A stretch of DNA of 64,000 bases, taken from the NCBI GenBank assembly GCA_976551045.1, contig CDPCPM010000029.1, forward strand, positions 6,944,001-7,008,000, written 5' to 3'. The position numbers and the translations under genes were made by a program. This DNA is from Glaucostegus cemiculus (taxonomy: Eukaryota). Of this stretch, positions 1-64,000 are shown in pieces (position 1 is the stretch's first letter; every line of letters starts with the position of its first letter). The notes under the pieces are model-generated. The model was given only the letters and a program-made list of their open reading frames with translations, did no database searches and had not been told where the DNA came from.

Positions 1-227
1 ATCTCCTACCTGATGGAAGAGAAGAGAAAATGACCTGGGTTGAAACTCACTGGTTGAAGTTGAGGTGAACTTGGTTCTAGAGCAGAGGTGACATAGATTA
101 AACACTATAGCTTGTTGGAAATGAAGTGAGGTAATACAATAAGCAGATTGAGAAAAGTCAATGAACCAGCCTTGTTTGACAGTGGGCTATACTGAGGGTC
201 TGTTGTAGACCCTTGTTTGACACCAAC

Positions 228-357
228 CTGCACTGAGATCAGATCTGTCGGAGACGATTTTTTGAGAGGATGTACATTTGAGAAAGATGCTTCACTGTCC
301 CTCTCCATTGGTAACATAACAGTGGGTAAACGTTAAACTCTCCTTCCGAAATTCATT
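228..357 (-). other. Candidate exon (5'UTR plus start of orphan ORF MLPMERDSEASFSNVHPLKKSSPTDLISVQ)
   Basis: Minus strand: cttgtcacttccag acceptor before 357, CAG|GTTGGT donor after 228, ATG at 317 with an upstream in-frame TAA. No homologue recognised. Confidence 0.2.
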
Positions 358-2559
358 CTGGAAGTGACAAGCATGATTAATTGGTCAATAGAAAGTACTA
401 TATTGATTGATTAGCATAAACAGATGCTGAATGAATTTCAGAGCATTAGTAGCACAATATTTTATTTGAATATACCTATTGGATATCTGAATTGTGGAAT
501 ATTATCTGTTTGCATCAATGGTATTCAATTTGACCCTGAGCTCTGTATATAACTCTCAATATCTCTCTATCACCTAGAATGCTTCCTCCACATCCATAGG
601 TTATGGGGTACAGACAGAAACATGGATCAGAGGAGTTGTGATCTTTTTGAAAGGCAGAGTGTGCTCAAAGGGCCATTGGAATGCTCTTGCTCTTCATATC
701 TCCATTTTTATCTTTTTATTTCTTAGTTTCTATTTCCCTTTCATACTCACCCTCTTACTCATTTTCTATCATGTATGATTGTTTGATTTATCTACCTTCA
801 TACAACCTATACATTTACACAGTGAGTGAAAAGAAAAAAATGAAAAGAAATGCATTTAAAACTTGTTGAAGATATTCATGTTAATTCTTAAGGACTAGAA
901 AACAAATTTGTACAACTTAAAATAGAATGCTTTTTATTACTGAAAAAACATTAAAATTATTGGACAAAATATACTTGACCTAGAATAGTTTATTCTTTCC
1001 TGCAGAGAATCTCTTGAATGCAGCCTATTTACTTATTTATTTTCAATGCATGTTTCACACCCTAGGTGATGCTACAGCAAGATCTTCTGGAGGAAAGTGG
1101 GACTTGCTGGTGTCTGTGTAATAAAACCTCGAGAAACTCTATGATAGAAAAGTATTTATCACTCTGTTAAACAGCACTACAGGAGAAAAGCCAGGGGTCA
1201 GTAACGGTACCCTGAAGAGAGAGAAATAAGCAAATTCTGCAAAACCTTAGCATTTAGCACATTCACCAGAATCTTCAAGTACAATAAAGCTGAGACATCT
1301 TTTTTAATAGACAAAGGATCTTTACTTTGCTTTACAAAGTGTCAGACTGGATGGTACCATCATTTTCTTTCATATTATATCATTACTTTAACCTAAATTC
1401 TTCTTTAAATGAAAAAAAAACAAGCATTTGTTTGCACTGTGAATTATTGGATCAGTTTTGTCCAATATCAGTATATATTTCTGGGAACATTGAACGCAAT
1501 TATATGTGAGTGCCATTTAAGATTGTGCTATTGTTCATAAGCACATAAAAGAAGAAAATCTCTTGTTTTTCAGCAGCAATAATTGCAAATTGTCCAGGTA
1601 ATAAAATCTTATTCAAGTTATCATTCTAAAAACCTAATCATGGTAATTTGTATTGAGTGTGTTTATTTCTGTGTGGTTAATTGTACTTCCATTCTTGATA
1701 ACTGCATTTTTCTTTCCTGTACCAACTGAATGATTTGTTTATTCTGGCTGATTATTACTAGTTCTGTGTAATTCTGCAACCATGACTATTTCTGGATCTG
1801 TAAAAGGACGTCATACCTTCAACAGGATATATTTATGTGTGTAAACACTAATATTGTCCAGTCAAAGACATGGCCCTATATGTTTATTCCTGATTCCTTT
1901 GTGACTGAATTCACATTGTGAGGAAAGCCAGTTGTTAAAAGAATTTTCAGTCCTCGAACCATCAATCCTCTCACTGTCATTCTTCATCACTTGGAGCCCA
2001 CACTAAAAACAGAAGAAGCATAAAGATTTAAATGAATCTCTTATTCGCATCAATTCTGGATACACATTAGGGCTAATTTTGTTGGCAAATGGCATATGAA
2101 AGCATCACTTATTCCATTACTATAGTAACACATTACTTACTTATGCAGATGCTGTAAAAGGAATTGATTTTTCAGCATCGTCAACATGCTGGCTGCTGTG
2201 CTATTACTCCTTACAGTGTGCTCCATAGAAGGAGACCGTTTAAATCCTCTGAGTGCTGAGCTCTACATTCTACATAATGGTAGAGAGGAAAGAAAAAAAG
2301 ATAATTTTTCTGACCATTCACTCTCCTAATCCATTACAGAGAAAATGCTGACACTTTTATTTCTGGAATACTGCTGTAGGTAAACTGATATTTAAATGTA
2401 TCTGTACCATTTGTAAGGAAACTATAATTCATGCCAGGTTTTACCACGATGGCTGAGTAAACAAAAAAAAGTCTGCAGATAGGGAGCTGATTGTCTAGCA
2501 TCGGTTGCCTTAAGAAGATAACAGTTATGACAAAGGCCTTCAACTGAAATAATAAGCCT

Positions 2560-2650
2560 GTTTCTCATTCCACAGCCTGACCTGCTGACTTTTTAAAACA
2601 TTTTTTGCCTTTTATTTCAAATTTTCAGCTTCTGGAGCTTCTTGGTTTTC
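2560..2650 (+). mobile_element. Penelope-like terminal-repeat (pLTR) fragment
   Basis: cctgacctgctga...ttttatttcaaattttcagc resembles the terminus at 25740-25829. Confidence 0.5.
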
Positions 2651-2825
2651 AAGGTGGGAGGTGCCTTTCTTCCTGATCTGTTGCAGTCTCAAAACGATGA
2701 ACGGAAGGTGACATATTTATCAGTCAGAATATTGTCGGATTTGGAAAGGAACTTGGCGACAACAATGAGGTGATGGAAACTCAAGAGTCCTGCTTTGAAC
2801 TGAGCCAGGACCAGTGTTGGAAGGA

Positions 2826-2971
2826 CCACTACTGATGATGAAGATTGTATGTCCATCTAAGGAGATGTTAGTGCCTTAGTTTACCAACTCATTTGAAAGG
2901 CAGAATCTTGAAAAATGCCATATTCTTTCTGTACTACACTGAAATATCAAATAGAACATCATGGAACAGTA
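2826..2971 (+). repeat. Local direct duplication, copy 1 (copy 2 at 4199-4352)
   Basis: actgatgatgaagatt...gaaaaatgccatattctttctgtactaca...catggaacagt occurs at both sites. Confidence 0.9.
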
Positions 2972-3668
2972 CAGCACTGGAATACGCCTTTCAGCACACC
3001 ATGTCTGCACCGACCATGATGCCAATCTAACTGATCCCTTCTGCCTGCACATGCTCTGTTTCCATCTATTTCCTGCCTGTTCTTGTACCTAAATTCCTCA
3101 AACGTTGCTGTCTTATCTGCTTCTAATGCTTCCCCCTGGCAGCATGTTCTAGACAACTACTATTTTCCATGTAAAAAAACACTTGCCTCCCAAATCTGCT
3201 TTAAACTTTTCCCCTCCTATCTTAAACCTATGCTCCCTTGTATTTGACATTTCCATCCTGGAGTAAAAACTCTGTCCACCTTGTATATGCCGCGCATAAT
3301 TTTATATGTTTCTATCAAGTTGCTAGTCAGTTTGCGACGCTCCGGAGAAAACAATCCAAGTAGGTCCAACCTCTCCTTATAGCTAATACTCTCCACTCCA
3401 AGAAACATCCTGGTGAACCTCTTCTGCACCCTCTCCAAGGCCTCCACATCTTTCCTGTAATGTGGCAACCAGAACTGCACACAACACTCGCAATGTGGCC
3501 TTACCTAAGCTTTATACATCTGTAACATGACTTCCTGACATCTTACTCAATGCCCTAACTGATGAAAGGAAGCATGCTGTACATCTTCTTCACCACCCTA
3601 TCCACGTGTACTCCCACTTTCATTTGCACCCCAAGATCCCTCTGTACATCAGTGCTCTTAAAGGTCCC
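2951..3668 (-). mobile_element. CR1 (HER1-like) LINE, 5'-truncated 3' end
   Basis: ORF 3217-3480 [25 protein letters not shown] is the CR1 ORF2 C-terminus; 3'UTR tail ends near 2951. Confidence 0.9.
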
Positions 3669-3873
3669 AGCTTCATGACACAGAAGGAATGGGAAGATGA
3701 GTTAATGGTATGGTAACGTGGCATTTAAGTTGCTGAACTAACAAATTTTAGATACAAGTTCAAAATCTGCTGAAGTTAAATTCAGTTAACTAAAAAAAAA
3801 TAGAATGAAAGGTTAGTAATATTAACCATGAATCTGGTGGAGTGTTGTAAAACCCAGCAGGTTTAGTAATGTC

Positions 3874-4423
3874 ACAACATACGAAACACTGGAGGTACTC
3901 AGTGGGTCAGGCAGCATGTATGTATGGCGGCACGATAGCGTAGCGGTTAGCGTGACGCTGTTACAGCACCAGCGATCGGGGTTCGATTCCCATTGCTGAC
4001 TGTAAGGAGTTTGTACGTTCTCCCGTGTCTGCGTGGGTTTTCTCTGGGTGCTCCAGTTTCCTCCCACATTCTAAAGACGTATGGGTAGGTTAATTTGGGG
4101 GTTTAAAATGGGCGGTGTGGACTCATTGGGCCGAAAGGGCCTGTTACCACGCTGTAAATAAAATTTTAAAAATTTATTTAAAAGAAATGAACAGTTGACC
4201 ATTACTGATGATGAAGATTACATGTCCATTTAAGGAGATGGTTAGTGCCTTAGTTTCCCAACTCATTTGAAAGGCAACACCTTGAAAAATGCCATATTCT
4301 TTCTGTACTACATTGAAATATCAACTAGGATTATAGAATAACATGGAACAGTTGACCTGCTGAGTTCCTCCAGAGTTTTGTGTGTTGCTTCATATTCCAG
4401 CATCTGCAGTCTCTTGTGTTTCT
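3874..4423. mobile_element. Non-autonomous fold-back Penelope-pLTR-derived element with 15 bp TSD
   Basis: TSD aggtttagtaatgtc at 3859-3873 and 4424-4438; inverted termini ctggaggtactcagtgggtca / tgacctgctgagttcctccag. Confidence 0.75.
3925..4180 (+). mobile_element. tRNA-derived V-SINE-type element with CR1-like tail
   Basis: A/B box head (tagcgtagcggttag...ggttcgattccc), core gagtttgtacgttctcccgtgtctgcgtgggttt, tail gggccgaaagggcctgt plus AT-rich end. Confidence 0.85.
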
Positions 4424-5894
4424 AGGTTTAGTAATGTCCTTTGGCAAATGAAGTTTTCCTTATCACCTGCATGGATGAAATATGATTCACAACAAATGCA
4501 CACCAATGTGGTTCCCTCTTAACTGACCTCTGAAATGACCTGCCAAGCCACACAGTTCAAGGGCAGCAAATGCCACCTTTGCCACAGCTGCCCACTACCC
4601 ATAAATAAATTTAAAAGAAAAGAGTCTTTGCAAATTTGGTCAATGATAAGCTCGTCACCTGCCAAGTCTAAAAATTTCTTAACACTGCTCACAGCTGCCA
4701 GTTATGGTTTGGTTTATTCGCAATTTGATTTGTTACAGTCTGATGTAAACTATAGTATACGCACTGCTACTCCACCTAATTCACCATATCCTTCTCTCCC
4801 CTCCCATTCCTCCTCCTCGACATTGGTTGCCTGCTCTTGGAACTCACTGCTGAGTTAAGAGTTCAAAGTTTATCTGAAAGAAGAATAGTCCTCAGCTTCG
4901 GGACAAACTGTTTGTTGAAAATAGGATCTGTCAAAATTCTCTCTAATGTGCTTGGCTGAAGAATGGGGCTTGCATTCATCACCTTCTGACCAAAAAACAG
5001 CAGAGTTGTCAATGGCTCATGTTAACACACAAGTAACCAATATAGTAAGGGAAGTAAGACACAGAAAAATAACTTTTATAATCATGTAAATAAATAAAAA
5101 TGTTCTAGAGAGGGGAATAAAGCCAATAATGCAAATCTACCAAAGAAGAACAGGGGAAATGAAACAAATATTTGCATCTTGCATATTTTGTAAATTGTTA
5201 TTTCCACAATTATAATGTTCTTGCATCATTTCAGTATCAGTATTTTATGCAACACTTTGACTTTCAGTGAGAGATGTGATGCAGTATTTCAGTACATTTT
5301 GTTGTATTTTACCAGTACCAAACTACAGACACTTTTAGACAGCTATAGAATAACGGTAACTTCAAAAATTGCATTCAAGGTCCTGGCCTATCCCTGAGTA
5401 ATACCCAAGGAGATTAAGTAGTATATCAAAGTCTTGTAGGTACTTTTATAGGGCAGAATACCTTAAAAGTGGTTGCTGCTCCCTTGAGGCATCTTGGCTC
5501 AAAAGTGCTCATGGAGAAAATGAAAACTTAACTAGCTGAAATAACCATGGTCTGTTAGGTTAATGAAACTGGGTGACTGAAATATCAAATAAATGCAAAG
5601 CTACTGAAACACTTCCAGCTGGAATTTCTGCAACAGTTTTTTCTTATCATTTGATATAAATTCTCCCATTGTTTGTCATTCCATGTCACCATAAAACCAT
5701 GTAACTAATTTACTCATTCAGCTCTGGAACCAGCAACAGAACAAAATGATCAAATTGTATTTGGCCACAGTTTCAATTTTTCATTAGTCAGCACTTGCAA
5801 TAAACATAATGGCCCTCAGAAAGATCAGTGGGGTACAAACATGGCAGAGTGGACGATGAAGTCTCTCACTGATAAATGCAGGCTGTTGCTTTTT

Positions 5895-6630
5895 AGGAAG
5901 ACAAATGAGGTGAATGGTAGGGTCTGACAAGTGTGGTAGAACAGAAGGACCTAGGAGTACAGGTACATGGTTCCCTGAAAGTGGCATTGTAGCTAGACAG
6001 AGTGGTGAAGAAGGCTTTTAGCTTGCTGGCCTTCATCAGTCAGGGCATTTAGTATAGAAGTTGTGACATTATGTTGCAGTTGTTCAAGATGTTGGTGAGG
6101 CTGCTCTTGGAATATTGTGTTCAGTCTTGGTTGCCCTGCCATTAAGCTGGAAGGTGTGCAAAGGAGATTTACGAGGATGTTGACGGGACTTGAGGGACTG
6201 AGTTATGGAGAGAGGTTGGGACTTTTGCATTGGAGCATAGGAGAATGAAGGATGATCTTAAAGAGGTGTATAAAATCAAGAGGGGTACAGAAAGAGTCAA
6301 TGCACACAGTCTTTTTTCCAGGGTTGAGAAATCAAGAACAAGAGAGCATAGGTTTAAGGTGAGAGGGGAGAGATTTAATAGGAACCTGATGGCATAATTT
6401 TCACCCATGGAGTGGTCGGCATATGGAATGAGCTGCCAGAGGAAGTGGTTGAGGCAGGTACATTAACAATATTTAAAAGGTATTTGGACACGTACATGGA
6501 TGGGAAAGGATTAGAGGGAAATGGGCTAAACATGGGCAAATGGGACCAGCTTAGATGGGAACCTTGGTCGACATGGACCTGTTGGGCCAAAGGGCCTGTG
6601 TCCTTGTTGTACGACTCTATGAATCTATGA
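5895..6630 (+). mobile_element. CR1 LINE 3' fragment
   Basis: ORF 6412-6630 VVGIWNELPEEVVEAGTLTIFKRYLDTYM; gggccaaagggcctgt and ctctatga/atctatga tail. Confidence 0.9.
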
Positions 6631-8654
6631 GACTGCTGCCCTCTAGTTAATGGACAATCAAGAACCTAAGCTGACACCACCCTCACAGCCAGCTCTGCAT
6701 GAAAGATGATTCAAATTATTTTTAACAAGACATACCCCTACTTGGCTTGGAGATCCGGGCTGCACGCCATATCAGTTTTTATCAAAATGCTTCTATATCC
6801 CATCTTGTTGAATCATTGGCTGTCAGTGACACTCCCATTCTATCCCACGACCCCTAACCTCCAATCATCCTTCAACCTCCTACTACCCCTTTCCCACAAC
6901 ATCCCCTAACCTCCCACCACCCTAGAACTCCATAGAAATCAAACAATAGACCTGTAGTTGGTGGCACTTCTGAATCAGGTTGTTGATTCAAGCCCCGACC
7001 CAGAGACTTTAGATCATAAGTCAGTACAATACACAAACTAGTCCATTAATGTCAGAATAAAACCTACAGTGTTAGAAGCCACAGTACTTTTTTTTAATCA
7101 AATCACCTCATTCTGTAGTTGCAATTGACTTTTAAATATTGCATGTCAATACCTGAGATGCATGAAATATTTTCCTCACTCAATGTGGATCTAATAATGT
7201 GATTACAAACTTAGAATTATGCATGCTTACAATGCCTTGAAAATCCCATGGTCTACCTATCCTGCGTTACTGGAACATAGCCAAATTGATGGAAATTGAT
7301 GGCTGCTGAATGAAATACAGTTTGTATCTGTACTTGGCACTTATACCAACCTGAAGGCTGTCTCATGTGCCCCTGAAAAAGTTTTCATCCTATCTCACAA
7401 ATGTCATTAATGTAATATCAACCATGATGGACAAGTAAGCTTCAGGAATCTGGGAAAGTCGAGAAAACAGTGATTCCAGTTGATGTGATATGATTTGGTG
7501 TCCAGCTGAGCCCATCTGCTGTTGATCACAGTGACCACTGACTTGCCTGTTTCACCTCTGGAGTGCTTTGTGGTATTTTACAAGAATGTTTGTTTACAGC
7601 CATTTGTTAGCACTTTTGATACACTTTTCCACACTAACAAGGGAATTGAAAAATTAATGTCATTTTATCTTGTTATCAAGTTATATAAACTATTTTGCAG
7701 ATGTATTTTGTAAATTTATTCTTTTCACCTTTGGCCAGTTTTATGTACAATATGATTAAGCCAGCTAACACTGGGCAATTGCATGACATATATTTACATT
7801 GTCCAGATAGCCTTCTCTTCCCTTCTGATTCATTAACTGTGGCTTGCTATTCCCTGTGATGTCCTGCCTGAATGTGTACCCTTCCCTAAGGATGTATCAG
7901 GATTAATGGCTGCACAGATCTTCTATACCATCCTGCACATGCTTATGTCCCATGATCATAAGGTTACAACAATGTAGACAAATATCTACAGCCATTGATT
8001 TTCTTGCCACTTTACTGTTGTGGACTTTTAATAGAGTCACAGCCAGCAAGAGAATCAGAAATAGAAAACGCTGGAAACATTTGTTATGGTAGGCAACATC
8101 TGTGGACAATTCATGAGGTGTTTAATTCCCCAAGTCATGCTCTTTTTTTTAGGAACTATGCTACTTTCACCTGTAAAGACAGCAAATGGTGTGCCAACAG
8201 TACTTAGGTTAACATTTCTCTGTTGTAGCATTAACACTTGCTGTTTTTATGCATTCATCCACTGTTGGGGACAAAGCTATTGATATGATCAGGTGTCAGA
8301 AAAACAGACATGCATATCTAAAATGAACTGGAATTTGGACGAGTTAACTTCAACTATGGCAGATTATGCAATCCCCAAATTCAGTTCAGAGTTTGAATTG
8401 CCTTGAGGATGGTCCTGATTGTCCAACATTATTATGTAAATGTTTTGTTTGAGTTTTGCACAGGTCTTCCACTGATTTCACCACAGCCAAGGTCCAATTG
8501 GGGAAAAAGGAGCTAAACTGCAGAGATGAGATGTGATTGGCCGTCCTTGACCTCAAGGTAACATTTGACTGAGTGTAGCATCAAGAAGCTTGAATAAAAT
8601 TGAAGTTAATATTGAGCAAATCTGCACTTGCAGGAGCCTAATCTCCCACAAAGG

Positions 8655-8960
8655 TAGACCATAAGACCATAAAATATAGGATCAGAATTAGGCTATTTGG
8701 ATCAATGAGTATGCTCCACCATTTAATCATGGCTAATGTTTTTTCGACATGATTCTCCCGCCTTCTCCCTGCAACTCTTAACTCCTTTAGCAATCAAGAA
8801 CCTATGGACTCTGCCTCAAATACACCCAAAGACTTGGCTTCTACAGCCCTCTGTGGTAATGAATTTCACAGATTCCACAGAAACAGAGATGGGGAGGAAT
8901 TTCTTCAGCCAGAGGATGGTGAATCTGTGGAATTCGTTGCTGCATAGGGCTGTGGAGGTG
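8655..8960. mobile_element. CR1 3' tail (minus) joined to a plus-strand CR1 piece
   Basis: ccataagaccataa tail at ~8659; plus piece encodes RNFFSQRMVNLWNSL. Confidence 0.7.
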
Positions 8961-10097
8961 TCTTATGATCATCTGATTATTTATCTCATTGTGGTATGTG
9001 AATTTTTTTTCAATATACAAACTTCCTACTGTACCCTTCCTACTCTGTGATAGTGACAAGACTATGCTTTAATCACATTGTTTGAAAGTAACTATTTTTC
9101 AATAAATTATCTATGGAAAACTAATCAAAAATCCAAAAATATGGTAACCTTCCTGCTGTAAGGTGGATATCATAACTGCAGAAAGGCGACACCCTTTGCT
9201 TACTTATCTTTGTATACCTTATTAGCATTGCAGCAAATGAGATTACTGAGATCTTGGACAGCTAATCCTCTTCCTTTAGTTTATTGTTCATCAGCATCTA
9301 AGTTGCTATCTGAAAAGATTTTGATGGCCACTGGTGTAAAACTCAAATTAACAGATGTACAGAAACTAGCCAGCTGAAGAATCCTAACTAATGCTGCTGC
9401 CTGAGTATTTCCATCCACTTAAGTTGACAAAGTTTTCAGACAAGTTATCTTGAACACCACTGATAGGTCAATCACCTTCCATCACTGAGTTGATGGCTGC
9501 TTTAAAGTTTCGCTGAATGTAGTGACCTTTTTGTAAGTGGTATAACACAGTAAAGCAACTACTCAATGTGTTTCCTATTCTCTAAACTACAGATTACGCA
9601 ATACCTGTAACATTGTCAGACAGGTTTCTTCCCAAGACTATAAGATGACATTATGTTTTGGAAAACAGCAGTACACCTTTTCATGCTCTCACTCAAATTT
9701 CTATTATTTATTCAGACAGTTCTTACACTTACAACTCAGCCTCTGAAGTATATTCCTGTTGATTTCCCAATAACGTAAAAGGATTTAAATGACTTAATAC
9801 ACATGACTGTGAAAATATGCTTCCTGTAGTAAGTGGCTTTTGGAAAATGAAGAAATATATTTCTAATATCTGATGTGACCAAAGGATATTTGCTGTACTA
9901 TTCGCATTCATTGCAACCTCTTCATAGAAATCAGAATCCAGGTTTTGAAAGGGGAAAACAATATATTTTCTGCACAAAACTCTAAATTATTTCATCAAAA
10001 TGAAAAATGTAATAAAAACATATGATCTCAATGTAATATACAACACTGAAACTCTTTCTTCCTCAATCCATTCTGCTGTTTATTGCAGATCTAGAAA

Positions 10098-10240
10098 ATG
10101 GATGACAATGACACAATGGAGACTGATCCCAATCAGATGGAGGGAAACAGAATGCTAAATGGAGAGTCGTGGATCCCATCTGATACAAACATTACAGTTT
10201 TGACCTTTGCTAATAATTGTATCCCGTTAACCTACCAGTG
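10098..10240 (+). other. Candidate first coding exon of an orphan gene (exon 10089-10240; MDDNDTMETDPNQMEGNRMLNGESWIPSDTNITVLTFANNCIPLTYQ, phase-2 end)
   Basis: Acceptor ttctgctgtttattgcag, in-frame TAG two codons before a Kozak-like AAAATGG, open frame to a consensus GTG|GTAAGT donor. Confidence 0.3.
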
Positions 10241-10314
10241 GTAAGTACCTAAGGATTATAGAGAGGACAAATTACACAGAGTCATTAAATGAGGGCAGAA
10301 AAATGCAACATGGA

Positions 10315-13200
10315 TACATACGAAATTTGAAATAAAAGCACAAACTAGTGGAGATGCACAGCAGGTCAGGCAGCACTTACCGAGAGAGAAGCAAGCTTAA
10401 TGTTTTGGGTTGCTGACCTTCTATCAAATTCAGAAAAAGTTAGAATTATTCAGGCAAGGCAGGGAAAGAAAGGAAGGGGTGGAAATAACAAAAGAGAAGA
10501 TCTATGATAGAGTGGAAGGCAAGAGAAATGAAGCGATGTGTGATGCAATGGTAGAGAAAGTAGGAAATGGACAAGTAACAATGCAAGGGTTGGGTTGACT
10601 AAGTTTAAAAGGAAATAGCAGAATCTTTGTCTGAAATGTCTGAACTCAGACTCAAGGAGGTTTAAACAATATTACAAGAATTATTTGAAATTGCTCAGCT
10701 AACATGGAGTCCGAAAACTGAAAGGTGCTTGGTTGAAAAATGAAGTGCTGTTCCTGGAGATTCCACACTAGGGCAGTATGGGCGATCGAGGACATCAAGT
10801 TCAGAGTGGGATGGGAGCAGACAAAGAAAAGGACAGGAATTCACTCTCGTGGACTGATGGAATGTCCTTCCAATGCAGTTACCCAGTCTTTGTTTGATTT
10901 CCCCATTATGCAGGAGACCTCACAAATAGTAGGAAATCCTTTATGCTAAATTGTAAAGAGTACATGTAAATCACCGGAAAGAAATTTTGGTACACTGTAC
11001 TGCAGGAATGGAGATGAAGGAGGTAAAAAGATAGTTGTTATAGTTCCTGTGGAAAAGAAGGCATATCATGGATGACAGAGGACTAGAGTAAGGGATTGGG
11101 GAGGGAATGGTTGAAAAAATGTGCTTCATACTGGCTTTAAGCTGGAGATGACAGAAATAGTCCATTGAATGCGGAGGATATTAGGAAACAACTAAGAATA
11201 AAGCAAGTCTCTTATTGTACTGGGAGAGAGGAAAGGGTGTTGAAAGTGTGGTGGAAGGCATTTTAGAAGCATTGGTATTTAAGGTGGTGTTGTCAGAGCA
11301 GAGAGAGAGAGAGAGAGAGACAGACTTGGAACTAGAGCTTAGTGAAGTGAAAGAAAGGGGAAGAGGTATTAGAAACACATGCCTTGGGGTGGTATTATCA
11401 GTACAAGCATTCCAGTTTGGGAAAATAGCAGGAAAGGGCAGTGATGGAGTCATCAATGTATTTCTTTTATCAACATGAGATAAACAAGGACACATGTGTG
11501 GGACCAGAAAAAAAAGTCCCCAAAGTCCCTAAATGACAGGCATGGCTAGGACCTATCCAGGTTGCACCTTTCATCTGGATGAAGTGACTGGGACCAAAAG
11601 AAAGAATGGTTAATAAAATTAATGGTCAAGCTCCAAGAGGTGCAGCGATGATAGTAGCTGGGGTCTGATTGGGTTCTGTTGAAGGAAAGAGTAGAGGGCT
11701 ACTCATCCTGTCCTGGTAGTGAATGAACAAGGGTTCATCTGAAAAGGAAATGGTTAAAGTCAGGAAACTGGAAAGTGCTGAACTGGAAGAGGCTGCCAGC
11801 AGAATTGTGGGTGAAGGTTAGGAAAAGATTGACATGTTCAGTAACAACAGAACATAGAGCACTACAGCACAGTACAGGCCCTTTGGCCCACAATGTTGTG
11901 CCGACATTTTATCCTGCTCTAAGATCTATCTAACCCTTCCCTCCCACATAGGCCTCTATTTTTCTATCATTCATGTGTTTATCTGAGTCTCTTAAATGTC
12001 CCTAATGTATCTACCCCCACAACCTCTGCCAACAGGGCGTTCCACGCACCCACCACTCTGTGTAAAAAACTTACCCCTGACATCCCCTTTCTACCTTCCT
12101 CCAATCACCTTAAAATTATAGCCCCTCATGTAAGCCATTGCCGCCCTGGGAAAAAGTCTTTGACTGTCTACTCGATCTATGCCTCTTATCATCTTGAACA
12201 CCTCTATCAAGTCACCTCTTGTCCTCCTTCTCTCCAAAGAGAAAAGCCCTAGCTCGCTCAATCTATCCTCATAAAACATACTCTCCAATCCAGGCAACAT
12301 CCTGGTAAATCTCCTCTGCACCCTCTCTTAAAGCTTCCTTTCTATAATGAGGCAACCAGAACTGAACACAATACTCCAAGTGTTGTCTGACCAGAGTTCT
12401 ATAGAGCTGCAACATCACCTCATGGCTCTTGAACTCAATACCCCGACTAATGAAGGTCAACACTCTATATGCCTTCTTAACCACCCTATCGACCTATGCA
12501 GGAACCTTGAGGGATCTATGGACATGGACCACAAGATCCCTCTGTTCCTCCACACTGCTAAGAGCCCTGTCATTAACCTTGTATTCTGCCTTCAAATTCG
12601 ATCTCCCGAAGTGAATCACTTCACACTTATCTGGGTTGAACTCCATCTGCCACTTCTCAGCCCAGCTCTGAATTCTATCAATATCCTGTTGTAATCTACA
12701 GCAACTTTCTACACTATCCACAACACCACCAACCTTTGTATCATCAGCAAACTTACTAACCCACCCTTCCTTCCACATCCTCATCCAAGTCATTTATAAA
12801 AATCACAAAGAGCAGGGGTCCCAGAACAGATCCCTGCAGGACACCATTTATCACCAACCTCCAATGGAGTTGAAATATTTCTAAAAACATCAGTTTCTGG
12901 GAAAGAATATTTCAAAATGTTGGGTTTTACCCAACCAGTCCCATTTGTAGATCTTGGGATTGTTGTGTTGAGTTTGACTTGCAGGCCTTGGATTGAATAT
13001 TCCTGAGGAGATGAACTCATTGATGGCTTGGGAACCAATGTCTTGATGTTTCGTAAGTGCCATGATCCAGAGGGAGATGGGAGAAGGGGCTGGCATTCTG
13101 CTTTTGCAACCTTGGGGTTGGATACATGAACCAACAACAACATCATCTTTGTCTCCAGTTTAAAGGCAACTTGTGGAGATTTGAAAGGACTATGAGCAAG
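10315..13200 (-). mobile_element. Degraded Penelope-like element (RT, GIY-YIG remnants, pLTR) interrupted by a CR1
   Basis: ORF 12890-13096 TKHQDIGSQAINEFISSG...PKIYK resembles PLE RT N-terminus; 11520-11740 minus gives RT-like ...SFGPSHFIQMKG; pLTR at ~10315-10440 (cagcaggtcaggcagca). Confidence 0.65.
11844..12864 (-). mobile_element. CR1 LINE, 5'-truncated
   Basis: ORFs [34 protein letters not shown]; tail near 11848. Confidence 0.95.
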
Positions 13201-13221
13201 TTCAGATCAGTGTAAGTTGTT

Positions 13222-13223
<2 letters not shown>

Positions 13224-13258
<35 letters not shown>
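13224..13258. repeat. (TG)n microsatellite
   Basis: About 17 TG units. Confidence 0.95.
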
Positions 13259-13259
<1 letters not shown>

Positions 13260-13363
13260 AGTAGGTTAGTGAGTGAATGTGGATAGGGTAGGTTAGTGAG
13301 TGGTTCAGCTAGGCTATTCCACTCACTCACTAACCTATCCCATTCACTCACTAACCTACTCCA
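13257..13363. repeat. Inverted repeat built from taggttagtgagtg units
   Basis: tggagtaggttagtgagtgaatg pairs with cattcactcactaacctactcca. Confidence 0.9.
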
Positions 13364-13859
13364 ATCACTGCAGAATCTGCATAATTCCTTTCTCTATGCT
13401 GAAGATACATACCTCTTCTACAGCTGATGAAAAAACTGAGCCTTATTCAGTTCAGTGCCCTTCTAACCTTTGTGACTGAGTCTCAATTAATATAGATCAC
13501 TGAATACGCGAGGTTACATTTGAAACTGTAATGAGATAAGCTTAAGTAAATCAAAATTAACTACAATACCCTTTTTCTTATGTTTCAGAAACAGTAATCT
13601 TGAAGCTGATATGCATCTGAAGAAACTGAGTTTGCATATAGAACACTATTTGTCCAGGCTAGAGAGTTTGTAATTACTGCTCAGGATACTTCTACAATCT
13701 CAGTTACATCTCATTCTATAAGACAAAACATTTTAAAGTTTTTTTTACAATGAAGTAATTCATAAATAATTGAATTTCCTGTCTCATTTCTGTTTATCTC
13801 TTCTGATCATATGGAAGGAGGTTGTAAATGTGCTTTCACAGAGGTGCAGGGAATCAACA

Positions 13860-14026
13860 GTTTCTGGTTATCCATGTTTACTGAACATGGGAATTTTTTT
13901 TTGTTCAGTGTGTCTGTGTGCCTCTGCTGTTTGTTATTTAATGGGACGAGCACCTGAGGAGGATGGTATCTCGCTCCTATGCATACTATGTATGTATATG
14001 GTTGTGACAATAAAACTGATTCTGAT
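13860..14026 (+). mobile_element. Rex1/Babar LINE 3'UTR remnant
   Basis: ggaggatggtatct...tatggttgtgacaataaaactgattctgatg is the reverse complement of the tail at 26696-26765. Confidence 0.75.
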
Positions 14027-16442
14027 GTGTGCACTTCATAAGTTGCTGCCAGATTTTCTCCATTCTGCCGGTGAGTGCTGGAAGGCTCACTGTTTTCCTG
14101 AGCTATCAAATGAATCCTATTGTTGTGGTTTTAGTTTGGTAATTATTTGTATTAAGAATACAGTCAAGACTCGATGCGGTTCAAGTATCAAGATGGGTGG
14201 TAAGTTCTTACTCCTTGTAACTCATTTCACTAGGTTCATGAGAGATGACTCTTCTCTAGCTGATGAAAGAACTGTTCAGTTCTGTGCCCTTGTAACCTCT
14301 GTGCATTTTCATTTTGCAGCCAGCCCTGCCTCACTGGCAAGACTTCACTGCATCACAGTTTTGGTGGTGTAAGTTGAGAGGGACTTCAGGGGAATTCTTT
14401 CATGGTTGCCATGGAATATTTTAAAATCTGTCTGAAAGATAGAGGATTTCATCCAGAAAACTGGAAAAGTTAAACAACAATTCATTGAAAAAGTACGTGT
14501 CAATCCAAAGCAACACAGGGAACATAGGAAGTTGCCTGGGGAGATTATAATCTGAAATCATTTCAATATTACAGTCTGTACTGAACCAACTAATTAATAT
14601 AAATAATCTTTTACTTTAATTAAGTAACTAAATCTTTCCATAGTCTTCACATTCCTGAAAATAATATACACTAGTTTCTTGGCTATGATATTCTGTGTCC
14701 ATATTTTATTTGCTGTGTCTGACACCAGATAATTAAAACCATGAAAGTTGACTATCTCGGTGCACAAGGAAACTGCAGGGAATTTGCTGCAGGACAGAGC
14801 TTTGATTAACTGGGAATTAGTTATACTATCTCTACACAGTTTAATTGCATGATAGAGTGCAAATGGCTGCATCATATCATGGTGTATCTGGACTGTACAC
14901 CTTACATTCTCTCATTAAACAAGCATTTGGCCTCCTGTATGATGTGAACAGTGAGTGTAGAGAGGAGTTTAGGAATTGTCAGGGCTAACAGCTGTACACT
15001 AGTGCTTTCACTGTGAATTCTCCAGCAGTTTAGGTTGAAACTGAAGATGGCTTGGAGGAAGTTAAGCTGTTTTTATATCTGTGTTACATCAGCGTAGTGA
15101 ATGCTGATGACTTTTTTCTGTTTAAATTTGTCACTCTTTTCAGATGCATATGCTCTCCTCACAGACTCTCAGAGCAACAACAGTAAAATTCAACAATGAG
15201 ACATTTAGACTTTAGATTATGCACAGTGTAAGCTTTTTATTTAATACTAAAACCACTGAAGGTGACAATGAGAATAATTAATTAATAGGCCAGTTTGCTG
15301 ATGGTAAATGCAACAATTCTACAGATATTTAAGAAGATATTTATATTAATTAATGCCCCTGAAACAAATTAAAATATATAGTCTCTGTGAATTTAAATAT
15401 TGATTCAGAAGGCAAAAAAAGCATTAATATGCATGAAGGAAGCAAGGCATGTCATGATTTTAAAGTATATAAAACATATCTTGGAAGGTTCTGAGCAAGA
15501 TTATACATTTGCAAGCGTCAGTTGTCTTGCACTTACCATGTGCACTGAAAAGCTCTCCTCTTATTATTAATAAGCACTTTCAAAGGTCAGTTAAGTCCTA
15601 CGAAAATAGCTGCAGATTTTAATGGAATGAACTCACATTTATACAGAGGTATTAACATTACCCTATTAATGCAGCAGATTTTTTGCATTAATTAACTTCC
15701 ACACCAGCTTAAAGATCATAAAAGGTTACATTGTAAAAATAAAGGCATAATTTCTCTGGAAAATGTACAGAGCACTAACATGAGGCTGAAATGTTGCATA
15801 CATTTACATTTTGATCACTCTGTCAGCAGATGAAGGCTGACCAACTCAGCCCAATGGTGGGAGATTAAATCTTTAATGTAACCAGTTGGATTTTATATTT
15901 AACATTTATAATGTTCGACCTGTTTGCAGCACAGCTGTAGAATACATACCACCATGGTTTGTGGACTGGACAGAAGATATCAATAAATGTAATAAAAACA
16001 AATTACTTTTATGACTTCCTTCATCTTGTTTATTACTGTTCTCATTATTGCAATTCAGTAAGCATAGATATATTTAAATTAATTAAGGTGAGTGTTTGCC
16101 ATATCCAAATGGAAATAATTGATAGGATGAAATGTGCTATTTACTTAATGCATTAAATAATTTAGTAATGCATTTTATCAGGAAAAGTAAATAACATGAG
16201 AAAAACATTATTAAGGATTTATATTAAATTGTTTGATTGATGGGATTATTGCAACAACTTGTAGTTTTGTGCAAGGTTCAAGTTGATCTTCTTTAGGACA
16301 CAATTAAATATTGATGAAAAGATTTACAAACAGCATTATTCCTCACAATGTATAAAAATATCATAAGGTTCACCGGTTCCTTAGACATTGAACTCCATTT
16401 TGAATAACTGCAGGAATATACTGTTAAATTCTCAGTTCTTAC

Positions 16443-16711
16443 ATGAGATCTCTAAAACTAGTCTTGGACAATGTCTTGCATAAAAGATCTAAAACCTTAT
16501 TACGCTTGCAGATTCGATGCTGCTTCATAGAGAGACATCTGTCTGAAATATGTCCCGAAGTCTCGATTACATATCGACATCCTCTACGGGTTTTGTTCAT
16601 GGTAGATCTGACTAGTGCAATGTTGTTCTTCACTGGGAAAACACTTGATCTTAATGGCAATGCAGTAATAAAATGCAATTGTAGAAAAGGAGTAAACCCC
16701 TCATCCAACAG
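16443..16711 (-). other. Candidate orphan coding exon (alternative acceptor gives 16443-16632)
   Basis: Acceptors ccccaattcag and gttttcccag, donor AT|GTAAGA, open frame including ACCATG NKTRRGCRYVIETSGHISDRC, local CpG cluster. Confidence 0.3.
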
Positions 16712-16979
16712 CTGAATTGGGGATAATTTTTATAATACAACACTCCAATCCCCTGATGTAGCATTCAAGTCCAAATCTCAAACTCAATATCTCTCCAATT
16801 TCCATGGTAACCGGAATATTATGCCTGATGTACACCCTTCCACACTGCTAACCTTAGGGCAGAAAACAATAACAGTTTAGCAATCCAATAATGTGTTTAA
16901 GTATAGAATTCACTGTAATTCATCTTCAAAAGCAAAATTTTCAAAACCAGCAGCAAGAAATTCAACGATTTAGATTCAC

Positions 16980-17335
16980 TTGTTTTCTCAAACTGAGGCC
17001 TTCTGCTCTAGAGCTTCTGAAATGTCTTCCTTCTTCCTGAAATGTGCCTTCCCCTTTGCAATAGTTGATGGAATCCTCACACGCACTTTCTCTAATTCCA
17101 GTACGTCTGTTCTCACCCACTCCCTGCCAGACCAAACAATAACAGAGTTCCCTTGGTTCTCATCTTTCACCCCGTTGGCCTCTGCATCCAACATCACATC
17201 CTTCGCTATTTCAGCCAGTCACCACCAGTGATCCCACCACCAGTCACGTCTCCCCCTCAACTCCCCTTTTTGCTTTCCATTGGGACCGCTCTCTTCATGA
17301 CTTCCTGGTCTGCTCATCCCTCCTCACCATGTAAC
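16980..17335 (+). mobile_element. Penelope-like RT-linker fragment
   Basis: EAFCSRASEMSSFF and LIFHPVGLCIQHHILRYFSQ parallel HSRMSEMSNFF and LTFHPTSLRIQHIILCRFCH at 24696-24985. Confidence 0.85.
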
Positions 17336-17679
17336 TAATAAAGAAACCTTATCTTATCTAATATCTTATTATCTCTTCTGAGCCCTCAGGACTGAGAAAG
17401 AAAAGGTTCTGCTTCAGGAAGTTCAAAGAGAAATATGCTATATTTTAGCCACAGGTGTAGCTATGGTGAAAGAAAAGAATTTGTTCTGCCAGTGATTCCA
17501 GCAGTATGACATTCATTATACAGAAGATGTCCTTGATGTAAGAGTTGTGCTCTTGAGTCTTGAAATGTTGTTCAACAATCTTTACTTCTCAGGCTGGAAC
17601 AGGAAGCATCTGCAACATGCTGAGGCTGCAGCATTCATTGGGTGGCAGTGGGTGGGGAGGGGGAGTAGGGGGAAGGGGT

Positions 17680-18452
17680 ATGAGGTGGTGGGTGGTTCAC
17701 AGACACCGTCCAGTCCAGGAGAGCAGAAGTCTTCCCATCCTTCTATGGGAGAAAGCAACAGCCAGTGTGAGCCAGTGGCCCCGTAAGATCTGTGAGCTTC
17801 CTGAAGGAGCAGTGAGCCATTTCCCACACTCACACTACCTCAGGGCACAAATGTAAACTGGGGCGGTGGTGGAGGCAGGTACATTGGTCACATTCAAGAG
17901 ATTACTAAATAAGCATATGGAGGAATTTAAAATAGATGGATCTGTAAGAAGAAGGGTTTAGATATTCTTTGGCAAGGTTTAAAGGTCGGCACAACATTGT
18001 GGGCCGAAGGGCCTGTATTGTGCTATGCTGTTCTATTTTCTCTGTTACTCTACGCAGTATCACCAGCTGCAACAACTTCTGGTGCCTGAATATACGACCA
18101 TACCCAATCCACTGTGATGGCCACTTTCCAACGTCCAGGAAATAGTCATGAAATATTCATTCCACTGTGCCTTGAGCTAACTGACCAAATCAAAGGGGGT
18201 GCAACTGGGTAATAAACACTAGTCTCTTTTTCAAGACTCAAGAGCACAACTCGCACACCAGGGGATGCTTAGAGTTTACATTTGTGCCCTGAAGTAGTGT
18301 AAGTGTGGGAAATGGCTTGCTGCTCCTTCAGGAAGTTCACTGATCTCACGGGGCCACTGGCTCACATTGGCTGTTGCTTTCTCCCAGGGAAGGATGGGTA
18401 GACTTCTGCTCTCCTGGATTGGAAGTTGTCTGTGAACCACCCATCACCTCAT
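17680..18452. repeat. Long inverted repeat, ~180 bp arms (17680-17859 and 18273-18452)
   Basis: atgaggtggtgggtggttcacagaca...cagggcacaaatgtaaact is the reverse complement of agtttacatttgtgccctg...tgtctgtgaaccacccatcacctcat. Confidence 0.9.
17858..18045 (+). mobile_element. CR1 3' tail
   Basis: gtggtggaggcaggtacattgg...ggcacaacattgtgggccgaagggcctgt. Confidence 0.85.
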
Positions 18453-18838
18453 TCCTGTTCTGTATAATGGAAGTCACACTATGTACATGACCTGAGAGTA
18501 CAAACCATCAAAGTGGCAGGATAATAGCCAAAAACATATTATCCTTTCAAGCCTACAAAACTATGATAAAATACCTTAATAGCTTTCTCTAAGTGCCTTT
18601 GTCTGTCCTTCCATGGTTGCAGGATTGATCATGGCAGGCTCCAGCATAGGAGGCTACACGTAGCCTTGGAAGATGACTCTGAGAGACTCTGGGCCTAGAA
18701 TGTCCATCTTAGGATTGAACCTTCTCAATATGTGGTGCTTTAGAATTGGTAGAATATTATTTTTGAAGATACTGTATGTTCATAGACACTGACCATCCCT
18801 AATGAAATCGGGAAACATCTAATGGTCCATGTTTTATA

Positions 18839-19135
18839 GGCAGGCACGGTAGCATAGCAGTTAGCATAATGCCTTACAGGGCCAGCAACCCGGGTTCAAA
18901 TCTGGCCACTGTCAGTAAGGAGTTTGTACATTCTCTCTGTGTCTGTGTGGGTTTCCTCCAGGTGCTCCGGTTTACTCCCACATTCCAAAGACATACAGGT
19001 TAGGAAGTTATGGGCATGCTATGTTGGCACCAGAAGTGTGGCGACACTTATGGGCTGTCCCCCAAAATCACTACACAAAAGATGTACTTGACTGTGTGTT
19101 TTGATGTACATGTGACTAATGAGGATATCTTATCT
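18839..19135 (+). mobile_element. tRNA-derived V-SINE-type element, gatatcttatct-tailed family
   Basis: ggcacggtagcatagcagttag...cccgggttcaaatc head, V-core, tail gtacatgtgactaat...gatatcttatct. Confidence 0.85.
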
Positions 19136-19819
19136 TTGTGGTACGAAGAAGGGAGAAACTAGCAGAGCTTTTCATCATTGCTTGTGAATTGGGTACACCT
19201 TGGAGGTTTTTGTACGGATGTTGATTTACAAGGAAGTCCCAAAGTTGCTGCCCATTCTCCACTGCATTTCACAGGCTGTATTGTTTGCAGCCTTCTTTAC
19301 AGTCAAGCCAAAATTGCCTGAGCTTTTTGAATTTAAGCTATTTATAAATTAGTCCCACAGTGAATATATCCCAAAAATCTTAGGCTTGATTACAACAAAC
19401 ATAAGGACACTTAAAATGACATACTAAAGCTTAATTATCGCTTAGCAAACTACCTGGCTGTTTCTTTATTTGTATAGTAAGTTATCTGGAATATTCAAAC
19501 ATTAAAGGATCCAAAATTCATTTTTTATGGAGTATCTATGATACTTCTGCTTTTACTTTAATTGCACGGATGTGTTCAAACCATTATTTACCACTCAATA
19601 TAATGTTTCAAAGGTTAGTTTGAAGTTACTTGTTGATTTGTTCCATGTGGACATTTTTTAAAATAATTTTTTAGAGAGCTTGATAGTATCACAATTCGAG
19701 GGTATGAGTGATCCCCCTGAACTGATGCCAGCAGCAATGACATAGAGAAAAAAGGAGCTTTTTGGGAAAGAGGTGGCTTGAGCTTTGAGGGGAGCTGCCA
19801 ATTCACTGCTGATCACAAA

Positions 19820-20030
19820 TTAGAACATAGAACGTAACAGCACAATACAGGCCCTTTGGCCCACAATTTTGTGCCGACCTTTAAACCTCACCCCAGACTA
19901 TCTAACTTCTTCCTCCCACATATTCCTCTATTTTAAATTCCTCCATATGCTTATCTAGTAATCTCTTGAATGTGACTAATGTACCTGCCTCCACCACCGC
20001 CCCAGGCAGTGCATTCCATGCCCCAACCAA
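19820..20030 (-). mobile_element. CR1 3' tail, same subfamily as 17858-18045
   Basis: Near reverse complement of 17858-18040. Confidence 0.85.
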
Positions 20031-20789
20031 ATTCTGGGCCAATAGCACATGGGTCAAGTGTAAAGTAACATGTTACAGCAAAATGCCAAATCCATTGAAT
20101 GGAATGCTTCAGACTGATCCATTAGGCAGAAATACTATTGTAATTCACAGATTCACTATTCTTTGTAGGACCAGTATGAAGCACTCTTGTGGCACCGAGA
20201 GCGCAGTTAAAATATAAATACACCCTCAGCCTTATACAAGGACCTACTTATACTGAACAAAGCAGAGTGCAATTCCCAGTAGCAAAGAGTCTCATCTGCT
20301 TTGCTTGGGTGTTAGTTAGGGCCGTTACACATAATTGATACTCCCCAAGGGTAATTTTAACTTTCAATAATGGTCTAAAACAGATGTTAATAAATTGACA
20401 GTCTGTTTTACATCCCTCTTGACTTTACTTCTATTGAACTCAATGTCAGGTGTACTGATCCGCATTAAACATCTGCTTCTCTTTCTCTCTTTGTCATAAG
20501 CATGAGATAGGGTTCAGTGTTTAGCAGATGCAAACACCACACCGTGCAGAAGAAGGGGCATAATGAAGAAGACTCTGTGCTTTGGGGACTAAAAGCTGCT
20601 CTTCAAGGTTCATGCTGTAAGGACAAATTGGGCCAAATGAAATAATGTATATTGGCCCACAATTGCGTAGTTCTGCAGCTGTGATTATCCGACTGTTGTC
20701 ACCAAGAGCAGATTGTCATCTTGTGAATATGGACAAGATTCTAATGGAAGTGCATTAATCAACTGGTCCAATCAAATCAAAACTTGGTA

Positions 20790-21480
20790 GCTAAAAATCT
20801 ATCAATCACTGTCTTAAATATGTCCAACAACTGATACTTCCACAGCCCTGCAGGGAAGTGGAGGCATCAGGCCAAATATTAACCAACCTCTCGGTGAAAA
20901 AATTGCTTCCCATCTCAGTCCTGTATGGCTGACCCCTTATTCTGAGACTGGGACTTTTGGTTCTACACAACTCAGCCCCAGGGTATTACCAACTCAGCAT
21001 CTATCCTATTAATCCTCATGAAAATGTTGCACTTTTCAATAAGATCATCTCTTGTTCCTCTAACTTCAAGGAAGTACAGAGCTAGCCTGTCTATTCTCTC
21101 CTCAAATGACAAATCTGCCATCTCAGGAATCAAGCTGGTGAATGTTGTTGCATTCCCTTTATCCCAAGGAAAGCCTTCCATAAATAGGTAGACTAGAACC
21201 ATAATTCAATATTTCAGATGCAGTCTCACCAGGAAAAAGATTTTTTTGCTAGTGTATTCAAATCTTTTTGCAATAAAAGCCAACATACAGTTATTGTTCC
21301 TGTTTGTTGTACCAGTATATAATCTTCAATTGACAAAAACATTCAGGACCCTCTGAACATCAACACCTTTCAATCTCTAATCATTTGACTATTACTCTGC
21401 CTTTTTACTTTTTTTACTAAAGTGACAACCTCAGATTTTTCCAGGGTACATTCTATCTGCCTACTTTTGACCAATTTGGA
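20790..21480 (-). mobile_element. Old degraded CR1 3' part
   Basis: ORF 20972-21202 FTSLIPEMADLSFEERIDRLALYFLE...DLIE. Confidence 0.75.
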
Positions 21481-22224
21481 AACAAAATTGAGATGTTTTG
21501 CAAACAAAATGAATGTGGAAATTAGAATGGTATTTCTGTGTAACAGCCCAATGTTTTGCTCATTCACCTATGAAAGTAAGTGCAAGGATTGGAATTCTGT
21601 TGCTGTGATTCCTGAGCGACTGAGTATTAGTTAGCTGTGTTCAAATGGTGCAAAACTAAATGACCCTGCATGGGTCAGTTTTATGCTAGTACCTTTCAAA
21701 TTTGTCCTGCTGGCATTAAAAGCAGTCTCCCTCTTGGATAATAGAAAGAACTTGGAATATTTGCTTATAGAATCAATGATAAGATGACGCTTCAAGTAGA
21801 GAAGACAAGAGTAAATGTATATTATCTATCTCTTGATCTCCAGGCAGTTGAGTTTACCATGTTTATAGAATGTTATGGACCCTACCTAAAGATGAATCTG
21901 TTTTCTACTATTACAATAATGACATATTTGGAAACTACAGTTACTTTCTGAATTTATTACGTATGACAGAAGATTGTTTAGATATCATTAGACAGAAAGT
22001 GGGGATAATAAGCTTGTGTTTGACTTGAAGGAAGTGATTTTAGCCCCCTACAAGACGTCTGCTAGGACGTCTACTATTCAAAGTATGATAACATAACAGG
22101 TAGCTATATTTCCAAGTTTGCCAATAATACAAAGATTTGTATGATGGTAATGTGTAGACAGGAAAATAAAATTTGATAGATACATCGATTGGTTGAAAAT
22201 GTCATTTTTAGCTATATTAATATG

Positions 22225-22790
22225 GTAAGGAGCTTCACAAGCACTTAATGAAGCAGAATTGACTCCAAGCCATGTAAGGAAACCACTATGGAATCATGAC
22301 TAAAAGTTTTACCAGAATTAGATATTAAGAACAGAGGAAAGATAGATAGAGGGGTTTTGGGAGGGAGTTCTAGAGCATAAAGCCTTGACAGCCAAAGGCA
22401 TAATAGCCACTGGTGGAGCAATTAAAATTGAGAATATTCATGAGGCTGCAGTTGGAGAAGTTGAGAAATCTTAGAGCATTACCAGGTCACAGAGAGAGAC
22501 GCCATGCCAAGCACAAAAAAAATTAGAAACAAGAATAAGATTTTTAAAATTAAGCCATTGCACAATTGGGAGCAAAGAGCTCAGTGATGGCTGAACAGGA
22601 ATCATGCGAGTTAGGACATGGGCAGCTTTTGATCCCAAATTCACAGAGAATGGAGGTAGGAAGGCTGGTAACGTGTGTGTTAGGATAGGCAGATCTGGAG
22701 GTAACAAAGTCTAAAGGGTTTCAGTGGAGATAAGCAGAGGTTGTACTGGAGTAAGACAAAGCAATATGTACAGATATTCAGTCTGAAAGT
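22225..22790 (-). mobile_element. Degraded L2-clade LINE 3' part
   Basis: ORF 22471-22707 AAHVLTR...LPIVQWLNFKNLILV resembles the L2 ORF2 C-terminus (AARILTR...LPV.QR..FKIL.LV). Confidence 0.6.
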
Positions 22791-23849
22791 CATCTTAAGG
22801 CCAAATGTGAAATGAAAGTGTCCAACTATTCATTCAAGAAGAAAATAAAAAGATAGTTAGTATTTTTGAATAATATATCAGGGTCAGTAAAAGCTCAAAG
22901 TGCTGTCTGAGTTTCGGCTGCAGTACTCAGGACTGGTGGGTGTAGCTGGTGGTGTTAATAGAAGCTGTAAAATTGGTAATATGATGTTACACCATGCAGG
23001 CCCTCACTCTACGCCCCTGTGGCTGACTACTTGTTACACACTGTTAAGCATGGGCTCCAGGCTCTGGATAAGATGCTGGGCCAAGTTGATGCCAGACTCC
23101 TCCATCCTCCAAGGTGAAGAGTACAGGCTTTCTGACTGTGTTCCAGAGCACCAAGAATTTCATTGGGTGAAGTCATCAGTGTCTTCTATAGCCTGCCTTC
23201 TCAAAAGTATAATTTGAGTCCTTTGCAGCAGAACAAGCATGAGATCACTCCCACTGATGAGATGGTTCCTGCATGAGGATGAGACAGTTCCTGCATGATT
23301 GTATGCCCAAATCTTTTTTACTTGTAGAGTGTGAGACTTTCAGCTGACAACTTCAAAAGTAAAATCAAGTGATTACCATCTTCATCTGCGTGACATGGTA
23401 AATTCCTGTTGCTAGGTTCATCAAAATAAGGAAGGGGGAGGCAATTACATGCATGCAGCTTCCATGGGCTCACATTCTGAAGAGATTAAGGAATGAAGCC
23501 AAAAAGGAAGGAAACAGAATGGTTTGGCATGAGCACATCCCTATCAATCAAGGGTTCATCATTGCCTAATAGGAGAGGGCAGCCTCAGTGCTGTGCTTCC
23601 CATCAAGGCTAGCACGGTAAAATGAGAAGCAAGAAAAGCCATTTGGTTCCCAAGCCTGCCCTATCATTCATTATGACCTGATTTTGGTCTCAGGTCCACT
23701 TTGTTGCTAGAGCAAAAAAAAATCTGTCTTTGGCTTTGAATATATTCAATGATTCTGACTCTACAGTAAAAAATATCTAAGATTCATTACCCTCTGAAAG
23801 AATAAATTCTTCCTAGCTCATCTTAAATGGACAATTTCTTTTTCTGAAT

Positions 23850-25829
23850 GAAAAACACGATGGTGCTGGAGGAACTCGGCAGGCTGGGTAGCATCCGTGG
23901 AGAAAAGTAAGCTGTCTGCGTTTTGGATCAGAACCCTTTCTCAGGCCTGAAAATAGGAAAAGGGGAAGCCCAATATATAGTGGGGGGGGGAAGCAGAGCA
24001 GTGATATGTGGACAGAAGAGGGGAGGCGGGTGGGCACAAGGTGGTGATTGGTAGATGCAGGTAAGAGATAGTGATAGGGAGGTGCAGGGAGAGGAGGAGA
24101 GAGCAGATCCAACAGGGGATGGGTTAAAGGTAAGAAGAGTGAGGAAAAAAGGTAGAAAAAAAGAGTCTAGGAAAGGGAAGAAGAGAAGCAGCATGGTGGA
24201 GGGTGGGGGTTGTGGGGAAGAGGGGTGGGGATTACCTAAAGTGGGAGAATTCATTATTCATGCCATTAGGCTGCAAGGTTCCAAGATGGAAAATGAGGGG
24301 CTGTTCATCCAGTTTGCACCAGGAATTCTCTTGGCAACAGAGGAGGCCGAGGACTGTCATATTTCTGATAGTGGGGGAGGGGGAGTTGAAATGACTGGCA
24401 ACGGGGAGATGCAGATTGTGGTTATAGACAGAGTACAGGTGTTCTGTGAAATGGTCATCTAGTTCACGTTTGGTCTCACCAATGTAGAGGAGGCCACACT
24501 TGGAGCACCAAATGCAGTAGATGATATTAAGGAGCTGCAGGTAAATCTCTGTCTCGCCTGAAAGGACTGTTTAGGTCCCTGGATGGAGGTGATAGAGGGG
24601 CAGGTATTGCACCTGTGGTGAGGGTGGTGGAAAGTTCCCGGGGTGGGAGCAGGATGGGTGGGGGGTGGGTGGTGGTGAAGGAGTGAACTAGGGAGTCAGG
24701 GAGAGAGCGGTCCCTGTGAAAGACAAAGGGGTGGGGAATGGAAGGTATGCTTGGTGGTGGGATACTGTTGGAGATGGCAGAAACGGCAGAGAATGATATG
24801 TTGGATACGCAGGCTGGTGGGATGAAATGTGAGGACAAGGGGGAGCTCTATCCCTGTCGGATCTGGGGGTGACAGTGGAGGTGCAGGAAATGACAGGGAT
24901 ACGGGTGTGAGCTCTCTCGATCGCAGTCGGGGGAAGTCCCGGTTAGAAAAGAAGTTGGACATCTCGGACATCCTGGAGTGTCCGATCTCTCTGCGACTCC
25001 CTAGTTCACTCCACCCCCCCCCCACCCATCCCACCCCGGGAAATTTCCACTATTCCTGCCACTGCCCCTACACAACCTCTATCCAGGGACCCAAACAGTC
25101 CTTTCAGGTGAGACAGATGTTTACCTGCACCTCCCTTACTATCATCTACTGCATTCAGTGCTCCAAATGTGGCCTCCTCGACATTGGTGAGACTAAACGC
25201 AGACTAGGTGACCATTTCACAGAACACCTGCACTCTGTCTGTAACTGCAACCTGCATCTCCCTGTTGCTAGTCACTTCAACTCCCCCTCCCACACTATGA
25301 CTGTCCTCAGCCTTGTCCAATGCCAGGAGAATTCTAAGCGCAAACTGGAAGAACAGCACCTCATTTTCCATCTCAAAACTTTGCAGCCTATTGGCATGAA
25401 TATTGAATTCTCCCACTTTAGGTAATCCCCAACCCCTTTTCCCACAACCTCCTCCACCAACCATACTTCTTCTGTTCTTAGTCTCTTTTTATTAACTACA
25501 TTTTTCCCTTTCACTTCTTACCTTTAACCCATCCCAGGTGGATCTGCTCTCCCCTCCTCCCCCACACCTGCCTATCATTATCTCTTACCTGCGTCTACCT
25601 CTCACCACCTTGTGCCCACCCCACCTCTTCTCTTTTGTCCAACTATCACTGGTCTGATTTTCCCTCCAATATATTGGGCTTCCCCTTTTCCTATCTTCAG
25701 TCCTGAAGAAGGGTCCTGACCCAAAACGTTGACCACCTGCTTTTCTCCACAGATGCTGCCTGGCCTGCTGAGTTCCTCCAGCATCATAGTGTTTGTTCAT
25801 CTAGATTCCAGCATCTGCAGTCTTTTGTT
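23850..25829. mobile_element. Penelope-like element in inverted arrangement: minus arm ~23850-24980, plus arm ~24981-25829
   Basis: GIY-YIG-like IIYCIQCSKCGLLDIGETKRRLGDHFTEH...PVASHFNSPSH...QPIGMNIEF on plus with a mirror copy on minus; TSD tttctt(t/c)ttctgaat at 23835-23849 and 25830-25844. Confidence 0.9.
25700..25733 (+). ncRNA. Degenerate minimal type I hammerhead ribozyme in Penelope pLTR
   Basis: GTC-CTGAAGA-A-GGGTC ct GACCC-(A)AAAC-GTT-GAC; the G of GAAA is replaced by A. Confidence 0.6.
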
Positions 25830-26184
25830 TTTCTTCTTCTGAATCTATTCTCCCAATTCCAGGTTTTCCCCTTGTCCCAAGGGAAACACCATCTCAGCAT
25901 CTGTTTCGTCAAGCCCTTTCAAAAACTTGTATTTTTCAATTTGTTCACCTCTCGTTCTTCTAAACCCTAATCATCATAGGCCCAACCTGTTCAATCTTTC
26001 CTCAAGTCCCAAATAGTTCATCACAGGAATCTAGCAAATGAACCTGCCTTTTCCAAGGAAGTTAAAATGTGTTGTCACTTTTATTGTTCTTCATCTGCTG
26101 ATTGTCATGTATCACCTTCACTGACACAATAGAGGAAACTGTTATCATGTTTGGGTGATGGAGCTATCATGCTGAGATGTGATA

Positions 26185-26475
26185 TTTATTTATTAGTCAC
26201 ATGTACTTTGAAACACAAAGTGAAATGCATCCTTTTGCATTACTGAGAATGTGCTGGGAGCAGCCTCTAAATGTCACCGCTATTCCAGCGTCAATATAGC
26301 ATACCCACAACTCCTAACTTGTACGTCTTTGGAATGTGGTAGGAAACCAGAGCACCCAGAGGAAACACACCCTGACACATAGGGAGAACATATAAACTCC
26401 TTACAGAGGGAATTTAACCCAGGCTGCTGGTGCTGTAATAGCATTACACCAACTGCTACACTATCATGCCAGCCC
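26185..26475 (-). mobile_element. V-SINE-type element
   Basis: tttattagtcacatgtac tail, ggaaaccagagcacccagaggaaac core, tRNA head on minus. Confidence 0.85.
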
Positions 26476-26695
26476 TTCATGGAAAGTGCATGTGAGTGTG
26501 TGAACCAAGAGCTGTGGGTATGAGACTTGTAACAGTATTATTGATGTGATGGTGAGGTAGAACTTGTGCATGTTAGAAGTGGCTCATAATTGATGGAGGT
26601 TATATTGACATTTACTTATGGAGGAATAACAAAATAATTAACAGATGAGGTCATTATTCCAGTTTAGAGGGAGTACCTTTGATAGCTCGTCTGAC

Positions 26696-27965
26696 ATCAG
26701 AATCAGTTTTATTGTCACAACCATATACACACACAGTATGCATAGGAGCAAGATACCATCCTCCACAGGTGCACGTCACTTTCAATATTGAACAGAAGAG
26801 ACACAGACACAGAGACACTGAAAAACATTAAAACCATGAAAATTAAATTAAATCTTGCAGCTTAAATAAATAGTTTTAAAATGAGCAAACTGGCAGCGGA
26901 CATTTAAAGTGCTGGTGCGTTTCTGAGCGCCTAGTATCCTTTAGTGTTGGCAGGAGAGATGGAGGAATGAGAGAGTTCACAGATCTGATGGCTTGTGGGA
27001 AGAAGCTATTACACAGCCTGGTCGTTCTTGCCTTGATGCATTTGAGCCTTCTTCCAGATGGCAAGAGTGTGAAGAGATGATGGGAGGGGTGAAAAGGATC
27101 TGACATTATATTTTTGGCCTTCCTAACACATCAGTCCTTGTATATGTCTGCGATGGAGGGTAGTGAGACACCTATGATCTTCTCTGCTGCCCTTACTATC
27201 CTCTGGAGGGACTTTCGTCCAGAAGCTGAGCAGCTCCCAAACCAGGCAGTGATACATTGAGTTAGGATGCTCTCAATAGCCCCTCTATAAAAGGTTTTCA
27301 TTACCGAGGGATGGGAGTTCACTTTCCTCAGTCTCCGCAGGAAGTAGGGGCGTTTCTGGGCTTTCTTAGTGAGGGCCGTGGTGTTAGTGGACCAGGTCAG
27401 ATCATCAGTGATGTGCACCCCCAGGAACTTGGTGCTGCCTACTTGTTCTACAGCAGACCTGTTGATGGTCAGCAGTGCATGCACACGGCGACCTCTCCTG
27501 AAATCCACTATCATCTTCTTGTTTTTTTCCCACATTCAAGGAGAGGTTATTGTTTCTGCACCACATGGCCAGTTGCTTCACCTCCTCCCTGTAGTCTGAC
27601 TCATTGTTGGCCGTGACAAGACCCACCACTGTCGTGTCATCAACGAACTTAACAATGTGGTTAGAGCTGGATCTGGCCACGCAGTCGTGTGTCAACAAGG
27701 TGAACAGGAGTGGGCTGAGCATACAACCCTGCGGGGAGCCAGTGCTCAGTGTGATGGTGCTCGAGGTATTTTCACCAATTTTGACTGACTGCGGCCTGCA
27801 AGTGAGAAAGTCCAGTAGCCAGTTGCAGAGAGGTGTGTTAAAGCCCAGTGCGCTCAACTTGCTGATCAACTGTTGTGGGATGATGGTATTGAATGAGGAG
27901 CTGAAGTTTATGAACGTTAGTCTGACGTACGAATCCTTCTTTTAAGTGGTATAGTGCAGAGTGCA
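26696..27965 (-). mobile_element. Rex1/Babar-clade LINE, 5'-truncated RT fragment
   Basis: ORFs [16 protein letters not shown]...[13 protein letters not shown]...[31 protein letters not shown]; ctgattctgat tail. Confidence 0.9.
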
Positions 27966-29319
27966 GTTACTGTTACTTCTTACTGTTTCCACTGAAATTC
28001 ATTGCTGTTTCTTCCCAATGCATCCTGTGAATGCATCTGGAGGTCCTTCTGCCTCCTAAGATTTTTCTTCCATTCTGCCTTTTCCATCACTGGCTCCTGC
28101 ACATATCTTCAGAAAATCTTGGTGCACATATTCTGTCCTGTTCAGCCATCCTTCAACCATCGACGACAAATAAAGGGCTGCCATCAACCACAGGAGGCCA
28201 ATCCCCTTTAGCATGGTAGTCATTTGCAATGTTGCCCTCCTACTGTTGTAGGCAACAGGGAGTAGCGTATGGAGCTTTAGCTACATGCAACAGTCATGTA
28301 AACTGTGTGTTCATCACTGCAATGAGGGTCAAAGGTTAATCACGCACAACAATCCTTATGTCTATTCTCTTGTAACATTCTTTCTTTTACATCAGTTGTT
28401 TAGATTCAGGCAAATAACAGATGCAATGGTGTATTCATGCTGACACTGTGAATATTTATTCTGTCCTACTTATTTCTTGTTACATGACCAAGCTATTTAT
28501 GTTACACTCATTTTTACCAAAAGAGTCGCCTCATTCCCACATCAAAGAATATTTCCTTTAGAAATGTGCTAGATTTCATTATCATCCACATCAAACATAA
28601 AGGCTTAGGGCAAAGGTACAAAGATTTTAACAATCAATAATAAGCATAAAATTACTCAGACAAGTGCCAAAACAATGAAAGCTAACAATATAAAAACATT
28701 ATTTGTTATAAATGAGAAATAATACACTATGCCTCACAACTATGCTTTTGATTTAATGGTCTTAGTATTTGTTGAGCATTGTTAGCAGATTCCATACAAT
28801 AGCAACAAAGGGTCCAGGTCCAAAAGCACTGTTTATGATTCTTGCATGAGTGGTTTTTAAAATAACAGGTTTTATTACAGTGGCTGTCTCAGTCTTCTTT
28901 TTAATTGTATATGACATGCCAATAACACAAACAAGTTTCCAGGCATTGACTGCGTCCAAGAACTCTTTGTGACATCAGAGCAGAAGACCTGAAGTCACCA
29001 GCTCCTGACCTCTGTGCCCCACCAGGCAGCTACATTACCTTCAACACTTTGGAATACTTTGACATTAAAAGGGTCTTTGTATTATTCTTGTACTATGATG
29101 GGCTGAAAAATGCTGGCTGTTCTGCTGTAAACTGACTGCATTTCTTCATGTAAATGCTGCCAAGTTAGGGATTCCTTGAAACCCAGAACTTGCTGCTGGC
29201 TCTTTGCTGGCAGCCTCTAAGTTGCGTTTGGATATTAAGGTCCTCGTGGAGTCCATCAGTGGAGCACAATTGTGCTGTGGTTCCTCAGCACAAATGCTGG
29301 GAAACTGCCTGACTGGGGA

Positions 29320-29357
29320 ACTGATCCTGCACCAGTTCAACCTGGTGCAGGATCAGT
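29320..29357. repeat. Perfect 16 bp hairpin
   Basis: actgatcctgcaccag-ttcaac-ctggtgcaggatcagt. Confidence 0.9.
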
Positions 29358-32300
29358 GAGTCTATTTAAGTCAGTGGTGAACAACAGTTACGAAAAAGAA
29401 AGTATTCCGTAATTAACATTCTTTAAAATTAATTCGGTTCACTTCATCTTTTTCAATGACTTGAAGGTGTTGTTAAATGTTGTCAGTGTTTAAATATGTT
29501 TTACATTTTTAATGTTATTCAACTGATTTTAACAATTTCTGAATGATTTTGAACACTCTAAAGCATTCAGAGTTCCGGATGTGTTAGCCAGGGGGTAGCT
29601 TCGCTGGCTGTCAAAATATTTTCAACAGTTTTTGTGGGTAGGGCTCATTCTGGGCCACCCACGTTATGGTACAACATTGTTCAAAGCCCAGACTCTGGAG
29701 AGCCTCACCATGTAGAGGATGGTGCTTGCCATCCAGTCATCACTGGTGAATCAGCATTGGGTAAATACACACTGAACATGTGGATCGGTAGACAGCATAG
29801 GTGGCTCACAGCTGGCTTCATCTTCTGACCCAATGTAATTTTGTGCTTACATTGTATGTAGTTTGCATGTTATTCTGAGGCCATAGTTTATTAGCTTAGA
29901 AGTTCTATCACATAGTGCAACATTTTTATCCAATGTAGTAATAGCTTTATATCTGAAATTCACATTAGATACATGTGATTGGTAATGCTGAGTATACGTT
30001 ACAGTTTGAGAAATTGCAGCACATCCTGCTGCAGTCAGGAGTTGCTTAAAAATGGAAGCTGGTGAGATTAATTGTGTGACTGATACTTCTGTCGTGGTAT
30101 CCCGGCACAACATTTAATGTGCAAACAACATGAGTCCTGAATGCAGCAGCAAGACTTAATGAGCAACTGAGGGTCTGCTTCTGGCTAAATGGCTTGTTGA
30201 TGGCACAATATCTGGTCAGCTATGAGAGACAAATTGGTACTTATCCTCATCACCCGGTGATGGCTCATCTGTCCCAGAGAGGCCCCACATGTTGAAGCCA
30301 CCACAGGAGCATGTGCAGCAAGTTCTCCACTACTCAAGTAAGTTTGGGACTAACTGTGCAATTATGGGGTTTGTGATTCCAATATAAACAATACAATACA
30401 TGGGGCATCATACACATTAGAAAATTGCTCCCCATGGCCACCCATGAAACTAGCACAGGGCTCTTGGCTGGCATTGTTTAATGTGCATTCTAGGTGTGCA
30501 GTTGAATTTCAAGGCCTTTCTTTTCAGTCTTTGCCTTGGCGTTACTTGCTTTGTCTATAGTACATTAACAATTGCTGCTCGTGCATGTGTACAGGATTAT
30601 ATTCCATTTGCCTACATTTCTTCTGGTGTTAAGTGTGCTAAAATAATTAAATCCTGGAATAGATTAATTTCTATAAATCACCTTTTAAGCTTTCTAACAA
30701 GAATATACATTGACAATAAAATCAGCAACAATGACCACTGCCTTTTTCAGGGAACAAAGCCCTAACAAGGCATGCATTTAATGGATTTCTGCTTTGAAAA
30801 TGTAAAACACATCTTACCAAGCAACATAAATTTAATAAGCTCTCAGCATTGCTTTTAAAAACATTACTTTGCACGAACACATCAAAACATTGAAGTGTCC
30901 ATTTATATTTGATAAATCTAAAAAGGAAAATGCATTTATGTGTTGAGCTTACATTTCCATGCTGAACATGCCAAAATCAATATATTTCTCTAAAGAAATG
31001 TGCAATCATAACAACCCCACTACTCCATCTCATATCTATCAATGTTTTTCCCTTTTGCTTTTGTGTTATTTTTCCTTTGTTGTACAATGTGTAATGTAAA
31101 ATCAGGCAGCTTACCATGTGGCATAACTTGTACTCCAGTCGAATCTGTGAATAGGCAAAACTGTGGCAAATGGATTTCTGTGCACACACGTGTGGAATAA
31201 TTCACTTTGGATCTGAAAAGGATGAAACAATATTTCCAAAATATGAAAGGCTACAAAGAGTAGATTTTAAAAAATGTATCCATCATGTCTGGAGATCTAC
31301 CATACAATGGGATAGACTGTGTTACAGGCTGGACAAAAACTTTGGTTAGGCCACATCAGAGCATGATGAACAATTCTTGGCACCACACCTTAAAAATAGT
31401 ACATGAGTCCTCAAGCAAACTTAATGAAGATTTGATGAAATGGGATCAGTGTGGATGGACAACAAGGTCAGCATGAACATGGAATGAAGGGTCTGTTTCT
31501 GTCTTGTACAACTCCATGACTTTATGACTAATGAGAATGATACAAAATTATTTGTTTTTAACATTAAACATTCCATACAGCAGCTGCTGTGCATTGTAAT
31601 CTGCTTCTGAAATTACAACCCGCTGCAGTGAAAAGAACCACATTTTGAAAATAGAGTGAAACACTGAGCCATTGCAGTATTATGAACTATCAATTTAGTG
31701 CATGTGATTGAGAATGAATGCCTATCTATAGGATGCCAACTATTACGTTACAAAGAGTACTCATAAGAATTTAGATTGATTGTTTGATCAAAATTTTCAA
31801 GATATTAAGGCAAACTATTGGGGTAGATGGACAGAAAGCATTGTTGGACAAGATGCATTACTTCCGCTTCTTGGTTCCAATGTTCCCAAAGAAAATCCAG
31901 TCCCTTCGTGCAAAAGAGGTCCCTTGATCTAAAAACTTACACTGTTACACATTATAAGCAATTGTACATTGATCCCTGAATAGTTGAATTAAATACCTCT
32001 AAAATGAAAATAGATTTCATGTAACGCTTTAGTGTCCATATTTTATCAACAATTTTTTCTAGGTGAACAGAAATTCTGTGCAATTTTTTAATCCTGGGAA
32101 TCCCTAAGAGATTAAAAATAAACAATTCAATTTATCACAGTTTATAACACCCAAGTCCACATGAAGTTAAATTTCAGGAAAGTATTTAAGTCTGTTACCT
32201 TGGCCGTGAATGTTAATCAATGCTCTATTCAATGGCCAGGCAAGAACCCTCAAACATACGGAAAGTATGGATCTCAATTAAACTGTTTTTGACTCAAGTT

Positions 32301-33907
32301 GAAATCACTGGTATTTAAAAAAAGTCTAGCCCATTTTGGGTTAGCTTCTCCTCCCTTTGTGCAACTGAAAACGAGCTTTATTACAAGAGTATATTTAATC
32401 ATCTCATATGGTTTTCTGTGATCCAAGGTTTTCGCATTCTACAATCAGGTCGTCAATGCAGCCTGAAATCAATGATCATGTGTTCTAGTTTTTGAAGATT
32501 CAAGGAACACAAAGTTCTGCTTTATTAGTGAGGTATTCAATAAATCCCAGGAAAGTTATTAAAAGCTGTATGGAATTAAGGCAGGGTCAAATTAATTTCT
32601 AGGCACAGTGCTGTCTTTGAAATGCATAAGCAAAAAGTGCTAATTACTTTTACTGAATATATTTTTATTTTGCATGCATCGAATGCATTAACCTGAAATT
32701 TCGATGAATTAAATTTGATATGCCTTACATACTGATTCCATTGTTCCTATAGACTAACAATTTAATTCAAACTTATGTGGGGGTGGGGGTGGGAATTAGA
32801 GCAATAAGTCTGAGTGAAAAGATAGAGGTTAAGTCAAGTGAGTCGAAGAGGAAGAACAGGCAGGGCCAAGTTAATGAACACAATGGGTCTGACAGTCTGA
32901 AGTGTATTTATTTTAATGCAAGGAGTATAACAGTTAAGGCACATAAGCTTAGAGCCTGGATCAGCACATGGAACTATGATGTTGTAGCCATTACAGAAAC
33001 TTAGCTGAGCAAAGAACAGGACTAGCAGTTCAACATTCCAGGCTTTGGATGCTTCAGACATGACAGAGAGGGCTCTAAAAGAGGTGGGAGAGTTGCATTA
33101 CTGATTAAGGAGAATGTCACAGCTGCACTTTGAGATGACATTTTGGAGGGCTCATCCAGCAAGGCCACATGGGTAGAGATCAGGTGCAAGAATGGTGCAG
33201 TCACTATGATGGGGTTATACTATTGTCCTCCCAATAGTTAACTGGAGATAGAGGAACAATATATGTAAACAGATCATGGAAAAATGTAAAAAAAAAAGTG
33301 GTTGTAGTTGGTGATATTAACTTCCCTATTATTGACTGGCACTCCCTTAGTGCCAGGGGCTTAGATGGAGCAGAATTTGTTAGGTGCATCCAGGAGGGTT
33401 TGTTGAAACCAGATGTAGATAATGCAACTGGGAATGGGTGGGGGGGTGTAACCAGACCTTGTACTAGGAAATTAAGTCATTGGGGGAAGCATTTTGGGAT
33501 CATAATTCTGTAAGTTTTAAGATAGTTCTGGATAAGATAAGGCAGCCACGTGTGTGAAAGTGCTAAATGGGGGGGGGGGGCAAGAAGGCTAATTATGTTA
33601 GTATTTGGTAGGAGCTGGGGAGCATAGATTGGGAATGGCTGCTTGAGGGTAAATCTACATCTGACATGTGGGAATCATTTCAAGGCCATCTGGTTAGAGT
33701 TCAGAACCAGCATGTCCCCATGAGGAAGAAAGACAAGGGTAGCAAGGTTTGGGAACCTTGGATGACAAGAGATTTTGTAAATTTGGTCAAAAAGGAAAAG
33801 GAAGCATATGCAAGGTTTAGGAAACTGAAATTGGACAAGGTCCTTGAGGAATATAAAGGAATCAGAAAAGAACTTAAACAAGGAATTTGGAGGGCTGAAA
33901 AGGGGTC

Positions 33908-34205
33908 ATAAGATCTTTATTAGTCACATGTACATCAAAACACAGTGAAATACATCTTTTGCATAGTGATTGAGGGGGGGTGGGGGCAGCCTGCAAGTGT
34001 TGGCATGCTTATGGTGCCAACAAAGCATGTCCATAACTTCCTAACCTGTACATCTTTGGGATGTGGGAGGAAACTGGAGCACCCAGAGTAAGCCCACACA
34101 GACACAGGGAGAACGTACAAACTCCTTACAGACAGTGGCTGGATTTGAACCTTGGTCACTGGTACTGTAAAGCATTGTGCTAACCACTATGCTACTGTGC
34201 TGTCC
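33908..34205 (-). mobile_element. V-SINE-type element inserted in CR1
   Basis: Same family as 18839-19135; flanked by tcat on both sides. Confidence 0.85.
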
Positions 34206-34395
34206 TCATGAAATGTCCTTGTCCAGTAACATTAATGAGAATCCCAAAGCATTTTATACATACTGTATATTAGGAGCAAAAGTGTAACCAGGGAAAGGTT
34301 AGTTCCACTCAGAGACAAAGAGGGAATTTGTGTGAAGCCAGAGGAAGTCAGTGAGGTCCTTAATGTATACATTGTATGAGTATTCACCAAGGAGA

Positions 34396-37300
34396 AGTCT
34401 TGCCATTAATGTTGTACTGTCTCCTTACATTTGATCTCCCAAGGTGCAACACTTCACATTTGGCTGGGTTGAACTCCATCTGCCATTTCTCCACCCACAT
34501 CAGTAACTAATCTATATCCCACAGTATCCTTTGGGAGTCTTCTACGCCATCCACAATACCACTAATCTTTGTATCATCTGCAAATTTACTAACCTACCCA
34601 TTTACATTTTCATCCAGGTCATTCATCTGCATCACAAACAGCAGAGGTTCTAGTATGGCTCCCTCAGGAACAGTACTAGTCACAGACCTCCAGCTAGAAT
34701 AAGTCCCATCGACCACTACCGTGTCTTCTATGGGCAAGCCAGTTCTGAATCCAAACAGCCAATTCACCGTGGATCCCATGCTTCTTAATCTTCTGGGTGA
34801 GCCTCCCATGAGGGACCTTGTCAAATACCTTACTAAAGTCCATGTAGACAACATCCACAGCTTTACCTTCATCAATCACCCTTGTACCTCAAAAAAATCA
34901 ATCCAAGTTAGCTAGGCATGACTTGCCCTGCAAAGCCATATTGACCTTCTCTAATTAAGCTATGGTTTTCCAAATGCTCATAAATCCTATCCCTAAGAAG
35001 GCTCTCCAGTAACTTCCCGGCCACTGACATGAGACTCACTGGTCTATAGTTAGAAGGATTATCCCTGTTTCCCTTCTTGAATAATGGAATAACATTAGCT
35101 GCTCACCAGTCCTCTGGGACCTCACCTGTGGCAACAGAGGACATGAAAGTATTGATCAAAGCCCAATAATCTCATCTCTTTCCTCCCTCAATAACCTGGG
35201 GTATATCCCATTAGGCCCTAGGGACATCCACCTTAGTGCTCGTTAAGAGAGCAAACACTACCTCCTCCTTTCTGTCAAAATGCTCTAGCATATTAACATG
35301 CTCCATATTGATATCCTTGTCCTCCACATCCTTCTCTTTGGTAAATACTGATGCAAAGTACTCATTTAGGACCTCACCCACATCCCCTGCTTCCAAGCAC
35401 ATGTTCCCTTCTTTATCCTTGAGTGGTCCTACCTGCTCACTAGTTATCCTCTTGCTCTTGATATACTGTATGCATAGAATGACTTGGATTTTCTTTAATC
35501 CTACTTTTCATGGCCCCTCCTGGCTTTCCTAATTCCCTTCTTGAGTTCCTTTCTGGCTTCTTTGTAATCTTCAAGTACTCTAGTTGATCAGCTTCCCAAG
35601 TTTTACATGATTTTCTTCTTGAAGAAATTCACCACCTCACTCAACAGCCAAGGTTCTCTTACCTTGCTATCCTTGTCCTTCCTTCTTACTGGAACACACC
35701 TGTCCTGTACTCTGCGCAGTTGGTCTTTAAACACCCTCCACACGTCAGATGTGGACTTGCCCAGAAACAGCTGTCCCCAAGTAACTCTCCCTACTTCCTG
35801 CCTAATGCTCTCATAATTTGCCCTGCTCCAATTTAATGCTTTCCTTCAAGGTCCATATTTATCCTTATCTATAGCTATCTTAAAAACTTAAGCAGTTGTG
35901 AACACTGTTCCCCCACTGAATGGTCAGTTACCTGGCCAGGCTCATTACCCAACACCAGGTCCAGTGGGGCCTCTCCTATTGTTGGACTATTTACATATTA
36001 ATTTAAGAAACCACCCTGAAGCACCTAACAAATTATGCCTCATCTAAACCTCTTGTACTAAGGAGGTCCCAGTTTATATTAGGGAAGTTGAAGTTCTCCA
36101 CTACAAACAACCCTTTTCTTTTTAAACACCTTTCCCTAATCTGCCTGCATATCTGTTCCTCATTGTCCCGATGGCTATTGGGGAGGTCTGTAGTATAATC
36201 CCATCAGAGGGATTGCACTTTTTTTTTCTGTTCTACCCATATACTCAGTGGATGAGCCTTCATTACATTTCCCCCCTGAGTGCAGGTGTGATATTGTCCC
36301 TGATTAGTAGTACAACTCTCCCCCCATCTCCCTTTCTATCTTTTCTAAAAGATAGAAACCCTGGAACATCAAGCACTCATTCCATTGCCCTCTCAACCAA
36401 GTCTGTTATGGCCACAACATCATAGTTCCATGTACTGATCCATACTCCAAGTTAATCACCCTTACCCATAATACTCCTAGCATTCAAATATACACACTGC
36501 AAACTGTCCATCCCAATATGTCTATTACTTTGCTCCTGCCTGTTTTTACTGGCCCCAGCTGCAGCTGAGTGCAATTCCTGCACATTTCATCATCAGGGAG
36601 ACTGTGAGGTTCCCTACATCCCACATCTTACAGGAGGAGCATTCCACTGCCCTAACTGCCTGCACTGAGTCAAGGATAAGGATTTATAGACAACAAAAAA
36701 AAAAGACCTTACCTGTGCCTTCTTACTGAAGGCTTTAGCTTTTTAAAGAGCTACACACTCCCCTCACCAACTTACTCAGACTCTTCTCATCAAAGCCCAT
36801 CCATCCTTTAACCTTGAATCATTCCAACAATGGTCACTCTGCTTAACCCTAGCTTCTTTTTATTGGCTGCTGCTGATTTGCTAATTAGCCAATTATTACT
36901 AACAATATGCAAGTCTGTCTCTTTAAGGGTCCCGCACACTGTAATTGAACACCAAGCACAGAGACTCACCTCTTTTGAAAACTCCTGCTTCTCATTTCAA
37001 GTCCCGGCTCCTGCTCCCACTTAACAGTGTTGATGAGCAGAGGGATCTTGTGGTCCAAGTTCATACCTCCCTGAAAGTGGCTACACAGGTTGATAGGGTG
37101 GTAAAGAAGGCATACAGCATGCTTGACTTCATTCATCGTGGCACTTAGTTCAAGAGTCAGGAAGTTATGCTGCAGCTTTATTAAACTTTAATTAGGCCAC
37201 AGCTGGAGTATTGCATTCAGTTCGGGTCGCCCCACAGTAGGAAGGATGTCGAGGCTTTGGAGAGGGTGCAGAAGAGGTTTACCAAGATGCTGCCTGGATT

Positions 37301-37745
37301 AGAGGGCATGTGCTATGAGGAGCGGTTGGACAAACTTGGGTTGTTCTCTCTAGAGCGGCGAAGGCTGAGGAGTGAACTGATAGAGGATTATAAGAGGCAT
37401 AGATAGCTAGTATCCTTTCCCCAGGGTTGAAATGTCTAATACCAGAGGGCATGCATTTAAGGTGATGGGGATAAATTTGAAGGAGATGTGTGGAGCAAGT
37501 TTTTTTACACAGACAGTGGTGGGTGCCTGAGATGCACTGCCTGGGGCAGTGATGGAGGCAAATACAATAGGGGCATTCAAGAAGCTCTTAGACAGGCACA
37601 TGAATGTGAGGGAAATGAAAGGATATGGACATTGTGTAGGCAGAAGGGATAAGTTTAGTTGGGCATTTTATGACTAATGTAATTGGTTCGGCACAACATT
37701 GTGGGCCGAAGGGCCTGTTCCTGTGCTGTACTGTTCTATGTTCAA
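34396..37745. mobile_element. CR1 with 5' inversion: minus segment ~34396-37020, plus 3' segment ~37021-37745
   Basis: Minus ORFs VDVVYMDFSKVFDKVPH and EVLNEYFASVFTKE; the minus segment ends ...aatggcaagact and continues on plus as ttaacagtgttgatgagcagagggatc; ttctatg-type tail. Confidence 0.85.
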
Positions 37746-39124
37746 TGTTCTATAGTGAGATTAGAGAGGGGTTTGTGGATATTCTTGAATATGTCAATAT
37801 TACGAACGAGGTGGTTTTTGGGTGTCCTGAAAAATAATAAGGTGGATTAGTCTCCAGGGTCTGATCGGATCTTTCCGAGGAGAGAGACAAGGAAGGAGAT
37901 GGTTGGGGCTTTGACCGAGATCTTTGTATCCTCATTAGCCATAGTCACGGTCCCAGCAGACTGGAAAATAGCCAATGTTGCCCTTGTTTAAGAAGAGCAA
38001 CAGGGATAATCCAGGAAATTATAGGCCAGTGAGCCTTATCAGTGGAATGAAAATTATTGAATAAGATTCTTAACATTAGAATTTACTCATATTTGGAAAA
38101 GTATCAATTTATTAGAGACAGACTGCTTGTCTCACAAATTTGAGTTTTTAAACTGATAGAGATGATTGTTGAGGGTAGGGCAGTGGATGTTGTCTGTGTG
38201 GACTTTAGTAAATCAAGGTCTCTCAGGGTAGGGTGGTCCAGAAGATTACGTCACATGGGATCTATGGTGAGTTAGCTGGATACAAACTTGGCTTGGGCAT
38301 AGACATTAGAGTATAGTGGTGTAGGTTGTTTTTCCTAACAGGAAAACTGAGACCAGTGGTATTTTGCAAAAATCAGTGCTGGGACCCCTGTTGTTTATAA
38401 TACATAAAAATTATTTGGCTGAAAAAATTGGTGGTTTGGTTAGTAAGTCTGCAGATGACAGAAACATTGCTGGAGTTGTGGATACTGAGGAAGTTTGACA
38501 AAGGATGCAGCATGATATAGATCAATTGGACATTTGGGTGGAGAAATGGTGGATGGGGTTTAATCCAGCCATGAGTGAGATGATGCATTTTGGAAGGTCA
38601 AATGCAAGAGAAAAGTATACAGTAAATGGCAGAACCCTTAGAAGCATTGATCTACAGAGGGATCTTGGGGTGTAAGTCCATAGCTCCCTGTAAATGGGAA
38701 TACAAGTGGATAGGGTGGTAAGGAAGGTATAGAAGATCCTTGTATGACTTAATCATATATTCGGTGCATTGAATATAAACGTTGGTAAGTCATATTGCAG
38801 CTGTATAAAATTTTGGTTAGCTCACATTTGAAGTACTGTGTGCCATTCTGGTCAGCACACTACAGGATATATGTGGAGGCTTTGGAGAAGGTAGAGAACA
38901 GGTTCACCAGAGCAGACACAGTGGGCCAAAGTGACTACTACTTTTTCCTGTTGTTTATGTTCTTATGCAAGCTTCAGCTCATAATGGGACATTTTAAACT
39001 CTGATTCGTACAGATAATAGTTTTAGCTAACAGTTAATAGTTTTGGAATTTTTTAAGAATTAATATTTTAAAATTCTCCTTTGTTATATGGCTTGCCCTG
39101 CTCTCTACCTCCTAATTCAATGTG

Positions 39125-39460
39125 TACAGGGAATCTGAGTTTGAGCCTGACCTTGCATAATATTTATGTGGAGTTGGCATGTTCTCCCTCTGATCATGTT
39201 GGTTTTTGCTGTTTTCTCCCCTCATACCAAAGATAATTTGGTAGGTTAATTGGCTATTGTAAATTGTGCCTTGGTGTTAATGTAGCAAAATAATTTAAAG
39301 GGGTAATTGATGGGGGGGGGGAAGAGAGAGAGAGAGAAAGACTTGCAGAGGTACAAGGAAATGAGGGGGGGATGGGACTGATGGGGTTCCTCTGCTGCTG
39401 CTAGCATGGACCTGATGGGCTGAAAGGCTGCCTTCTGTATCAAAACTGATAGATAAATCT
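39125..39460 (+). mobile_element. Degraded HE1-like SINE
   Basis: gtggagttggcatgttctccc...ggttaattggctattgtaaattg; CR1-like tail gatgggctgaaaggc. Confidence 0.65.
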
Positions 39461-41295
39461 TCATTCTCTCTTTTCACTCCCACTTTAATTTATCTTAATT
39501 TCACTAAGTCTTGTTGATTACAGAGACTTGTCTTTTAGTCCTGACATTCACCACGGTCCCAACTGCCCATCTTTCCTCACAATGTCGTTATCATCTTGCA
39601 CTTATTCTGTGGCAAGGTTTAGCAATCACAAAAGATAATTTTCTCAAAGGGAAATAAAATCAAAAGAAAAATAAATTACCTTTTCATTAATTGGAAAGAG
39701 TAAATATTGGCACTGTGTTCACCAAATATATAAAGTTTGATTAAATAAGCTGGTGTAATAGTTAACCGCTATTGTTTCTTTTTCCTTAATCTCTGAAGCA
39801 GGATAAAGGTAATAAGGAGGCTTAGAAACTATTCTTTCTGAGGACATAAAGATATTGCCAAAGGAAGCTATAACCCCAGGATAGTCCTACAGCATGTTCA
39901 TTAATATACCCTTTTCAAACATGAAACACTGGTGTGCTCTTTGTTGATGCGGTCCCACCGGAGGACTGAACTTTTGCAAGAAATAACCTTTACTATTTTT
40001 CGGTAATATCAGCCTTCCTATTTTTAAAATGGCTTTGTGACTGTTTTGCTATCCCTGCACGTTAAAGACAGTAGAGTGACTTTTACAAAGGTGTTACTTG
40101 CAGCAAAGGTAGACGTAGTCTTCATTGCAAATAGTTGCCATTCAGCTCTTATGGGATGTGTCGTTGCATGAAAGTGGTACTTGCAGAAGCCAGACATACT
40201 TTGAAACACTGTTCTACAAATAAATTCTATTATTGTGAATACTTTCTTACTTAGATTATTTTAATGAATGGTACACTTCTGGTGATGAAGGTTGCATTGT
40301 CTATTCTTAATCTTCAGGATTTGTTCTGTTATTAATTTGTATTGCTATACAGAGAAGCTTGTTTAAACTTTTAAAAATGTAGCAGAGCATTCTTCATTGA
40401 TAGATTGGTGATACAATCCATGCATTCCTTTGGATAATTAAGGTTGCCCTTCCAAGTAGGATTAAAGGAATTGGAGCTTCATGTTAAATGCAAACACTCC
40501 ATACACTCTGGAACGTAATATCACAGTTTGTGTATTAATAGGATTCAAAATTTGTTGAATATTTCACTTTTTTAACAATGTAAAATATCTTAATAGGACA
40601 ACCCTAAATTATCAATAGAACACAATGGGAAACAAGAATTATGGGTTACAGCAAAATTTAATGCAAAGGAGTTGGATTTCACAAAAAGACAATTGTCCAT
40701 TAGAAATAAACACGTTGCTCATTTTCTAAGAAATTCTTTTTTATTTATACCCAAAGGTTCTGAAATTAGATTTATACCCATTTAGTTTGGCTACACATCA
40801 GTACACATTCTTTTTACATTTAATGAGACCTGATTCAACAACTTTTTATATCTCTTTCATAATATCCTAAACACATTCATGGATTGCACCATAAAAAGTT
40901 TTACAAGAAGATGATGCTCTACACTCTGCAATGTAGATATTCTGGCATCTAATTGACTGAGTTGCTTTTTATAGTTTATATGCACATGCATAAATTGTTA
41001 GGTTATAATTACCTGTGAAATAGTTTTTCATTTGAAAGCAGATAAGACCATTTGAGCTGAATACTGTAAAATAATTTAACTTCCTGGAATGTCAATGTGA
41101 GTCATAGTTGTTGTTAATAAATAAATGCACTGCATCTTCATGTATTATAAATTGTTTGAATTTGTTCGTTTTAAATAATAGATGGTTTCTGGTAATTTAT
41201 TTATAAGGATTAAATGTGTCCAGTACTTATGAAAGACAGATTTTTCAAGCATTTGAGCTGCAAATCCTTATTAGTTATGCTTACTTACTATCCCA

Positions 41296-41414
41296 TGCTG
41301 CATCATTAAAGTTCCCAACAATCTGATAATGGATTATTGGAGCTTTATTGTACTCATTTTAATATTTTCTGTCTTTTAACATTTCTGACTTGATGAAACA
41401 TCTTTTGTGCAACT
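41296..41414 (+). repeat. 119 bp direct duplicate of 42856-42974
   Basis: Ungapped match at offset 1560 (ttcccaacaatctgataa...gattattggagctt...ttgatgaaac). Confidence 0.9.
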
Positions 41415-42348
41415 AAACTTGGATTTCTTAAATCTGTTCTATATTTTTTCATACTTGTATAACATGAAGATAGTTCAAATAGTAAAGGATAAAGGTACAA
41501 TGTTGGCTGCATTCAAATATGCTCAGAGGGACTCATTTATTAAAATTGAAAGAGTTTAATTTTATTTCAAAACCTTTGTTCAATATTTAAAGAATGGACT
41601 CTTGATTAATCTGTGTAATTTCTCTTTGGCTTCTTCCTGATGTATTGACAGAAAGAAACTACATAATTCCCTCTCACCAGAAAATGATGCAAGTTGAAGA
41701 TGACAAAGAGTGACAATTGCTTGAGAGTGCCAAGAGTTCACAAAGTGTAAAGTCTCAAAGCAGAAATGAGGCTAATAAAAAACATAACTAAAATAAAATG
41801 TGCCGTTTTCAGTCTATTGAATGATGCTATCAGTGCAACTCATGAGTCAAGAATAAATATAAAATGTTAGCTGTGTTGACAATGACTCCCAAATTGACAC
41901 ATTCTTGTCCATTACAACTTTAAAGTGACGCATGACATGAACAGCATTGGAATTCTGGAATTTTTCACCAGGAAAATAAATTGCAATCACATTATAATGC
42001 CTACAAAATATATTTAATATTGGGGAACATAAATAGCAATGAAGCACATAATTTAGAACCATCATTACAAATAAAATCTTTGAAAAAAATCATGCATACA
42101 CATTGAAATACGGCAGCAATTTAAAAACAATTCTTCCTTTCGTGTGTTTTTGTATTTTGACTTTGAGATTTGTCAACTGTTATTTATCAAACTTTGTAAG
42201 TTGATACAATTTGGATTGTACTAATGAAGTTAAGTATTGCAAGATGTTTCTATCCCTCAGCACTAAAGCACTTCCAAAGCATTGGTATAATTATATTTAA
42301 TTAAAAATTCCAACAATATGAAACAAAGTAGAGCTACAAAATAAGATA

Positions 42349-42910
42349 CAGCTGAATTCTATTAATCCAGCAAGCTTGTGATATGGTGCCGGACTGGTAG
42401 ATTTTCAGGACTATTGGATGTTATTCCGATTAATACTCTATCACAGTTTTAATTACTTTATTTAGATATTCAACAGTGGTATATTTCCCAGTGAGTGCAG
42501 GAAACAGTCTTGTGAGTTTCAAGGGAGCACAGGAATGTGGACGTGTGAGTTTCAAGGGAGCTTGGGAAACAGAACAAGGTGAAGTTCCAGGTGGTATGGC
42601 ATACAGGCCCTGGTAAATTTAAAGGGAGCATGTGAATCAGGGTCCCATATTGTTAAAGGGATCACGGGAACCAGGATCCCAGTGAGTTTAAAGGCGCTGT
42701 GGGAACTGGAGTCCTAGTATGTTAGAGGGAGCGTGGGAGCCAGGGCACTGAGACATTCATGTGAGCTTCCAAACCAGGGCCCTGGAGTGTTAAAGGGAGC
42801 GTGGGGACTAGCGTTTGTGAAAGAGAACACCAAAATCAGCACCAGGTGAACCAGGTGCTGCACCATTGGACTTCCCAACAATCTGATAACAGATTATTGG
42901 AGCTTCACTG
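42349..42910. mobile_element. Tc1/mariner-pogo (Tigger-like) MITE with internal ~32 bp minisatellite
   Basis: TA|cagctgaattctattaatcc ... gattattggagcttcactg|TA imperfect TIRs; degenerate gtgagtttaaagggagcgtgggaaccaggg units at ~42490-42810. Confidence 0.55.
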
Positions 42911-43998
42911 TACTAATTGTAATATTTTCTGTATTTTAACCTTTCTGAATTGATGAAACGTTTTTTAAACAACTGAAGAATAGTTCAGAAAGTTCAGTTC
43001 ATCAAAGAATGCACATTTGTAATTATCAACAATAATCTTTAATTCTACGACTATGCAGGAAGATTTGCCTATAGAAATATAGACAAAAGGATTAATTTCA
43101 GTAGTAGGAAAAGAATGAAATCCCTACCAAAGGAGAATACAAGTATTCATTTCGATGATCAATTGTAACAATCAGTGGTCAACATGGACTTCAAATGGGA
43201 AAGTCTTCTTTGAGCAGCTTCATTGAATTTCTTGAAAAGGTAACTGAGAGGAGACAAGCATCAAGAAGTGGAAATAATTTAACTATGTAGAAGGAATAGT
43301 AAAGATATAGGATAAATAGTGAAGATACAAGGATGAGTAGCATAGAGGGTTAATTTTTGCATGATAATTAACAGTGAAGATGCGTACTCAGTCTTTGGTC
43401 AATTATTACTCAGTCCCTATGAGTGTCTGCAGGAACAGAAACAGGATTATAGATTAGAGATAGGGAGGCCAACGTAAGCTCTCTCCTAGACCTCTTGAAG
43501 GAAAGATTCAGAGACAGTCGGACATTCACTGGAACACGATTAAAAAAGAAGAATAGTGGGAACTGGTCCCACATCAGTGAGTAATCAGGACTGAGATTGT
43601 ACAAGAGCCCCATTTTTACTATAAATGTAGCAGAGACCATCGAGGCCCACTTGTCGACCACCAGTGCAGAAATGGATACAGAGAATCAGCAGTGATACAG
43701 CACCCAATCATGGCAGGTTAACACATTCTATTTCCACAACGCAGCACCCCCAGCCCTTGGTGGAGGCACAAGGCTTGTGATGTCAACACTGATTGATCAC
43801 GAGCCCATCTTCACTTGGATGGTTCCGTGCTGACAAGAGATGATGTTGTAAGATGCTGTACCGTGCCTTGGTTATGCACAAAAATGCCATACTCTGTACA
43901 GTTGGGGAGAATGCAGAAACCACAGTTGATAAACTGCAGGATATAAAGCAGATGATTAAGGACAGCAGAATGTTGGAATTGAGATTTCATGAAGATCA

Positions 43999-44185
43999 GA
44001 AGCAATAAACAATCTGCTGGAGGAACACTGTGGGTTGAGCAGCATCTGTGGGAGGGAAAGAACACTTCGGGCCAAGGAGAGGGTTTCAACCTGAAGCATT
44101 CTTTTCCTCCCACAGATGCTGCCTGACCTACTGAGTTCCTCCAGTGGAGTGTTTGTGACTCCAAATTCCAGCACCTGCTTCCACA
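43999..44185. mobile_element. Short fold-back Penelope-pLTR-derived element
   Basis: ctggaggaacact...gcagcatctgtgggagg pairs with cctcccacagatgctgc...gagttcctccag; aagatca flanks both sides. Confidence 0.75.
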
Positions 44186-44664
44186 AAGATCAACCAGACA
44201 TCCTCTTCTGTGATTAAGTTAGTGATTCAGAAATTGGAATCAACAAGGCAATATCAAAATTTTCAGGAGGGAATAAATTTGGATAAAGAGTCAGTGTTGG
44301 ATACAGTTAATACAGAAAATATTAACAAACATAGAATGGACATTAATTAATAAATATGTGCCATCTATTCTGATCTAATCTGTTCTGATGTGTATAGCTA
44401 ACATTGCTGGCTGAAATTGTCCTGAAACTGAATGATGAAGACTTGTGTGACATAAGGGTGCAAAATACTCTCATCCTCTGACTAGGGTGGATAAGAGCAC
44501 ACCCTGTCCACTAAAAGCTGCTGAGAGACTGCCTGTAAGCCTGTCAATACAGGCCACCCCAGCTAACAAACAGGTTCTGTTTTCAAAGACGTTGATAAGT
44601 CAATCTTGTTCGTAAGTTGAAAAATGCACAATAATAACCCAATATGGTAACTATGCCATATAAT

Positions 44665-45022
44665 CAAATACCCCACCCACCGGGTCATTCTCTCTTTTCT
44701 CCTCTCCCATCAGGCAGAAGATACAGGACCCTGAGGGCACATACCACCAGGCTCAAGGACAGCTTCTATCCCATGGTGATAAAATTATTGAATGTTTCCT
44801 TTATACGATGACATGGACTCTTGAACTCACAATCTACTCTGTTTGACCATGCACCTTATTGTCTACCTGCAATGTACTTCCCTGTAGCTGGGATACTTTA
44901 CTCTGTATTCTGTTATTGTTTTACTATCTCAATGCACTGTGTAATGAATTGATCTGTACGAATGGTATGCAAGGCAAGTTTTTCCACTGTACATTGATAC
45001 AAGTGACAATAATAAACCAATA
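44665..45022 (+). mobile_element. Rex1/Babar-type LINE 3' end
   Basis: ctcccatcaggcagaagatac (LPSGRRY), accaccaggctcaaggacagcttc (TTRLKDSF); tail gtgacaataataaaccaata. Confidence 0.8.
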
Positions 45023-45309
45023 CGTGGAGAGAGAGAGAAAACTAGTTCTGCCGTTTGAAGGAATGAATGTATGTATGAACGTCAGACTTTTGAGTTTAAT
45101 AATATCATGGGAGCTTGTCTGTATAAATGGGGTGTTCTTAAGCTGGGTGTTCATAACCTGGAGACAGCCTGTACTCTGGATAACTCTGGTATTAAAGCAA
45201 ATATTTGAAAACATAAATCTGAAATGCATAACTTAAAAAATGTAATTCAGTAATCTCCTTTTAATAATGAAAAACAATAAAACAAATGAAATATAATTTG
45301 AAAGTTTAA

Positions 45310-45620
45310 CTCAGCTTTCCCATGGTAGGAGTATCAAAAACAATAGCATTGGTTTAAGATGAGAGAAAGCAGTCTTAAAGGGGATTGGATTGGAGGTGTA
45401 AGTTTTTATATGGAGAGCAGCTGATGTCTGGAATGTGCTGCAGAGGAGGTGGTGTAATCAGTTGCAATTACTGTGTTTAAGAGACATTTAGGCAAACACA
45501 AATAGGCAAGGTTTAGAAGAATATGATCCTAATGTCAGAAAATGGGATTAGTGTCGACGGGCAAAAAAGTTGTCATGAATATTGTGGGCTGAAGGGCCTG
45601 TTTTTTGCGCTGAGTGACTC
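45310..45620 (+). mobile_element. CR1 3' tail, degraded
   Basis: ctggaatgtgctgcagaggaggtgg...tgtgggctgaagggcctg. Confidence 0.75.
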
Positions 45621-48192
45621 AACAACTTCTTCCCTCCCTCCTTTCTTTCTTGCAGTCATACCACTCAAAGGAATGAGTCATGGCTCAGGCAATTGTACTG
45701 TGAACGAATTTCTTGGTGTGAATGCAGGCAACCCAGGCATTACAGAGGAGGTGGCTTGCGTCCCTAGAAAATGGTTTGTGTCGTGATGTTCCATAACGCA
45801 GCCATGTCATCTGCACATGCATCAAGAAATGTTGAGAAAAGTTAAATTTTGTGCTTATTTATTAATTTTTTCATATTAATTACATTTGAGTATATTCACT
45901 CTAATGTGGTTAATATAAAAAAACTAAATCTCAAATTTTTGGGTAGTGATTTGTGAATTCTGTTAAGGGCAAATTTCCATTCCCCAAATACCTGTAATGC
46001 AGAGATTGCCTGTACAGAAAATCTGATTAGGCTATTGACTCCACCATTGTGAGGATGGGAGAGTGGCTAAAAAATTGCCAGGAAATCAAATCAGGAATTC
46101 AGAAGTAACCTCTTTTCCCAGAGAGTTTTGAGAATTTGGAAGATTAGATAAGCAAACAGGCAAGAAGGTAATAGGAGGTTACGCTAATACAATCAGATGA
46201 GAAAGTTGGGAGGAGGCTGGAGTGGAGCAGAAATACTGGCATTGAGAAGTTGGGTTTACAGCCGATATCTGTACTGTACAATGTATATAAAGATTGCAAA
46301 ATCTTCAATGGAAAACTTCATCAAAATATTATTTTGCAGTGTTTTCTACAATTGATTCATAATTATCCACAACTATTTATGGAGTTACTCACTTTATCAG
46401 ACACCCTTTGAGGTAAATCGTTTTCTAAAAAAAATTGCATTACTTCCTTCCTTATTTGTGCTATATATTAGATCTCTTGAAACAAGGTGCAGCCGGTGGC
46501 AACTTGTTAATAAAACAAGTGTCTCACAAATTTAATCCTGCTTGTAACATGGGGCATAAAACATAGTTGCAAAACATGTTCTAGTGCATAAGTGAGGCCT
46601 AAGAAATCCTCCAGCAGTCCTGCTTCAGAAAATGGCTGAACATTAGAACTTCAGGATAAAGGATAGTGTGGCAAGTAATGGTATTTTCCATTAGGGAATT
46701 CCAGGACTGTCAATGAATCTTCCAACCTGACTAACTCAAAATGATATGTTGGCATTGCAGATACTCTTGTATTTCTGGCACTGAAACAAAATGCTACCTT
46801 CTTTTAAAGTTTAACACCCAAATGCTTGGATGTTGAGGCTTTGTAACCAAATTAAAGTAAACTTCTGTTCAAAAATCTCAACAGATTCCTTTGTTTTGTA
46901 TCAAATGTTTCCTGAAATGAGTCTAAGATTAAATAATTTCTAGAGTTTTTTTGGCAATGCCATCCCAGTCCCCGAGTCCCAGCCCCATCACAAGCCAAGC
47001 AAACCAGCTCTTGGAGTTGCTGTTTGAACAGACTGGCATCTTGCTTAGTCAGAAGAATGATTTTGGAAGAGATCCAATGTCAGCAGTGGGCTTCATTATA
47101 AGCACATAGACCTTCTGCTTTCAGTGCAGAGGTTGACCACACATGTGATCTTTGTCCCTTGCCTTTCAGAAACTGTTGTTGCATGTGACCTTTCCCATTT
47201 TTACAACTGATCACTAGAGTGGTCTATCTTCATGCTCAGTATTCATCATTAATACTTTGGGAAGGAATTTTCAAGCCTCAGATTGTTGAGAGATATAAAA
47301 ACTACCAAAAATTAAAACAATGTCCAGCTTATGAACCCAGAGGTACTTTTGCTATGTTGATGGTACATACCGTGTACTTCACAGTATCATGTGCTTCTGA
47401 AGAGAGACAAACTCCTCATAGCACCTAGTTCCTGAGAAATTCATTTTTTGCCATTCTGCTGCATTGTAGTTCCTGTTGACTTCACGTACAGGTAGAACCA
47501 TAGGTGTTTATAAGCCAGAAATTTATTCAGTCCAATGAGTCTGCATTGATTCACTGTGAAAGCAATCCATTCTTAATCATACTGCCTTCATTTCCCTCTG
47601 CTTCACCTGTTTGCTGTCTCGCATCAAACTTAGCAACCATATTCATGACCTGAGTCTCCTTAACTGTGTTCCTTGGTCACTTCCCTGCAGCCTTACTTTG
47701 TGCAGAAAGTCCGGAAAAAGTTGACAGCTACAGCTCCAGGCTGAGATCCTTCCAAAAAAGACACAATCATTACAGTTGTGAATGAGCAAATGGTCTCAGG
47801 TCAGCATTACTTCTTCAGAGTGAGTATTATTGTTAAGCTGCCTGTTTACAACACCTACTTGGTTTAGCTCTGCCTTGCATGAGTAAAATTCTGAGTATTT
47901 GCAGAACTCCTTTGCCAGCAGTTAAAAATGCTTAGACACACAAAGCACCACATGAACATTTCAATCAATGTCATGCTTGTTTCAGAAGTGCCTAACAATT
48001 CCATCTGACATTGAACTTCATTTTACACTCTCCTTAGTACCATACTGAAGCAATGAGAACCTCCCTTCTCAACAGAGTTTGACATGATCTCTCTCTGGAA
48101 TGAGATCAAGCCCTATTTCCCAGGTCTCCACTGAACGCTTTGTGTTAGGTCAAAGTGGAAACCAGTCTGAAGTAATACAATGTTATATTGCT

Positions 48193-48650
48193 ATTGATAT
48201 TGGTTTATTTTTGTCACATGTACCGAATACAGTGAAAATCGTTTGCTTGCATACCATCCAGGCAGATCATTCCATACATAAATACATTGAGGTAGTAAAA
48301 TGGGAAACAGAATGTAGAATATAGTGTTGCAGTTGCAGAGAAAGTGCAGTGTAGGTAGACAAATGAAGTACAAGGACCACAACAAGGCAGAGTGGGAGAT
48401 CAAGAGTTTATCACTAAATGTATGAATGTTAAACGCTCATGAGTCAAACAGTGGAAAATAAGCTGTCCTTGAGTCTGGTGGTATGTGCTCAAGCTTTTGT
48501 ATTTTCTGCCCAACAGGAGAGGGGAGAAGAAAGAATCACTGGGGTAGGAGAGGTCCTTGATTACGTTGGCTGCTTTCCTGAGGCAGCGGGAAGTGTATAT
48601 GGAGTCAATGGAGGCAAGGCTAGTTTGCACAATGGACTGGACTGCAAGTT
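48193..48650 (-). mobile_element. Rex1/Babar-type LINE 3' end
   Basis: ORF 48400-48708 SIDSIYTSRCLRKAANVIKDLSYP; attggtttatt tail. Confidence 0.8.
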
Positions 48651-49559
48651 TGCAGTAACTTTTCTCTGCAGCCTTATAGGTTCTAAAGCCCACAACTGGC
48701 ACAACCATTCCTCAGTTTATAAGGGTATATATTCCTGGAAAATGCTTTGTTAATGAAATTCTATAACTCAGAAAGCCTTTGCAAAATGTATTATTGGGAA
48801 TTGGATACAGTGTATATCCATGAATGGAGGGTGGTGCACTATTTGTAATAGTGAAAATACATTCCTAAATCCAAAAATTGTACCCCAGCAAATGAATGGC
48901 ATAGTACCAAGAAAAGCCTCCTCTAAACTAATTGAGAAATTACTATTTATTTTTCTGTTTCGACATTGAAGCAATGGCACAATTACAACCACAACATTAC
49001 AGCCACAAAATCCCTAATCAAATGTGCAAAGACAGAAGAATTATTTATTTGAATGTGTGTCTAGTTTGGAGTGTCCTAAGTCTATGCATATTTAGCTGAG
49101 CTAAATGCTCATGCAGCTGGGATATTCCAAACTGGATGCATGGAGCTCTTAAGGCTGCTTCTATAAATGTTGTTACTCATCTAGATAGGACATCAGTATG
49201 TGAACTTTGGATTCAAGGATTATTTATTTCTAGTATATGGTCTGACTTCCACTTGAATTAAAAACAATCAACCTGAAAATTCAGTTGCGTGACACTGCTT
49301 TTCTCAGTTCCATGCACATGAAATCTGATGCTTCCTGGAGAAAGACACAAATTGCTGTCTTCTGGTTGGAATTGCACTACCTCAGATGTTTGACTGTGCA
49401 CTTCCTGTTATGAATCACTTGCATTAGTTCAGTCATTTCAGTGTAGGGACAGCAGCTTACAATGTCACTTCACATGCAATGCATACTTGGAGTTCTGCTG
49501 GGAGAAATCTGATCACCTTGTTCTGAAGTGAACACTCTCAGTCCAGCCAGGATTTAATT

Positions 49560-49715
49560 GTAAATCAAAAAATCTGCAGCTGCTGGAATCACCTTTCTTT
49601 CGCAGTTTTGATGAAGGAGTCTCGGACCTGAAATGTTAACTGTTCCTCTTCCTACAGAGATGCTGCCTGGCTGGCAGAGTTTTCCCAGCAATTTCAGGTT
49701 TTAATTGTACTGCAT
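49560..49715 (+). mobile_element. Penelope-pLTR-derived mini-element with hammerhead motif
   Basis: aatctgcagctgctggaatc ... agatgctgcctggctggcagagttttcccagca. Confidence 0.7.
49603..49642 (+). ncRNA. Near-canonical minimal type I hammerhead motif
   Basis: CAGTT-TTGATGA-AGGAGTC tcg GACCT-GAAA-T-GTT-AACTG: 5 bp helix I, helix II; C3>U and C15.2>U changes. Confidence 0.6.
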
Positions 49716-49809
49716 CTGCAAGAATGTGGTTTAAAGGAGGCTTCACTGGGCAGGTCTCAGCCCAGTGCTGGAAACCCAACTCAGGTTATAAATCTACTGA
49801 CTCCCCTCC

Positions 49810-50060
49810 CCCTTATACAATGAGATGGACTCTGACCTCATGATCTACCTTGTTGTGACCTTGCACTTTATTGCACTCCTCTTTCTCTGTAGCTGTGACA
49901 CTTTACTCAGTACTGTTATTGTTTTTACCTGTACTACATCAATGCACTCTGTACTAACCCAATGTAACTGCACTGTGAAATGAATTGACCTGTACGATCG
50001 GTATGCAAGACAAGTTTTTCACTTTACCTCAGTACAAGTGACAATAATAAACAAATACCT
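49810..50060 (+). mobile_element. Rex1/Babar-type 3'UTR remnant
   Basis: Matches 44800-45022 (gatggactc...gtacaagtgacaataataaac). Confidence 0.75.
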
Positions 50061-50959
50061 CCTCATGAGGGATACCCCCTCATCTACCTCGTCTACACAA
50101 CTGCATCTAGTGATCATCAAAATCCCCATATCCAGATTACTGGAACCCTCCAGGCCATAACCATCACACCCACCCATTGACTATCCTAATCACTGATCGC
50201 AGACCTCAGACACACCAATATTGCCTGACTCCCCTCGCGATTCACAACTCTCTCCTCTCCACCCCATTCTAATCCATTTCTCTTCCTTCTCATTCCTGAC
50301 CTCTCATCCCTACATCCTCAGGCACAACTGAATCTGCAAACAGCAGACCCATGATCATGACAGTCACGAAGTGACTGCGTGATGCACCTCTGCAGAGTCC
50401 AATGGATTTCTTAGCTCCCACATTTCAATTTTTGAAAGTCCACATTTTGAAGTATATTTGTTTTAAAGCTTAAGTGGGTCTCAGTGATTGAAATTAAGGA
50501 CAATGCTATAACAAATTATTAATGTAGAACACGTTAGGATTTTTGTCCAAAATACTTCTTAAAACTTCCGCATCTGAATATTGTAAGAAATATAGGAAGA
50601 TGCTGGGATGAGGCTGAATCATTCATACCACTCTTTTTTGGTGCCCTATGTTCACTGCCCAGCACTTATGTCCTTTTCCAGGAAACACTGGATTTCCTAG
50701 GCAATAAATTGAGGAAAGCAGTGGTTCATCTCAGGTAGAAGTCAGCATTTACTTGCACTTTGAACACCCCTAAAATCCACGCTACTGAAATTCTGGCAGG
50801 CAGATTATGCCAGATAATAGGTACATTTTCCACAAAATTTATTCTCTGATAGACAATGCTAACTGAAAAAATATCCAGGATATATCGGATGAACCATTTA
50901 TAATTTTATATCGCTTATTTCCCCTTCACTGAACGCCATACTGGAGATCAAAACAGAAG

Positions 50960-51072
50960 AGCCATTACCCTGAAATATTAACACTGTCCTATCTCCACAT
51001 GTGCTGCCTGACCTGCTGAGTATTCTGTTTTTCTTATTTCAGACTGCTTGCATCTGCACCTTTTATTTTTGC
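50960..51072 (+). mobile_element. Penelope pLTR fragment
   Basis: cctgaaatattaac...ctccaca..tgctgcctgacctgctgagtatt. Confidence 0.65.
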
Positions 51073-51179
51073 TTTATAAGCATCCTGCGTGTATTGAACC
51101 TTTTAGAAAACTTACAAAACCTTTTGTAAGTTTTCCTTTTAGACCAATTCTCCCAATGGTGAGCGTGCTTGAATCTAAA

Positions 51180-52065
51180 ATTAGGGAAGTCATGTTGCAG
51201 CGAAAACTTTGATTAGGCCACATTTGGAGTGCTGTGTGCAGTTCTGGTTGCCAATTTACAGGAAGGACGTGGAGGCTTTGGAGAGGGTGAAGTAGAGGTA
51301 CACCAGGATGTTACCTGGATTGGAGAGTATTAGCTCTCGAGCGGCTGGGCAAACTTGGATTGTTTGCAGTGGAGTGTAGGATACTGAGGGGCAATCTGAT
51401 TGAAATATGTAAGGGATGCAGAGATGGGGTTGATATCAGAATCCTTTTTCCAGGATGAAAGTGTCAAATTCCAGAGGCAATATGTTTAAAGTTGGCCTGT
51501 TTAAATAGGTTGTGTAGCAGCGCCAGTGACCTGGGTTCAATTCCACAGCTGTCTGTAAGGAGTTAGTATGTTCTCCCCATGACTACATGGGTTTTCTCCG
51601 GGTGCTCCAGTTTCTTCCCACATTCCAAAAAAAAGACGTATGGGTTAGGAAGTTGTGCGCATGCTATGTTGGCGCCAGAAGCCTGGCGATACTTGCGGGC
51701 TGCCCCTGGCACATTCTCAGACTGTGTTGGTTGTTAATGCAAAAAGGTGCATTTCTCGGTGTGTTTTGATGAACATATGACTAATGAATATTATAAAAAA
51801 AGTGAGGTGGGGAGCTTAAATGAGGCTTACAAGGCAAGTTTTTCTTTTACACAAAGGGTGGTAGGTGCCTAGAATGTGCTGCCATAGGGAATGGTGGAAG
51901 CAGATAAGATAGCAATGGTTAAGAAGTACTTAGACAGACATATGAACAGGCAGGGAAATGAGGGATATGGACGTGCAGACAGATGGGACTAATTTAGATT
52001 AGCAGCATGATCGGGGCAGACATCATGGCCCAAATGGCCTGTCCCTGTGCCGAAGTGTTCTATGT
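51180..52065 (+). mobile_element. CR1 3' part interrupted by a SINE
   Basis: gtgcagttctggttgcca...ggaggctttggagagggtg; tail ...tgttctatg. Confidence 0.85.
51505..51790 (+). mobile_element. V-SINE-type element
   Basis: cagcgccagtgacctgggttcaattcc head, core, catatgactaat tail. Confidence 0.8.
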
Positions 52066-52659
52066 CCACTACAGGAAATCACAGTGGACGTCCTATAAAT
52101 TTATACTCACAGGCATTAAAGTGAAGGATTCCACTTCTTGAACATTTATTTTCACTGAGACAACTGAGCAAGAAGACAGCTGTGTGATTGGCACATACCT
52201 TCCCTGAGCTTGTGACGTTCTGGATAATTAGTGTAATGTTTTGTTAACGTCTTTGCTAGGCATTGCCAGCAGTAAGTCCACAATTTGCCAAGCTTTTCTA
52301 GATCCCCTGTGCTAATTCATCTAGAGTGCAAGACTTTTTCTTTGCCAGAATGTGATTTTTAAAAAAATTATTGGCTATTTGCTTCTGTACAAATGTGACA
52401 AATCTTTCTGCAAAATATCTGAATCCTCATTTGTTTATTGTCAGATGCAAAGTTGCTCATCTCATATTTGACTTTAGTATATTGACAATTTATGTGTATA
52501 AGGAGCACTAGAGAACCTGCTGAGACTCTACTCATGTTGTCCACCAGTACTCAATGCCTGTGAGTCATGTTTTTCAGTCAAGGGAGCTGAGTCCTGGTGT
52601 CTGATGCAAGCTTCTTCACTGGAAGAATTCAGGTTTTTGTTTCGTCTTCCCACCCTTCA

Positions 52660-52822
52660 GTATATTTCTTTCTCATTCCTTATCTGTCATCCCTTCCCTT
52701 CCCATTATTTTTTTACCCATTCCTTCCTCTTCCCTTTCTTAATGCACTTTTTTGCTCTCCCTTGTTTCTCTCTCTCCTCCCCTTCCTCTCCCTCCCTTCT
52801 TTCCACCTTCTTTTCTTTCTGC
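52660..52822. repeat. Polypyrimidine low-complexity tract
   Basis: About 160 bp of almost only C/T. Confidence 0.8.
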
Positions 52823-53371
52823 CTGGCAGATTCCAAAGCAGCAGGAATTAAGGGTTACGATCTGCCTTCCTGATGTCAGTAATAGGTCAGGTAGGAGACG
52901 TGACACAATAGTGCCTCAATTATCATGCTTCAGGATTGACACAGTCTTTCATAACAATCGTCAGGGGATGATTAGTGGGCAGTGCCTGATGCGTAAGGCA
53001 GCACATTATGATGGTGTATCACAGGAAAGGTACTGGCCAACAGTTTATTTTTTTTGAGATCACTTTAAACAATTTCTTTTCTTTCAATGCTGTTGAGCAC
53101 CCTCCTCTTGCTGGCATCCTGGCTTATTCTTGTTAATTTCACTAAGCTAATATTACTGTATCCCCAGTTTGAAAACTGGCTGATTTTTATCTTCACTTCA
53201 TCTATTCACCCTGGTTTGTGACAAACTGCTAATTTGAGTGTAGGTTACTGATGCAGGGTGGCACTCAGGTCAAAGACTACCTATGATTTGATTGAATGCT
53301 GGAATAGGTGTGGAGTACCAAATGACCTACCCTGTTTCTATTTCTTATATCGTCATGTCACACTGAAGGGA

Positions 53372-53668
53372 AGATAAGATATCCTTATTAGTCACATGTA
53401 CATGGAAACGCAGAGTGAAATACATCTTCTGTGTAGAGTGTTCTGGGGGCAGCCCACAAATGTCGCCACGCTTCCGGTGCCAACATTAGCATGCCCACAA
53501 CTTCCTAATCCATACATCTTTGGAATGTGGGAGGAAACCGAAGCACCTGGATGAAATCTGTACAGTCACAGAGAGAACGTACAAACTTCTTACAGACAGT
53601 GACCGGAATTGAAGCCGAGTTGCTGGCGCTGTAATAACATTATGCCAAACGCTACATTACCGTCCCAG
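53372..53668 (-). mobile_element. V-SINE-type element (gatatc-tailed family)
   Basis: agataagatatccttattagtcacatgtac...gtgggaggaaaccgaagcacctgg. Confidence 0.85.
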
Positions 53669-54904
53669 CCATATCTGCAACAAGGAGTTCCCCTCTACCA
53701 CAGTTACTGTTCAGAGGCAAGTGCTACACACCTGTCGCCACCTGGAAGGAGCCCCTTTGCCCAGGAAAGAGCTCCATTTTCAGATACACTCATTAGCATA
53801 ACTTCCTTCCAGCAGTTAGACACTTAAATATTTAGAGAATTAGAAGAGTAAACATTTTAATTAAGGTCAAAAGCATGTTACACATGTGTAGGAGTACTTT
53901 TTGAACTAGATTTGGCATTGCAGTAAATAAATACTCCACAAGTTGTCAAACCAATGCAGAATGAAGCTGTAATTTTCAGGGCAATTCATTATGGAGCCAG
54001 GTTAGATCCTGATTCCAGCCTAACATTGCATATTCAGCATATCAATGAAGCAGAAATTAATTTAATGTAACTCTAAATCTTCAATGTAAATAGACAGCTG
54101 ATTTATTAACTCAATACTAATTTCAAATGTACAAATTAGACACCATTGACATTAAAAATGCACATAATTGAACAGAATTTCCATCTTTATTCTCTGTTGG
54201 CAACACAGGTGCCCTGAGAAAGCTTCTGTTAAAGAACAAGTTGGCTCCAGCTGCAGGAAAAATGTGCCATATCATAAGAGAATTTCATTGCAGAAACTCA
54301 AATGTGTGGTTCTCAGTACAGATGAAAGCTGCCAGTATATTACTTTTAAAAGCACGATTAGAGGTCTTGTGAGAACTAAGGGTCAAAGATCAGTGACAAA
54401 GGTCTTGTGAGGCAGTAGTCACACTTGGTTGACAACACCTCTACATGATGTGCTGCAAGCAGTGCAGCATTTAGAAAAAGCTAAAGGGACCAGACTGCAA
54501 TTTTTAGTGCTCTCCATTTTGCACGCCTGCCATGAAACAATTTCACCTCCGTAGCACCATTAACAACTAACGAGTTGACTAACATGTTCCTGCAAAAGCT
54601 GCAGAAAATAGGGAAGAGCAAGAGGGTCATTTTCAAACTCACTGCCTGGTTTGTAACCTTTTGGAGAGAGTTGTTCATCCTTGTGGAATAATTCTGATTT
54701 CTGTTTCATTGCTATCACATTTTATTTTAGGTCTGCAGAAACTTGAAGATCCTTCTTCAGATCTTCTCTCCTATTAAGCTGTATTGCTGTGGGATAGGCT
54801 ACTGACCAATATCCACAATAAGCTCACTCACATTCATAAGTACCTTGGTTATATTTCCTTCCATCTCATTTCCTGGAGGGCAGCACAGTGCCGCACCGAG
54901 TAGA

Positions 54905-55130
54905 GGGCAGGACAGTGATGCGACTAGTAGGCCTGCTGCCTCACAGCACCAGAGACCCAGGTTCAATCCTGACCTCGGGCACCTATCTGTGTGGAGTTTG
55001 CATGTTCTCCCTATCACTTTCTGGGTTTCCTCCCAAATCCCAAAGATATGTGCGTCACTAGGTTAATTGGCCACTGTAAATTTCCCCTCATGTGTAAGTG
55101 AGTGGTAGAATATGGGTGGGGGTGGGGGGG
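54905..55130 (+). mobile_element. HE1-like SINE
   Basis: ctgctgcctcacagcaccagagacccaggttcaatcc...gtggagtttgcatgttctccc...ggttaattggccactgtaaatt. Confidence 0.8.
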
Positions 55131-55434
55131 GGTGGGGGTGTGGGGCGGTGGTGATGAGAATGCGAGGAGTCAGAAGCCAGACACCTGCAAATGCCTGGCC
55201 TGATCATCTTGGAGTAAAGGCAGAAAGTGGGGAAGGTACTTGGCAATTCAGGCAACATTTCTGGAGAGAAACACTAATGTTTCAGGTTAATACTTCTCAT
55301 CAAAACTGGGAACAGCTAGAAATGAAAGAAGGACTGTGGGGAAAGGGTGGAGGGTTGGACAAAACAAAATGGAAGTTTTGTGACAGGTGTGGGGACTCAA
55401 ATGGTCGTGATGCTCAGTAACATAGAGTGGTCAA

Positions 55435-55720
55435 GTGGAGGTAATTAGAACTAGGGACCATAGTTCCAGAATAAGATGTCACCCATTTCAGATGGAAATG
55501 AGGAGGAATATCTTCTCTCAGAAAGTCGAGACGTTTTGGAATTCTCTACCCCAGAGAGCTATGAATATATTTAAGGCTGAGAATGAAAAAGGAGTCAAGA
55601 AGCATGGGGCAAACATGAGAACATAGTGTTGAGCCAACTGAATCAGCCGTGATCTTAGTGAACGGCAGAGTAGTCTGAAAGGAGTGACTGGCCTAACTCT
55701 CCCCTTGTTTCTCATGACTT
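55435..55720 (+). mobile_element. CR1 3' tail, degraded
   Basis: TRDHSSRIR...RRNIFSQKVETFWNSLPQRA. Confidence 0.75.
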
Positions 55721-55760
55721 TGGGTTGTATTGGTATGTCCTGAGGAAGTACAAGAGAAAA

Positions 55761-57335
55761 AAATGGTGCCGCAGAGGGGTGACTTACTGTGTGCAGCTCC
55801 TAAAAGAATTATCAGATACTCCCGTTTACAACCGCTATAGCTGAAATCTGCAGTCCCAGACAATGCAGTAAGTAACATTATTTAAAGTAAGTTAAGAGAA
55901 CCAGAGATCTTTAGAACTAACAGACTGAGGACGTCAGGCCTCCCAGCGAGTGAGTGCAGCAGCTGGAAGCTCAGGGAATGTCTCCATTGTTTCAGGAAAC
56001 GTGGTTGCCAGGGAGAGTTGCAGGTAAAGCTGAAAATGCAGGGTCCTTAGGAGCCCCCTCCCTACCATCCTCTTGGCTAATATCCAGTCCCTGGAAAATA
56101 AAACTAAAGACCTCAGAGCAAGACTGCAGTATGAGAGGGGCAGCAGGGACTGTTGTGTGCTCTGCTTCACAGAGACATGGCTCACCCCCAGACACAGTGT
56201 TCTAACCCAAGGGCTTCACCATCCACCACATGGACCGGGTATCAGGTAAAGGCAGACGTGGCAGTGTTTGATTCATGATGAACTCATTGTGGTGCACAGA
56301 CGTGGTGGTTCTGTCTCAGTGCTGCTCCCCTGACCTGGAACATCTGACGGTCAAGGATTGTTTGTTTTATTTGCTGAGGGAGTTCTCCACCGACGTCCTG
56401 GTAGTGGTGTACATTCCACCCCTGGCAAACGTCAAGCTGGCACTGGAGGAGCTGAGCACCATGATCAGCAGTCACGAGACAGAGCACCTTGGTACCTTCC
56501 TGATCATCACAAGGATCTTCAATCAGGCCGGCTTGAAGAAGTCTCTGACAAACTACCACCATGTCACTTGTGGAACCAGAGGAGCCAACGTACTCGATCA
56601 CTGTTACACCACCATCAAGAACGCTGACTGTGCTATCCCGCACCCACACTTTGGCAAGTCCGATTACGTGGCTGTGTTCACTGAGGGTCAGTGGTAGAAA
56701 GGGTGAGCAGCTTCAAGTTCCTGGGCATCGATATCTCAGAGGATCTATCCTGGGTCCAACACGTTGATGCAATCATGAAGAAGGCATGCCAGTGGCTCTA
56801 CTTCATTTGGAGTTTGAGGAGATTTGGTTTGTCACCAAAGACTCTTGCAAATTTCTACGGATATACAGTGAAGAGCCTTCTGACTGGTTGCATCACTGCT
56901 TGGTATGGAGGTTCCAATGTGCAGTATCGAAAGAGGCTGAAGAGAATTGTAGATTCAGCCAGCTCCATCACGGGCATAACTCTCTCCACCATGGAGGACA
57001 TCCTCAAGAGGTGGTGCCTCAAGAAGGCGGCATCCATCACCAAGGACTCTCATCATTGAGGATACGCCCTCTTCTCATTACTACCATCAGGGAGGAGGTA
57101 CAGAAGCCTGAAGACCCACACTCAATGTTTCAGGAACAACTTCTTCCCCTCCACCAGATTTCTGAATGGTCCATGAACCCATAAACACTACCTCACTATT
57201 CCTCTTCTGCACTTTTTTTTTGTTTTGGTAACTTTTAGTTATTTTTTTTGTCTTACACTGTACTGCTGTCACAAAACAACACATTTCACAACATATGTCA
57301 GTGATAACAAACCTGATTCTGATTCTGAATCTGAA
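55761..57335 (+). mobile_element. Internally deleted Rex1/Babar-clade LINE (5'UTR and APE fused to ORF C-terminus and tail)
   Basis: APE motifs PTILLANIQSLENK, CFTETWL, VYIPP, LDHCYT, GKSDY joined at ~56680 to VERVSSFKFLG...; tail ctgattctgattctga. Confidence 0.85.
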
Positions 57336-58359
57336 ATACCAAAAAAGGAGAGAGAAATTATGAAATACTGGAAAAGCTGATTTTCTGAAATTGTTGAATT
57401 CAATGGTGGATTCAGTCCTGAAGTTAGTAATGTGCCAAGTTGGATGACAAGACGATGCTCCTTGAGCTTACACTGAGCTTTATTGAATCAGTGTCTGTGG
57501 GAAGGAGGATCAAAATGACAGCCAACTGCAAGCTCAGCAGACTGAATGGAGATGTTCTGCAAAGCAGCGACCCTACCTTCTTTGTTTTCCTCATGTAAAG
57601 GAAACCACACCATGCACCAAATGCAGTAAACAAAATTGCAAGTATATTGTTGCTTTACTTTGAAGGAGCGTCTAGGTCCCTGAAGGGAAGAGATAAAAAG
57701 GCAGGTGTTGCAATTTCTGCAGTTGCAATGCAGTGCTGTGATAAGGGAATGGATGTTGGTGGAGATGAAAGACTGGGCCAGAAAGTTGAGGAGGGAATGA
57801 TTCCTTCAGAATACTGAAAGGAGAGGTGAAGGGAAGACATGCCTGTTTCCCGTATCTCACACTGACTCCTTTTGTTCTCTCTGCCCACCACCCCCCACTC
57901 CCTAACCACCTCTGCAAGCTAAAACTTGTTTCTTTTCTGACTTTTTCCACATCTGGTGAAAGGTTGGCAACCTGAAATCTTAACTCCGTTTCTCTCTCCA
58001 CAGACACTTGTTGACATGTTATTTCCAGCCTTAAATGTTTTAATCTCAGGTTTCCAACATCTGCATTGTTTTTCTTTCTGATCATCTTGGATCCCCAAAG
58101 AACAAAGCTGCATATAATTGTATAACCATGATAGTTGCTGATTGTGTCAAAGAAAGAACTTGCATTTGGACAACACAATATGACCTGATCCAAGGAGAAT
58201 TAATTAAGTGCAAAGCGAATTCCTTGTACTGTGTTGTGTGAAAAGATTCTTTTGGAATCTTAAAGATGGAGGGCTCTGGACACAGACTTTGATTTTAAAA
58301 ATAGTTTAATCACAAAGGCCAATGTGGGGACAGAATGAATGGGAACAGAAGCACACTTG

Positions 58360-58456
58360 CACGTGCGCGCGCACACACACACATACACACGTGCACAGGA
58401 GACCACAAACATGGGGGGGACTCACAACGAGGATGAGATACACACACACACACAAA
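58360..58456. repeat. Interrupted (CA)n/(CG)n microsatellites
   Basis: gtgcgcgcgcacacacacac and cacacacacacac. Confidence 0.85.
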
Positions 58457-59559
58457 GACACAATAAACATGGTAGAGCTTATCAAAGGATAAACAACTCA
58501 ATGCCTGAATACCTTGACCCAAACAAGCATTGGCTCTAACACACCCTGGAATCTGACTAAGACACTCCCAAACCACATGGTGGTGCACACTCTTACCCGT
58601 AGTCTCTACAGCATTGTCTCATCATTCCTGGGGCAGTCAAGAGAGAGTGTGGGCAAGGGGATTGCAACAATCTTTACAGTGCTGTAAGCTGGGTAGAGCT
58701 GGCCAGGTGATTTAGACAGGCCAATGGTTTGGGGGCAAGGACAAAGGTGTCTGCCAGGGCCAATGGTCAGGCAGGTTCAGAAACAAAGGTGCTATCCAAG
58801 GCCAATCCCTATGCCCACACCTGATGTGTGGGGTATAGCCACACCTTGATTGACAGTGGTGTCACTTCTGATCCGAGGAACAATGCAGTCCTCCGACCAG
58901 AGGGGTCAGTGTTGTGCCTGTCACGTGGCAGCCATGTGCTCTCCTACTACATACTGTGTAATTTCAGGAGATATCACATGTTTTTTTCTCACTTATTTCC
59001 ACTACCTGAGACATCAGATACTCCTTCCAGGTGAAATGTCTCTAAATTCAGGATATTGTATTCACTGCTGTATTTCATGAATATGAGTTCCATTGTATTC
59101 CATGTTGTGGAGTCTGAAAGCAAATTAGGTGACTGCTTAAGCAAAAAAAAATCTGTTCAAACCTTTGAGCGTCAGGCTGTTGAAGTGCTTCAATCTTCTG
59201 CTTCCCTCAGACTCTGCCTCTCTGCTTTTATCCTCTAATATTATTTCAATTAATTTTGATGATGCACATAATCTTTTGATCTGACACTTCACAGCCTTCT
59301 AGATTTAACATTGTCAATAAATTCACATCAGAATCAATTCTTAGAAATAAAACTTTGTGAATTATTCTTTTATTCCTGCCAATTCTTCCCCTTGATCCAT
59401 CTTATTTTATTACATGCCCCATCCACATTTGCCTTGTGCCATCATCAGTTTTGGAATTACATCAGTTTTGCATTCCAACCTAGAGCAGATGTTCTTTCCT
59501 TCAACACCCACGCCCACTTTCTTTGCCTCTTCAAGTTCCTTTCAGTTTCTTGAACAATC

Positions 59560-59800
59560 CCTTCAATCCCATTCCACTACTTATTTTCCCTGTAACCTAT
59601 TCCCTCTTACCTGCCCATTAAATCCACCATTCTTCCACTGGCCATTCACACTCAGGGGAACTTTCAGGAGCCAATTAACATAACAAGCTAATTATTTTTG
59701 AGACATGGGAGGAAACCAGAGTACCCAGGGGAAAACCGTGCAATCACAGGAAGAATGTTCAGACTTCAAACAGACATTAGTGACCATGATTGATCTTGGG
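59560..59800 (-). mobile_element. Degraded SINE
   Basis: gccaattaac...tgggaggaaaccagagtacccagggg. Confidence 0.65.
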
Positions 59801-60782
59801 TCAAAGTATCTCCTGTTACTATTCTATCCTAGGATAGTGTATTTTGCAGCTGTCTGCAACATATTTTTCTCATTTTACTAAAAAGTCAGTGTGACCAATT
59901 TTCTTTGAGGTTGCAAACTGGTGCAATCAACCATGTCTATTTGTGACCCCTTAATTGGTGATTTGGTCTTGGAACTGAGGGTCTGCTGGGGAAGTGATAA
60001 GGGAGTCAAAAGGAGAATTTGGAAGTTTGGGATGGTCAGTGGCCCGATCGAGGAGTCAGGTATAGAGGGGCAATCAGCGAGTTGTGGTACTGTGATCAAT
60101 GTATGGGGGTTGTTGGTTGAGTCTGAAGAAGAGGTGAGGGAAGCTAACCTGAATGGGGCTCCGAGCTCCCACTCTAAAATAGACATTGGCTTTTGTTTTT
60201 CTGTAATAGTAATTAATAGAATTTATTTCTGGGACAAAAATCACCCATGCATATAGGCATTTGGATAAATTATGGTGAAACAGTTATGTTTTAGTTTTTT
60301 CAGTGTCTATGGATAATCCCAATGTACTTTTACTTGGCAAGGACGTGCAATGGTCAACTTACACTGGTGCAGAACAGCTGCAAGTATTTTGTCTCCGGGT
60401 TTTAACACCATACAGAAATTATCAGGGATGCAGAAAAGCTGAATGAGAAATAGACATTTTCTCACAATGGCAGGAGTTCCTTCTTTCCTGAAACTAGAAA
60501 GAAAATATTCTTTAAAGACTTTCAGATATGTTGCTAAATAAACTGCAGTTTGTCAAAAATGACAAAACTGTTTACATGACCCATGTGATTATTATTCCCT
60601 CTCTCCCCATCCATGTTTTCTATTAAAGTTCTATAACTGACCATATACAGATTGAGTAATGTTATTAATGCTAATGCTTCACAATTTTACAGGTTGTCCT
60701 CCCGGCATTTCAAATGCTCTTAAAGATCCATTTATGTCTTCTCCTCTACAAGCCTTTAAAAAAAGTCTGTCAGCCTTTATTA

Positions 60783-61126
60783 TGGACATCACAGTGGTGC
60801 ATTTGGTAGAGCTGCTGCCTCACAGTGCCAGAGAGCTGGGTTCAATCCCGACCTCCGATGTTGCATGTGTAAAGTTTGCATGTTCTCCCTGTGACTGTGT
60901 GGGTTTCCCTCATCTGCTCTTCTTTCCTCCCACATACTTAAGACGTGTGCATTGGTAGGCTAATTGGCCACTGCGAATTGTCCCTGGTCTGGTGAGTGAT
61001 AGAATCTGGGGGGAGTTGATGATAATGTGGGGAGAATAAAATAGGATTACTGTAAATGGGTGGTTGAGGGATGGTGAGGATTCGTTTGGCTGAAAGGCCT
61101 GTTTCCATGCTATCTGACTCTATGAC
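60783..61126 (+). mobile_element. HE1-like SINE with CR1-type tail
   Basis: gctgctgcctcacagtgccaga...gggttcaatcccg head; tail ggcctgtttccatgctatctgactctatgac. Confidence 0.85.
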
Positions 61127-61137
61127 CTGGAGACATG

Positions 61138-61271
61138 AGAGAGCAATGAACAGTCTCCTGGATGAACTCAGTCCTGTTGCAGGGCTTGGACCTGAAACGT
61201 TGACAATCACTCTCCTCCCACAGATGCTGCTCGACCCACTGAGTTCCTCCGACAGATTGTTTGTTGCTCTC
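61138..61271. mobile_element. Short fold-back pLTR-derived element with decayed hammerhead
   Basis: Ends gagagcaatgaacagtct / agattgtttgttgctctc; internal GTC-CTGTTGC-AGGGCTTGGACCT-GAAAC-GTT-GAC. Confidence 0.7.
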
Positions 61272-61464
61272 TCCTCATAGACACTGCCCAAGCTGCTGAG
61301 TATTTCCAGCATTTTCTGATTATTTTTAATTTCAGCTTTTCGGCACTTGCAATATTTTACTCCTTTCATTTTAGTATTGTATTTTGACTGCAGACCTTCA
61401 GGTTCTATACCCACTTTTCATTCTGCACAACTAAACTAATAAACTTTTTTGGTTTTAACACAAA

Positions 61465-61768
61465 TCTTTAGCCAGAGGGTGGTGAACCTGTGGAACTCCT
61501 TACCACAGAAAGCAGTGGAAGCCAGATCATTGGGGATATTCAAGAAGGAAATAGATAGATATCTAATTGGTCAAGGTATCAAGGGATATGGAGATAAGGC
61601 AGGGATTTGGACTTAGAATAGTAGGTTTTTTTTTGTTTTTTTTTGTTTTTTTTGGATTTTTTTCCTTAACCTCTTTTTTTCCCCACCCTCCCTTCCCTTT
61701 GGAGCAGACTCGATGGGCCGACTGGCCTGCTTCTGCTCCATTATCTTGTGATCTTGTGATCTTGTGAT
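61465..61768 (+). mobile_element. CR1 3' tail with (atcttgtg)n end
   Basis: FSQRVVNLWNSLPQKAVEA coding remnant; three atcttgtg units. Confidence 0.85.
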
Positions 61769-62699
61769 GGTTGATGATTTGCAATATAGAGAACTTTAAA
61801 AAAAAATATAGGCATAATATGGTTGGCTGTAATGTTGGCATTTGTAAAGTGAGGGATATTATACTTTGTTGCACATCGCTGCAATAGTTTGGAGCGCAAA
61901 AGATTATCAGGAATTGGACTAGATATCTAACTCTTTTTTTTCTCATAGCACTGGAGGCAAAACTCAGGAGTTTTCCAAATTAGAATGTAAATTGATACCT
62001 TTTTCTTGGAAACAAAGAAAAATACATTGGTTCCAGCCAGTTTCAGTAGTCTTTATTAAAAAGGCAAAGATAACCATAAACGGACGACCTTTGTGGTTTT
62101 CCCAGATGTGGAGCATACAGAATGGAGAATCACAATCATTCAGCACATTTCAAAGCCACTAGGACAGAAAGCATGAGCAATGATTATACCTTCTTTATGT
62201 AAGTGATTGGAACATCAACTTAATTATGGAACTGGCTGTAATGTGATCTGCTAATTTTATCAATCTAAGTTTAAGGTTTTAATATTCACGTTTTCTAAAT
62301 AATTCTGCACAAACCTTTGCCCATTAATAATATACTACCTAGGCTGGCAAAATAGGTTGACTTAATAGCATACACATCTACTCTCAGTTTCTTCCAGATC
62401 TCCCATGCCAAAATGTGCACTAGAAAATATTGTCAAAACCTCTATGTCAATATATTCGGTCATTGTCACATTTTCATGTAGCATTATCTGACATGTTGAA
62501 TTAAGTTGACTTGAAAATTATTCAGTGAAAAAAAATGAAACAAATGAGGCAATGCATGTAAACAGTGAGTTAATGCTTGATGACAGATGATTCAATGTGT
62601 AATTATAAAATGGACAAACCTGACATAGTCCTGTGAATAGGATCATCATCTCATTGTGATATATACTAGGAGGGGAACTACATAAGAATAATGATATAT

Positions 62700-62826
62700 A
62701 TATATATTTTTATTTTATTTACAGTGTGGTAACAGGCCCTTTCGGCCCAACTACTCCGCGCCGCCCATTTTAAACCCCCAAATTCACCTACCCATACGTC
62801 TTTCAGAATGTGGGAGGAAACCCACA
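62700..62826 (-). mobile_element. Partial V-SINE-type element (family of 3925-4180)
   Basis: Reverse complement of ~4060-4165. Confidence 0.8.
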
Positions 62827-63239
62827 TTGATTGATATTGATTGATATATTGATTGATATTATCCCACTTAGTCAAAATCTGAGGAGTTATAATCATTCTT
62901 TTTGCACTTGATATTGAAGCATTGGGCTGAAATGTTCAAACCTCTCGTCTCTGAATCGTTAGAGAAGCACTGGTGATATTGTCCTTGAGGGTCAGTTAAT
63001 CTGTGACTTCCACACCTTTGCGTTGAAATCTAGAATTCAGAGGTGAGCTGTAGGTCGGACGCTGATCTATCTGAACTTCTGGTTCATCACTGTACTCAGC
63101 ACTGAGACCAGTGCTAACATGTGAGTATCTGAAGAAATCTGTCTCCTACTTTAACCTCCTGTAGGCGCAAAGTTATCAATTTCTTTTACCATGCACTGCG
63201 CATTCAACCTCTTGCAGTCTCCATTCGATCGCAGACATT

Positions 63240-63440
63240 CCTTTTTGTTCTCTCCAACCCACCTCTTTCTCTGCCACTTTGCAATTACTTCTTTCTCTAA
63301 CTTTTCAGTTACAATAAAAGGTCGTTGACCTGAAATGTTAGTTGTGTTTCTCTCTCCACAAATACTGCCTGGACTGCTGAGTATTTCTAGTGTTTTCTGT
63401 CTTTATTTCAGATTATCTACATCTGCACTATTTCATTTTT
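63240..63440 (+). mobile_element. Penelope pLTR fragment with decayed hammerhead stem
   Basis: AGGTC gtt GACCT-GAAAT-GTT followed by ctctccaca...ctgcctggactgctgagtattt. Confidence 0.65.
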
Positions 63441-64000
63441 AGCATTGCCTCTATATTCAGCTCTCCTCAGGTATTCATATGAAGCCTGACATTGCACTAG
63501 AACTAGAACATTGCTAAGAACCTTGACATTTGTCTGTTCCTCCAAAATGGATCACAGTGCAGCCATAGAAATGTGATATTCTTCTTAGTGTCTTGTAAGT
63601 AGGACTAAATTTTCACATGGCCTTTGCAATCCCATATGTCATTTCCCATCAGCACTTTCTTCATAGCTGAAGACATCCTATACACATAAAAATATAGCAG
63701 CTTGGGAGCAGATAACTTACCTTGCCTGGTTTGTTGAGGTTCTTGATTTACTTCCCACTCATATCTTTGTTAGAAAAGACATACAACTGCAGATCTTTTA
63801 ATTTGCCAGTCAACTAGGTTGCCAGCTTTCTGCTGTCATTGTGCCTTTATGTAGCATCAGATTTTATATGCTGCTGTTTCGCAAGCAGGTCTGAATGGAA
63901 TCACATGAGTTAGTATCACACCCTGCCATAAATGAATCCAAAATCAAGTAAGGTTGCACTACTAATAATAATTTCATAAAAGTAATGAACAGAAATCATT

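Follow-up and report, generated by a model that had tools for sequence, protein, structure and literature searches.

Short hammerhead-like sequences recur in a stretch of 64,000 nucleotides from the cartilaginous fish Glaucostegus cemiculus (contig CDPCPM010000029.1; here called the window). Are they working ribozymes, the remains of ribozymes or a mere resemblance? An earlier note had listed eight such sites as minimal type I hammerheads at one position of the pseudo-LTR (pLTR) of Penelope elements (PLEs), every copy being damaged in its core and probably a relic. Judged from sequence, the eight sites derive, with a probability of about 0.88, from a minimal hammerhead that a Neptune-type PLE carried in its pLTR, and have since mutated; truncated insertions likely left them behind long ago, and they are likely inactive.

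Eight copies of one motif

Inspection of the sequence located 8/8 sites within a few bases of their listed positions. By alignment they are homologous and occupy one shared position in one repeat module. Copies are referred to below by a position within them.

25700..25733, plus strand: minimal hammerhead relic, the best kept; helix I GTC/GAC, intact core CTGAAGA, one extra A, helix II of 5 bp
23914..23947, minus strand: minimal hammerhead relic in the second arm of the inverted insertion that holds the 25700 copy; G8>A, G12>A, U16.1>C
61171..61204, plus strand: minimal hammerhead relic, short solo copy; A6>U, A9>C
49603..49642, plus strand: minimal hammerhead relic; helix I of 5 bp, helix II with a bulge; C3>U, C15.2>U
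57948..57984, plus strand: minimal hammerhead relic; A6>G, C15.2>U, G16.2>C; broken helix I
63306..63344, plus strand: minimal hammerhead relic; five core deviations, helices still paired
10396..10432, minus strand: minimal hammerhead relic; five core deviations, damage in both helices
55273..55308, minus strand: minimal hammerhead relic; C3>U and G16.2>A, 3/5 pairs left in helix II, helix I followed by a small deletion

The hammerhead core is the majority letter at 14/14 scored positions, and 89/112 cells of the eight copies agree with it, the majority at core positions 3-9 being taken from these same copies; C3 is kept in just 4/8. An extra nucleotide between A9 and 10.1 is found in all eight (A in seven). 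The pair 10.1-11.1 reads GC in two copies, GT in two, AT in three and AC in one. The palindrome ACGT (15.1-16.1), which replaces helix III, is the majority sequence, is also seen in the loose ends of reads and is intact in two copies. None of the motifs in the window is intact. Each copy has 1-5 core deviations and none scores 22/22 in the descriptor described below, which agrees with what had been noted before. The top score, 21/22, belongs to the 25700 copy, which carries G12>A at 25723, keeps the palindrome and has its predicted cut after 25730. The 49603-49642 copy, which had been recommended for cleavage assays, is a poor choice because of C3>U, C15.2>U and its bulged helix II.

The descriptor search that had been proposed was run on the window with a family-independent minimal-hammerhead descriptor, the geometry of which was chosen after seeing the copies. 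At a score of at least 18/22 it yielded 7 sites, compared with 0.56 ± 0.79 in 100 block-wise dinucleotide shuffles, 0/100 of which reached 7. Five of these sites are listed copies; two lie elsewhere (15041, 12387). At 17/22 or more, 13 sites were obtained versus 5.8 in shuffles, 8 of the 13 at repeat copies, and the 10430 copy scores below 16. Rfam covariance models gave no hammerhead among 11 matches in the window with E up to 10. Folded as single strands, none of the copies outdid its shuffles (z -0.41 to +1.22) or showed anything specific to a hammerhead; nor did homodimer co-folding, in which other pairings dominated.

The host element

Endonuclease or RT remnants, direct or inverted, stand beside 4/8 copies, and a downstream module is common to all eight. 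Together with the majority core, these remnants bear out the assignment to PLE pLTRs.

24976..25844, plus strand: plus arm of an inverted PLE insertion truncated at its 5' end; remnant of a GIY-YIG endonuclease (25048-25425), then pLTR
23825..24998, minus strand: minus arm of the same insertion; RT thumb/linker with CxxC, frameshift, GIY-YIG remnant, pLTR
57379..57880, minus strand: older PLE linker/endonuclease remnant, inverted relative to the pLTR of the 57953 motif; tblastn E 2e-18 to 1e-13
10718..11165, minus strand: faint remains of a PLE ORF, on the strand of the 10430 motif and upstream of it; nhmmer E 1.3e-6, tblastn E 0.003
43996..44178, no strand assigned: two pLTR 3' modules head to head, with their junction within the hammerhead region; plus-strand partial motif around 44072-44102
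2518..2650, plus strand: decayed copy with a hammerhead remnant, by module alignment
50950..51070, plus strand: decayed copy in which the motif is reduced to its 3' half, by module alignment

Besides the eight sites, the window contains seven more partial copies of the module. The two arms of the inverted insertion are identical at 700/843 aligned bases, and GIY-YIG with the CCHH motif is visible in both. The named relatives of the remnants belong to the ray Mobula and the shark Stegostoma and are 55-64% identical. They carry the PLE RT motif YIDD, a CX4CxxC linker and GIY-YIG, and match PF01541 just below the cut-off (E 3e-4 to 5e-2). The CX2-5CxxC linker is complete in 6/7 aligned relatives (the last Cys is lost in P0004), and its CxxC is left in the minus arm. 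The endonuclease piece of the window itself gave no Pfam GIY-YIG match, and the RT core is absent from the window, where only fragments are found. The motifs point to a Neptune-type PLE as the parent element, and the clade call is based on them.

Upstream tracts are common to the copies at 63306, 10430, 57953 and 55308. The short copies (61171, 49603, 44076) start upstream of or within the motif and not at the cut site: that at 61171 begins at CAG ahead of helix I and has part of the 3' module, inverted, in front of it, and that at 49603 has an inverted tail piece ending about 12 nt upstream. A tandem array of same-strand intact motifs was not found in the window, nor was a host gene in Pfam scans of 10 and of 109 of the 155 listed ORFs, which revealed only LINE RT pieces.

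A donor-like AG/GTAA lies over the ORF stop at 25420-25425 and an acceptor-like CAG at 25698-25700. No joint skipping the interval was among the 15 of 349 joints listed from reads of relatives, and the donor-like AG/GTAA is not evident in the relatives' read-through.

Stem pairing and possible CpG decay

Pairs were counted by coordinates, because in the automatic alignment helix II of one lineage stands one column away from that of the other. In the eight copies, 33/40 cells of helix II and 19/24 of inner helix I are paired, which is type I topology. Helix II had been said to differ between copies yet to stay paired. This is true in full for four of them (25700, 57953, 63306 and, with two G-U, 23947); 61171 retains 4/5 pairs, and 49603 (bulged), 10430 and 55308 retain 3/5. 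Helix I had been given as GTC/GAC or CAGTT/AACTG; its inner 3 bp are paired in 5/8, and CAGTT/AACTG is complete in 49603 alone.

Co-variation is a different matter. Against column shuffles, pairing of all 8 pairs gives p=0.07 (Watson-Crick only, p=0.17), and helix II alone p=0.50. The sole cleanly co-varying pair is 2.1:1.1, with p=0.018 when taken alone; it is C-G in three copies, two of which are the arms of one insertion, and U-A in five, and the change is probably one event. The pair and the common upstream tracts suggest two lineages. The several ribozyme-bearing families that had been postulated are supported in part; eight copies do not define families.

The helix II differences quoted in the earlier note can be explained by CpG deamination. 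With this explanation at hand and p=0.50, co-variation in helix II is unsupported as evidence from the window. CpG o/e across the window is 0.20. The dinucleotide 11.1-12 is CA (three) or TG (five) in 8/8 copies, and G12, C15.2 and G16.2 deviate in 9/24 cells versus 11/72 at non-CpG core positions (Fisher p=0.04). The latter do not differ from the flank (68/316; p=0.26). In the A10.1 copies, TG at 11.1-12 may represent an inherited A-U pair instead of CpG decay; eight copies cannot separate these. Selection for inactivation or for retention of the ribozyme was also considered, and is rejected for now because core and flank diverge alike.

Reads of relatives and metagenome loci

Related species still show the base that is lost at 25723: G at position 12 is present in 12,580/18,668 of their DNA reads (67%) and in 65-70% of RNA reads. 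The pooled majority of loose ends in relatives' reads ends GAAAC-GTC-GAC. In a relative, 0.13-0.31% of RNA reads touch the module, and three RNA runs showed no pile-up of read ends. The missing ends are weak evidence, since the RNA reads stem mostly from decayed copies.

A pattern of the core and the helix II base alone retrieved 109 metagenome loci. TH follows in 95/110 flanked matches; six that continue with GCGGG look like chance bacterial matches. Helix I pairing is 2.44 versus 1.64 ± 0.14 shuffled (0/10,000; 36 distinct flank pairs), a significance which is overstated because the matches are related copies of few families. A PLE protein match was found at 33/109 loci, in 28 of the 33 upstream on the same strand. 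The downstream pLTR box, searched exactly, gave 0 matches in metagenome and viral contigs and one chance bacterial match, lacking the motif, in genome contigs.

Origin of the copies and alternatives

By analogy with published work on other PLEs, the parent motif would cut a tandem element transcript after GUC or GUU. Two motifs would pair via the ACGU palindrome and so supply helix III, and the element protein would probably assist. Dimer cleavage was reportedly observed by Lunse et al. Once inserted, the copies likely became methylated and went on to decay neutrally. The motif would have had CpG at 11.1-12, at 15.2-16.2 and, in one lineage, at 17-1.1; G12 and the dimer palindrome would, in consequence, be early targets of deamination, which can also mimic compensation in helix II. 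The copies probably stem from at least two element lineages that differ in age.

That the resemblance arose by chance in a palindrome-rich repeat end is hardly credible and already largely refuted. The missing Rfam match, the unremarkable folding of single copies and a descriptor tuned after the fact would suit it; the majority core, the excess of descriptor sites and the same architecture at over 100 metagenome loci, with PLE protein at a share of them, would not. Could some copies instead be working variants (U3, A10.1-U11.1 or G12A with another metal), with host transcripts as their targets and with stems under selection? Among the five copies of the older lineage, C3 is T in three and A in one, and four have A10.1. 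Natural core variants are indeed known, namely U3-A8 (PMC4209133) and A6C (PMC7151607), the latter also citing other work in which G12A shifts to Zn2+; the module is, moreover, touched by a relative's RNA reads. Each U3 copy, however, retains G8 or bears further damage, the palindrome is lost in 6/8, pairing does not exceed column shuffles, the core is no more conserved than its flank, no two intact same-strand motifs lie in tandem and read ends do not accumulate. We consider this possibility very improbable.

A weightier objection, though still an unlikely one, is that the parents kept a hammerhead-like sequence for a non-cutting job, be it a protein-binding fold, a promoter or a splice or 5' boundary signal, cleavage being marginal. 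Cleavage in vitro was low (PMC4209133); in another PLE ribozyme mutants were without effect on insertion in vitro and RNA-seq ends were missing at the cut site (PMC11167929). The absent pile-up in the relative's RNA and the starts of the short copies fit as well. Yet distant element families have the core and the NUH triplet in common and differ in their stems, which points to selection on the chemistry, and the missing ends count for little when decayed copies supply most RNA reads. Decayed hammerheads of a Neptune-type element remain the preferred reading, and the copies are probably relics, as had been supposed. A broader picture, quite unlikely as a whole, would make cartilaginous fishes one of the largest vertebrate hammerhead reservoirs (per Gb, a related species has about 10,000 recognisable motifs and 38,000 end modules), and CpG at G12 and in the dimer palindrome would be the built-in fuse that renders it harmless. 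In the parents, the pyrimidine tract and CAG abutting helix I would serve as splice acceptor or as RNA boundary and so set up the ribozyme, comparable to the intron end in Drosophila virilis Penelope, and the older lineage would use the A10.1-U11.1 (possibly U3) variant.

Comparison with known systems

On hammerheads in shark or ray PLEs, only one 2026 preprint was found in the literature. It describes non-LTR retrozymes, and the single chondrichthyan in its sample has them (Li, Clavereau, Pollet 2026, bioRxiv 10.64898/2026.07.22.740005). Like the copies discussed here, these are hammerhead units derived from a PLE pLTR. The window copies fail the definition of an active retrozyme because they are dispersed, not tandem and not intact.

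For Poseidon_Ac of the green anole, protein-assisted cleavage of the hammerhead was shown (Frangieh et al. 2024, PMC11167929). It shares with the window a pLTR hammerhead with stems I and II and the lack of RNA-seq ends at the cut site, but belongs to another PLE clade. Neptune PLEs, according to Craig et al. (2021, PMC8557442), resemble the window element in the C-terminal GIY-YIG with CCHH, the CX2-5CxxC linker, the inverted 5'-truncated copy beside the pLTR and the short inverted tail pieces. In contrast, the window holds fragments only, the linker being complete in close relatives and reduced to CxxC in the minus arm.

The motif class itself is already published. Cervera and De la Pena (2014, PMC4209133) described minimal hammerheads in pLTRs of metazoan PLEs, including Neptune elements of fishes. 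The window copies agree in being type I with no real helix III and a palindromic 15.2-16.2, in the one extra nucleotide between A9 and 10.1, in the short helix I, and in their pLTR location as mostly solo truncated copies. They differ in the host, a cartilaginous fish, in a helix II of 5 bp, in having A instead of G at 10.1 in 4/8, and in that all are core-mutated, so that they would escape an exact descriptor. The searchable files of the 2014 supplement (one file is not searchable) mention no shark, skate, Callorhinchus, Leucoraja or Squalus. The window extends the class to likely dead copies in one cartilaginous fish genome and otherwise adds little. CpG decay can, however, fake compensatory changes in hairpins of the PLE hammerhead type, and, at least where a vertebrate genome is depleted in CpG, it can explain a large part of the differences between copies for which the 2014 paper had no easy explanation. 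In cartilaginous fishes the copies are so numerous that large alignments could be used to measure which hammerhead positions the element really needs.

Motif copies and the state of their cores

The eight hammerhead-like sites claimed in the earlier note are all present in the window sequence where it had placed them. When aligned, they share one module order: a pyrimidine tract, CAG, a hammerhead-like stretch of 34-40 bases, and a conserved box plus tail of ~110 bases. A profile built from the eight detects seven additional partial module copies in the window (E < 1e-6). A generic minimal-hammerhead descriptor, the geometry of which was fixed only once the copies had been inspected, yielded 7 sites scoring at least 18 of 22 features versus 0.56 +/- 0.79 in shuffles (n=100); five of the seven are listed copies. 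An Rfam scan of the window produced 11 weak matches, none of them a hammerhead, and none of the copies folded better than its own shuffles.

Across the eight copies, the hammerhead core is the majority letter at 14/14 scored positions, and 89/112 cells agree. The contention that every copy is core-mutated is borne out: all eight deviate, and no descriptor site anywhere reaches 22.

Core deviations of the copies, named by window coordinate
25700 (+): G12A only
49603 (+): C3U, C15.2U
57953 (+): A6G, C15.2U, G16.2C
61171 (+): A6U, A9C
63306 (+): five deviations
23947 (-): G8A, G12A, U16.1C
10430 (-): five deviations
55308 (-): C3U, G16.2A

G12, G8, C3 and A6 are required for normal hammerhead activity. 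The window copies are predicted to be inactive. All eight have an additional nucleotide after A9, and the ACGT palindrome is intact in two. The core definition follows the relevant part of PMC7151607, where A6C and G12A figure as metal-dependent exceptions. At C3, a non-CpG position, the older-lineage copies have T in three, A in two and C in one, which are small numbers (window sites inspected: 49608, 55303, 10427, 63311, 2527).

Stems and CpG decay

Helix II had been described as differing between copies yet staying paired. Pairing is indeed complete in four of the eight copies; it is incomplete in the rest, and co-variation of this helix has p=0.50 when the 3' letters are shuffled among copies. 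The same test gives p=0.07 for all eight pairs and p=0.018 for pair 2.1:1.1. Inner helix I is completely paired in 5/8 copies. Pair 2.1:1.1, C-G in three copies and U-A in five, looks like a true compensatory change, probably a single event separating two lineages; two of the three copies with C-G form the arms of a single insertion.

Judged from the sequence, CpG deamination could produce the quoted helix II variants. AGGTT-GGC-AACCT would be the product expected from a 63306-like form after two deaminations at the loop edges. Dinucleotide 11.1-12 is CA or TG in every copy, and the CpG observed/expected ratio of the window is 0.20. Deviations amount to 9/24 at G12, C15.2 and G16.2 versus 11/72 at non-CpG core positions (p=0.04). 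Between those non-CpG positions and the flank (68/316) there is no difference (p=0.26). A10.1, common to four copies, may be inherited.

The host element

Remnants of Penelope-like elements (PLEs) next to motif copies
23825-25844: inverted pair of 5'-truncated arms, 700/843 aligned bases identical
adjoining 57953: weaker ORF remnant, inverted
adjoining 10430: weaker ORF remnant, direct

Both arms of the inverted pair finish as endonuclease, stop, pseudo-LTR (pLTR) and hammerhead. The endonuclease piece matches 513 cluster representatives (E up to 1e-10). As a query, it gave 13 longer relatives among 26 candidates, two of them named, from Mobula hypostoma and Stegostoma tigrinum. The host is accordingly inferred to be a cartilaginous fish. 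The relatives' proteins have a YIDD RT motif, a CX4CxxC linker and GIY-YIG with CCHH. The zebra shark (S. tigrinum) protein P0004, as annotated, reads through the pLTR; its final residues are consistent with a translated intact hammerhead core.

An inverted 3'-module piece precedes the short copies 61171, 49603 and 44076 (3/11 tested; 0/100 shuffles for each); at 2522 the case is borderline (4/100). At 43996-44178, two pLTR 3' modules meet head to head in a long hairpin whose junction lies inside the hammerhead; this hairpin accounts for weak microRNA-like Rfam matches there. Opposite-strand joints near 25704-25752 in relatives' reads are similar to this junction. Two more long hairpins, at 13224-13369 (GT-rich and complementary repeats) and 8833-8965, have weak microRNA matches in Rfam, with scores well under the gathering threshold.

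No host gene was detected in the window. An isolated PLE RT-thumb remnant without pLTR lies at 16986-17335 (+). LINE remnants (RVT_1, ALKBH8_N matches) and a ~300-base dispersed repeat family, probably a SINE, occupy 27131-27941, 56272-57184 and 12494-12793, and further 3920-4095, 18839-19136, 26187-26474, 33900-34200, 51518-51791, 53366-53673 and 60816-60965.

Reads of related species

The highest word share of any listed run is at most 28%, and therefore none is likely to stem from this species. In a relative's DNA run, 108,107 of 13.07 million reads touch a 631-base stretch. At identity of at least 80% and assuming even coverage, the depth implies ~38,000 copies of the downstream box per gigabase, 10,000 of the hammerhead region and 2,700 of the endonuclease end. 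Position 25723 (G12 of copy 25700) is G in 67% of the relatives' DNA reads and 65-70% of their RNA reads, and loose read ends show GAAAC-GTC-GAC; the parent form therefore had G12, the palindrome and a GUC site. These letters cover the 3' part of the motif.

In three RNA runs, 0.13-0.31% of reads fall on the module, with no site of accumulated molecule starts or ends. In the upstream pLTR tract (25536-25645), a relative's RNA reads lean ~3:1 toward one strand (2.7-3.1 at 25580-25601) versus 1.24 for DNA; if the library is stranded, this may be sense transcription. A pyrimidine tract plus CAG directly abuts helix I in 6/8 copies (window 25698-25700 and equivalents), and a second lies downstream of the motif, at ~25741-25752. 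Both resemble splice acceptors in sequence; according to the pertinent section of PMC4209133, the intron of D. virilis Penelope ends at the 5' end of helix I. Among the 15 joints listed of 349 in the relatives' RNA reads, there is neither a splice joint at these tracts nor a skip joint.

Mechanism and known systems

The anatomy, homology, decay pattern and abundance of the motif copies are established here. The parent motif, dimerized through ACGU, would cleave 3' of position 17; cleavage would be weak, probably protein-helped, and would serve the processing of tandem transcripts. Dimeric and protein-helped cleavage have a published basis in parts of PMC4209133, PMC11167929 and PMC6765202. The first also describes minimal hammerheads in fish Neptune elements and, for coelacanth and Xenopus, solo copies numbering in the thousands. 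A 2026 preprint (bioRxiv 10.64898/2026.07.22.740005) reports, in its main part, hammerhead retrozymes in its single chondrichthyan, the species being named in supplements. Our literature search turned up no publication specifically on PLE hammerheads of sharks or rays.

A control pattern of core and helix II base only, helix I not included, matched 112 times at 109 metagenome loci. TH follows directly in 95 of 110 flanked matches, after a two-base insert in 8, and is absent in 7. Helix I pairing is 2.44 versus 1.64 shuffled (0/10,000, kinship among loci ignored). A PLE protein match lies within ~1 kb at 33/109 loci, 28 of them upstream on the same strand. The families at these loci differ from those in the window, and their matches show the architecture to be conserved among PLEs.

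Eight metagenome hammerheads (L005, L006, L015, L058, L059, L060, L061, L106) resemble the D. virilis variant in that two inserted bases interrupt their helix III palindrome. The inverted 3'-module pieces upstream of window copies agree with published descriptions of PLE tails and inversions. The RT, linker and endonuclease motifs of Neptune PLEs, as far as described in the relevant part of PMC8557442, recur in the relatives of the window element.
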